Shown: piece by piece, positions 1 to 64,000 of the stretch
How positions within the stretch are numbered: position 1 is the first letter of the stretch
Layout of the letters: each line of letters opens with the position of its first letter
NCBI GenBank assembly: GCA_040954595.2
Contig: CM082592.2
Coordinates: 2,545,462-2,609,461, forward strand
Source of the DNA: Balanoglossus misakiensis
Lineage: Eukaryota; Animalia; Hemichordata
DNA: 64,000 nt
Direction of reading: 5' to 3'
The notes under the pieces: generated by a model
The model's database searches: none
Told to the model about the DNA's origin: nothing
Seen by the model: the letters and a program-made list of their open reading frames with translations, nothing else
Position numbers and translations under genes: made by a program

Positions 1-177
1 CCCCCTCCACTTTTCTTGTTTTACCGATTCTAGCAACTATTGTATTGACTTGTCATTTTAATTTGTTCATAGATTTCTGTATTGCAATGATATACTATTA
101 TATACTTCAATAATACTTAAAGAAGTATATAATTGAGGTGTGAGGAGCCTCATTCCCTTAATTGCATACAGTGTACA

Positions 178-358
178 TAGGATCAGGACGGCGAATGTTT
201 TCGGCGTGGGGGGGGGGGGTCATCATATTTTTGGGTCTGTCAAAGGGGGGGTCATCATTTTTTGGTCCTGGGTGAAGGGGGGGTCGGCCTGATTTTGAGA
301 ACCGATGACACAAACTTGCCGCCCCCCCCCCCTGCCGTAAAAACTGAACGGTCCCTAA
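178..358. mobile_element. Short MITE-like remnant with G-runs, one recognisable terminus
   Basis: Ends in TGAACGGTCCCTAA and has internal GGGGGG(G)TC repeats, resembling small invertebrate MITEs. The left terminus is not clear. Confidence 0.35.
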
Positions 359-425
359 GGGTTACATATATAAGTAATCAAATGAAGCTAAAACACAAGA
401 AATCTGATTTATAAGATTATTTTAC

Positions 426-632
426 CTGTAACCCATTGCAATTTTATGTATAAAAAATCTAGGCATATTCCAGTTTTTGCTTTGGATTTACAAAAAAGTA
501 ACATCATTGCGTAACATTCCAACCAAAACAACTGATTTCTTTTAATTTTGCACTCAAAAATGATATAGGGCCTACTTGGTATTCTGACAATGTACCCTCT
601 GAGAACAAAGCTGTCATTGTCAGTGATCACGT
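426..632 (-). other. Putative internal exon of an unidentified minus-strand gene
   Basis: On the minus strand, ctgtatAG|acgtg...ttacag|GTaaaat brackets 207 nt with one open frame (VITDNDSFVLRG...WVT). No protein family recognised. Confidence 0.35.
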
Positions 633-1368
633 CTATACAGCAATTATTAATTTAGAACCAGGAAGACTCGGTTCGTCCAGGTGATAAATCGCGTAAGATT
701 CCTCAGCTATCTTGATAAAAGGTCCGTCCTTATAAATGCCGCTGCATGGCGCTGACGAAATCATTTTAAAAGTAATAATATATTTGTCGGTGATGACTTC
801 CCACCAGAAATTAGAGAGGCTAGAAAGAAATTATTCATTAAATTCCGGACATGAAAAGCTTCGCTCGTGGAGGCAGACTGCGATTAAATCAAATTTTATG
901 AAGCTGCAGTATAAACTACTTGTAGGATCTCTTGGCCCTACACGGACTCAATATCACGCCAAAACACTTGAGACACTCGTACTTGTATGTAATCCATAAC
1001 CAGGAATAAAGTTCGATGTTCTTTAATGCACACTGGTTTCCGAATGTTTACATAACTTTTGCGTACATACAGCGAAATACGGACAGCAAATTACGGTTCT
1101 AAATGAAATGGGAAAAAGGGAAAAATAGGAAACTCAAAGAAAGTACATTTATGCGTTGTCAAATACACAAAAGTAAATTCAATAAAGTTCTAAAAGGTTC
1201 GAAAGTCTCGATGAAATAAACGTGGCTGCCACGCCCAAGAAACTACAAAATGCTGACGTGGCCGTAGTAATGACACGTCGGGAATTCACAAACAGCTTGC
1301 TTGAAATTCCACGAAAGTTGCGTCCAAAAAACGGTATGCGAAATAATTGACAAACTTGACTCGCTTAC

Positions 1369-1760
1369 CTCAGATAGTGACGCCTTTGGGGTGATACCGA
1401 AGCTGCTGACGTTGACTCAACGAAACGACAAAATTTAACCATACGTGTACGACGCTGAAACCCGCGTCCGTACAACACCACTTTGGACTGAGTGAGTGCG
1501 GACAAACTGGTACCGCTTCTTATATAAACCTCATTTACATAGCAGGTGGCATACAAAATGTCAGCCACCAATAGAAACGCAACAGTCAGCACTTACACTA
1601 CTTACTTGTATTCTGTGTTCAGACGGAAAGAAATTATAATCGACTGAGAGGAAAACTGCAGCGGTAATTGCTAGCAATTGCTCGGGTGTCACTTCGGCAG
1701 CTCAGCGCAACGAAGATTTACGTGTTTGTTCAAAGTTCAGGTCCTAAACAGGAATAAACA
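1369..1760 (-). promoter_or_regulatory. CpG-rich probable promoter/first exon(s) of the minus-strand gene
   Basis: Locally high CpG content and strong minus-strand donors: GAG|GTAAGC near 1368, GTAAGT near 1595 and 1605. Confidence 0.35.
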
Positions 1761-1957
1761 ATGTCATGTCCAAGCATAGTTTTTTCCTGTAAAGGGACAC
1801 ATAAAAATCTAAAAAAGTGTTGTCAAACAGAAAAAAAACGTAATTTTGGTGTATATGTTGCAACTGAGAACTAACTACCGGTACATGCACAGGGTACAGA
1901 GGAATAAATCGTGTTGTTTTTTGTTTGTTTGGTTGGTTGGTTGTTGTTGTTGTTGTT

Positions 1958-1975
1958 GACGATGATGATGATCAT

Positions 1976-2045
<70 letters not shown>

Positions 2046-2046
2046 A
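1958..2046. repeat. (GAT)n microsatellite
   Basis: Direct reading; it explains the poly-D/H/S ORFs in the track. Confidence 0.97.
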
Positions 2047-3263
2047 AATTAAAATTAAAGCTGCAAGCAGCGTTGGGGGGGCACAAGCGGTTCCCATGGT
2101 GACCAGCAAATGCCACGGCTGTATCTGCTGGAGATACCAAGATATGGGAAAGTAGGTCAAAGGTCACCTGAGGTCACCCCAAATTTGGGCAAAAAAATTG
2201 GACCCCATACTAGTCTAGATACAACAAAAAACCAGACCCCTAGCCCTATTGGTTCACCTGCAATTAGGTATGCACATAATTAATGAGGTCTTGTGTAAGA
2301 CTCCATTATGTGCTCAATACCCATAAAAGCCAGGGCTCTAACTGCTTTGGATGCTGAGATATGGGAAAGTAGATCAAAGGTCACCCAAGGTCACCCAAAA
2401 TTAGGGCATCAAATTTTGACCCCAGAGTGGCCCATGTCCAACTAAAACCAGACCTCTAGCCCTATTGGTTAGCCTGGAATTAGATATGCAGAAAAATGAT
2501 GTTTCAGAAATAGGTCAAGGGTCATTGCCAAAATTACAAAAATATTTGTGTCATGTCCTGGCAGCATTGGTACCCATGTCCACAAAATTCATGACTGTGG
2601 TGCTTTGACAAGAGGAGGTATGGGGAATATGCATATATAATTAGTTGTTTTAAAACTGGGTCAAAGGTCATGTGAAAATTGCCCCGAAAAATTGTGACAA
2701 CTTCCGGTCATATGATGACTCATATCCAAAAAAAGAATTTCCGTGCTGTCAACATTTTGGCTACAAAACAGAATTTTCATTTTTCAATGGTTTTCCGAAA
2801 ATCCAACATGGCCGCCATAATGATCGACCAATCACAGTGCGCTTCGCAAAATTGATAGACATAGGTTAGGTGACCACATACCCCGAATCCCGTGACTCGG
2901 CAATCGCTGGTTCTGGAGAAGAAGATTTTTAAAGTTTTAAGTAGTTTTTCAGAAAAACAATTGTAGCAAAAAAACGGTATGTGTGACGTCATGATTTCAA
3001 TTGGGTAAAATGATGGACGGAAGGTAGGCTACCTGCACACCAAATTTGAACTCGATCGGCCCAGTAGTTTTTGAGAAGGACTCGTTTAACGATTTTCAGG
3101 AAATCCAATATGGCCGCCAGGTCACGTGACTAATTAAATATTCACGAGCCACTGCACGTCTACTCATTGGCCCCTATCACCCTACGAAGTTTCAGCCCCC
3201 TAGGTGCTGCGGTTTTCCAGATCTACCTGGCCGAATTTTGGGGAAGAAGAAGAAGAAGAATAA

Positions 3264-4415
3264 TTAAAGCTGCAAGCAGCATTGTCCGGGCCCAAGCTCT
3301 ATTATCTGATCTGATGCTGATATAGTGTTAAGTAGGTCAAAGGTCACCCGAGGTCACCCAACATTTGAGCAAAATATTTTGACCCCATACTGGTCCATTT
3401 ATAACAAAAACAAAACCTCTAGGTCTATTGGTTCATCTGTAATTAGGTATGTGCATATTTAATGAGGTCAGCAGAGGTCAAAGGGGTCATGAAAAGTAGC
3501 AAAATTTTTTGATCACATACAAATCCACATACATCAAAAACCAAAATGATAGCCTTAAAGGTTAGCCTAGAATTAGATATGCAGAAAAATGATGCGTCAA
3601 AAGTAGGTCAAAGGTCATTGCCAAAATTACCAAAATATTTATAGCTTATTCTTGGCATATGATGATTCATATCCATAAAAAGAATTTCTGTGCTATCAAT
3701 TTTTAGGCTAGAAAGGGAATTTTTTCTTTTTAATCGTTTTTCACAAAATCCAATATGGCCGCCATAATCTTCGACCAATCACATTCCCCTTCGCAAACTT
3801 GATAGACATCTGTTTAATGACCACACACACCAAATCTTGTGACTCGGTTATCGCCCGTTCTGGAGAAGAAGATTTTTGAAGTTTTACTATGGTTTTTCGA
3901 AAATCCAATATGGCCGCCATAATCTTCGACCAATCACAATGATCTTCGCAAACTTGATAGACATCAGTTAGGTGACCACATACCCCAAACGGCGTGACTC
4001 GGTTATCGCTGGTTCTGGAGAAGAAGATTTTTGAAATTTTGACCAGATTTCAGAAAAACAACTGTAGCAAAAAAACTGCAACATTGACAGCAAAATATCC
4101 AATTACAAAAATGATGGGCAGAGGGTATACTACCAGCACGCCAAATCTTAACTCGATCTGACTTGTAGTTTCTGAGATCTGAGATTTGCATTTTTTCAGA
4201 AAATCCAATATGGCCGCCAGGTCATGTGACTAATTAAAAATTCATGGGTTCAATGCACTACTACTCATTGACCTTGACCACTGTAGCAAGTTTGAGAACT
4301 GTACCTGCAGTGGTGTCTGAGATCTAGAGCGACAAAGAAGTGAACCAAGAATAAAGAAAGAAAAACCCCAACGAAACCAATACGGGCCCAAGCCTGGCTT
4401 GGCTTGGGCCCGTAA
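3264..4415. mobile_element. E2: intact, uninterrupted non-autonomous Helentron (~1.15 kb)
   Basis: TTAAAGCTGCAAGCAGC...CGGGCCCAAGC at the left; ...AAAGAAAGAAAAACCCCAACGAAACCAATACGGGCCCAAGCCTGGCTTGGCTTGGGCCCGTAA at the right. It shows what an empty target site looks like. Confidence 0.85.
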
Positions 4416-7400
4416 TTAAAGCTGCAAGCAGCATTGTCCGGGCCCAAGCTCTATTATCTGATCTGATTATTAGATATGCACATAATTAATGAGTAGAAAC
4501 ATAATGCTGTGTTTTATCCCATGAAATATCAAGGTTATATCTATGTTTGGTGTTGATATAGTGTTAAGTAGGTCAAAGGTCACCCAGAGGTCACCCACAA
4601 TTTGGGCAGAAAATTTTGACCCAAAGTGGTCCATGTCTAACAAAACCCAGACCTCTAGCCCTTTTGGTTAGTCCGGAATTAGGTATGCACATAAATAATG
4701 CATAAAGCAGGTGTCACAGGTGACCCAAAACTTTGGCTTTTCATTATGGCCCCCATACCTCCAAATGCCAAGGCTGTACCTGCTTTGGATGCCGATATAT
4801 GCAAAAGTAGGTCAAAGGTCATCCGAGGTCACCCAACATTTGGGCAAAAAAATTTGACCCAATACTGGTTCATGTCCAACAAAAACCAAACCTCTAGGTC
4901 TATTGGTTCATCTGTATTTAGGTATGCGCATATTTAATGAGGTCCGCAGAGGTCAAAGGGGTCATGAAAAGTAGCGAAATTTTTTGATCGCATACAAATC
5001 CACATACATCAAAAACCAAACTTATAGCCCTATTGGTTAGCCTGGAATTAGATATGCAGAAAAATGATGCGTCAAAAGTAGGTCAAAGGTCATTGCCAAA
5101 ATGACCAAAATATTTATAGCTTATTCTTGGCATATGATGATTCATATCCATAAAAAGAATTTCTGTGCTATCAAATTTTAGGCTAGAAAGGGAATTTTTA
5201 CTTTTTAATCGTTTTTCACAAAATCCAATATGGCCGCCATAATCTTCGACCAATCACATTTACCTTCCCAAACTTGATAGACATCTGTTTAATGACCACA
5301 CACACCAAATCTTGTGACTCAGTTATCGCCGGTTCTTGAGAAGAAGATTTTTGAAATTTTACTAGGGTTTTTCGAAAATCCAATATGGCCGCCAAAATCT
5401 TCGACCAATCACAATGATCTTCGCAAACTTGATAGACCTCAGTTTGGTGACCACATACCCCAAACCGCGTGACTCGGTTATCGCTGGTTCTGGAGAAGAA
5501 GATTTTTGAAATTTTTACCAGATTTCAGAAAAACAACTGTAGCAAAAAAACTGCAACATTGACAGCATAATTTCCAATTACAAAAATGTTTGCCAAAAGG
5601 TAGTCTACCTGCACGCCAAATTTGAAGTCGATCTGACTTGTAGTTTCTGAGATCTGAGATTTGCATTTTTTCAGAAAATCCAATATGGCCGCCATGTCAC
5701 GGTCAAAGGTCATTGCCAAAATTACCAAAATATTTGGGGTAGGTCCTGGCAGGGGTGATACCAATGTGCACAAAAATCAGAACTCTGGTACATTTAGAAC
5801 AGGTAGAATGAGCTATATATGCATCCCTATAGGTTAGCCTGGAAATAGATATGCAGAAATAATAATGTGTGAAAAGTAGGTCAAAGGTCAAGTGAAAAAT
5901 CGCCAAAAATTTGTAACATATTTTAGTCATATGATGATTGATATCCATAAAAATAATTTGCATGCTATCAATGTATAGACTAGAAAAAGGAATTTCAATT
6001 TTTCACTGCTTTTTACAAAATCCAATATGGCCGCCATATTTTTCGACCAATCACAATGCTCTTTGCAAACCTGATAGACATCAGTGTAATGACCATACTC
6101 CCCGAATCTTGCGACTCAGTTATCGCCAGTTCTGGAGAAGATTGTTGGAGTTTTACTATGGTTTTTCGAAAATCCAATATGGCCGCCATAATCTTCGACC
6201 AATCACAATGGTCTTGGCAAACTTAGTAAAAATTGTGGCAAAAAAACTGGAACATGGACAGCATAATGTCCAATTACAAAAATGATGGGCAGAAGGTAGA
6301 CTACAAACTATTATGATTACACACTAATCCACATGCATCATTACACATGCAGTAGTTGAGGGCGAAATACAAAGTTAGAATGGACACATTATGTGATTGG
6401 TTAATTAGTCACAAGTGATGTGTGGATTGGTTGTAAATAGTTGAAAATTTTCATCTGAATCAGTGAAAGTTTTGACAGAGGTATTTGTTTGGCTATAAAC
6501 ATATCTTTATTTAAGTGAACAGATCTGTATATTACATTCATTAACTGTGAAGAGGATGTAGTATAGATATACCAATATATTGAGCTGTATAAACGGAGTG
6601 TTAACCCAACACGTCTATGGGGTATGAATCTGAAAGCAACTTCATCCTACGCACTTGAATCCGAAAACGAATCTGACTCCAGCAGAGGCGTTGACCTGAA
6701 TCCGGTGAGTAACACGTATACAATTACATGCAGTTTTTAAATGTGGTACGAATGAGAGAATCGGTGGTTTGAACGTATAATACTTGGTGATGTTGGTTAT
6801 GAAGTTGTTGTTTAACCAATGGTAGTGTGATTTTGTTTGTTTGTGAGACGATGGCAGTTTTGTAAGATGTTTTGTATTTTCGTCTCGAGCGAATTCCAAT
6901 ATGGCGGCTATCGTAACGTGTCGAGATTGCTTACTGTATGTAAAGAATCCATGGTACCGTAAGCATGCATGTTTTGGCAAATGTTATATATGTTGAGATG
7001 GTGGAGTTTGCTGGATTAAATAGAACAATTAGAGGCTGAGTAAATCAGAGTTTCTAGTGCGTTCCATTCAAGTTGAAATTACGAGATAAGCTTCTTTTTG
7101 CAGTCAATGTACAAATGATTATTTAGACTGGAAAGGGTTTAGGCAAGCGAATCTCTTGAGCGGAAGTGTAGAATTCGGGCGATCGGTGTGTCATGCGTAT
7201 GTTACGTACAAGCGTTGGTAAAGTATTATTTCTGGGATGTGTATTTGTAAAAAAAAATAAACTGTGTTATATTTATGGATTGGCTTTTCCAAATACGTAA
7301 ATACTGCATTTATTTCTGTGAATATTGTATGTTTATGTGATCAAAAGCCCAGGGGTTATCATTGTAATTTTTATCAGTTAAATCGATTTGTTTTTTGATA

Positions 7401-7883
7401 ATTGAAAGGAATTTTGCTTCAAATATTGAACAATCTGTGTGAGTACAAAACAGAAACATTGCTGGATTATTTGTTGTTTTAGTTGTTTGTAAAAATGTGG
7501 GGACAAGCGGAGAATTGGCCAAATATTTTTGGTGACCACTGTCTTTAGTGTGTATGCTTTCTGGTGGTGACAGGTGTGCCAAAACATAGACAATGGAATC
7601 TGGCAGGAGCATGAAAAGAACAGTTGACTTGTAAACATATTTTGATGCCATGAAACTATGTTGTGGGCAAGACAAGTTATGTTATCAATCTGTGGTAACC
7701 TGTATGTGCCATTTGCATGGAAACTGTGATCAAGATATGAATTTCTGAATATCACAAGCTTGGCAGTGAATTCATTGTTAATTGTTATCCTGTTTGTAGG
7801 CAATTGTATATTTTCATGTACTAGTTTAAATATACATTTAAAGTTAATTAGTTATTAATTATTATTTATTATTTTCTTGACAG

Positions 7884-7909
7884 ATTTTGGCTACCAAAGA
7901 GTTTTCAAG
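7884..7909 (+). other. Putative 26-nt 5' UTR micro-exon of the Helentron gene (copy 2: 32958-32983)
   Basis: Pyrimidine/AT tract-ttgacAG|...tcaag|GTGAGT. The next strong acceptor, tttgttccAG, directly precedes ATG 10327. Confidence 0.55.
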
Positions 7910-7964
7910 GTGAGTGTTGGTGCACAACAGTGCATAGTATCATAGATTAACACACTCAGGTGTG

Positions 7965-10050
7965 CATTCAGGGTCAGGTCTGAAGCCTTATTTGGTTGTA
8001 CACGGTGGATGTTGGGGTGTCCGTGTATTTGTTTATGTGTGTGCAAATTCATACATGTATGCCTATTGTACTTGGACTTGATATTGCTAACTGGTAGAAA
8101 TGGTTTTGAAGTGAAATTTTATTCACATTTGTCTGAGTACATTGCAACGTAAATGGGAAAATGTCGGGTCATTCAGGGTCAGGTCTGAAGCCTTATTTGG
8201 TTGTACACGGTGGATGTTGGGGTGTCCGTGTATTTGTTTATGTCTGTGCAATTTCATACATGTATGCCTATCGTACTTGGACTTGATATTGCTAACTGGT
8301 GGAAATGGTTTTGAAGTGAAATTTTATTCAGATTTGGCTAAGTACATTGCAACGTAAATGGGAAAATGTTTGGTCATTCAGGGTCAGGTCTGAAGCCTTA
8401 TTTGGTTGTACACGGTGGATGTTGGGGTGTCCGTGTATTTGTTTATGTGTGTGCAAATTCATACATGTATGCCTATCGTACTTGGACTTGATATTGCTAA
8501 CTGGTGGAAATGGTTTTGAAGTGAAATTTTATTCAGATTTGGCTAAGTACATTGCAACGTAAATGGGAAAATGTCGGGTCATTCAGGGTCAGGTCTGAAG
8601 CCTTATTTGGTTGTACACGGTGGATGTTGGGGTGTCCGTGTATTTGTTTATGTGTGTGCAAATTCATACATGTATGCCTATCGCACTTGGACTTGATATT
8701 GCTAACTGGTGGAAATGGTTTTGAAGTGAAATTTTATTCAGATTTGGCTGAGTACATTGCAACGTAAATGGGAAAATGTTGGGTCATTCAGGGTCAGGTC
8801 TGAAGCCTTATTTGGTTGTACACGGTGGATGTTGGGGTGTCCGTGTATTTGTTTATGTGTGTGCAAATTCATACATGTATGCCTATCGCACTTGGACTTG
8901 ATATTGCTAACTGGTGGAAATGATTTTGAAGTGAAATTTTATTCAGATTTGGCGGAGTACATTGCAACGTAAATGGGAAAATGTCGGGTCATTCAGGGTC
9001 AGGTCTGAAGCCTTATTTGGTTGTACACGGTGGATGTTGGGGTGTCCGTGTATTTGTGTATGTCTGTGCAAATTCATACATGTATGCCTATCGCACTTGG
9101 ACTTGATATTGCTAACTGGTGGAAATGATTTTGAAGTGAAATTTTATTCAGATTTGGCTGAGTACATTGCAACGTAAATGGGAAAATGTCGGGTCATTCA
9201 GGGTCAGGTCTGAAGCCTTATTTGGTTGTACACGGTGGATGTTGGGGTGTCCGTGTATTTGTGTATGTCTGTGCAAATTCATACATGTATGCCTATCGCA
9301 CTTGGACTTGATATTGCTAACTGGTGGAAATGATTTTGAAGTGAAATTTTATTCAGATTTGGCTGAGTACATTGCAACGTAAATGGGAAAATGTCGGGTC
9401 ATTCAGGGTCAGGTCTGAAGCCTTATTTGGTTGTACACTGTGGATGTTGGGGTGTCCGTGTATTTGTTTATGTGTGTGCAAATTCATACATGTATGCCTA
9501 TCGCACTTGGACTTGATATTGCTAACTGGTGGAAATGATTTTGAAGTGAAATTTTATTCAGATTTGGCTGAGTACATTGCAACGTAAATGGGAAAATGTT
9601 TGGTCATTCAGGGTCAGGTCTGAAGCCTTATTTGGTTGTACACGGTGGATGTTGGGGTGTCCGTGTATTTGTTTATGTGTGTGCAAATTCATACATGTAT
9701 GCCTATCGCACTTGGACTTGATATTGCTAACTGGTGGAAATGATTTTGAAGTGAAATTTTATTCAGATTTGGCTGAGTACATTGCAACGTAAATGGGAAA
9801 ATGTTTGGTCATTCAGGGTCAGGTCTGAAGCCTTATTTGGTTGTACACGGTGGATGTTGGGGTGTCCGTGTATTTGTTTATGTCTGTGCAAATTCATACA
9901 TGTATGCCTATCGTACTTGGACTTGATATTGCTAACTGGTGGAAATGATTTTTAAAGAAAATTTCACTCAGATCTGAGATTTGTCTGAGCACATTCTAAT
10001 GTGAATGCCAGAATGTTAGGTCATACAGGGGTCAGGATTTAAGCCTTATC
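7965..10050. repeat. 205-bp tandem repeat, ~10 copies, in the putative 5' intron of the Helentron gene
   Basis: CATTCAGGGTCAGGTCTGAAGCC recurs every 205 bp with few substitutions. Confidence 0.97.
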
Positions 10051-10326
10051 CTGTTTTCCAGCAGAAAAAAAGTGTGTCTGTGATACTTTGTGTGTATATG
10101 TGTCTATTTGTATACAAGCATGGGGATATGTGTGTATTATGTGTTGCTGTTGAATTACAACTTTGTTCGGACTTAGTTTCTATAAATCACTTCTGTCTGT
10201 TAAAAGTTCTACTACTTTTTACTGGTTATAATCACTAGTGATGTGATTTGATGAGAAGGTTATCTGAAGTCTGGTGGTGAAAGGATAGTAAAAACCTAAC
10301 TAGACAGTATATTTGCTTTGTTCCAG

Positions 10327-11047
10327 ATGCCACGCAGTAGATACTGGAGGAAGAAGAGGAGTCAGAAGAATGAAGATGCTGTTGTGTCTGAGGATCCTGT
10401 CCTCTTGAAAAACAGGATAGCTATAGAGCACAAAGAGGGGCCTGCCCTCTCTAAAAACAGGAATAGAAATGAATTCAAAGAGGGGCCTGCCCTCTCTAAA
10501 AACAGGAATAGAAATGAATTCAAAGAGGGGCCTGCCCTCTCTAAAAACAGGAATAGAAATGAATACAAAGAGGGGCCTGCCCTCTCTAAAAACAGGAATA
10601 GAAATGAATTCAAAGAGGGGCCTGCCCTCTCTAAAAACAGGAATAGAAATGAATACAAAGAGGGGCCTGCCCTCTCTAAAAACAGGAATAGAAATGAATT
10701 CAAAGAGGGGCCTGCCCTCTCTAAAAACAGGAATAGAAATGAATTCAAAGAGGGGCCTGCCCTCTCTAAAAACAGGAATATGGATAAAATCAGAAAAAGT
10801 GACATAGAAAATGAAAGTACAAAAGTCAACAATGAGATATTTGAGACTGAAAATCAAAGTGTTGATAAGACTGAAGGAAGTAATGAAATTCTGCTACAAC
10901 ATAGTCTTGACTATGATTCATCGGACGACCTATATATTGGTAGTGGAACAGAGGACAGTGTTTATTCATTCTCTCCACTTACTTCTGATGTATGTGAACA
11001 GCTGTGTTGCAAATTTGATATTGTAGATAAAAATAAAATTGATGTTT
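10327..11047 (+). CDS. N-terminal part of the Helentron protein, copy 1 (basic N-terminus plus 15-aa repeats), cut by a TIR insertion
   Basis: ATG follows a splice acceptor. It joins in frame to 11901 once the insertion and one TGTTT are removed. Confidence 0.8.
10432..10780 (+). repeat. 45-bp coding minisatellite, 8 units (KEGPALSKNRNRNEF/Y); copy 2 at 35506-35854
   Basis: Direct reading. Confidence 0.97.
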
Positions 11048-11895
11048 CAGGGTTCTCCACGCTTTGAAAATTAAGAGGGGCGGATAATTTACATAATATT
11101 AGCATATCATTTGCATAAAATTAACATAATGTTTCTTTGTATTTGTGGAATGCACCAGACAACGAAATCTCGATGTCCCAAAATATTTTGCTCTAACTTC
11201 ACAGAATTTCAAACAAAAGTCAAAGGAGTGACATTTTAAGATACAAAGGTATAAATATAAGTATGTAGACACACTGTCGAAAACACGGTCGCGCGCGTTC
11301 GACTGACCGCGACCGTGTGCGTACATCGCGTCCACAGCTCAATGCAGTTGGCTGGGTCCCCGATCGCGCGCGCGACCACCCGCTCTCGACATCGGCTCCA
11401 AAGTCGTTGTCACGGTCGGGATTACTAATGGCCTTGATCGGTATAAAATTGTAGTCAATGAAACCCCCAAAAATCGTAATCATTGTTGAAGTCGCTGTCA
11501 TGAAAATGTCCAGTGAAAAATTTGCCGTCTTCCGGGTTTACAAAGTGAAGGAAGGACGCATACTGTCAAAGGTCACGTAATTAGGTCATGTCGATAACAC
11601 CATCGTTTTTCTCTGGGCCGGTACTTTGAAATTGATCCGAATGTGTGAAACGGTTTCCATTTGCCATGCTAAGTGTTACTATGGTGCATGACAAAGTGTG
11701 AATGACCATTTTGTTCACGTCCACCCCCAAAAGACACTAGTAACACTATAAACCACAACGCGCGAGCTTTGTTTTCTACCGGGTAAAACAAAGGGGCGGT
11801 GTTGTCAAATGCAGGGGCGGCACATACGACAGAGGGGCGGCCGCAAAAAACAGAGGGGCGGGCCGCCCCTCAAAACCCCCCCGTGGAGAACCCTG
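11048..11895. mobile_element. 848-bp non-autonomous TIR transposon (hAT-like CAGGG ends, 5-bp TSD TGTTT)
   Basis: Perfect 14-bp TIR CAGGGTTCTCCACG / CGTGGAGAACCCTG; TGTTT at 11043-11047 and 11896-11900; subterminal GGGGCGG repeats. Confidence 0.93.
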
Positions 11896-11900
11896 TGTTT

Positions 11901-14900
11901 TAAATAAACTTGGAAGTGTTACAATTGGAGACCCATGTAATTACAAGTCAATAATTGGTGATGGTAACTGTTATTTTAGGTCCTTGTCATATTGTATAAG
12001 TGGGACTGAGCGAAATCACGGAGTAATTCGAATGGCTATTGTGAATCACTTGAAAGCCAATGAGGAAGTATATTCAGGCTGGGTAAGGTTAGATGGATAT
12101 ACATCAGTTGCTGATTATATTGAGAAGTCCAGAATGGATCGTCTTGGAACATGGGCTACAGAAACTGAAATCCTTGCCACTACTAATCTCTTCAATGTGA
12201 ATATTTTCGTGTACAGTTTCGATAGTTGGTGGAAACATTCTTGTAATATAATCAATAAAAATAATGTTGATAGAGGTGTAGGTATATATCTGAACCATCG
12301 TAATAGAAACCATTATGAAGTAGTTGAGTGTGTGAAGACACCACAGTTGGAAACTTGTCACTGTACACACATTGATTGCAATGTAGTTTTCCCTATTGAA
12401 AATGTGACTGGAGAATGCATGGATGTGACAGATGAGTGTTCAAAACAGACTGGTTTGCGAAAAGAGTGTGATTTGGATGACGTATTTCCTACTCATGAAG
12501 AATTACAGTGTCTTGCACTACAAAGAGGTAAGAAACGCAGAACAGCCATGAGTGTACGGCTAAGAAAGAAAGTCAGACGCGAAAGGTATGAAATTGAAAC
12601 AACCAAAGTGAATAATTTGAATGTGTCCAATAGTGTGAAAAGCAGTAAAGCAGTTAAACAATATGAACGTTATCAGACAAATAGTGAATATAGAGACAAT
12701 ATAAAATTGGATAATAGAAAGAGGTATCATGAAAATGTAATGTATAGAGAAAACAAGAAATGTAAACTTACAGGAAGATACGCAGATGATCAAGTTTTTC
12801 GTGAAGCTCAGAAAATTGTCTGTGCACAACAGTGTGTGGCAAAATATACAAATAACCAACTATACAGAGAACACAAGAAGAGTCAGAGTGCGGCACATTT
12901 TCTTGACAAGTATAAAACAGATCAGAAGTTTCAAAGACAAAAGCAAAAACAATGTTTGGAGAGGTACCAACAGGTTCAAGAGTATAAAGAGTCTGCATTG
13001 AAGAGGAGTCGTAGAGAGAGGAAAGTGGCTAAGATTGAAAAGCAAAATATAGAGCATATTATAATTGATTTCAGGAATCAGACTTCAGTTGGCCCAAATT
13101 GTGTATGTTCAGTTTGTCATCGGAGACTTTTTAGAAAACAAGTAATTGTTTGTAAGATGCATAACTATATCTCTAAGGGAGGTCTCTGTGAAATGAATGC
13201 CAACAAGTGCATAACAGAAGATTATGTACATAACTGTAGTGAATTATGTATTGTTGATTGTCCACTTAAGACCAGTGCAGCTAGTAAATTATGGATTTGT
13301 CACACATGCCATAGCAAACTGTTGCGTGCAGAGATGCCTGTTCAAGCGGCTGCAAACAATCTTGATGTAAAACCAATCCCTAATGAATTAAAATGTCTGA
13401 ATTCTTTAGAGCAACATTTAATTGCACTGCATATTCCTTTCATGAAAATGATGGCTCTGCCAAAAGGTGGTCAGAATGGTGTTCATGGACCTGTTGTATG
13501 TGTCCCATCTAATATAGAAAAAGCCACAAGTATTTTGCCTAGAGGTGAATTGGATGACCAGATGATAAAGGTGAAATTAAAGCGGAAATTAAGTTACAAA
13601 GGTTGTTATCAGTATCAATTTGTAAACAAAGGGCACATACAGAATGCACTGGAATACCTAAAGAAAAACAACAAGTGGTATAATGATGTAAAATTTAATC
13701 CCACTTGGAAAAATACTCTTGAAAAGACTGAAGAAAAAACTGACGGTGAAGGTAATGAAAACAATGAGGAAAACACTTCAGATACTGAAGGCAATGATGT
13801 AACATCGGATACAGAAGATGGAAATGAGCCTGATACAGATACTAATGGAATATTCATGGACACATGCTTTCAACCGGTTGACATAGGTCAAGATATTCTT
13901 GATTATCACTTTCAGGATATAGCTTGTGTTGCTCCTGCAGAGGGTAATGCACCTATTAGTGTGTTGATGGAGAATTTCAATGAAGCTAAGTGCTTTCCAG
14001 TCTTATTCCCAAATGGGTCACCGACATTTCATGATGACAGAGAGGTAAAGATAACAATAGGACGATACCTGCAAAGTCGCCTGATGAATGCAAGTAACAG
14101 GTTTGCAAAAAGCACAGACTACATATTTTATGCACAATATCGTTCAGAACTTGACCAGGTTGTATCAAATGTGTCAATTGCTTTGAGAAAAGGAACTGCC
14201 AATGCTTGTGGGAAAAAGGTGACATCTGAAGTTCTGACTAATACAGATTCTTTGAAAGAGATATTGAAGTGTGATGAAGGCTACAAGTTTTTAAAACCAG
14301 TACGAGGGACTCCTCCTTATTGGCAGGCCACACAGAAAGATTTATTTGCAATGATCAGGCAGTTAGGTATACCAACATGGTTCTGCTCATTTTCTGCTGC
14401 CGACTTACGGTGGAAAGAAGTAATTGAGACTATCCTACGTGAAGAAGGTGATGTACGTAATGCTGAGGATCTTGATTGGTCTGAGAAATGTGGTATCTTG
14501 AGACGAAACCCTGTGACTGCAGCAAGAATGTTTGATCATAGATTTCATTGTTTTTTGACTGATGTAATTATGTCACCAGCTAGTCCTATTGGGAAGATCA
14601 AAGATTATTTTTATCGAGTTGAGTTTCAACAACGTGGCTCACCACACACTCACTGTTTGTTTTGGGTTGAAAATGCCCCAAAAGTGGACAAAGATTCTGA
14701 TGAAGATGTTGTTGAGTTTGTTGACAGATATGTAACATGCGAAATGCCTTCTATTGAAGAGGATGAGGTACTGCATGAGATTGTGAAAACAGTCCAGAAA
14801 CACAGCTCAAGGCATTCAAAATCTTGCAAGAAAAAGGGTACTACATGTCGATTCAACTTCCCTCGACCTCCTTCAAACAAAACCTTTGTATGCCACCCTT

Positions 14901-17900
14901 CTGTCAGTATAGATACCGGTACAGAGATGGCAGATGATGAGGAGTGTAGAGGTGCTCAGGTCACAACATCAATGGAAAATGAATTAGAAATTGATTTGCC
15001 TCAGTTAGATGATACAGCATTGGGTGAGAAAAGGGCTAGACAAATTTTAGAACGAGTGTGGACATGCCTGTGTGAGAAAGAGAAACAAATTGATACTATT
15101 GATGATTTGTTTAATGCAGTTGGCATAACTCAGGAAATGTTTGAACAAGCAAATGCAACTTTGGCCAAGAAGACAAGTGTAGTTCTAAAACGTGAACCAA
15201 GTGATGTTTGGGTGAACCAATATAATGCCAATCTTCTCCGTTGCTGGAATGCAAATATGGACATTCAGTTTGTTGTGGATGCTTATGCCTGTGTTGTGTA
15301 CATTGTGTCATACATCTCTAAGGCAGAAAGAGAAATGGGTTTACTCTTGGAACATGCACAGAAAGAGGCTTACAAAGAAGGAAATATGGATGCAAAGTCT
15401 GCCATGAAAGAATTAGGCAGTGTATACTTGCACAACAGGGAAGTGAGTGCACAGGAAGCTATATATAGGGTATGTGGTTTGAAACTGAAACAATCATCAC
15501 GAAAAGTTCAGTTTATTCCCACAGGAGAAAATCAAATCAAAATGAGTTTGCCATTGACTGTAATACAGAAGAAAATGAAAGGTGGTGATCTAGATGAGGA
15601 AGAGATATGGATGAATAGCATTGTAGACAGGTACAAGAACAGACCAAATGGGGAAGATTTCGACAACATGTGTCTTGCCACATTTTGTTCTGAATATAGA
15701 GTGGTTTCGAAATCAGAAATGAAATATGTGAATAATGAAAATCGTTGCAGTCCAATAGTGAAGTTGAAAAATGATGTCGGTTACATGCAGAAAAGATCTA
15801 GAAGTGATGGGGCTGTCATTAGATATGCACGATTTTCTGTTACCAAATATCCAGAGAAGCACTATTGCAGTATATTACAACTTTTTCTCCCATACCGAAC
15901 TGAATCACAACTGAAACCTAGTGGATTTGAGTCGTATGAGGATTTTTATTGTCTTGGTGCAGTGAAATGTGGCTCTGCTTCTTTAGAAAAGGTTAAAGTG
16001 ATCGTAGATGCCAATAAAGCATTATTTGAAACAGAGGCTGAGGCTATTGATGCAGCTGAACAAATTCTTGAAGAGAATGGACCTCTTGAAGATGCATGGG
16101 CTCAAATATGTCCAGAAAGTGAATTAGAACGATCAGAATGCATTGAAGAAGGTAAAAGATGCTGTGATGATGATCCCGTAGATGACGATGACATTCCAGA
16201 TTTGGTTCAGAAATCCAAAGGTGATGATTGCCATGTAGAAGTTTCAAGTTCTTCAGTAAAGAAAGCTGAGGTTGAAGCAATGTGTAGATCTTTGAACAAG
16301 AAACAAGCAGAAGTGTTTTACACTGTCAGGAAGTGGTGTTTGGACAAAAGCAATGGCAAGAATCCAGAATCCTTTTATCTGTTTGTCACTGGTGGTGCTG
16401 GTACTGGGAAAAGTCACTTAATCAAAGCCATATATCATGAAGCCAAACGAATTCTAGCTCGGGCAATGCCAGATGTTGATGGAATTTCCATTGTTTTAAC
16501 TGCACCAACCGGAGTCGCAGCATTTAATATACAAGGAACAACTCTCCATCATATATTCTCCATTGCAGTTGACTCAAAGTTGCCATATCAGCCACTGAAT
16601 GAAGAAAAGCTCAATACCCTACGTTGCAAATTTGGTAACCTTCAAATTTTGATAATAGATGAGATTTCCATGGTAGACAAGAAGTTATTGTACTATGTTC
16701 ATGGAAGACTACGACAAATCAAACAATCATCAGCTGAGTCACCATTTGGGAATGTGTGTGTTATTGCTGTGGGTGACTTTTACCAACTTCCACCTGTGAA
16801 AGCAAGTCCACTCTGCATAGACCGTGAATCCATCAATCTGTGGAATGATAATTTCAGTATTGTAGAACTAACTGAAATAATGAGACAGAAAGACTGTGCA
16901 TTTGCAGAGGCACTAAATCGAGTAAGAGTTCACAAGAAAGGGGACACACTGAATACTGGTGATGTAGCAATGTTTCAGAGGTGTGTTACTGGTGAAAAAC
17001 CTGAGGCAATACATTTGTTTGCTACGAATGCAGAGGTTAATAGCTGTAATATTGAAATGCTCCATTCACTATGTTCTGATCCTGTGTGCATTGAAGCAGA
17101 GGATTTAAGCAGGAATCCAAAAACTGGAAGACTAGAAAAAAAGGAAGGACATCACATCAAAGTGTATAGGACAACTTTGCCAAAGACTCTTACTCTAGCT
17201 GTTGGTGCACGAGTCCAATTGACGCATAACATTGATGTGGCTGATGGTTTGGTGAATGGCGTATTTGGCACAGTATGTCACATTGCAGAGAAACCAAGTG
17301 AAAAGTTTCCAGCTGCCATTTATGTTGTATTTGACAATTTGAAAGTTGGCCAAGGATTGAGGAACAAGAGCCCTGTAATTATATCTGACCTTCCAGAAAA
17401 CATCACTCGTATAGAACCCCAGGAAATGTCTGTTGCAAGTAATGGTGGTATTAGGAGGCAGTTTCCTTTGAAACTAGCTTGGGCATGTACAGTTCACAAA
17501 GTACAGGGTTTAACCGTTGAAAAAGCTGTTGTCAGTTTAAAGAAGATGTTTGCACCAGGACAGGCATATGTGGCATTGAGTCGGGTGACATCATTAGATG
17601 GTCTCATTATTAATGACTTCAATACATCATCCATATATTGCAATGAAAAGGTTCAAGAAGCCTTGGAAAGAATGCCAAAGTTTCTCTGCAAGTGTACTCA
17701 GACAGAACAGAGTAAATATACATGCTCATTTTTATTGCATAATGTTGAGGGCCTTGTAAATCACATTAAAGATATTTGCAATGACAGTGAATACTTGGAA
17801 GCAGACTTCATTTGTTTGACGGAGACATGGTTATCTGAAAAAGAAGCATGGTGTGATGTACAATTGAGCGGGTTTGAATTCAATCACCAACCTCGATCTC

Positions 17901-18373
17901 AATCCTACAATCAATTTGATACAAATACCTCAAGTTTACAGTTGCAACAGCGGGGTGGTGTTGGAGTCTATAGCAAAATTGGCAAGAATTTTGAAATTTT
18001 GCATTTGGCTGTGTGTAATTTGGAATGTATTTCATTTTATGTTACAAATATCAATGTTACAATAGCTATAGTTTACAGACCTCCATCATACAAAGCAGAG
18101 GTATTCAAAAATAGCATGGTTTCTTTGGTGAAAGCAATGGACAAATACCCAGGAGGCAAACTGATCATGGGTGATTTCAATCAAGATATCTTGACTCGGT
18201 CATCACTTGTAAAGTTCATGGAAGATCATGGTTTCAGACAATCTGTAAGCGAACCAACTACAGAAGCTAATACACTGATTGATCATGTGTATGTGAAAGG
18301 AATAAAAAATGTCACAGTAAATATTGTACCAAAATACTTCAGCTTTCATGAAGCAATAAGCATCAAAATATAG
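11901..18373 (+). CDS. Helentron OTU-Zn finger-HUH Rep-Pif1 helicase-APE endonuclease protein, copy 1 (main part)
   Basis: OTU: GDGNCYFRSLS...W...NHYE. Rep: FCSFSAAD, VEFQQRGSPHTHCLFW (Helentron-type Ser), YIVSYISK. Pif1: GGAGTGKS, APTGVAA, IIDEISM, GDFYQLPPV, TVHKVQG, QAYVALSR. APE: HNVEG, CLTETWL, VYRPP, MGDFN, IDHVY. Confidence 0.96.
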
Positions 18374-18506
18374 TAATTTACACTTGTATTTGAAATAAAA
18401 TAAGTAAATAGAAAAAAAAAGAAAAAAAAAACATGACAAGGAAAAACCTCATTCAGGTACATGCTTCAAAAATGGCCTTTGTAAACAAAAAGATTGGTGA
18501 CAGATG

Positions 18507-18680
18507 GTTCCAGACCTTGTTGCTTCGCCAAGGCAAATCATGTGCCTCTGGTGGTAGGACATGACCGGGCAAGTATCCTGTGCTGGCGGAGCGACTCTTG
18601 CTAGTTGCTATACTCCTTGCCTAATCATACTGCCAGTAGTGCACTAGGCTGCATAGCGATGAGGTCTGGGAGCAAAACTA
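18507..18680. mobile_element. Decayed small foldback/MITE-like element inside the Helentron (copy 2: 43581-43754)
   Basis: Inverted arms CCAGACCTTGTTGCT (18510-18524) and AGCGATGAGGTCTGG (18655-18669). All three mismatches fit CpG decay. Confidence 0.45.
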
Positions 18681-18735
18681 CTCAGCAATATTAGTGAATG
18701 TACTTATAGTGGCTCCTAGGATAAATCAATTATGT

Positions 18736-19027
18736 TCAATTCAAATAGTTTATTGTCAACAACAAATGTAAAAAATGTCTTCAGGCTCACTAATCAATTC
18801 CAATATGATGACAACCACATCTGTATGCAGCTAAGGATAAACCTGAGAAAGGATGAAACTGAGGGTGAAAGAAAACAGAAAATAGGAGAACTGTTTACAG
18901 GGTTAAAATATATTATAACAGAAAATACAATTAATGAATTTTGTAAAGGTGCTACAGATACTAAAATGTTCAAAAATAAATCATCAATCAGTTAATATGA
19001 AAATAGACTAATAAATAAATATACTGA

Positions 19028-19086
<59 letters not shown>

Positions 19087-19091
19087 ACAAA

Positions 19092-19142
<51 letters not shown>

Positions 19143-19562
19143 ATGTTCTAGTTTATAGTTTCAATTTTTTGATGGAATTACAGAAAACAGGTCATGACGT
19201 TTTTGATCTGATGTCAAGTGGCAAAATTCCCCATAATACAGTACCAGCGTAGGGTATTGCAAATTTACATATGGATGTATTGACAGTTGGAACAAAAAGA
19301 TTTCCTTGATTTTTATGTCATGTACTGTATTGGTGAGACGCTAATGAACAATAGCTAGTGAAACAGAGAGGTAAATTGTCATTGACCACAGGTCATACAA
19401 AAAGGTACAGAATTGAAGTTTGTGTGGTTTGAAGATGTCAAGAATATTCAAATGTTTAAAACAGCCAAGTGTGCTGTGAAGTCGCGAAAGATTACTGCCA
19501 TTTTTGAGCGAGGAGTTCAATGCTGTTAAGGTGAAAAGGATATGTGGATATCCAGACTTCAA
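18736..19562 (-). mobile_element. 5'-truncated, degenerate CR1/L2-group LINE 3' fragment carried in the Helentron (copy 2: 43810-44652)
   Basis: Minus-strand translations FKHLNILDIFKPHKLQFCTFLYDL and NLFVPTVNTSICKFAIPYAGTVLWGILPLDIRSKTS*PVF match the typical ORF2 C-terminus. The 3' tail reads AATAAACTATTTGAATTGAA. Confidence 0.7.
19028..19144. repeat. (TAAA)n microsatellite (16 bp longer in copy 2)
   Basis: Direct reading; the copy offset changes from 25074 to 25090 across it. Confidence 0.95.
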
Positions 19563-19795
19563 GGCCGATTAGGTGATGTGATGTAGTATAAATGTGTTTA
19601 ATATAGAGAAGAATTAAAATATATTTTGGTACAAATTTGAAATGATTTAACTTTCAGAAGAAGATAAACTCAGGCGAAGGATTGAGTAATTTAAGACAGG
19701 CTGCCTGGCTGTCATAATGTTTTATCTGTCTGTATGTCTGTGTCATGTATGCACTTGCATATGTACATTTGTAACATATGTACATGTGTATATGC

Positions 19796-19833
<38 letters not shown>

Positions 19834-19835
19834 AC

Positions 19836-19868
<33 letters not shown>

Positions 19869-19887
19869 TGTATGTATGTATGTATGT
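19796..19887. repeat. (TG)n/(TATG)n microsatellite (12 bp longer in copy 2)
   Basis: Direct reading; the copy offset changes from 25090 to 25102. Confidence 0.95.
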
Positions 19888-22534
19888 ACCGGCATGTATG
19901 TACGTGCATGTGTACCAGTATGATATGGAGGCATTTTCAATGAATATACAACATTATTCTTAAATATGTATTTTACGGCAGTAATCCATTTCATGGAAAG
20001 TGTTATCGTTTGGAAGCTCCAGAGGATGTAATTACAATGTTAAATATTCCAGTAACATCATGGGATAATCATCTTTGTGTGCAGACTCAATATTGAGTAT
20101 ATATACATAATTTCTCTGCCTTCAATTCTGTGTGGTATAGTGTATTTATTGCATTTTGTCACAAGATATGTCAGATGCTGTATTTTGAACATCTTATTGT
20201 ATACTGTAATACTGGATAATTATTAATTGTAGTAAAGATATTTGCTTTTATTATGACAGTAAAAGTAATGTTTGAAATTGTACTTTTAATTATGGAAAAA
20301 GTTTACTGGTGTTTGGTATACCTTGTAAATAACCGAATTTGACTCAAGCTAGTTATTTTACAACAGTAATTGAAATGTTTAAATTGTCATTGTTATTATC
20401 AAACATGGTTCAGTCAATTTAATAACTATTTATTTGGAAACAATGTGGCTTGAAATGTTTGAAATTGTATTCTTTTTCTCAAATGAAATACTGTCTGTTG
20501 GAGATTTTATGTTTTTAAAGTTTGTGTCAACATGACATACATGAAATTTTCATTTTCATTACAACATTAAGTAACATCTTTGAAATTATCAGATTTATTA
20601 TTAAACATGGTTGTGTTCATTGATTATTTAAAGGTAATTAATTATTTAGAATCAGTGTTGTTACATTTTGTTAGAAAAGTAATTGAAATCTTTACAATTA
20701 TTTTTTGTTATCAAAAAAAAAGATTGTGTGTGTTGGAAATTTTACAATTATAAACATTTTGGTCAGCATAGTTGCCTTTATTTGAGCATTTACTGAATGG
20801 TTTGACATTCTAAAGTTTATCATCACACATCATTCTGTCTGTTGAATATTTTATGACAGTTAAAAGTCAAGTCGCTTGGATTAGAACATTAATTCTAATA
20901 TAGATTGATGTTGGAAATTGTAAATTTTATCATCAAATGTAGTGTGAAGAATAGAAGATTGTATTATAAAAGTAAAAATATGGTACATTGACTTGGAGAA
21001 ACAGGGGTTAATAATTAATTTCTTCGAATGGTATTTTTTGAGCTGTTGGCACAGAAGCTGTATGGCATTTCAGTGTAGATAGCACATGTGAATATACAGC
21101 ACGGAAACCAATGCATTTTAATACAAGTGAACTGTAGATGTGAATTTGGTCGAAGGGAAAAAGGAAATAGAACACTGTCACAAGATAGTGGGTCTGAGAG
21201 TTTGTCTCATTATTAAAGTGTCACACATATACATAGCAACAATGTGTGCTTTTGAGCAAGCTCCATAATTACCCAGAAACATTATTAGGAATGCCATGCT
21301 GTTAATGAACAGTAGTCTGTTGCATGACGGATATAATAGACAGATAATGTTTCAATCTGTATGGAAAGGGTTTTCATATCCTATGGAGTAATCGGCATAA
21401 ATAGAAAAATTTGTAATATTTACAAACAGAAATATCTGTATTTAATATATATGTGTTAATTATTTAACTTAGTTCATATCACTACCATGTGTGGATTAAG
21501 CTATTGGTGTTCATTGAACCCTGCAGAAGTCAACAAGGAACATTGTATTGTAAAAGATTAGCCTGTGCCTAGCTTGCTTTAAACAGTGACACATCTACAA
21601 ATTGTTCATTTCATACATAGATATATGCTTTTAAGAGACAAACTCTTATTCAGCAATTGTTAAGAGTTTTGTTTAATATTAAAAACTGTTTCTGTTGTTT
21701 TAATAGTTGAAACATGCTGAAATATTGGTGAACTGTACTCAATCTGGACTATGCACATACGGTACACATACATGTACAAGATAGAACATTCACTGATTCA
21801 GTAAAATAATTTATGATGTCCATCCCGTTTTTGACTGTTGGTTAAACTTCGATCCATGTATTTGACTGTATAGCCATAGTTGCAAACTTTTAGACCACAT
21901 CAAGCTTAGAATGAGATCATAGAGTATGAATTACTCTAGCTGTCATGTAAAGTACCATGGCAATGTTATGTATCCAAGAGAAACAATTTAGTTTATTTAA
22001 TCTGAATGTGACACATAGAATCAGCACTTTTTATACAGCAAAGGGGTAATTTCTGACCCCGTTTTTTGTTTATGCACTGAAGTTATATTGCACAGTGAAA
22101 AACGTTATGCAAGTATTCCCTGTATTCTTGAATGATATCACAAAAAGGGCCAAAAACTGCATTTTGAAATTCTAGTAAGCTTTTGCCAGGGTCAGATTTC
22201 CACACTTAATAAGTGTTATATTAGATATGTCCTCTTAATATATATGTTTTTAAGTATTTGATATGTCAACATGCACTGAAAGGAATACTGGATATTCAAA
22301 TGATTAAGATAGATGGTAACTTAACTACACCAATTCTCTTGGTGGAAGAATTATATATTGTCTGTTACTACATTTGGCCATAGTCATTAGATTAAAGCCA
22401 GCTTGGTTTGCTTCAATATAAAACTACTAGGTAACAGATGAATTATAAATGGCAAAGTGTGCATCATCACATAATAGCCAAAAACTGTGCCTAAGATACT
22501 GTAGAGCATGTGATTTATATGAGGATTTTAGAGT

Positions 22535-22810
22535 AAGACACAGCTTATTAATGTTCAAGCTTGTAAGATAAGGATTCTGCAAAAGCAGAACAGTTAGGTC
22601 ATTTAAGAAGTTCTATGGTAGATAAATGATGTTGTTTCCAAAAATGCCATCTGTTACTCAAATGATGAGTGACAGCATTCCTGGATTTAACTTGCATCAG
22701 TAATTTGGTAGTTAAGTCAAATTTTACTACAATTTGTCACTTGTGGTCAGTCTTGATGGGTGTAACATGCTAGGAGGGTACACTTACCCATTCCGGACAC
22801 CTGGTACAAG
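22535..22810 (+). mobile_element. Degenerate retroelement (Penelope-like) RT C-terminal fragment and 3' end (copy 2: 47637-47912)
   Basis: Translates QLLMFKLVR*GFCKSRTVRSFKKFYGR, resembling the KL..QG....L..S.+KFYGR motif I recall from invertebrate Penelope-like RTs; followed by CTTACCCATTCCGGACACCTG. Confidence 0.45.
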
Positions 22811-23554
22811 AGCTTAGCAGTGGTTTAAAATGATCCTGTGAGATTGTCATTTTTCTATTATTTATTATTTGAACCTGGTAATTAGCTTACCTTGAATGAT
22901 ATTGATTATTCGACCTGATTTGATGTCTTATTCTTGCAATAACAAACAAAACCTCTACTGTTGTCAACCTTTTATTTATTTAAGATAAACCTGTCAGTTG
23001 AATCATTGCTTGTTTGAAAGCAGCCCTTACTGTAGTTATCACTTTATTTTAATGTACATTATAGGTCTCTGACCACTGAAAACATAACTTCTATGTCTGA
23101 TTTTCTTATCTATCTTTACTCTGTACAATATATCTGGTTTGGCTGATATATCACCCAATGGCCATACAAACTTTTGTCATTTAATTTTGTCACATACTAG
23201 TACATATCCAAAACACAAAACATCTATGGCCCTCTTATTATTAGGCATACAATTTGCTTAAGTATAAAACCCGTAAAGTGTTTCAACACACCAAATACAA
23301 ATACTTTATCTCCTCTGAAAGTCGAGATATGGAAAAGTAAGACAAGGTCACCCCAGGGACAAGGCTGAACCTACTATGGATTCTGATATATACGAAAGTA
23401 AATCAAAGGTCACCTAAGGCCACACCGATATTTGGACAAAATAGTTTGACCCCATATTATGTCTATGTCGAACAAAAACCAGACCTGTAGCCGTGTTGGT
23501 AAACCTATAATTATGTATGCACATAATTAATGAGTTAAGCAGGTGTCAGATGAC

Positions 23555-24245
23555 CCCAAAACTTTGGCTTTTCATAATGGCCCCATACCTCCAAACGCCA
23601 AGGTTGTACCTGCTTTGGATGCCGAGATATGCAAAAGTAGGTCAAAGGTCATCTGAGGTCACCCAAAATTGGGGCAGAAAATTTTGACCCATAGTGGTCC
23701 ATGTCCAACAAAAACCAGACCTCTAGCCCTTTTGGTTAGCCCGGAATTAGGTATGCACATAAATAATGAGTTAAGAAGGTATCACAGCTGACCCAAAACT
23801 TTGGCTTTTCATTATGGCCCCATACCTCCAAACGCCAAGGTTGTACCTGCTTTGGATGCCGAGATATGCAAAAGTAGGTCAAAGGTCATCTGAGGTCACC
23901 CAAAATTTGGGCAGAAAATTTTGACCCATAGTGGTCCATGTCCAACAAAAACCAGACCTCTAGCCCTTTTGGTTAGCCCGGAATTAGGTATGCACATAAA
24001 TAATGAGTTAAGCAGGTGTCACAGGTGACAAAAAACTTTGGCTTTTCATTATGGCCCCATACCTCCAAACGCCAAGGCTGTATCTGCTGTGGATGTCGAG
24101 ATATGCAAAAGTAGGTCAAAGGTCACCCGAGGTCACCCAACATTTGGGCAAAATATTTTGACACCATAAAGGTCCATGTATAAAAAAAACAAAACCTCTA
24201 GGTCTATTGGTTCATCTGTAATTAGGTATGTGCATATTTAATGAG
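23555..24245. repeat. ~239-bp subterminal tandem module (about 3 copies) in the Helentron right arm
   Basis: AAAACTTTGGCTTTTCA.TATGGCCCCATACC recurs at ~239-bp spacing. Related modules occur in the left arm and in the small elements. Confidence 0.85.
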
Positions 24246-25133
24246 GTCAGCAGAGGTCAAAGGGGTCACGAAAAGTAGCAAAATTATTTGATCACATACA
24301 AATCCACATACATCAAAAACCAAACTTACAGCCCTATTGGTTAGCCTGGAATTAGATATGCAGAAAAAACGATGTGTCAAAAGTAGGTCAAAGGTCATTG
24401 CCAAAATTACCAAAATATTTGGGGTAGGTCCTGGCAGGAGTGATACCAATGTGCACAAAAATCAGAACTCTGGTACATTTAGAACAGGTAGTATGAGCTA
24501 TATATGCATATATGCAGGTTCTTAAAAAAGTAGGTCAAAGGTCATGTGAAAATTGCCAAAAAATTTGCAACATATTCTAGTCATATGACGACTCATATCC
24601 ACAAAAAGAATTTGTATGCTATCTATTTTTCGACTAGAAAAATGATTTCTTAATTTTCGCTGGTTTTTACAAAATCCAATATGGCCGCCATAATCTTTGA
24701 CCAATCACAACGCTCTTCGCAAACTTGATAGACATCAGTTAGGTGATGTCATACCCTAAATCCCATGACTCGGTTATTGCCGGTTCTGGAGAAGAAGATT
24801 TTTGAAGATTTTACTGTACTTTTTCGAAAATCCAATATGGCGGCCAAGGTCACGTGACCGCTCAGGATTTTATTGTCAATTTTTGAAGGGCAGAGGACAT
24901 GTGTACCATACACCAAATTTGAACTTGATTGGCCCTGTGGTTTTTGAGAAGAAGCCATTTAAACATTTTCAGAAAATCCAATATGGCCGCCAGGTCACGT
25001 GACTAATTAAATATTCACAAGCCACTGCACATCTACTCATTGACCTTGACCACTGTAGCAAGTTTGAGAAGTGTACCTGTAGCCGTTTCAGAGATCTAGG
25101 AGAGCAAAGATTGACATAAGAATAAAGAAAGAA

Positions 25134-26577
25134 ATATAGCTGCAAGCAGCAATAGCGGGCCCAAGCCAACATAGCACATAGCAACATAGCAATAAGCATA
25201 TCTGCTCTGGATGCCAAGATATGGAAAAGTAGGTCAAAGGTCACCTGAGGTCATGCAAAATTTCGGCAAGAAATTTTGACCCTATACTGGTCCATGTTCA
25301 ACAAAAACCAAACCTATAGCCCTATTGGTTAGCCTTGAATTAGGTATGCACATAATTAATGAGGTAGGCAGGTGTCACAGGTGACCCCCAATTTTGGCTT
25401 TTCAATTTTAGTACCAACCCTCCAAACGCCAAGTCTGTACCTGCTCTGGATGCCAAGATCTGGTAAAGTAGGTCAAAGGTCACCTGAGGTCATGCAAAAT
25501 TTGGGCAAGAAATTTTGACCCTATACTGGTCCATGTTCAACAACAACCAAACCTATAGCCCTATTGGTTAGCCTGGAATTAGGTATGCACATAATTAATG
25601 AGATATGCAGGTGTCACAGGTGACCCCCAATTTTGGCTTTTCAATTTTATAGCCAACCCTCCAAACGCCAAGTCTGTACCTGCCCTGGGTGCCAAGATAT
25701 GGTAAAGTAGGTCAAAGGTCACCTGAGGTCATGCAAAATTTGGGCAAGAAATTTTGACCCAATACTGGTCCATGTCCCACAAGAAAGAAACCTCTAGCCC
25801 TCTTAGTTAGCCCACAATTAGGTATGCACATAATTAATGAGTTAAGCAGGTGTTACAGGTGAGCCTAAAAGTGTGCCTTTTATTTTGGTGCCATTGTGCT
25901 CACTGACAGGACTATTGCACAGACCAGAATTCCACAATAAGACATGGACATAGCTTAACCATAGAGGTATAAGTAAAGGTATAAATTTAATAAAAAAATT
26001 AATATAAAAAAGACGGTCGATTTTTCATATTATTTTTTTCTGCTTAAAATTATTGACCAATGCTAGGCTAGCTGCACACCAAAGTTGGAGATGATTGGTC
26101 TAACAGATTTTGAGATATGTATGCATATTTATCCAAAATAATATGTGGTCATAGCTTTACTATGGAAAGTATAGGCACATGGCTTGGTCAAAAAATATCA
26201 AAAATAATACTTAAAAATCTTCTTCTGAAAATTGGCATGGCCAATGGCCTTGACATTTGGCATGTAGGACACTGACCACATGGTCCGCAAAAGTTGCTAA
26301 AAGAATTTTGATATCTCCATTCATATGCAAATAAGGCCGATTTGAAAATTCTGCCCATATATGGTCATCAAGTCACGTGACTAATTAAACATTCACAAGG
26401 GTACTGCACTAGCTCTCATTGGCCTGCACCATTGTGCCAAGTTTGAAATTGGTAGGTTTAGCAGTTTTCCAGATCTACCTCGCCAAAGAAAACGACAGAA
26501 GAAGAAAAAGAAGAAGAAGTAGAAGAAAAACCCCAGTAATACCAATAGGGCACAAGCCTGTGGGGCTTGTGCCCTAA
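25134..26577. mobile_element. E4: non-autonomous Helentron of a divergent subfamily, nested in the right end of E3
   Basis: Left end ATATAGCTGCAAGCAGC...GGGCCCAAGCC; right hairpin AGGGCACAAGCCTGTGGGGCTTGTGCCCTAA; absent from copy 2. Confidence 0.82.
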
Positions 26578-29500
26578 AAATTCCAACGAAACCAATACGG
26601 GCCCAAGCCTGGCTTGGCTTGGGCCCGTAATTAAAGCTGCGAGCAGCATTGTCGGGCCCAAGCGCTGATCTCGAATTATATATGCACAGTATGAATGAGA
26701 AGAAACAGAATTTTCTATCGGATGTATTATCTCATGACATATCAAGGACGTGTGTATTTTTGCTGCTGAAATAGGGTGAAGTAGGTCAAAGGTCACCTGA
26801 GGTCACCTAACATTTGGGAAAGAATTTTTGACCCATACTCGTCCATGTCCAACAAAACCCAAAACTCTAGCTCTATTGGTTCGCCTGTAATTAGGTATGT
26901 GCATATTTAATGAGGTCAGCAGGTGTCACAGGTGACCCAAAAATTTGGCTTTACATTAAGCTCCCATCCTGCCAAATGCCAAGGCTGTATCTGCTCTGGA
27001 TGCTGAGATATGCGAAAGTAGGTCAAAGGTCACCAGAGGTCACCCAACATTTAGGCAAAAAATTTTGACCCCATACTGGTCCATGTTCAACAAAAACCAA
27101 ACCTCTAGCTCTATTGGTTCGCCTGTAATTAGCTATGCACATAATTAATGAGGTCAGCTGAGGTCAAAGGGGTCATGAAAAGTAGCAAAATATTTTGATC
27201 ACACACTAATCCACATTCATCAAAAACCAAACGTCTAGCCCTATAGGTTAGCCAGGAATTAGATATGCAGAAATAATAACGCGTGATAAGTAGGTCAAAG
27301 GTCATGTGAAAAATCGTCAAAAAATTGTAACATATTTTAGTCACATGACGATTGATATCCATAAAAAGAATTTGTATGCTATCAATTTTAAGACTAGAAA
27401 AAGGAATTTCAATTTTTCACTGCTTTTTACAAAATCCAATATGGCCGCCATAATCTTTGACCAATCACAATGCTGTTTGCAAACTTGATAGACATCAGTG
27501 TAGTGACCATACTCCCCGAATCTTGCGACTCAGTCATCGCCCGTTCTGGAGTAGAAGATTTTTGGAGTTTAACTATGGTTTTTCGAAAATCCAATATGGC
27601 CGCCATAATCTTCGACCAATCACAATGATCTTCGCAAACTTGATAGACATCAGTTAGGTGACCACATACCCCAAACCGCGTGACTCGGTTATCGCCGGTT
27701 CTGGAGAAGAAGATTTTTGAAATTTTGACCAGATTTCAGAAAAACAACTGTAGCAAAAAAACTGCAACATTGACAGCAAAATATCCAATTACAAAAATGA
27801 TGGGCTGAAGGTACACTACCTGCACGCCAAATCTGAAGTCGATCTGACTTGTAGTTTCTGAGATCTGAGATTTGCATTTTTTCAGAAAATCCAATATGGC
27901 CGCCATGTCACGTGACTAATTAAATATTCACAAGCCACTGCACATCTACTCATTGACCTTGACCACTGTAGCAAGTTTGAGAAGTGTACCTGCAGTAGTT
28001 TCAGAGATTTAGTTGGCCGAAGAATTGACACAAGAAAAAAGAAAGAAAGAAAGAAAGATTAAAGCTGCGAGCAGCATTGTCGGGCCCAAGCGCTGATCTT
28101 GAATTATATATGCACAGTATGAATGAGAAGAAACAGAATTTTCTATCGGATGTATTATCTCATGACATAACAAGGATGTGTGTATTTTTGATGCTGAAAT
28201 AGGGTGAAGTAGGTCAAAGGTCACCTGAGGTCACCCAACATTTGAGCAATTTTTTTTACCCATACTGGTCCATGTCCAACAAAAACCAAAATTCTAGCTC
28301 TATTGGTTCGCCTGTAATTAGGTATGTGCATATTTAATGAGGTCAGCAGGTGTTACAGGTGACCCAAAAATGTGGCTTTACATTTTGGTCCCATCCTACC
28401 AAATGCCATGGCTGTATCTGCTCTGGATGCTGAGATATGCGAAAGTAGGTCAAAGGTCACCAGAGGTCACCCAACATTTGGGCAAAAAATGTTGATCCCA
28501 TACTGGTCCATGTCCAACACAAACCAAACCTCTAGCTCTATCGGTTCGCCTGTAATTAGCTATGCACATAATTAATGAGGTCGGCAGAGGTCAAAGGGGT
28601 CATGAAAAGTAGCAAAATATTTTGATCACACACTAATCCACATTCATCAAAAACCAAACGTCCAGCCCTATAGGTTAGCCTGGAATTAGATATGCAAAAA
28701 TAATAACGCGTGATAAGTAGGTCAAAGGTCATGTGAAAAATCGCCAAAAAATTGTAACATATTTCAGTCACATGACGATTGATATCCATTAAAAGAATTT
28801 GTATGCTATCAATTTTTAGACTAGAAAAAGGAATTTCAATTTTTCACTGCTTTTTACAAAATCCAATATGGCCGCCATAATCTTCGACCAATCACAATGC
28901 TCTTTGCAAACTTGATAGACATCAGTGTAGTGACCATACTCCCCGAATCTTGCGACTCAGTTATTGCCCGTTCTGGAGAAGAAGATTTTTGGAGTTAACT
29001 ATGGTTTTTCGAAAATCCAATATGGCCGCCATAATCTTCGACCAATCACAATGATCTTCGCAAACTTGATAGACATCAGTTAGGTGACCACATACCCCAA
29101 ACCCCGTGTCTCGGTTATCACCGGTTCTGGAGAAGAAGATTTTTGAAATTTAAGCCAGATTTCAGAAAAAAAATTGTAGCAAAAAAACTGCAACATTGAC
29201 AGCAAAATTTCCAATTACAAAAATGATGCGTAGAAGGTAGTCTACCTGCATGCCAAATTTGAAGTCGATCTGACTTGTAGTTTCTGAGATCTGAGATTTG
29301 CATTTTTTCAGAAAATCCAATATGGCCGCCAGGTCACATGACTAATTAAGTATTCACAAGTCACTGCACATCTACTCATAGACCTTGACAACTGTAGCAA
29401 GTTTGAGCAGTGTACCTGCAGTAGTTTCAGAGATCTCGTTGGCCGAAGAATTGACACAAGAAAAAAGAAAGAAAGAAAGAAAGAAAGAATTAAAGCTGCA

Positions 29501-32500
29501 AGCAGCATTGTCCGGGCCCAAGCTCTATTATCTGATCTGATTATTAGATATGCACATAATTAATGAGTAGAAACATAATGCTGTGTTTTATCCCATGAAA
29601 TATCAAGGTTATATCTATGTTTGGTGTTGATATAGTGTTAAGTAGGTCAAAGGTCACCCAGAGGTCACCCACAATTTGGGCAGAAAATTTTGACCCAAAG
29701 TGGTCCATGTCTAACAAAACCCAGACCTCTAGCCCTTTTGGTTAGTCCGGAATTAGGTATGCACATAAATAATGCATAAAGCAGGTGTCACAGGTGACCC
29801 AAAACTTTGGCTTTTCATTATGGCCCCCATACCTCCAAATGCCAAGGCTGTACCTGCTTTGGATGCCGATATATGCAAAAGTAGGTCAAAGGTCATCCGA
29901 GGTCACCCAACATTTGGGCAAAAAAATTTGACCCAATACTGGTTCATGTCCAACAAAAACCAAACCTCTAGGTCTATTGGTTCATCTGTATTTAGGTATG
30001 CGCATATTTAATGAGGTCCGCAGAGGTCAAAGGGGTCATGAAAAGTAGCGAAATTTTTTGATCGCATACAAATCCACATACATCAAAAACCAAACTTATA
30101 GCCCTATTGGTTAGCCTGGAATTAGATATGCAGAAAAATGATGCGTCAAAAGTAGGTCAAAGGTCATTGCCAAAATGACCAAAATATTTATAGCTTATTC
30201 TTGGCATATGATGATTCATATCCATAAAAAGAATTTCTGTGCTATCAAATTTTAGGCTAGAAAGGGAATTTTTACTTTTTAATCGTTTTTCACAAAATCC
30301 AATATGGCCGCCATAATCTTCGACCAATCACATTTACCTTCCCAAACTTGATAGACATCTGTTTAATGACCACACACACCAAATCTTGTGACTCAGTTAT
30401 CGCCGGTTCTTGAGAAGAAGATTTTTGAAATTTTACTAGGGTTTTTCGAAAATCCAATATGGCCGCCAAAATCTTCGACCAATCACAATGATCTTCGCAA
30501 ACTTGATAGACCTCAGTTTGGTGACCACATACCCCAAACCGCGTGACTCGGTTATCGCTGGTTCTGGAGAAGAAGATTTTTGAAATTTTTACCAGATTTC
30601 AGAAAAACAACTGTAGCAAAAAAACTGCAACATTGACAGCATAATTTCCAATTACAAAAATGTTTGCCAAAAGGTAGTCTACCTGCACGCCAAATTTGAA
30701 GTCGATCTGACTTGTAGTTTCTGAGATCTGAGATTTGCATTTTTTCAGAAAATCCAATATGGCCGCCATGTCACGGTCAAAGGTCATTGCCAAAATTACC
30801 AAAATATTTGGGGTAGGTCCTGGCAGGGGTGATACCAATGTGCACAAAAATCAGAACTCTGGTACATTTAGAACAGGTAGAATGAGCTATATATGCATCC
30901 CTATAGGTTAGCCTGGAAATAGATATGCAGAAATAATAATGTGTGAAAAGTAGGTCAAAGGTCAAGTGAAAAATCGCCAAAAATTTGTAACATATTTTAG
31001 TCATATGATGATTGATATCCATAAAAATAATTTGCATGCTATCAATGTATAGACTAGAAAAAGGAATTTCAATTTTTCACTGCTTTTTACAAAATCCAAT
31101 ATGGCCGCCATATTTTTCGACCAATCACAATGCTCTTTGCAAACCTGATAGACATCAGTGTAATGACCATACTCCCCGAATCTTGCGACTCAGTTATCGC
31201 CAGTTCTGGAGAAGATTGTTGGAGTTTTACTATGGTTTTTCGAAAATCCAATATGGCCGCCATAATCTTCGACCAATCACAATGGTCTTGGCAAACTTAG
31301 TAAAAATTGTGGCAAAAAAACTGGAACATGGACAGCATAATGTCCAATTACAAAAATGATGGGCAGAAGGTAGACTACAAACTATTATGATTACACACTA
31401 ATCCACATGCATCATTACACATGCAGTAGTTGAGGGCGAAATACAAAGTTAGAATGGACACATTATGTGATTGGTTAATTAGTCACAAGTGATGTGTGGA
31501 TTGGTTGTAAATAGTTGAAAATTTTCATCTGAATCAGTGAAAGTTTTGACAGAGGTATTTGTTTGGCTATAAACATATCTTTATTTAAGTGAACAGATCT
31601 GTATATTACATTCATTAACTGTGAAGAGGATGTAGTATAGATATACCAATATATTGAGCTGTATAAACGGAGTGTTAACCCAACACGTCTATGGGGTATG
31701 AATCTGAAAGCAACTTCATCCTACGCACTTGAATCCGAAAACGAATCTGACTCCAGCAGAGGCGTTGACCTGAATCCGGTGAGTAACACGTATACAATTA
31801 CATGCAGTTTTTAAATGTGGTACGAATGAGAGAATCGGTGGTTTGAACGTATAATACTTGGTGATGTTGGTTATGAAGTTGTTGTTTAACCAATGGTAGT
31901 GTGATTTTGTTTGTTTGTGAGACGATGGCAGTTTTGTAAGATGTTTTGTATTTTCGTCTCGAGCGAATTCCAATATGGCGGCTATCGTAACGTGTCGAGA
32001 TTGCTTACTGTATGTAAAGAATCCATGGTACCGTAAGCATGCATGTTTTGGCAAATGTTATATATGTTGAGATGGTGGAGTTTGCTGGATTAAATAGAAC
32101 AATTAGAGGCTGAGTAAATCAGAGTTTCTAGTGCGTTCCATTCAAGTTGAAATTACGAGATAAGCTTCTTTTTGCAGTCAATGTACAAATGATTATTTAG
32201 ACTGGAAAGGGTTTAGGCAAGCGAATCTCTTGAGCGGAAGTGTAGAATTCGGGCGATCGGTGTGTCATGCGTATGTTACGTACAAGCGTTGGTAAAGTAT
32301 TATTTCTGGGATGTGTATTTGTAAAAAAAAATAAACTGTGTTATATTTATGGATTGGCTTTTCCAAATACGTAAATACTGCATTTATTTCTGTGAATATT
32401 GTATGTTTATGTGATCAAAAGCCCAGGGGTTATCATTGTAATTTTTATCAGTTAAATCGATTTGTTTTTTGATAATTGAAAGGAATTTTGCTTCAAATAT

Positions 32501-33038
32501 TGAACAATCTGTGTGAGTACAAAACAGAAACATTGCTGGATTATTTGTTGTTTTAGTTGTTTGTAAAAATGTGGGGACAAGCGGAGAATTGGCCAAATAT
32601 TTTTGGTGACCACTGTCTTTAGTGTGTATGCTTTCTGGTGGTGACAGGTGTGCCAAAACATAGACAATGGAATCTGGCAGGAGCATGAAAAGAACAGTTG
32701 ACTTGTAAACATATTTTGATGCCATGAAACTATGTTGTGGGCAAGACAAGTTATGTTATCAATCTGTGGTAACCTGTATGTGCCATTTGCATGGAAACTG
32801 TGATCAAGATATGAATTTCTGAATATCACAAGCTTGGCAGTGAATTCATTGTTAATTGTTATCCTGTTTGTAGGCAATTGTATATTTTCATGTACTAGTT
32901 TAAATATACATTTAAAGTTAATTAGTTATTAATTATTATTTATTATTTTCTTGACAGATTTTGGCTACCAAAGAGTTTTCAAGGTGAGTGTTGGTGCACA
33001 ACAGTGCATAGTATCATAGATTAACACACTCAGGTGTG

Positions 33039-35124
33039 CATTCAGGGTCAGGTCTGAAGCCTTATTTGGTTGTACACGGTGGATGTTGGGGTGTCCGTGT
33101 ATTTGTTTATGTGTGTGCAAATTCATACATGTATGCCTATTGTACTTGGACTTGATATTGCTAACTGGTAGAAATGGTTTTGAAGTGAAATTTTATTCAC
33201 ATTTGTCTGAGTACATTGCAACGTAAATGGGAAAATGTCGGGTCATTCAGGGTCAGGTCTGAAGCCTTATTTGGTTGTACACGGTGGATGTTGGGGTGTC
33301 CGTGTATTTGTTTATGTCTGTGCAATTTCATACATGTATGCCTATCGTACTTGGACTTGATATTGCTAACTGGTGGAAATGGTTTTGAAGTGAAATTTTA
33401 TTCAGATTTGGCTAAGTACATTGCAACGTAAATGGGAAAATGTTTGGTCATTCAGGGTCAGGTCTGAAGCCTTATTTGGTTGTACACGGTGGATGTTGGG
33501 GTGTCCGTGTATTTGTTTATGTGTGTGCAAATTCATACATGTATGCCTATCGTACTTGGACTTGATATTGCTAACTGGTGGAAATGGTTTTGAAGTGAAA
33601 TTTTATTCAGATTTGGCTAAGTACATTGCAACGTAAATGGGAAAATGTCGGGTCATTCAGGGTCAGGTCTGAAGCCTTATTTGGTTGTACACGGTGGATG
33701 TTGGGGTGTCCGTGTATTTGTTTATGTGTGTGCAAATTCATACATGTATGCCTATCGCACTTGGACTTGATATTGCTAACTGGTGGAAATGGTTTTGAAG
33801 TGAAATTTTATTCAGATTTGGCTGAGTACATTGCAACGTAAATGGGAAAATGTTGGGTCATTCAGGGTCAGGTCTGAAGCCTTATTTGGTTGTACACGGT
33901 GGATGTTGGGGTGTCCGTGTATTTGTTTATGTGTGTGCAAATTCATACATGTATGCCTATCGCACTTGGACTTGATATTGCTAACTGGTGGAAATGATTT
34001 TGAAGTGAAATTTTATTCAGATTTGGCGGAGTACATTGCAACGTAAATGGGAAAATGTCGGGTCATTCAGGGTCAGGTCTGAAGCCTTATTTGGTTGTAC
34101 ACGGTGGATGTTGGGGTGTCCGTGTATTTGTGTATGTCTGTGCAAATTCATACATGTATGCCTATCGCACTTGGACTTGATATTGCTAACTGGTGGAAAT
34201 GATTTTGAAGTGAAATTTTATTCAGATTTGGCTGAGTACATTGCAACGTAAATGGGAAAATGTCGGGTCATTCAGGGTCAGGTCTGAAGCCTTATTTGGT
34301 TGTACACGGTGGATGTTGGGGTGTCCGTGTATTTGTGTATGTCTGTGCAAATTCATACATGTATGCCTATCGCACTTGGACTTGATATTGCTAACTGGTG
34401 GAAATGATTTTGAAGTGAAATTTTATTCAGATTTGGCTGAGTACATTGCAACGTAAATGGGAAAATGTCGGGTCATTCAGGGTCAGGTCTGAAGCCTTAT
34501 TTGGTTGTACACTGTGGATGTTGGGGTGTCCGTGTATTTGTTTATGTGTGTGCAAATTCATACATGTATGCCTATCGCACTTGGACTTGATATTGCTAAC
34601 TGGTGGAAATGATTTTGAAGTGAAATTTTATTCAGATTTGGCTGAGTACATTGCAACGTAAATGGGAAAATGTTTGGTCATTCAGGGTCAGGTCTGAAGC
34701 CTTATTTGGTTGTACACGGTGGATGTTGGGGTGTCCGTGTATTTGTTTATGTGTGTGCAAATTCATACATGTATGCCTATCGCACTTGGACTTGATATTG
34801 CTAACTGGTGGAAATGATTTTGAAGTGAAATTTTATTCAGATTTGGCTGAGTACATTGCAACGTAAATGGGAAAATGTTTGGTCATTCAGGGTCAGGTCT
34901 GAAGCCTTATTTGGTTGTACACGGTGGATGTTGGGGTGTCCGTGTATTTGTTTATGTCTGTGCAAATTCATACATGTATGCCTATCGTACTTGGACTTGA
35001 TATTGCTAACTGGTGGAAATGATTTTTAAAGAAAATTTCACTCAGATCTGAGATTTGTCTGAGCACATTCTAATGTGAATGCCAGAATGTTAGGTCATAC
35101 AGGGGTCAGGATTTAAGCCTTATC
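33039..35124. repeat. 205-bp tandem repeat, ~10 copies (copy 2)
   Basis: Same array, with the same order of unit variants in the ORF track, as 7965-10050. Confidence 0.97.
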
Positions 35125-35400
35125 CTGTTTTCCAGCAGAAAAAAAGTGTGTCTGTGATACTTTGTGTGTATATGTGTCTATTTGTATACAAGCATGGGGA
35201 TATGTGTGTATTATGTGTTGCTGTTGAATTACAACTTTGTTCGGACTTAGTTTCTATAAATCACTTCTGTCTGTTAAAAGTTCTACTACTTTTTACTGGT
35301 TATAATCACTAGTGATGTGATTTGATGAGAAGGTTATCTGAAGTCTGGTGGTGAAAGGATAGTAAAAACCTAACTAGACAGTATATTTGCTTTGTTCCAG

Positions 35401-36121
35401 ATGCCACGCAGTAGATACTGGAGGAAGAAGAGGAGTCAGAAGAATGAAGATGCTGTTGTGTCTGAGGATCCTGTCCTCTTGAAAAACAGGATAGCTATAG
35501 AGCACAAAGAGGGGCCTGCCCTCTCTAAAAACAGGAATAGAAATGAATTCAAAGAGGGGCCTGCCCTCTCTAAAAACAGGAATAGAAATGAATTCAAAGA
35601 GGGGCCTGCCCTCTCTAAAAACAGGAATAGAAATGAATACAAAGAGGGGCCTGCCCTCTCTAAAAACAGGAATAGAAATGAATTCAAAGAGGGGCCTGCC
35701 CTCTCTAAAAACAGGAATAGAAATGAATACAAAGAGGGGCCTGCCCTCTCTAAAAACAGGAATAGAAATGAATTCAAAGAGGGGCCTGCCCTCTCTAAAA
35801 ACAGGAATAGAAATGAATTCAAAGAGGGGCCTGCCCTCTCTAAAAACAGGAATATGGATAAAATCAGAAAAAGTGACATAGAAAATGAAAGTACAAAAGT
35901 CAACAATGAGATATTTGAGACTGAAAATCAAAGTGTTGATAAGACTGAAGGAAGTAATGAAATTCTGCTACAACATAGTCTTGACTATGATTCATCGGAC
36001 GACCTATATATTGGTAGTGGAACAGAGGACAGTGTTTATTCATTCTCTCCACTTACTTCTGATGTATGTGAACAGCTGTGTTGCAAATTTGATATTGTAG
36101 ATAAAAATAAAATTGATGTTT
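35401..36121 (+). CDS. N-terminal part of the Helentron protein, copy 2
   Basis: Same translation as 10327-11047. Confidence 0.8.
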
Positions 36122-36969
36122 CAGGGTTCTCCACGCTTTGAAAATTAAGAGGGGCGGATAATTTACATAATATTAGCATATCATTTGCATAAAATTAACA
36201 TAATGTTTCTTTGTATTTGTGGAATGCACCAGACAACGAAATCTCGATGTCCCAAAATATTTTGCTCTAACTTCACAGAATTTCAAACAAAAGTCAAAGG
36301 AGTGACATTTTAAGATACAAAGGTATAAATATAAGTATGTAGACACACTGTCGAAAACACGGTCGCGCGCGTTCGACTGACCGCGACCGTGTGCGTACAT
36401 CGCGTCCACAGCTCAATGCAGTTGGCTGGGTCCCCGATCGCGCGCGCGACCACCCGCTCTCGACATCGGCTCCAAAGTCGTTGTCACGGTCGGGATTACT
36501 AATGGCCTTGATCGGTATAAAATTGTAGTCAATGAAACCCCCAAAAATCGTAATCATTGTTGAAGTCGCTGTCATGAAAATGTCCAGTGAAAAATTTGCC
36601 GTCTTCCGGGTTTACAAAGTGAAGGAAGGACGCATACTGTCAAAGGTCACGTAATTAGGTCATGTCGATAACACCATCGTTTTTCTCTGGGCCGGTACTT
36701 TGAAATTGATCCGAATGTGTGAAACGGTTTCCATTTGCCATGCTAAGTGTTACTATGGTGCATGACAAAGTGTGAATGACCATTTTGTTCACGTCCACCC
36801 CCAAAAGACACTAGTAACACTATAAACCACAACGCGCGAGCTTTGTTTTCTACCGGGTAAAACAAAGGGGCGGTGTTGTCAAATGCAGGGGCGGCACATA
36901 CGACAGAGGGGCGGCCGCAAAAAACAGAGGGGCGGGCCGCCCCTCAAAACCCCCCCGTGGAGAACCCTG
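36122..36969. mobile_element. 848-bp TIR transposon, copy 2
   Basis: Same TIRs, TSD and insertion point as 11048-11895. Confidence 0.93.
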
Positions 36970-36974
36970 TGTTT

Positions 36975-39900
36975 TAAATAAACTTGGAAGTGTTACAATT
37001 GGAGACCCATGTAATTACAAGTCAATAATTGGTGATGGTAACTGTTATTTTAGGTCCTTGTCATATTGTATAAGTGGGACTGAGCGAAATCACGGAGTAA
37101 TTCGAATGGCTATTGTGAATCACTTGAAAGCCAATGAGGAAGTATATTCAGGCTGGGTAAGGTTAGATGGATATACATCAGTTGCTGATTATATTGAGAA
37201 GTCCAGAATGGATCGTCTTGGAACATGGGCTACAGAAACTGAAATCCTTGCCACTACTAATCTCTTCAATGTGAATATTTTCGTGTACAGTTTCGATAGT
37301 TGGTGGAAACATTCTTGTAATATAATCAATAAAAATAATGTTGATAGAGGTGTAGGTATATATCTGAACCATCGTAATAGAAACCATTATGAAGTAGTTG
37401 AGTGTGTGAAGACACCACAGTTGGAAACTTGTCACTGTACACACATTGATTGCAATGTAGTTTTCCCTATTGAAAATGTGACTGGAGAATGCATGGATGT
37501 GACAGATGAGTGTTCAAAACAGACTGGTTTGCGAAAAGAGTGTGATTTGGATGACGTATTTCCTACTCATGAAGAATTACAGTGTCTTGCACTACAAAGA
37601 GGTAAGAAACGCAGAACAGCCATGAGTGTACGGCTAAGAAAGAAAGTCAGACGCGAAAGGTATGAAATTGAAACAACCAAAGTGAATAATTTGAATGTGT
37701 CCAATAGTGTGAAAAGCAGTAAAGCAGTTAAACAATATGAACGTTATCAGACAAATAGTGAATATAGAGACAATATAAAATTGGATAATAGAAAGAGGTA
37801 TCATGAAAATGTAATGTATAGAGAAAACAAGAAATGTAAACTTACAGGAAGATACGCAGATGATCAAGTTTTTCGTGAAGCTCAGAAAATTGTCTGTGCA
37901 CAACAGTGTGTGGCAAAATATACAAATAACCAACTATACAGAGAACACAAGAAGAGTCAGAGTGCGGCACATTTTCTTGACAAGTATAAAACAGATCAGA
38001 AGTTTCAAAGACAAAAGCAAAAACAATGTTTGGAGAGGTACCAACAGGTTCAAGAGTATAAAGAGTCTGCATTGAAGAGGAGTCGTAGAGAGAGGAAAGT
38101 GGCTAAGATTGAAAAGCAAAATATAGAGCATATTATAATTGATTTCAGGAATCAGACTTCAGTTGGCCCAAATTGTGTATGTTCAGTTTGTCATCGGAGA
38201 CTTTTTAGAAAACAAGTAATTGTTTGTAAGATGCATAACTATATCTCTAAGGGAGGTCTCTGTGAAATGAATGCCAACAAGTGCATAACAGAAGATTATG
38301 TACATAACTGTAGTGAATTATGTATTGTTGATTGTCCACTTAAGACCAGTGCAGCTAGTAAATTATGGATTTGTCACACATGCCATAGCAAACTGTTGCG
38401 TGCAGAGATGCCTGTTCAAGCGGCTGCAAACAATCTTGATGTAAAACCAATCCCTAATGAATTAAAATGTCTGAATTCTTTAGAGCAACATTTAATTGCA
38501 CTGCATATTCCTTTCATGAAAATGATGGCTCTGCCAAAAGGTGGTCAGAATGGTGTTCATGGACCTGTTGTATGTGTCCCATCTAATATAGAAAAAGCCA
38601 CAAGTATTTTGCCTAGAGGTGAATTGGATGACCAGATGATAAAGGTGAAATTAAAGCGGCAATTAAGTTACAAAGGTTGTTATCAGTATCAATTTGTAAA
38701 CAAAGGGCACATACAGAATGCACTGGAATACCTAAAGAAAAACAACAAGTGGTATAATGATGTAAAATTTAATCCCACTTGGAAAAATACTCTTGAAAAG
38801 ACTGAAGAAAAAACTGACGGTGAAGGTAATGAAAACAATGAGGAAAACACTTCAGATACTGAAGGCAATGATGTAACATCGGATACAGAAGATGGAAATG
38901 AGCCTGATACAGATACTAATGGAATATTCATGGACACATGCTTTCAACCGGTTGACATAGGTCAAGATATTCTTGATTATCACTTTCAGGATATAGCTTG
39001 TGTTGCTCCTGCAGAGGGTAATGCACCTATTAGTGTGTTGATGGAGAATTTCAATGAAGCTAAGTGCTTTCCAGTCTTATTCCCAAATGGGTCACCGACA
39101 TTTCATGATGACAGAGAGGTAAAGATAACAATAGGACGATACCTGCAAAGTCGCCTGATGAATGCAAGTAACAGGTTTGCAAAAAGCACAGACTACATAT
39201 TTTATGCACAATATCGTTCAGAACTTGACCAGGTTGTATCAAATGTGTCAATTGCTTTGAGAAAAGGAACTGCCAATGCTTGTGGGAAAAAGGTGACATC
39301 TGAAGTTCTGACTAATACAGATTCTTTGAAAGAGATATTGAAGTGTGATGAAGGCTACAAGTTTTTAAAACCAGTACGAGGGACTCCTCCTTATTGGCAG
39401 GCCACACAGAAAGATTTATTTGCAATGATCAGGCAGTTAGGTATACCAACATGGTTCTGCTCATTTTCTGCTGCCGACTTACGGTGGAAAGAAGTAATTG
39501 AGACTATCCTACGTGAAGAAGGTGATGTACGTAATGCTGAGGATCTTGATTGGTCTGAGAAATGTGGTATCTTGAGACGAAACCCTGTGACTGCAGCAAG
39601 AATGTTTGATCATAGATTTCATTGTTTTTTGACTGATGTAATTATGTCACCAGCTAGTCCTATTGGGAAGATCAAAGATTATTTTTATCGAGTTGAGTTT
39701 CAACAACGTGGCTCACCACACACTCACTGTTTGTTTTGGGTTGAAAATGCCCCAAAAGTGGACAAAGATTCTGATGAAGATGTTGTTGAGTTTGTTGACA
39801 GATATGTAACATGCGAAATGCCTTCTATTGAAGAGGATGAGGTACTGCATGAGATTGTGAAAACAGTCCAGAAACACAGCTCAAGGCATTCAAAATCTTG

Positions 39901-42900
39901 CAAGAAAAAGGGTACTACATGTCGATTCAACTTCCCTCGACCTCCTTCAAACAAAACCTTTGTATGCCACCCTTCTGTCAGTATAGATACCGGTACAGAG
40001 ATGGCAGATGATGAGGAGTGTAGAGGTGCTCAGGTCACAACATCAATGGAAAATGAATTAGAAATTGATTTGCCTCAGTTAGATGATACAGCATTGGGTG
40101 AGAAAAGGGCTAGACAAATTTTAGAACGAGTGTGGACATGCCTGTGTGAGAAAGAGAAACAAATTGATACTATTGATGATTTGTTTAATGCAGTTGGCAT
40201 AACTCAGGAAATGTTTGAACAAGCAAATGCAACTTTGGCCAAGAAGACAAGTGTAGTTCTAAAACGTGAACCAAGTGATGTTTGGGTGAACCAATATAAT
40301 GCCAATCTTCTCCGTTGCTGGAATGCAAATATGGACATTCAGTTTGTTGTGGATGCTTATGCCTGTGTTGTGTACATTGTGTCATACATCTCTAAGGCAG
40401 AAAGAGAAATGGGTTTACTCTTGGAACATGCACAGAAAGAGGCTTACAAAGAAGGAAATATGGATGCAAAGTCTGCCATGAAAGAATTAGGCAGTGTATA
40501 CTTGCACAACAGGGAAGTGAGTGCACAGGAAGCTATATATAGGGTATGTGGTTTGAAACTGAAACAATCATCACGAAAAGTTCAGTTTATTCCCACAGGA
40601 GAAAATCAAATCAAAATGAGTTTGCCATTGACTGTAATACAGAAGAAAATGAAAGGTGGTGATCTAGATGAGGAAGAGATATGGATGAATAGCATTGTAG
40701 ACAGGTACAAGAACAGACCAAATGGGGAAGATTTCGACAACATGTGTCTTGCCACATTTTGTTCTGAATATAGAGTGGTTTCGAAATCAGAAATGAAATA
40801 TGTGAATAATGAAAATCGTTGCAGTCCAATAGTGAAGTTGAAAAATGATGTCGGTTACATGCAGAAAAGATCTAGAAGTGATGGGGCTGTCATTAGATAT
40901 GCACGATTTTCTGTTACCAAATATCCAGAGAAGCACTATTGCAGTATATTACAACTTTTTCTCCCATACCGAACTGAATCACAACTGAAACCTAGTGGAT
41001 TTGAGTCGTATGAGGATTTTTATTGTCTTGGTGCAGTGAAATGTGGCTCTGCTTCTTTAGAAAAGGTTAAAGTGATCGTAGATGCCAATAAAGCATTATT
41101 TGAAACAGAGGCTGAGGCTATTGATGCAGCTGAACAAATTCTTGAAGAGAATGGACCTCTTGAAGATGCATGGGCTCAAATATGTCCAGAAAGTGAATTA
41201 GAACGATCAGAATGCATTGAAGAAGGTAAAAGATGCTGTGATGATGATCCCGTAGATGACGATGACATTCCAGATTTGGTTCAGAAATCCAAAGGTGATG
41301 ATTGCCATGTAGAAGTTTCAAGTTCTTCAGTAAAGAAAGCTGAGGTTGAAGCAATGTGTAGATCTTTGAACAAGAAACAAGCAGAAGTGTTTTACACTGT
41401 CAGGAAGTGGTGTTTGGACAAAAGCAATGGCAAGAATCCAGAATCCTTTTATCTGTTTGTCACTGGTGGTGCTGGTACTGGGAAAAGTCACTTAATCAAA
41501 GCCATATATCATGAAGCCAAACGAATTCTAGCTCGGGCAATGCCAGATGTTGATGGAATTTCCATTGTTTTAACTGCACCAACCGGAGTCGCAGCATTTA
41601 ATATACAAGGAACAACTCTCCATCATATATTCTCCATTGCAGTTGACTCAAAGTTGCCATATCAGCCACTGAATGAAGAAAAGCTCAATACCCTACGTTG
41701 CAAATTTGGTAACCTTCAAATTTTGATAATAGATGAGATTTCCATGGTAGACAAGAAGTTATTGTACTATGTTCATGGAAGACTACGACAAATCAAACAA
41801 TCATCAGCTGAGTCACCATTTGGGAATGTGTGTGTTATTGCTGTGGGTGACTTTTACCAACTTCCACCTGTGAAAGCAAGTCCACTCTGCATAGACCGTG
41901 AATCCATCAATCTGTGGAATGATAATTTCAGTATTGTAGAACTAACTGAAATAATGAGACAGAAAGACTGTGCATTTGCAGAGGCACTAAATCGAGTAAG
42001 AGTTCACAAGAAAGGGGACACACTGAATACTGGTGATGTAGCAATGTTTCAGAGGTGTGTTACTGGTGAAAAACCTGAGGCAATACATTTGTTTGCTACG
42101 AATGCAGAGGTTAATAGCTGTAATATTGAAATGCTCCATTCACTATGTTCTGATCCTGTGTGCATTGAAGCAGAGGATTTAAGCAGGAATCCAAAAACTG
42201 GAAGACTAGAAAAAAAGGAAGGACATCACATCAAAGTGTATAGGACAACTTTGCCAAAGACTCTTACTCTAGCTGTTGGTGCACGAGTCCAATTGACGCA
42301 TAACATTGATGTGGCTGATGGTTTGGTGAATGGCGTATTTGGCACAGTATGTCACATTGCAGAGAAACCAAGTGAAAAGTTTCCAGCTGCCATTTATGTT
42401 GTATTTGACAATTTGAAAGTTGGCCAAGGATTGAGGAACAAGAGCCCTGTAATTATATCTGACCTTCCAGAAAACATCACTCGTATAGAACCCCAGGAAA
42501 TGTCTGTTGCAAGTAATGGTGGTATTAGGAGGCAGTTTCCTTTGAAACTAGCTTGGGCATGTACAGTTCACAAAGTACAGGGTTTAACCGTTGAAAAAGC
42601 TGTTGTCAGTTTAAAGAAGATGTTTGCACCAGGACAGGCATATGTGGCATTGAGTCGGGTGACATCATTAGATGGTCTCATTATTAATGACTTCAATACA
42701 TCATCCATATATTGCAATGAAAAGGTTCAAGAAGCCTTGGAAAGAATGCCAAAGTTTCTCTGCAAGTGTACTCAGACAGAACAGAGTAAATATACATGCT
42801 CATTTTTATTGCATAATGTTGAGGGCCTTGTAAATCACATTAAAGATATTTGCAATGACAGTGAATACTTGGAAGCAGACTTCATTTGTTTGACGGAGAC

Positions 42901-43447
42901 ATGGTTATCTGAAAAAGAAGCATGGTGTGATGTACAATTGAGCGGGTTTGAATTCAATCACCAACCTCGATCTCAATCCTACAATCAATTTGATACAAAT
43001 ACCTCAAGTTTACAGTTGCAACAGCGGGGTGGTGTTGGAGTCTATAGCAAAATTGGCAAGAATTTTGAAATTTTGCATTTGGCTGTGTGTAATTTGGAAT
43101 GTATTTCATTTTATGTTACAAATATCAATGTTACAATAGCTATAGTTTACAGACCTCCATCATACAAAGCAGAGGTATTCAAAAATAGCATGGTTTCTTT
43201 GGTGAAAGCAATGGACAAATACCCAGGAGGCAAACTGATCATGGGTGATTTCAATCAAGATATCTTGACTCGGTCATCACTTGTAAAGTTCATGGAAGAT
43301 CATGGTTTCAGACAATCTGTAAGCGAACCAACTACAGAAGCTAATACACTGATTGATCATGTGTATGTGAAAGGAATAAAAAATGTCACAGTAAATATTG
43401 TACCAAAATACTTCAGCTTTCATGAAGCAATAAGCATCAAAATATAG
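36975..43447 (+). CDS. Helentron OTU-Rep-Pif1 helicase-APE protein, copy 2 (main part)
   Basis: Same motifs as copy 1; one visible substitution, KRK to KRQ (A13586 vs C38660). Confidence 0.96.
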
Positions 43448-44101
43448 TAATTTACACTTGTATTTGAAATAAAATAAGTAAATAGAAAAAAAAAGAAAAA
43501 AAAAACATGACAAGGAAAAACCTCATTCAGGTACATGCTTCAAAAATGGCCTTTGTAAACAAAAAGATTGGTGACAGATGGTTCCAGACCTTGTTGCTTC
43601 GCCAAGGCAAATCATGTGCCTCTGGTGGTAGGACATGACCGGGCAAGTATCCTGTGCTGGCGGAGCGACTCTTGCTAGTTGCTATACTCCTTGCCTAATC
43701 ATACTGCCAGTAGTGCACTAGGCTGCATAGCGATGAGGTCTGGGAGCAAAACTACTCAGCAATATTAGTGAATGTACTTATAGTGGCTCCTAGGATAAAT
43801 CAATTATGTTCAATTCAAATAGTTTATTGTCAACAACAAATGTAAAAAATGTCTTCAGGCTCACTAATCAATTCCAATATGATGACAACCACATCTGTAT
43901 GCAGCTAAGGATAAACCTGAGAAAGGATGAAACTGAGGGTGAAAGAAAACAGAAAATAGGAGAACTGTTTACAGGGTTAAAATATATTATAACAGAAAAT
44001 ACAATTAATGAATTTTGTAAAGGTGCTACAGATACTAAAATGTTCAAAAATAAATCATCAATCAGTTAATATGAAAATAGACTAATAAATAAATATACTG
44101 A

Positions 44102-44172
<71 letters not shown>

Positions 44173-44177
44173 ACAAA

Positions 44178-44232
<55 letters not shown>

Positions 44233-44885
44233 ATGTTCTAGTTTATAGTTTCAATTTTTTGATGGAATTACAGAAAACAGGTCATGACGTTTTTGATCTG
44301 ATGTCAAGTGGCAAAATTCCCCATAATACAGTACCAGCGTAGGGTATTGCAAATTTACATATGGATGTATTGACAGTTGGAACAAAAAGATTTCCTTGAT
44401 TTTTATGTCATGTACTGTATTGGTGAGACGCTAATGAACAATAGCTAGTGAAACAGAGAGGTAAATTGTCATTGACCACAGGTCATATAAAAAGGTACAG
44501 AATTGAAGTTTGTGTGGTTTGAAGATGTCAAGAATATTCAAATGTTTAAAACAGCCAAGTGTGCTGTGAAGTCGCGAAAGATTACTGCCATTTTTGAGCG
44601 AGGAGTTCAATGCTGTTAAGGTGAAAAGGATATGTGGATATCCAGACTTCAAGGCCGATTAGGTGATGTGATGTAGTATAAATGTGTTTAATATAGAGAA
44701 GAATTAAAATATATTTTGGTACAAATTTGAAATGATTTAACTTTCAGAAGAAGATAAACTCAGGCGAAGGATTGAGTAATTTAAGACAGGCTGCCTGGCT
44801 GTCATAATGTTTTATCTGTCTGTATGTCTGTGTCATGTATGCACTTGCATATGTACATTTGTAACATATGTACATGTGTATATGC

Positions 44886-44923
<38 letters not shown>

Positions 44924-44925
44924 AC

Positions 44926-44958
<33 letters not shown>

Positions 44959-47900
44959 TGTATGTATGTATGTATGTATGTATGTATGTACCGGCATGTA
45001 TGTACGTGCATGTGTACCAGTATGATATGGAGGCATTTTCAATGAATATACAACATTATTCTTAAATATGTATTTTACGGCAGTAATCCATTTCATGGAA
45101 AGTGTTATCGTTTGGAAGCTCCAGAGGATGTAATTACAATGTTAAATATTCCAGTAACATCATGGGATAATCATCTTTGTGTGCAGACTCAATATTGAGT
45201 ATATATACATAATTTCTCTGCCTTCAATTCTGTGTGGTATAGTGTATTTATTGCATTTTGTCACAAGATATGTCAGATGCTGTATTTTGAACATCTTATT
45301 GTATACTGTAATACTGGATAATTATTAATTGTAGTAAAGATATTTGCTTTTATTATGACAGTAAAAGTAATGTTTGAAATTGTACTTTTAATTATGGAAA
45401 AAGTTTACTGGTGTTTGGTATACCTTGTAAATAACCGAATTTGACTCAAGCTAGTTATTTTACAACAGTAATTGAAATGTTTAAATTGTCATTGTTATTA
45501 TCAAACATGGTTCAGTCAATTTAATAACTATTTATTTGGAAACAATGTGGCTTGAAATGTTTGAAATTGTATTCTTTTTCTCAAATGAAATACTGTCTGT
45601 TGGAGATTTTATGTTTTTAAAGTTTGTGTCAACATGACATACATGAAATTTTCATTTTCATTACAACATTAAGTAACATCTTTGAAATTATCAGATTTAT
45701 TATTAAACATGGTTGTGTTCATTGATTATTTAAAGGTAATTAATTATTTAGAATCAGTGTTGTTACATTTTGTTAGAAAAGTAATTGAAATCTTTACAAT
45801 TATTTTTTGTTATCAAAAAAAAAGATTGTGTGTGTTGGAAATTTTACAATTATAAACATTTTGGTCAGCATAGTTGCCTTTATTTGAGCATTTACTGAAT
45901 GGTTTGACATTCTAAAGTTTATCATCACACATCATTCTGTCTGTTGAATATTTTATGACAGTTAAAAGTCAAGTCGCTTGGATTAGAACATTAATTCTAA
46001 TATAGATTGATGTTGGAAATTGTAAATTTTATCATCAAATGTAGTGTGAAGAATAGAAGATTGTATTATAAAAGTAAAAATATGGTACATTGACTTGGAG
46101 AAACAGGGGTTAATAATTAATTTCTTCGAATGGTATTTTTTGAGCTGTTGGCACAGAAGCTGTATGGCATTTCAGTGTAGATAGCACATGTGAATATACA
46201 GCACGGAAACCAATGCATTTTAATACAAGTGAACTGTAGATGTGAATTTGGTCGAAGGGAAAAAGGAAATAGAACACTGTCACAAGATAGTGGGTCTGAG
46301 AGTTTGTCTCATTATTAAAGTGTCACACATATACATAGCAACAATGTGTGCTTTTGAGCAAGCTCCATAATTACCCAGAAACATTATTAGGAATGCCATG
46401 CTGTTAATGAACAGTAGTCTGTTGCATGACGGATATAATAGACAGATAATGTTTCAATCTGTATGGAAAGGGTTTTCATATCCTATGGAGTAATCGGCAT
46501 AAATAGAAAAATTTGTAATATTTACAAACAGAAATATCTGTATTTAATATATATGTGTTAATTATTTAACTTAGTTCATATCACTACCATGTGTGGATTA
46601 AGCTATTGGTGTTCATTGAACCCTGCAGAAGTCAACAAGGAACATTGTATTGTAAAAGATTAGCCTGTGCCTAGCTTGCTTTAAACAGTGACACATCTAC
46701 AAATTGTTCATTTCATACATAGATATATGCTTTTAAGAGACAAACTCTTATTCAGCAATTGTTAAGAGTTTTGTTTAATATTAAAAACTGTTTCTGTTGT
46801 TTTAATAGTTGAAACATGCTGAAATATTGGTGAACTGTACTCAATCTGGACTATGCACATACGGTACACATACATGTACAAGATAGAACATTCACTGATT
46901 CAGTAAAATAATTTATGATGTCCATCCCGTTTTTGACTGTTGGTTAAACTTCGATCCATGTATTTGACTGTATAGCCATAGTTGCAAACTTTTAGACCAC
47001 ATCAAGCTTAGAATGAGATCATAGAGTATGAATTACTCTAGCTGTCATGTAAAGTACCATGGCAATGTTATGTATCCAAGAGAAACAATTTAGTTTATTT
47101 AATCTGAATGTGACACATAGAATCAGCACTTTTTATACAGCAAAGGGGTAATTTCTGACCCCGTTTTTTGTTTATGCACTGAAGTTATATTGCACAGTGA
47201 AAAACGTTATGCAAGTATTCCCTGTATTCTTGAATGATATCACAAAAAGGGCCAAAAACTGCATTTTGAAATTCTAGTAAGCTTTTGCCAGGGTCAGATT
47301 TCCACACTTAATAAGTGTTATATTAGATATGTCCTCTTAATATATATGTTTTTAAGTATTTGATATGTCAACATGCACTGAAAGGAATACTGGATATTCA
47401 AATGATTAAGATAGATGGTAACTTAACTACACCAATTCTCTTGGTGGAAGAATTATATATTGTCTGTTACTACATTTGGCCATAGTCATTAGATTAAAGC
47501 CAGCTTGGTTTGCTTCAATATAAAACTACTAGGTAACAGATGAATTATAAATGGCAAAGTGTGCATCATCACATAATAGCCAAAAACTGTGCCTAAGATA
47601 CTGTAGAGCATGTGATTTATATGAGGATTTTAGAGTAAGACACAGCTTATTAATGTTCAAGCTTGTAAGATAAGGATTCTGCAAAAGCAGAACAGTTAGG
47701 TCATTTAAGAAGTTCTATGGTAGATAAATGATGTTGTTTCCAAAAATGCCATCTGTTACTCAAATGATGAGTGACAGCATTCCTGGATTTAACTTGCATC
47801 AGTAATTTGGTAGTTAAGTCAAATTTTACTACAATTTGTCACTTGTGGTCAGTCTTGATGGGTGTAACATGCTAGGAGGGTACACTTACCCATTCCGGAC

Positions 47901-50235
47901 ACCTGGTACAAGAGCTTAGCAGTGGTTTAAAATGATCCTGTGAGATTGTCATTTTTCTATTATTTATTATTTGAACCTGGTAATTAGCTTACCTTGAATG
48001 ATATTGATTATTCGACCTGATTTGATGTCTTATTCTTGCAATAACAAACAAAACCTCTACTGTTGTCAACCTTTTATTTATTTAAGATAAACCTGTCAGT
48101 TGAATCATTGCTTGTTTGAAAGCAGCCCTTACTGTAGTTATCACTTTATTTTAATGTACATTATAGGTCTCTGACCACTGAAAACATAACTTCTATGTCT
48201 GATTTTCTTATCTATCTTTACTCTGTACAATATATCTGGTTTGGCTGATATATCACCCAATGGCCATACAAACTTTTGTCATTTAATTTTGTCACATACT
48301 AGTACATATCCAAAACACAAAACATCTATGGCCCTCTTATTATTAGGCATACAATTTGCTTAAGTATAAAACCCGTAAAGTGTTTCAACACACCAAATAC
48401 AAATACTTTATCTCCTCTGAAAGTCGAGATATGGAAAAGTAAGACAAGGTCACCCCAGGGACAAGGCTGAACCTACTATGGATTCTGATATATACGAAAG
48501 TAAATCAAAGGTCACCTAAGGCCACACCGATATTTGGACAAAATAGTTTGACCCCATATTATGTCTATGTCGAACAAAAACCAGACCTGTAGCCGTGTTG
48601 GTAAACCTATAATTATGTATGCACATAATTAATGAGTTAAGCAGGTGTCAGATGACCCCAAAACTTTGGCTTTTCATAATGGCCCCATACCTCCAAACGC
48701 CAAGGTTGTACCTGCTTTGGATGCCGAGATATGCAAAAGTAGGTCAAAGGTCATCTGAGGTCACCCAAAATTGGGGCAGAAAATTTTGACCCATAGTGGT
48801 CCATGTCCAACAAAAACCAGACCTCTAGCCCTTTTGGTTAGCCCGGAATTAGGTATGCACATAAATAATGAGTTAAGAAGGTATCACAGCTGACCCAAAA
48901 CTTTGGCTTTTCATTATGGCCCCATACCTCCAAACGCCAAGGTTGTACCTGCTTTGGATGCCGAGATATGCAAAAGTAGGTCAAAGGTCATCTGAGGTCA
49001 CCCAAAATTTGGGCAGAAAATTTTGACCCATAGTGGTCCATGTCCAACAAAAACCAGACCTCTAGCCCTTTTGGTTAGCCCGGAATTAGGTATGCACATA
49101 AATAATGAGTTAAGCAGGTGTCACAGGTGACAAAAAACTTTGGCTTTTCATTATGGCCCCATACCTCCAAACGCCAAGGCTGTATCTGCTGTGGATGTCG
49201 AGATATGCAAAAGTAGGTCAAAGGTCACCCGAGGTCACCCAACATTTGGGCAAAATATTTTGACACCATAAAGGTCCATGTATAAAAAAAACAAAACCTC
49301 TAGGTCTATTGGTTCATCTGTAATTAGGTATGTGCATATTTAATGAGGTCAGCAGAGGTCAAAGGGGTCACGAAAAGTAGCAAAATTATTTGATCACATA
49401 CAAATCCACATACATCAAAAACCAAACTTACAGCCCTATTGGTTAGCCTGGAATTAGATATGCAGAAAAAACGATGTGTCAAAAGTAGGTCAAAGGTCAT
49501 TGCCAAAATTACCAAAATATTTGGGGTAGGTCCTGGCAGGAGTGATACCAATGTGCACAAAAATCAGAACTCTGGTACATTTAGAACAGGTAGTATGAGC
49601 TATATATGCATATATGCAGGTTCTTAAAAAAGTAGGTCAAAGGTCATGTGAAAATTGCCAAAAAATTTGCAACATATTCTAGTCATATGACGACTCATAT
49701 CCACAAAAAGAATTTGTATGCTATCTATTTTTCGACTAGAAAAATGATTTCTTAATTTTCGCTGGTTTTTACAAAATCCAATATGGCCGCCATAATCTTT
49801 GACCAATCACAACGCTCTTCGCAAACTTGATAGACATCAGTTAGGTGATGTCATACCCTAAATCCCATGACTCGGTTATTGCCGGTTCTGGAGAAGAAGA
49901 TTTTTGAAGATTTTACTGTACTTTTTCGAAAATCCAATATGGCGGCCAAGGTCACGTGACCGCTCAGGATTTTATTGTCAATTTTTGAAGGGCAGAGGAC
50001 ATGTGTACCATACACCAAATTTGAACTTGATTGGCCCTGTGGTTTTTGAGAAGAAGCCATTTAAACATTTTCAGAAAATCCAATATGGCCGCCAGGTCAC
50101 GTGACTAATTAAATATTCACAAGCCACTGCACATCTACTCATTGACCTTGACCACTGTAGCAAGTTTGAGAAGTGTACCTGTAGCCGTTTCAGAGATCTA
50201 GGAGAGCAAAGATTGACATAAGAATAAAGAAAGAA

Positions 50236-51729
50236 TTAAAGCTGCAAGCAGCATTGTCCGGGCCCAAGCTCTATTATCTGATCTGATTATTAGATATGCA
50301 CATAATTAATGAGTAGAAATATAATGCTGTGTTTTATCCCATGAAACATCTATGTTTGGTGTTGACATAGTGTTAAGTAGGTCAAAGGTCACCCAGAGGT
50401 CACCCACAATTTGGGCAGAAAATTTTGACCCATAGTGGTCCATGTCCAACAAAAACCAGACCTCTAGCCCTTTTGATTAGCCCAGAATTAGGTATGCACA
50501 TAAATAATGAGTAAAGCAGGTGTCACAGGTGACCGAAAACTTTGGCTTTTCATTATGGCCCCATACCTCCATACGCCAAGGCTGTATCTGCTGTGGATGT
50601 CGAGATATGCAAAAGTAGGTCAAAGGTCACCCGAGGTCACCCAATATTTGGGCAAAATATTTTGACCCCATACTGGTCCATGTATAACAAAAACAAAACC
50701 TCTAGGTCTATTGGTTCATCATTAATTACGTATGCGCATATTTAATGAGGTCACCAGAGGTCAAAGGGGTCATGAAAAGTAGCAAAATTTTTTGATCACA
50801 TACAAATCCACATACATCAAAAACCAAACTTATAGCCCTATTGGTTAGCCTGGAATTAGATATGCAGAAAAATGATTCGTCAAAAGTAGGTCAAAGGTCA
50901 TTGCCAAAATTACCAAAATATTTATAGCTTATTCTTGTCATATGATGATTCATATCCATAAAAAGAATTTCTGTGCTATCAATTTTTAGGCTAGAAAGGG
51001 AATTTTTACTTTTTAATCGTTTTTCACAAAATCCAATATGGCCGCCATAATCTTCGACCAATCACATTCTTCTTCGCAAACTTGATAGACCTCTGTTCAA
51101 TGACCACACACACCAAATCTTGTGACTCAGTTATCGCCGGTTCTTGAGAAGAAGATTTTTGAAGTTTTACTAGGGTTTTTCGAAAATCCAATATGGCCGC
51201 CATAATCTTCGACCAATCACAATGATCTTCGCAAACTTGATAGACATCAGTTAGGTGACCACATACCCCAAACCCCGTGTCTCGGTTATCACCGGTTCTG
51301 GAGAAGAAGATTTTTGAAATTTAAGCCAGATTTTAGAAAAAAAATTGTAGCAAAAAAACTGCAACATTGTCAGCATAATTTCCAATTACAAAAATGATGG
51401 GCAGGAGGTAGTCTACCAGCATGCCAAATTTGAAGTTGATCTGACTTGTAGTTTCTGAGATCTGAGATTTGCATTTTTTTAGAAAATCCAAGATGGCCGC
51501 CAGGTCACGTGACTAATTAAAAATTCACAGGTTCAATGCACGACTACTCATTGACCTTGACCATTGTAGCAAGTTTCAGAAGTGTACCTGCAGCGGTGTC
51601 TGAGATCTAGAGCGACAAAGAATTGACACAAGAATAAAGAAAGAAAGAAAGAAAGAAGAAAGAAGGAAAGACAGAAAAACCCCAACGAAACCAATAGGGC
51701 CCAAGCGCTGGTATGCGCTTGGGCCCTAA
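50236..51729. mobile_element. E8: non-autonomous Helentron nested in the right end of E7
   Basis: Left end like E3/E7; right hairpin AGGGCCCAAGCGCTGGTATGCGCTTGGGCCCTAA; a different element from E4 at the equivalent site. Confidence 0.82.
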
Positions 51730-51952
51730 AAATTCCAACGAAACCAATACGGGCCCAAGCCTGGCTTGGCTTGGGCCCGTAAAAACCCCAACGAAACCAA
51801 TAGGGCCCAAGCGCAAGCAAGCGCTTGGGCCCTAAAAAACCCCAACGAAACCAATAGGGCCCAAGCGCAAGCAAGCGCTTGGGCCCTAAAGAAGAAATAT
51901 TCCAACAATAACAATGGGGGCACAAGCCGCCTGAGGGCGCTTGTGCCCCCAA
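51693..51952. repeat. Stack of five terminal palindromes (right ends of E8, E7, E6, E5, E1)
   Basis: Five ~53-63-bp units of the form A-rich linker-CAAT-GGGC(C/A)CAAGC-loop-GCTTG(G/T)GCCC-AA. Confidence 0.9.
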
Positions 51953-52434
51953 AAAAACGATGTGGCATCCCTTGATGTTATTTGTCGCAACGTCGTATGG
52001 TCGCTCAGCGTCACTCATCATCAACAAAACATCAAACATGTACATGTACAAAGTTTGGTGCCATCACTTGGCAAAACAACTGTAGCCAACGATACCACCA
52101 GTGGTGGCGCTATCGCTTATCTCCCGGTCCCTCATTTCTGGATTCAGATTCGCGTCTAATACAAAGAAATACGTGTTCGATTTTGAACACTTTTGGTCGC
52201 TCTGGCACCGGTCACGCATTACACTCACCCTATGCAGGTATTTTATCCAAGTGTTCGTTTGATCTTTTGGCTCCGTCCCTCGCTCCGTCCGTTGTTAGGC
52301 ATCACCAGGCTGCAATTTTACCCCCTAGTTTTCTCGTCGTAGATAAACGCGTACGTAGTCACCAAGTTAGGGGACGTTGTGTTGACGTATTTCCAAAATG
52401 GGGCTCTTGTGTTAGTTTGTAAACTTTGATCAAC

Positions 52435-55400
52435 ATGGAAGGCAACGCCGAAGAGTCGACCAACAGAAACATAGGGGGAATTGTTCGTGGGATGATGCCG
52501 AACCTCCCTACAATAGATTCGACGCTGCAAGCCTTGGGACAAAATCAATCGGGATCGGCATCTGCAGCGACAACAGATGTGGACGCTGTGATCATAGACG
52601 TACCCGGAAGTAATGATCAAGACGAGAACGACAACACTCGAGGCGGACAGAATGGAAATGGTGGAGCTAGAACAAGTCTGGCAGATTTACGAATAGCTGC
52701 ATCGTGGGCAGAAAAGACGATTCCGTTCCTTATTGTTTTGTTTTTAAAAGTTGTTTTTGATCATAGACTGGGTAAGTGTAGCCAGCACAGACCCCCCCCC
52801 CCTCCCTCACGCACATACACCAATCAACCAGTGATCGCGAAAACCCTACATTATATACAAATGGAAAAGTATATTATTTTCCAGTTGTATCAGTGAGTTG
52901 AACTTTGCGATCACTAATAGATGTGTGCCTTTAATAGAGTACAAGCAAGGTTCATTTGCTTACATCACTGTTCTCACTCTTTGCAATACTGTGCATCGTT
53001 CCTCTTGACGTTTAGGCCTGTGTTGCCGTGCATACACAAATAGGTACTAGAATACCCGGTTTTACATGTATACATATAGGCCAAACCTTGAGCTACAATA
53101 TTGCATCAGAGTTCTTACATTCCTACAGTCTGCATTTTCCAGAGCCCAGGTAGCAATTTTGTTTTGAATACCCACTCTCATTGACAATACTTGAAAGATT
53201 AATTCTTTAATATCAATCTTTAATATCATGTACTTATTCAAAAACTACCAAGTACGAGATTGATTGGCATAACATTTTATCTGACCTGCATTGAAATAAG
53301 TGCCAATTATTAAGGTGCTTTAGAGTCTTTTGGCTTCACAAAGTGTTCATTTCTGTGCACATCATTCAAATCTCATAAAGTAACGTGATGTATTCTCATT
53401 TCAGGCCTTATTGTTTTGGTTGGTTTGTTTGGAACATTCATTCACTACAATGGCAGTTTAAAAAGGCAGGTTGCTCTCAAGGTAAGTATAAGTGCAGATT
53501 GAGATGTCTATCTGGCAATGACAAAATGACAACGCTCAATTATGTAATATTGTACATGTAATACTAAATCACATGTGTACTTTGAATATATTGTTGTTTT
53601 TCCAAGTTGTAATATGCATTTCATGTACTACCACTGATGGGAGAGAGACAGTGGTAAATTTAGGTTACAAACATAAATTTCCTTGATGTCACAATGAGCT
53701 AGTTCTACTGACCAATCTATCCTACATGTAATTATAGTATACACTCCATTAGCATACAGACCTGTAACCGACATCTTTTCACATTCAAGACACTGTTGTA
53801 TTTTTTCCATTTTCAGGAGAAACGACGCCTATCCACTTTAGTTCTGATGTTGGCTTTCTTACCATTAAATATATTTTTCATTTACTATGTCTTTGATGAA
53901 CACCATCTTCAAAATTGGTGAGTGTGCCGTACAGGAGTGACCACTTCAGAGTGGCTAATACTGTGTCGTCTGCCAACCTCAAGAGAAAATTGCAAGATTT
54001 TCCTAGCTGTTAGCATGAGGTTTATTATAAAATACCTATGGCCTGGCCTATATTCGGGCCATAGCAGCCGTTTTTACCCCCTCGTGGCTGTGAGTTACCA
54101 GAATCATATGCTATTTCCCTCGGCCTGCGGCCTCGGGAAATAGCATATGATTCTGGTAACTCACAGCCCCTCGTGGGTAATAAACGGCCGCTATTGCCCT
54201 CATGGCCAGGCAATAGGTTTCTGACATAAACTGACCAAAAGTGCAATGTCCACATATTTATAGATGCCTTGTTTTCTATTCTTTGAGTACAAGTCAAATA
54301 AACATTCAAATTCAATCCGGCCGGGCATCACAAAAAGTGACAGTCTAGCAAGCCATGTCTGGTTTGCCAGACACACTCCTCGTTTCAAATTATCTGATTT
54401 ACAAGTAAAGTTTAACCCAGCACTTTTTTAGTTGAACTTTGGTTCTTTCTAGCCAAATTCTTACTCTAAATAGAATGTTAATAATGCATTTAGCCCTAGC
54501 CTAGTCCTAGCCGTATTTTGTCCGCTTTGCTTCCAAACTACGGCTAGGACTAGGCTAATGTAGCCCACCCTTAGGAATAAAACCTATGACCTCTTTCTGC
54601 TGACCAAATGGTGCAGTTCCATTTGGAATTATCTACATTGTAAGTTACTGAATGCAGAAATACTGTAACTGACTTAAACTTGGAGTAGAGTTATGCATCT
54701 AACAGTGTGAAAACACACCCCAAAAGTCACTGAATTATAACATGGTAAGTGACCTTGTACTTGGAGATTTCAAACCATTTTGCTGTAAACCTCTGATGCC
54801 TTTGGGGGGCCAAGGACTTTTACAGCAAACATGTATGGTTTCATTCTGTAAACAATCTTGCTACTTGGTCACTTACCTTTATTATAATAAAGTGCAAGAG
54901 TATTATATTTAGACCAATTTCTTTGCATCTGTGTTTCTAACATCTCTGTGTTTTTTTTATTTTTCAGTTTGATATTTTTAATGCCAGAGTTGGATAGCAT
55001 TGACCTGTGGACCCTACTGTGGACTGTTGGTATAACAGATTATGTAATTAAATTCATCAGTATCGCTATAAAATGTTTCATTGCAATGACTCCAAGAAAA
55101 GTCAATAGTTTCAAAAGAAGGGTAAGTTAATCCGTTCTGTTTCCATTTTCATGTAATGTGTTTTGAAAATTTAACCCTTAAGAGGGATTCGGATGTTGGT
55201 ATTTGTCCTGTCATTTATGCATGAGGATCAGATGGTAGCCATGGAAACAAAACAATCCATGATGTCATCTGATCTGTACACCACAGTGTTCTATTTGCTG
55301 AGTGATCCTGTGGAGTCTGTGAAAATGATATCAAGGCACTATTATGAAAAATTTCAATTTTATTTTCATATTAACCCTTTCATCCCCAGTTCCCTCTTTA

Positions 55401-58043
55401 GAAGTCCAACTTGACCGTGGGAAACAATGGGTTTGGACAGAGCCATGGTGGTGAAAGGGTTTAAACAGAATGGTGTAAAATGTTCATTGACACAGAGTGG
55501 GCCATGAGCTGATCTTTTATTTGTTTGCTAATTTCAAGACCTATTTCACATATCTAAAATAAAACACCTGAACCCACTTGAATTTGATTGTAACTGCAAA
55601 ACCCCTAATTTGCCACAAACATAAATGAACTTGATACCAGGTAATATCTTTATTCTGTTGGTTTAACTACTTCACCATTGATTACCTGCTTGTTTGATAT
55701 CTTTTCAGGGCAAGTTTTATCTTTTTATTGAACTGGCATCTCAATTGTACAGAATATTGACACCAGTTCCCATATGGTGTGCCTACCTACGTGATGATAC
55801 CTATTCTCATTGGATTCTGGGATATCTTCTAGTTCTTATCTATATCATTGCTAAGGTGAGACACCTATTCCCCTAGTAACTCTCACTTTTGGCTGTTTTT
55901 TTTTTCACTTTTTGACCTTAACTTCAGTCTTAAAGGGACAAAGTCTCTCTCTTGTTGCCCTTTTTCCGTTAATTATGTTTGATACAGGACACCATCTATG
56001 TTATTCTACATGTGGATATAGACTGAATCAACATTCGACCACACACAACTTCCATCCCACTTGAAGACACTAAAGTGAAAAACTCGGCAAAATGAATAAT
56101 CAGTGTTTACCATTTATTCATTTTGGCGAAATTTTTACTCTCATATCCTACGAATGGGATGGAAGTTGTGTGTGGTCTGCCGATGGTTGATTCACTATAT
56201 GTCCACATATAGAAAAACATAAACGATGTCTTGTACATCAAACATAATTAATGGAAAAAGGGCAGCGAGAGAGAGACTTTGTCCCTTTAATATCTGCACG
56301 ATCCTCAACAAAGCCTATACAATGATGGCCATTGATGACAAATTAATCCAAGTGATGATAAAGTGGTCACAAATTTTAGTGCCAACAACAACAAATGGTA
56401 TTTGCATAAACTTAAAGGTTGACATACACACATTTCAGACACTGTTTAACCTGTAATTTAAAAACAAATTTGTTCTTGTCTAAATAGGCTCGAACTGCTC
56501 TGGAAAAACTGAAAGATGTTAGAAAAGCTTGGAAAAATCTTTTCACAGATGTGGTGAGTATCATACAGAAGACTGGAGCACTATATGTTTGACAATTAGT
56601 ATACGGTCGCCCATTGAAAATTAGCTATAGTTACCATGGCAAAATAAGATCAAGCCAATTACAGATTTTCAGTGGGTGGCACACGCGAAAACAAGAGCGC
56701 CACCATATGTTCTTTAGAACGCTCAAATACGCCATTTCAGCCATATATGGGCGTATATGTAAATTGGAGGTGACTGTATACCTTTAAGTTATTGATGCCA
56801 TTAGGGCCCACTGATATAGATGACTGTTTCTTCCAATTGCTGGAATATTGCAGTCATTAAGTCACTCTTATCATAAAAGCATTGGATCACAGAATGAAGT
56901 GAAAATGTCAATTGTTTTGGAGACATTGCAGTGTACCTAGACATAGTTACCATAACAACAGACTTAATGTGTAAAATCCAACCTATTTCCCCACCCGACA
57001 GAAGCAGACTGAGGGATTCACATAATTTCAGTGTAAAAAAGGAAAAAACAATCTATAAATGCATTCATACATTTTTGTAACGCATCCCAATTCTCTGATT
57101 GTTCACTCGCACGACATTCCACAATATTTTAGGCCATAACACATGGATCTCAAACAATATAAATACTGTGTACAAACTAAGTTCATATAGGCAACATCCA
57201 GGAATCTGCATTGACCCGTTGCCATGGCTACACGGTCCGATGAAACCAGCCTGGCAATCGAGGCGTGTAATTAAAATATTATTGCATGAATACCTGCGTT
57301 CCGCAAATGGCCCCCTGTATTCAGGCACTAATATAATATCAGAGTACCCTTTGATTTTACAGGCTCTCACATTATGCAGTACGGTAATATTTTGAATCGA
57401 ATGTCAGAACTGTTAGAAAGCCTTCTTCGCAAACAATATTTTTGTCTGCTCATGAATTAGGTGCCCTTTGCATTAATATTTGATCTTTTATTTATTTGAA
57501 GTATATTCCAACCATGATTTGTGTTCTGTTGACAGCATTACGGCAACCCACCCAGCAAGGATCAGATGTTAGCGGCTGGAAGTGCTTGTCCAATATGTCA
57601 AGAAGACTATGCTGAGCCTGTCATGTTGCATGCCTGCAAAGTAAGTCCAGTCTCCAGTCAGTTTATGCTCAGCCAATCTTGTTGCTTGCTGACAATAATT
57701 TTGTTTTGCAGAAACTATTGTCTGATTGCTTTGACAAAACTATTTCTGAGCATTTAAACAGTGTATTTCAGAGACAACTCATTCCAGCTTCACCGTCAGT
57801 AGTGGATTTCATATCTGCCCTCACTGTACATGTACCAATATTTTGATGAAGGGGATTCATCTTATTTTCTCACCATAGATTTTTAATTATGATGTTTTGT
57901 TTCTATTGCAGCACATATTTTGTGAAGAATGTGTGTCCATATGGTTTGACAGAGAAAGGACCTGTCCAATGTGTAGGGCCAAAATAGCTGAGGATCCGTC
58001 ATGGAAAGATGGAGCAACAGCCGCTTATATGCAACTTTTTTGA
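52435..58043 (+). CDS. RNFT2: RING finger and transmembrane domain-containing protein (RNFT1/RNFT2 family), 8 exons, 372 aa
   Basis: Exons 52435-52771, 53405-53481, 53817-53917, 54968-55121, 55709-55855, 56488-56553, 57536-57640 and 57912-58043, all GT-AG and in frame (1119 nt). Several TM segments, then C3HC4 RING CPICQED...[24 protein letters not shown] and W.DG.T tail. RNFT1 vs RNFT2 orthology cannot be resolved by eye. Confidence 0.9.
54033..54220. mobile_element. Foldback palindromic MITE-like element in intron 3
   Basis: Arms GGCTGTGAGTTACCAGAATCATATGCTATTTCCC / GGGAAATAGCATATGATTCTGGTAACTCACAGCC. Confidence 0.75.
54497..54557. mobile_element. 61-bp hairpin mini-element with TA ends
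   Basis: TAGCCTAGTCCTAGCCGTA...TACGGCTAGGACTAGGCTA. Confidence 0.65.
55371..55464. mobile_element. Tiny TTAA-flanked, piggyBac-like MITE
   Basis: TTAACCCTTTCA...TGAAAGGGTTTAA. Confidence 0.5.
55930..56290. mobile_element. TTAA-flanked foldback MITE (Kolobok-like ends)
   Basis: TTAAAGGGACAAAGTCTCTCTC...GAGAGAGACTTTGTCCCTTTAA; imperfect palindrome over its whole length. Confidence 0.75.
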
Positions 58044-59802
58044 ACAGTCCCGATTATTCCTCAATCTCAGTTTTATCGAGTAGCTTTGAAATGATTTCAG
58101 TTCAAACCTGTTTGTGAGGGATATCATTTGAAAACACCAACACCATCAAAACAGTTATCTTTAATTTCCCTACCATATCATTGAACAGTCTCCTTGGCAA
58201 CAGTGTCGTCTTCCAAGGATAGTCAAAAAGTGAAACATGTAGAAAGTAAAGTACGTCAGGTTTGTGACATGTCAGTGTGGCAGCAGGACATGAAATATGA
58301 CCTTTAGAAACAATTTGTCAATGACTATTGTACACAGGTACAGGTCCTAGACTGTAAGGTACAGACGTTTCGCTTGAGGGTTCTCTGTACCCCTCCCCAT
58401 TCCTCCCCCCCAAAAAACAACTGTGGGCAGTGTGTCGTTTAGCCAGCGACATCAATGAAATAAAGCCACTCCCAAGTGGTATATGTAGAATTCCCTAGTC
58501 TGTCATTTCGGATTGTAAAAACTGTAGAGTCACATGTCTTTTTGATGCAATGTGACTGGTTCCAACAAACAAATTTTGCAGTTTGCTGTAACTACAAACT
58601 GCCTAGTTGTTGTTTTTTCGGGGTGGAGGTACAGTCTACTGGTGGGCAACATTTTTGTACAAGGGGAAAACTATTAATTATTTGGGAAGGGTTAGACTTT
58701 TGAAAGAAAATGTTACAGGCTGATTAGCCGTAGTAATTAGCAAAATCTATTTGACAAGAACAGGAAAGTTTGTAACATTCATATAATAAAAAAGAATAAT
58801 TGCATTCTTAAAGTCCCTACTTATTAATTCTGCTTTTGGTCCTGCGTCATGATATGCATACATTTAGGATGGTTCAACCGTAACTTTTACATTCTGATAC
58901 ACTTGTCATTTCTGTATAGAGTATTTGCATACTTTGACTGTGCATGTGTTTTGCCAAACAAGGTACACCAAAGTATGCAAGTCAGTTGACTGTGATCACA
59001 CAATTTATATTTTGGTCTCATACAGGTTTATGTTATTTGTTAGAGTGTTTTGTTAAGCATAATGATTTTGTTTGGTTTGGTTTCAATCAAGATTGTGGTC
59101 ACTCTTCACTCTGCTTAAATTATTTCAATTCAAGATTTAATATTTATTCAGTGTGTTTATTTCAGATATCAACATAGTCCAAATAGAAGTGATTTCCACT
59201 TTCAGTTGTCACACATTTCAGGATATTGGGGAATTGTAGAATAGAAATTCTTTTGTTCTAAATCTGACTGAAGTTTTTAGGATATTTAGTCTTGTTTGCA
59301 AATGTTTCCTTTTCAGGCTATCTATTCATGGTGGTCATTTTTACGCAGTGACAGATTTTGTTCACTTCCACGCGGAGCTACTGTTACCCTCATTGTGCCA
59401 CGCACAGGTTTAGGGCAGTTTGTGTTGATCCGTTTTGTTTTAGTCACTTACACTGCGAATTATAAATGAATGCAAGCAGTATCCTGCTAGTCAATTTGAA
59501 TTCTATGATCAATTTATGGTTTCAACGTGCACCATCTTTAGTCTGGACTTGCTGGCAGTGTCACTGTGAAAGTACTCACAACATAAGTGAAATAAACGCT
59601 TGTCTGGAAATGAAACCAGTCAGTACCAGGAATATTTTTTACAACAAAGAGGGTTCAGAACCGCAATAATGTTCATTGTTAGCTTTAAACTTGACATATA
59701 TATCAATGTACAGAGTGTACATAGTAATTTTGATTCTAAAGAAATAATGTATAAATTTAAATCATGTATTCTTTGTTGACATTTTCCGTTTTCTTGGTGA
59801 AA

Positions 59803-59808
59803 AATAAA
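59803..59808 (+). terminator. Candidate polyadenylation signal of the RNFT gene
   Basis: AATAAA ending an AU-rich stretch, followed by GT-rich sequence. Other AATAAA hexamers exist upstream. Confidence 0.3.
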
Positions 59809-60419
59809 TATTGAAATATTGGCAGCAGTGTGATTGGTGCAAATTTGTATTCATAGACACATGGTGTAGAGATAGCAAGCAGATCTAGGAATCAGGTGAA
59901 CACTGTATCTGAAATAATTACAAAGATTTTCCAAATTGTTTGATCAAACTATGGTGCACTTCATACAGATACATGTATGGTTCAGGGCCACCAGACAAAG
60001 TTTAAAAAAAAAATTCCATCTCCATCAATTACTATAGTTTCTCGGCAAAAATTCTACCCTTGAGCAATGAATGTAGTGTACGTGTCTCGTAGAAGTAGCT
60101 TTTGATGACAAATCATGCAGCAGTACATTCTGTAGATTGCCTAGAACGACATACAAACCGTTCCTACTGCAAAACCGAATTCACTCCAGAAAACGACTCA
60201 TCCAGTCCAGATAATATAAATTGGAACGTGTCTAATTTAATTAAAGCCAACTACATCACGAGATGTCACACGATCAAAATTTGAGGGCCTAAAACCATCT
60301 ATCATATGATACTAGTATTTGATTTATTTTGATTTATCTTTCTGACAGCTCCGTTGGATCTGTCAAAATTTCCAAAAGAATCAAAGTTCTCTATTGTCAT
60401 TCGCCAATGTCCAAAATAT

Positions 60420-60540
60420 AGGACCTACGCCAATCTGATTAAAATCAGATGTAGGGAACGGCGACATGGTTTTTTTATGCTGTCGCCTCACACTACACCG
60501 TTCCCTACATCTGATTTTAATCAGATTAGACCTAGGCCTG
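60420..60540. repeat. Inverted repeat/hairpin, probably part of a MITE
   Basis: AATCTGATTAAAATCAGATGTAGGGAACGG / CCGTTCCCTACATCTGATTTTAATCAGATT. Confidence 0.7.
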
Positions 60541-61001
60541 AGCTTTGGGCAATAGGGCCTAAGCGACATTTCTTCGCACACCCATCGTGCAGTGTGTCGT
60601 CGATACTAAAATCTGAATGCAAAGATTTTTTTCAGAGGAGAAAATCGGGGTCACACGCTCTATTTATTTTCTATTTAATTTGCATAGGAGAAAGTTACGG
60701 ATAATGAATTTCAATGTAGAACAGTGTAAACTTAAAGTTTGTCCCAACATGCAAATAAATGCCGTCTCAGGGAATCCTGTCATGTTATCATGAACTTTCC
60801 AGTGAGTTTTACTGGCTAAACCACAGAGAAAGTTTGAAATATTAAGAATTCTTTCTGCCACATTGTAAATTCTTTCTCATTAGTTACACAGCAATAAACC
60901 ACGCAGGGGACATACTGAAACTTACAACGCAGAGACCGGGGCTTGGGGCTCAGCCATTAACCCCAAAAATGTATCGCTTCTATTGCATTCCAATACCACA
61001 G

Positions 61002-61258
61002 GTCGACCATCTTTCACGTACCGACCGGAAGACACCGAGGTGCGACTGGGCGAGAGCGTGGTGCTGTGCTGCAGCGCCACCGGCTACCCGAAGCCGGTGA
61101 TCGTGTGGACGAGGCACGACCAAATCCTGCCGCAGGAGGAGAGGGTCTCTTCACATCCTGGATGTGCAACGGCAAGACCATGCAACGTACAGATGCGATG
61201 CGGTGAATAGCGTGGATACAGTCTCGGCAACTGCGCAGCTGATTGTACTAATTGAGTG
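61002..61258 (+). pseudogene. Frameshifted I-set immunoglobulin-domain exon (peroxidasin-like)
   Basis: Acceptor ccacAG|, then RPSFTYRPEDTEVRLGESVVLCCSATGYPKPVIVWTR; after a frame change, GSLHILDVQRQDHATYRCDAVNSVDTVSATAQLIVL. Confidence 0.7.
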
Positions 61259-61686
61259 ATCAATCTTTTATCGTCTTTGACTTTATGGAATAAGTTTGCT
61301 TATTGAAATTTGCTGAGTCATCAGTTCTTATCCTGGCTATCAAATGTAAGATGCCATGTGTTGAATGCTGTCATTGATGAAAAAAGAAACCCTTTCAATA
61401 ATTTTGCTATAGTGAGTGGTTAAGCCATGGTTTACTTTTGGTTTTGAAGGCCAAGCTAACTTGGTGATGTCCACAATTCATCAGCATGCACTTGAGTCGA
61501 GCCTACCTGATGATAAATTCTGTCACTCCACACTATTTAATTTGTCGGACAGTGTTCATACATGTGCACTTATTGTCTCAAACACAAACTCGAGAGTCAG
61601 CTAGATGCAACAAATCTAGTCCAAATCCCTTGGGACGTGTCCTCACAGCCATTGATATTTGCAGCAAGTGCTGAGTGACATGATAT

Positions 61687-63471
61687 ACGATACTGAAGTT
61701 AGTGTCGGTTTCGGTTTCGGATTCGGGTTCGAGAGACTGAAAGTAGTTAAGCATTTACGGTCGACCCTCGCGGTTTTTAGTATGTAGCGTGAAAATAACT
61801 ACGCCAAAAGACGTATACACGTGATCAAACTCTTTAACTGTTATTTATTATATTTTTGGCACCCATAATATTGTTAATTTATGTCGGAAATTATAAAATA
61901 CGTCTTTTTATCAACGAAATATCTACCACAAGAGGGCGTTAATTTGAGCACACGTTCAACGATGCTGAAGTTAGTGTCGGTTTCGGATTCGGATTCAGTT
62001 TCGGATTCGGTTTCGGATTCGGGTTCGAGAGACTGAAAGTAGTTAAGCATTTTCGAGCGACCATCGCGGTTTGGCATCTGCAGTACGAGTATGAAAATAA
62101 CTCTGTTAAAATATGAATATATCTGATCAAACTCTCTCGACATGTTAAGTATGATATTTTTGGCACCAAAACACTGTTTTTTCACATCGGAAATTGTTAA
62201 ATACATATTTTATTATCGAAAAACATACTTCAATGATAGAAAGATAATATTTTGTAATTTTCGGTTTGAATAAACATTTTTTGGTTGAGAAAAATGTCAT
62301 ACATAATAAGTACAGATTAAATCAAATTTATTCGTGTTTTAGTAAAGTAATTTTCATCCTCGTACTGCAGATGCCAAACCGCGATGGTTGCCCGAAAATG
62401 CTAAACTACTTTCAGTCTCTCCAACCCGAATCCGAAACCGAATCCGAAACTGAATCCGAAACCGAATCCGAGTCTTACTTCAGTATCGTCACGTTCAAGT
62501 GTGTGGCAAGAGGCACGCTGAATGAAATGTCTGCATTTGGTGTTTTCGTTCTTCCTAACTGCGATATGATTTCCATGTTCCGTATTGGCAAGCGTCGTGT
62601 TGGCAGGTTTGTACTCATATTTAGTGTAACCCTATTTTATTAATTATGCATGTGGATGTGATGACAGACCCCTTGATGTGATGCACTAAGAAATTGTACA
62701 TACTGGGATATAGCACAATGCTATAAATCACAGTATTTACACCTGCATAAAACTCGATTTCGATGATCACACATGCGTGTGGGCCAACAGGGTTCAGGGA
62801 AATCTCTTGTAACCTCTGTCACGAATGTGTGGTTGCATTACAGAGGTCACAAAGGCTGGTACCTGAGGGCGTATCACATTAGGCAATGCAAACAAACATT
62901 CTGGTAGTCACAAGACAAACACAAAGACAAAGGTGTTTTGCTTTCCATAAAATAAGGTATTTTATTTTTCATATTTCAACAGGAAAACACCATAGTGACA
63001 TATGTTAATTATTGGCCATGCACTTCTGTGTCCCTGTGGTCAAGGCAGTAAAGTTTGCCATTAATTAAAGGTAAATCTTGGGGGGATATAGCAAAGATAC
63101 AAACTTTTGCTATTTGGCTGATGTTTTTGATTATATTTAAATGTTTCTGGAAAAATTGGGCATAGGTCAATTGGCCAGGTCTTGTGATCTCATCATAAAA
63201 GTGAAAAATTGTGCATTAATTAATTAAGCAATAACCCTCGCCGCAGGCGGGTATACACGAGATTTGGGTACAATTCGTGACATATAGCGCGAGCCGTCAG
63301 GCGAGTGCTACATCGTGGTCTATATATTTTTCATGCCCGAAATGATTCTTTGACTGTATGAAAAACTATAGAAAATCAGCTGTTAATGATAAACTACTTT
63401 CAGTCTCTCGAACCCGAAACCGAATCCGAAACTGAATCCGAAACCGAATCCGAGTCTTACTTCAGTATCGT
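61687..63471. mobile_element. Non-autonomous TIR transposon with 8-bp TSD CATGATAT (outer element)
   Basis: ACGATACTGAAG...CTTCAGTATCGT termini, subterminal (CCGAAT/CCGAAA)-like hexamers, TSD at 61679-61686 and 63472-63479. Confidence 0.85.
61959..62489. mobile_element. 531-bp MITE of the same family nested in the outer element, 8-bp TSD CACGTTCA
   Basis: ACGATGCTGAAG...CTTCAGTATCGT with long TIRs; TSD at 61951-61958 and 62490-62497. Confidence 0.88.
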
Positions 63472-64000
63472 CATGATATCTTTTCTTAGCGTGGGCGCCA
63501 ACTAGAGTCCAATCGATAGCGTTTGCTTTGTTTTTATCCTAGTTCCGCCAACTTTTAAAGGCCAGGTGACCAAGGCGGCCAGGTGACCAAGATGTGAGCG
63601 AGGGGAGAACAGCCCAGTTCCATTGCAGCTCCAGCTCCACTCCGCTCCAACTCCACTCGCGCACAGGCGATCGTTTAATTTTCCTGAATGATCGTGCGCA
63701 ACTCCGTGCAAACACTTCCAAATGCTGCCACGACGATCATATGTTTCATGTCTCGGTATGCAGTATACATTAAATATTGTGATTTGCATTCACTTGTACT
63801 TTCCCTCAAACATTCCGTGTTTGCGTAATCGTCACAAGCTGTGACAAATCACCGTCTGTTTTCGATGTGCGCCTGTAATGTATATAAACAGTGTTCTCAA
63901 ACATCTATGGAAGATGAAAGACATTTCGAATTTTGTTTTTCACTCGAATTCACAAAAATCGTGACGTAAAATTGATGGGAGGGTATATCAGAGAATACTG

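Follow-up and report, generated by a model that had tools for sequence, protein, structure and literature searches.

Eight related Helentrons nested five deep at one site in Balanoglossus misakiensis, with insertion biased towards the elements' own right ends

A stretch of 64,000 nucleotides from Balanoglossus misakiensis (hereafter the window) raises the question of how eight related copies of one Helentron/HINE family came to lie five deep at a single site, and what role the elements themselves play as targets. The nest is real. A search of both strands of the 64 kb window with the left-end motif (≤3 mismatches) recovered, all on the + strand, the eight left ends listed in an earlier note made from the sequence alone, and the eight right hairpins end where that note had placed them (element starts and ends in Table 1). 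Along the window the ends run L L R L L R R L L L L R R R R R, which reads as E1(E2 E3(E4) E5(E6(E7(E8)))), a depth of five with balanced counts of eight left and eight right ends. All seven guests are co-oriented with their hosts (7/7), and no more family ends or body fragments were found in the 14 kb of the window outside 2055-51952.

Table 1. Elements of the nest, their main internal features and the neighbouring host gene (positions within the window)
Feature	Position	Strand	Comment
E1, outermost non-autonomous (HINE)	2055..51952	+	guest-free length 1272 bp; body 2055-3263, tail 51890-51952
E2, non-autonomous	3264..4415	+	1152 bp, uninterrupted, empty pad; in E1's pad, abuts E3
E3, autonomous Helentron	4416..26630	+	20771 bp without E4; tail 26578-26630
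E3 internal tandem array, 205-bp x 9.8	7965..9973	.	twin at 33039-35047
E3 upstream frame with 45-bp repeat	10300..11067	+	twin at 35374-36141; no Pfam match
E3 RepHel frame	11744..18373	+	2209 aa from stop to stop; domains OTU, DUF6570, Helitron_like_N, PIF1 helicase, EEP endonuclease
(AATA)n tract in E3	19010..19144	+	62 AA^W sites, against 70 in the twin tract at 44084-44234
E4, non-autonomous	25134..26577	+	1444 bp, uninterrupted; guest in E3's pad
E5, non-autonomous	26631..51889	+	abuts E3; guest-free length 1482 bp; tail 51836-51889
E6, non-autonomous	28059..51835	+	in E5's pad, with 95% identity to E5; guest-free length 1484 bp; tail 51783-51835
E7, autonomous twin of E3	29490..51782	+	in E6's pad; length 20799 bp once E8 is removed; tail 51730-51782
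E7 RepHel frame	36818..43447	+	2209 aa; one residue differs from E3's (K615Q)
E8, non-autonomous	50236..51729	+	1494 bp, innermost, uninterrupted, empty pad
Right-tail stack E8, E7, E6, E5, E1	51677..51952	+	each a G-poor spacer plus terminal hairpin
Host gene outside the nest: 5′ coding stretch, RNFT2-like E3 ligase	52435..52752	+	482 bp from nest

When the guests are excised as TTAAAG...TAA, elements E3, E5, E6 and E7 regain the five-A layout of the uninterrupted E2, E4 and E8, and the GAA tract of E1, said to resume after 48 kb, is rejoined across 48.6 kb. The preferred site lies 53-63 bp inside the long-hairpin end, in agreement with the roughly 50-60 bp first proposed; the site of E1 itself, whose subTIR is of the GGGCAC type, is an A-run after a (GAT)n tract. 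A target rule of 'an A-run of 5 or more' was rejected, as it fails at E1's pad. An origin without nested insertion is very unlikely, whether through end bypass by the rolling circle, through unequal recombination between tails or through mis-assembly across the 20.8-kb pair E3 and E7. End bypass does produce tandem arrays (PMC4067079, available text), the five-tail stack scores as a 54-bp tandem repeat, the twins exceed many long reads in length and the ends of E4 and E8 are mismatched. However, the end counts balance, exact empty pads return after guest removal, and the tails that follow E8 agree with E7, E6/E5 and E1 across both twins (2/120 orders), an arrangement unlikely to survive a mis-join. 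Crossing over between a circle and a resident copy was rejected, as it yields abutting copies and not a left end inside a pad.

Sequence variants had been offered as independent support for the last-in-first-out (LIFO) pairing of left ends with hairpins, and that support proved weaker than claimed. On a plain score of subTIR against hairpin arm, LIFO is joint best for the five-tail stack but tied with 12 of 120 orders, and across all eight elements 2640 of 40320 orders score equally well; the plain score was therefore dropped as strong proof. Three criteria together, picked post hoc with the data already seen (the only GGGCAC tail goes to E1, the tail of E7 is identical to that of its twin E3, and E5 and E6 have a hairpin in common), leave LIFO as one of two surviving orders among 120. 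The slightly poorer match of E4 and E8 to their own hairpins is indeed seen: the E4 left end matches the E2/E3/E7 hairpin at 14/15 positions versus 10/15 for its own GGGCAC hairpin, and E8 combines a left end of E7 type with a hairpin of E5 type.

The Helentron/HINE identity of the family is upheld by its domains, Rep motif, subTIRs, stem-loop and TT insertion. PF14214, PF05970 and PF03372 score above curated cut-offs, giving Rep, PIF1 helicase and C-terminal AP endonuclease, and the OTU domain, optional for Helentrons, reaches 25.8 bits against a cut-off of 23.3 (PF02338). The Rep motif of E3, FYRVEFQQRGSPHTH at residue 956, has the S between G and P, preceded by F/Y-x-R, that marks Helentrons in Rep motif 2 (PMC4067079, available text); the S is present in 116 of 121 proteins compared, the pattern being unmatched in five. 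Each of the eight elements has subTIRs, an inverted repeat at one end and, at the other, a short stem-loop, and the + strand reads A^A at all eight junctions (the - strand T^T), as expected of Helentrons, which insert in TT with no target-site duplication (TSD). As first reported there is no clear TSD: none is required to restore the empty layout, with A-runs leaving 1-2 nt of ambiguity. By the convention of PMC4067079, as far as its available text goes, the ORF points to the long hairpin, the minority orientation. The best protein matches share the same architecture and come from Saccoglossus, Haliotis, hagfish and bony fish (54-67%, one row 44%).

The guests leave the host ORFs intact, and RepHel is apparently intact and recently active. 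The E3 frame upstream of RepHel is probably a 5′ exon of the RepHel gene. Endonuclease (EN) activity is uncertain because the last EN motif reads SFH (among 70 pattern-matching proteins, D 32, Y 16, C 10 and F 6). E3 and E7 differ by two substitutions and three microsatellite indels over 20.8 kb, a near-identity that implies recent movement.

The twins also bear on target choice. E4 in E3 and E8 in E7 are different guests at the same nucleotide, and both inserted within a time span that allowed just two substitutions in 20.8 kb; the twins' (AATA)n tracts, which serve as an internal control, and the A-tract after the ORF contain no guests. An A-rich target profile was derived from solitary relatives from other organisms (one flank, in-sample, two duplicate sites dropped). 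In 48 such relatives each position from -20 to -3 is 33-77% A, with AA before the cut in 41/48, so that a general preference for one-sided A-rich, G-poor DNA is evident in the relatives. The pad carries 1.9% of the profile weight in each twin. The joint chance that all five hosts were hit in the pad zone is 2.7e-8 under AA^W sites (the plain TT rule), 1.9e-3 under six purines followed by AA^W, and 1.3e-5 under the empirical A-rich profile, this last value being driven by the twins. Targeting goes beyond the plain TT rule and beyond the relatives' A-rich profile. Independence of pad choice from sequence preference is not supported: the profile alone puts 41-55% of its weight on the pads of E5 and E6, and the pad share in eight relatives' hosts is 0.06-0.98. 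Because these pads are already profile-rich, the excess over the profile rests mainly on the twins and the abutting copies.

Sequence preference with feedback could in principle build the nest if the transposase favours one-sided A-rich tracts, each element carries one and keeps A-rich junctions, and this open, promoter-side locus is a hotspot, with no recognition of resident ends. We regard this as improbable. The A-richness before the cut in solitary relatives favours it, as do the pads of short hosts, which are the best-scoring regions under the profile, the preference of HINEs for T-rich targets (PMC4067079, available text; PMC7492417) and that of Helraiser for AT-rich DNA within about 20 bp (PMC4778049, available text). 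A pad in the window, however, weighs as much as only ~0.04-0.4 kb of ordinary DNA, yet 7/7 later arrivals chose pads or junctions and none entered about 40 kb of twin interior plus 14 kb of flank; moreover, one base was hit in both twins while richer tracts stayed empty. Local hopping was also rejected: it is absent for Helraiser in the available text of PMC4778049, which was counted in favour of the explanation preferred below, and it would not converge on one base.

In every tail of the stack, the inner arm of the hairpin is a same-direction copy of the left subTIR core, a feature new in this analysis, and the element's A-rich microsatellite sits upstream of it. True left termini lie 23-24 nt upstream of the subTIR core in all eight elements, and the pad cuts have the inner-arm core downstream at distances of 20, 21, 21, 21 and 28 nt (n=5); only three of 16 + strand cores, those in the empty pads of E2, E4 and E8, have no junction upstream. 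The pad's geometry is that of a left terminus, and it looks like a cryptic terminus because its cuts lie 20-28 nt from the core versus 23-24 nt for true ends, although A-rich preference alone predicts a similar position. As the profile favours the downstream edge of the A-tract, this 20-28-nt 'ruler' is not independent of sequence preference. Relatives show a terminus-to-core distance of 24 nt in 65/66 ends, and in their stacked tails the distance to the core is 26 and 24 nt. In their imperfect hairpins the TC of the left subTIR stands in the inner arm, in the same direction, in 14/18, and the complement of the outer arm reads GA in 17/18.

Our data are consistent with a model, which we give about an even chance, where the nest grew by seven successive insertions. 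Each time, RepHel would have bound a copy of its own subterminal motif already resident there, joining the newcomer about two helical turns upstream of it, at an A^A step. Each element carries the subTIR core twice in the same direction, at the left end and in the inner arm of the right hairpin. RepHel, an HUH nuclease with the Rep motifs present, may nick the resident at its true or cryptic terminus and exchange strands with the incoming donor, much as origin-like targets are used by relaxases and AAV Rep. Head-to-tail abutting copies would result where the true terminus is used and nesting where the cryptic one is, and nests would grow because every arrival adds two new such sites. Starting or stopping at the wrong stacked end could produce double tails and tail swaps such as those of E4 and E8. 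That the abutting copies arrived in the order E5, E3, E2 is an assumption. Mirror-image nicking at the hairpin foot was rejected, since it predicts inverted guests 1-2 nt from the inner arm and none were seen.

Capture driven by structure or activity is an alternative that we consider unlikely: guests would enter single-stranded DNA beside an extruded hairpin, or a copy or circle being transposed in the same RepHel complex, and exposure rather than motif reading would set their position. The terminal hairpins are strong (predicted with DNA parameters at about -17 to -22 kcal/mol for the last 100 nt of the tail) and adjoin nearly unstructured pyrimidine-rich strands; HUH nucleases cut single strands only, Helitron circles exist (PMC4778049, available text), and both very young autonomous copies were hit quickly. 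An inverted guest in one relative (L040) also suits a looser rule. Such capture alone nevertheless leaves unexplained why the pad distance equals the terminus-to-subTIR distance and why TC is conserved in the same direction in relatives.

Related elements in metagenome contigs qualify the claim that the family homes to a landing pad. The same junction types do occur in other organisms, where 16 of 66 related left ends lie in a pad or abut a hairpin (just 3/43 in the largest contig series) and none of the 66 continues an element body elsewhere; eight of 72 loci (L019, L020, L032, L063, L067, L068, L070, L088) had been dropped by eye as chance. Strict site-specificity, with most copies at one target, is not what we found: homing is a bias and not a rule, because the other 50/66 left ends, like E1, lie in ordinary A-rich, non-element DNA. 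Such ends need no resident motif, which counts against motif-directed joining. Filled and empty pads occur within one family (L036 versus L062 and L054, 97% alike; L085 and L055 versus L033), stacked tails recur in L021 and L052, and the guest is co-oriented in 15/16 near-end cases; in the exception, L040, it sits at the pad position and points the other way. The 16 cases are not independent, as four share one junction that is possibly collapsed, and L073 and L081 are 97% alike. Abutting junctions are the same as circle junctions and could be concatemers in short-read assemblies, which also counts against the motif-directed model, and L080 is fused to sequence that reads as a bacterial gene. 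All 17 viral-contig matches to the 16-nt motif are without a subTIR and were set aside as chance; the scan of viral contigs found no RepHel, and that of prokaryote genomes gave five matches, in bacterial records. A tentative reading, which we hold at somewhat less than even, is that a Helentron clade widespread in animals has a decoy terminus built in, the origin motif recurring in the inner arm of its terminal hairpin, and that its RepHel performs relaxase-like, motif-directed integration into earlier copies.

Elements that supply targets for their own kind and so build nests include DIRS-1, Zepp and Alu (inserting into Alu A-tails), by reverse-transcriptase or recombinase chemistry and not by rolling circle. 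The earlier note named no precedent for such nesting; self-insertion near one terminus has, however, been published for Fusarium Helitron2. There, according to the available text, FoHeli1 and FoHeli2 have up to five stacked 31-85 nt pieces of a hairpin/inverted-repeat terminus, explained as self-insertion followed by chimeric transposition, and in one strain 8/15 longer copies have multiple 5′ termini (PMC5148889, PMC13342296). Stacked hairpin-bearing termini are likewise present here, five tails at 51677-51952 and two at 26.5 kb. In Fusarium the nest was deduced from products out of balance, with many 5′ ends to one 3′ end, whereas here the balanced precursor is intact, five deep, with autonomous and non-autonomous subfamilies mixed in an animal host; a fixed pad or spacing rule is not named in the available text of those reports. 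Helitron2 is defined by having no endonuclease domain, in contrast to the EEP domain present here. For Helentrons/HINE/DINE-1 (HLE2), the available text of Thomas et al. 2014 mentions clustering and adjacent insertions, with no fixed internal target or recursive nest (PMC4067079). TrwC at oriT and AAV Rep at AAVS1 are HUH nuclease-helicases that integrate where the target has their own binding and nicking sites, as shown biochemically (PMC6049929), whereas the likeness here is geometric only, the motif targeted is a second one within the element itself and most copies land elsewhere. Telomere-targeting Helitrons of Paramecium share a strand-asymmetric repeat target and fixed orientation, but belong to a separate clade and target the host's telomere repeat, which the element does not contain (PMC13085455).

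The intact nest is the intermediate predicted by the Fusarium self-insertion model, and it offers the concrete rule that cutting takes place some 20-28 nt upstream of the subTIR core in a resident copy. If true, this rule would explain stacked ends, head-to-tail and tandem copies and subfamily end-swapping across HLE2; it would reveal a eukaryotic HUH transposase with a portable ~60 bp target, show which end RepHel reads and open a route to a landing-pad integrase. End-pairing annotators would mis-pair nested copies. A gap of ~1 kb beside a gene would also have swollen to 51 kb without hitting more host DNA. The proposal of a harmless 'safe harbour' is not supported as stated, since each host's tail is severed from its body, which may affect its mobility, and ~1.1 kb upstream of the RNFT2-like gene has grown to 51 kb. 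The best matches of that RNFT2-like stretch are in Ptychodera flava (75%) and Glandiceps talaboti (61%).

A motif scan of both strands recovered eight left ends and eight terminal hairpins, all in the same orientation and at the coordinates that the earlier note had read by eye, and found no sequence of this family in the 14 kb of the window beyond 2055-51952. The order of the ends parses as E1(E2 E3(E4) E5(E6(E7(E8)))), in which the eight copies E1 to E8, with inserted guests subtracted, measure 1272, 1152, 20771, 1444, 1482, 1484, 20799 and 1494 bp. Five hosts were entered, every cut lying 53-63 bp from the host's right (long-hairpin) end at an A-rich spot, here called the pad. The final 280 bases of the guest-free elements align seamlessly, removal of the guests returns E3, E5, E6 and E7 to the five-A layout of the uninterrupted E2, E4 and E8, and all eight junctions read A^A on the plus strand, with no duplication required. 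The nest is confirmed as real.

Both autonomous twins, E3 and E7, which differ by two substitutions and three microsatellite indels across 20.8 kb, contain an open frame of 2209 aa with a single residue different. This frame encodes OTU, Helitron Rep, PIF1 and EEP domains, together with the FYR and GSP signatures that the accessible part of PMC4067079 gives as Helentron criteria, and relatives with the same domain layout are found in Saccoglossus, Haliotis, hagfish and bony fish. Read on the minus strand, the ends are DINE-1/HINE-like, with a long hairpin enclosing the subterminal inverted repeat (subTIR) and a microsatellite next to it, and at the opposite end a subTIR, a short stem-loop and Ts. 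The six short elements share modules with the twins' ends at 71-95% similarity. Domains, signatures and ends bear out the identity first proposed: these are Helentrons and HINEs. In the ORF direction they begin with T and finish with hairpin-CTAA (some GTAA or CCAA), a reading that resembles the HLE1 layout. The last endonuclease motif of the Rep-helicase protein (RepHel) is an atypical SFH and is variable in relatives (D, Y, C, F), so the endonuclease domain may be weak or dispensable. One pair of modules, 155 bp and 237 bp long, makes up both ends of the autonomous element. The left part of this element looks like an almost complete non-autonomous copy truncated ~130 bp short of the pad, and the element is possibly an older composite.

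The nested reading pairs left ends with right hairpins last-in-first-out, and the claim that sequence variants support this independently stood only in part. In a simple score of the match between left subTIR and hairpin arm this pairing reached the maximum, but tied with 12 of 120 orders, and only three criteria together, picked after inspection of the data, left two of the 120, of which it is one. E4 and E8 are each contiguous, which makes their pairing certain, and each matches best a hairpin other than its own. That the arrangement is an artefact, or arose without insertion, is very improbable; a mis-join at either twin seems unlikely because the tails downstream of E8 match E7, E6/E5 and E1, across both. 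The bodies of E2 and E8 are 94% alike with different hairpin types, and the left end of E4 matches the hairpin of another subfamily, mismatches that suggest tail swapping among subfamilies.

With every AA^W step allowed as a target, all five cuts would fall 35-100 bp from the end, a zone set post hoc, with a chance of 2.7e-8; with six purines required before the step the chance is 1.9e-3. An empirical target profile was built from 48 non-duplicate solitary sites of metagenome relatives, where 13-20 nt on one side only are rich in A and poor in G. It gives a joint chance of 1.3e-5 for five pad entries, one window pad equalling about 0.04-0.4 kb of ordinary DNA in profile weight. The pad's share of this weight is 55% in E5, 41% in E6 and 16% in E1, against 1.9% in each twin (6-98% in eight relatives' hosts), so sequence preference explains much of the short-host nesting. 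It does not explain why two different guests entered the same base of the twins, whose (AATA)n tracts are unoccupied, nor does it explain seven arrivals at one locus, and sequence preference alone is an unlikely account of the whole.

Metagenome contigs scanned with the left-end motif yielded 74 rows representing 72 loci. Visual inspection removed eight loci as chance hits; the other 64, presumably DNA of host animals, contain 66 left ends. Classified by BLAST and by eye, four left ends occupy the pad of a host with which they are co-oriented, one is inverted at the pad position, 11 adjoin a right hairpin, 50 lie in non-element DNA and none continues an element body elsewhere; at one of the 50, a diverged body-like match stops 150 bp before the junction (L076). 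The strict homing proposed earlier is thus overstated, and we judge that a 'harmless safe harbour' likewise goes beyond the evidence. Within a family, both filled and empty pads were found (L036 versus L062 and L054; L085 and L055 versus L033), and L021 and L052 carry stacked tails. These near-end cases are not independent: four may represent a single collapsed junction, L073 is 97% similar to L081, and L080 is chimeric. Their share per contig series, counted by hand, was 3/43, 2/10, 3/4, 5/5, 2/3 and 1/1, and low-coverage assemblies favour repeated junctions. In L080 (minus strand, ~2400-3010) a lone right tail is joined to a bacterial-looking gene, likely marking a chimeric metagenome contig, and in L062 what looks by eye like a hAT-type transposase copy breaks the element body at 880-2600.

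The core motif GGGC(C/A)CAAGC occurs in 16 plus-strand copies, in every left subTIR and in the inner arm of every hairpin. The true left termini precede the core by 23-24 nt and pad cuts precede the inner-arm core by 20, 21, 21, 21 and 28 nt, and the three cores lacking an upstream junction are exactly the three empty pads. Among relatives, the terminus is 24 nt upstream of the core in 65 of 66; the distance is 26 and 24 nt in stacked tails and 20 nt in the inverted copy. In the relatives' imperfect hairpins, the TC of the left subTIR persists in the same direction in the inner arm (14/18), and the complement of the outer arm reads GA (17/18).

The geometry, spacing and enrichment observed here are consistent with a model, to which we give an even chance, where RepHel would read the resident core directionally and cut about two turns upstream, so that the pad would be a cryptic left terminus. 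An incoming donor would exchange strands with the nicked resident, producing abutting copies at a true terminus and nests at a cryptic one; binding, nicking, the order of events, the initiating end and any endonuclease role are what we infer. Against this model, the downstream edge of the tract is a preferred position under the A-rich profile as well, the guest at L040 has the opposite orientation, and for most copies no resident is required. Exposure of single-stranded DNA near the hairpins, or co-transposition, would be a rather unlikely source of the pattern.

Self-insertion is known from DIRS-1, Zepp and Alu elements. For rolling-circle elements, self-insertion near one end is of a known kind, to which the intact five-deep nest in an animal, its repeated occurrence among relatives and the rule on spacing add a new form. 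In the accessible parts of the papers cited here, the HUH proteins TrwC and AAV Rep integrate at origin-like targets (PMC6049929), which the proposed integration of RepHel at a resident core would resemble. Fusarium Helitron2 copies repeat their first 31-85 nt, for which self-insertion and then chimeric transposition were proposed (PMC5148889; our comparison included a term search across its eight supplements). The Helitron2 5' end carries an inverted-repeat hairpin, as does the right end of our elements. In one strain, 8/15 longer copies have two or three 5' termini, and a single copy from another strain has five (PMC13342296). T-rich targets, tandem arrays and adjacent insertions are described in PMC4067079, and a preference for AT-rich DNA, circles and absent local hopping in PMC4778049; the portions seen of PMC11417382, PMC7492417, PMC13085455, PMC12001565 and PMC3630058 describe no fixed-pad nest. 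The literature searched describes neither a balanced Helentron nest of several levels nor a rule based on a cryptic terminus, though subscription papers, Repbase notes or supplements (such as the PMC13342296 termini figure) could contain one.

Coordinates of features in the window
Feature	Position	Strand	Basis
E2	3264-4415		
E8	50236-51729		
RepHel residues 2200-2203	18341-18352		
End modules, E3	4416-6300, 23360-25133		
End modules, E7	29490-31370, 48462-50235		
Right terminus, example	51727-51729		
Probable first coding exon (ATG at 1442, 25 codons then GT donor)	1368-1442	-	putative left gene
RNFT2-like gene start	52435-52752	+	matches in two acorn worms
12-bp tandem repeats	61977-63453		

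The RNFT2-like gene starts in the right flank, 482 bp from the nest, and its only matches are from two acorn worms, which makes an enteropneust the likely host. The putative left exon points away from it and, if real, would place the nest inside a 1.1-kb divergent promoter region. Further right, three short tandem repeats with a 12-bp unit (TCGGAT/CCGAAT type) lie in mixed orientation and are perhaps the ends of another small transposon family.
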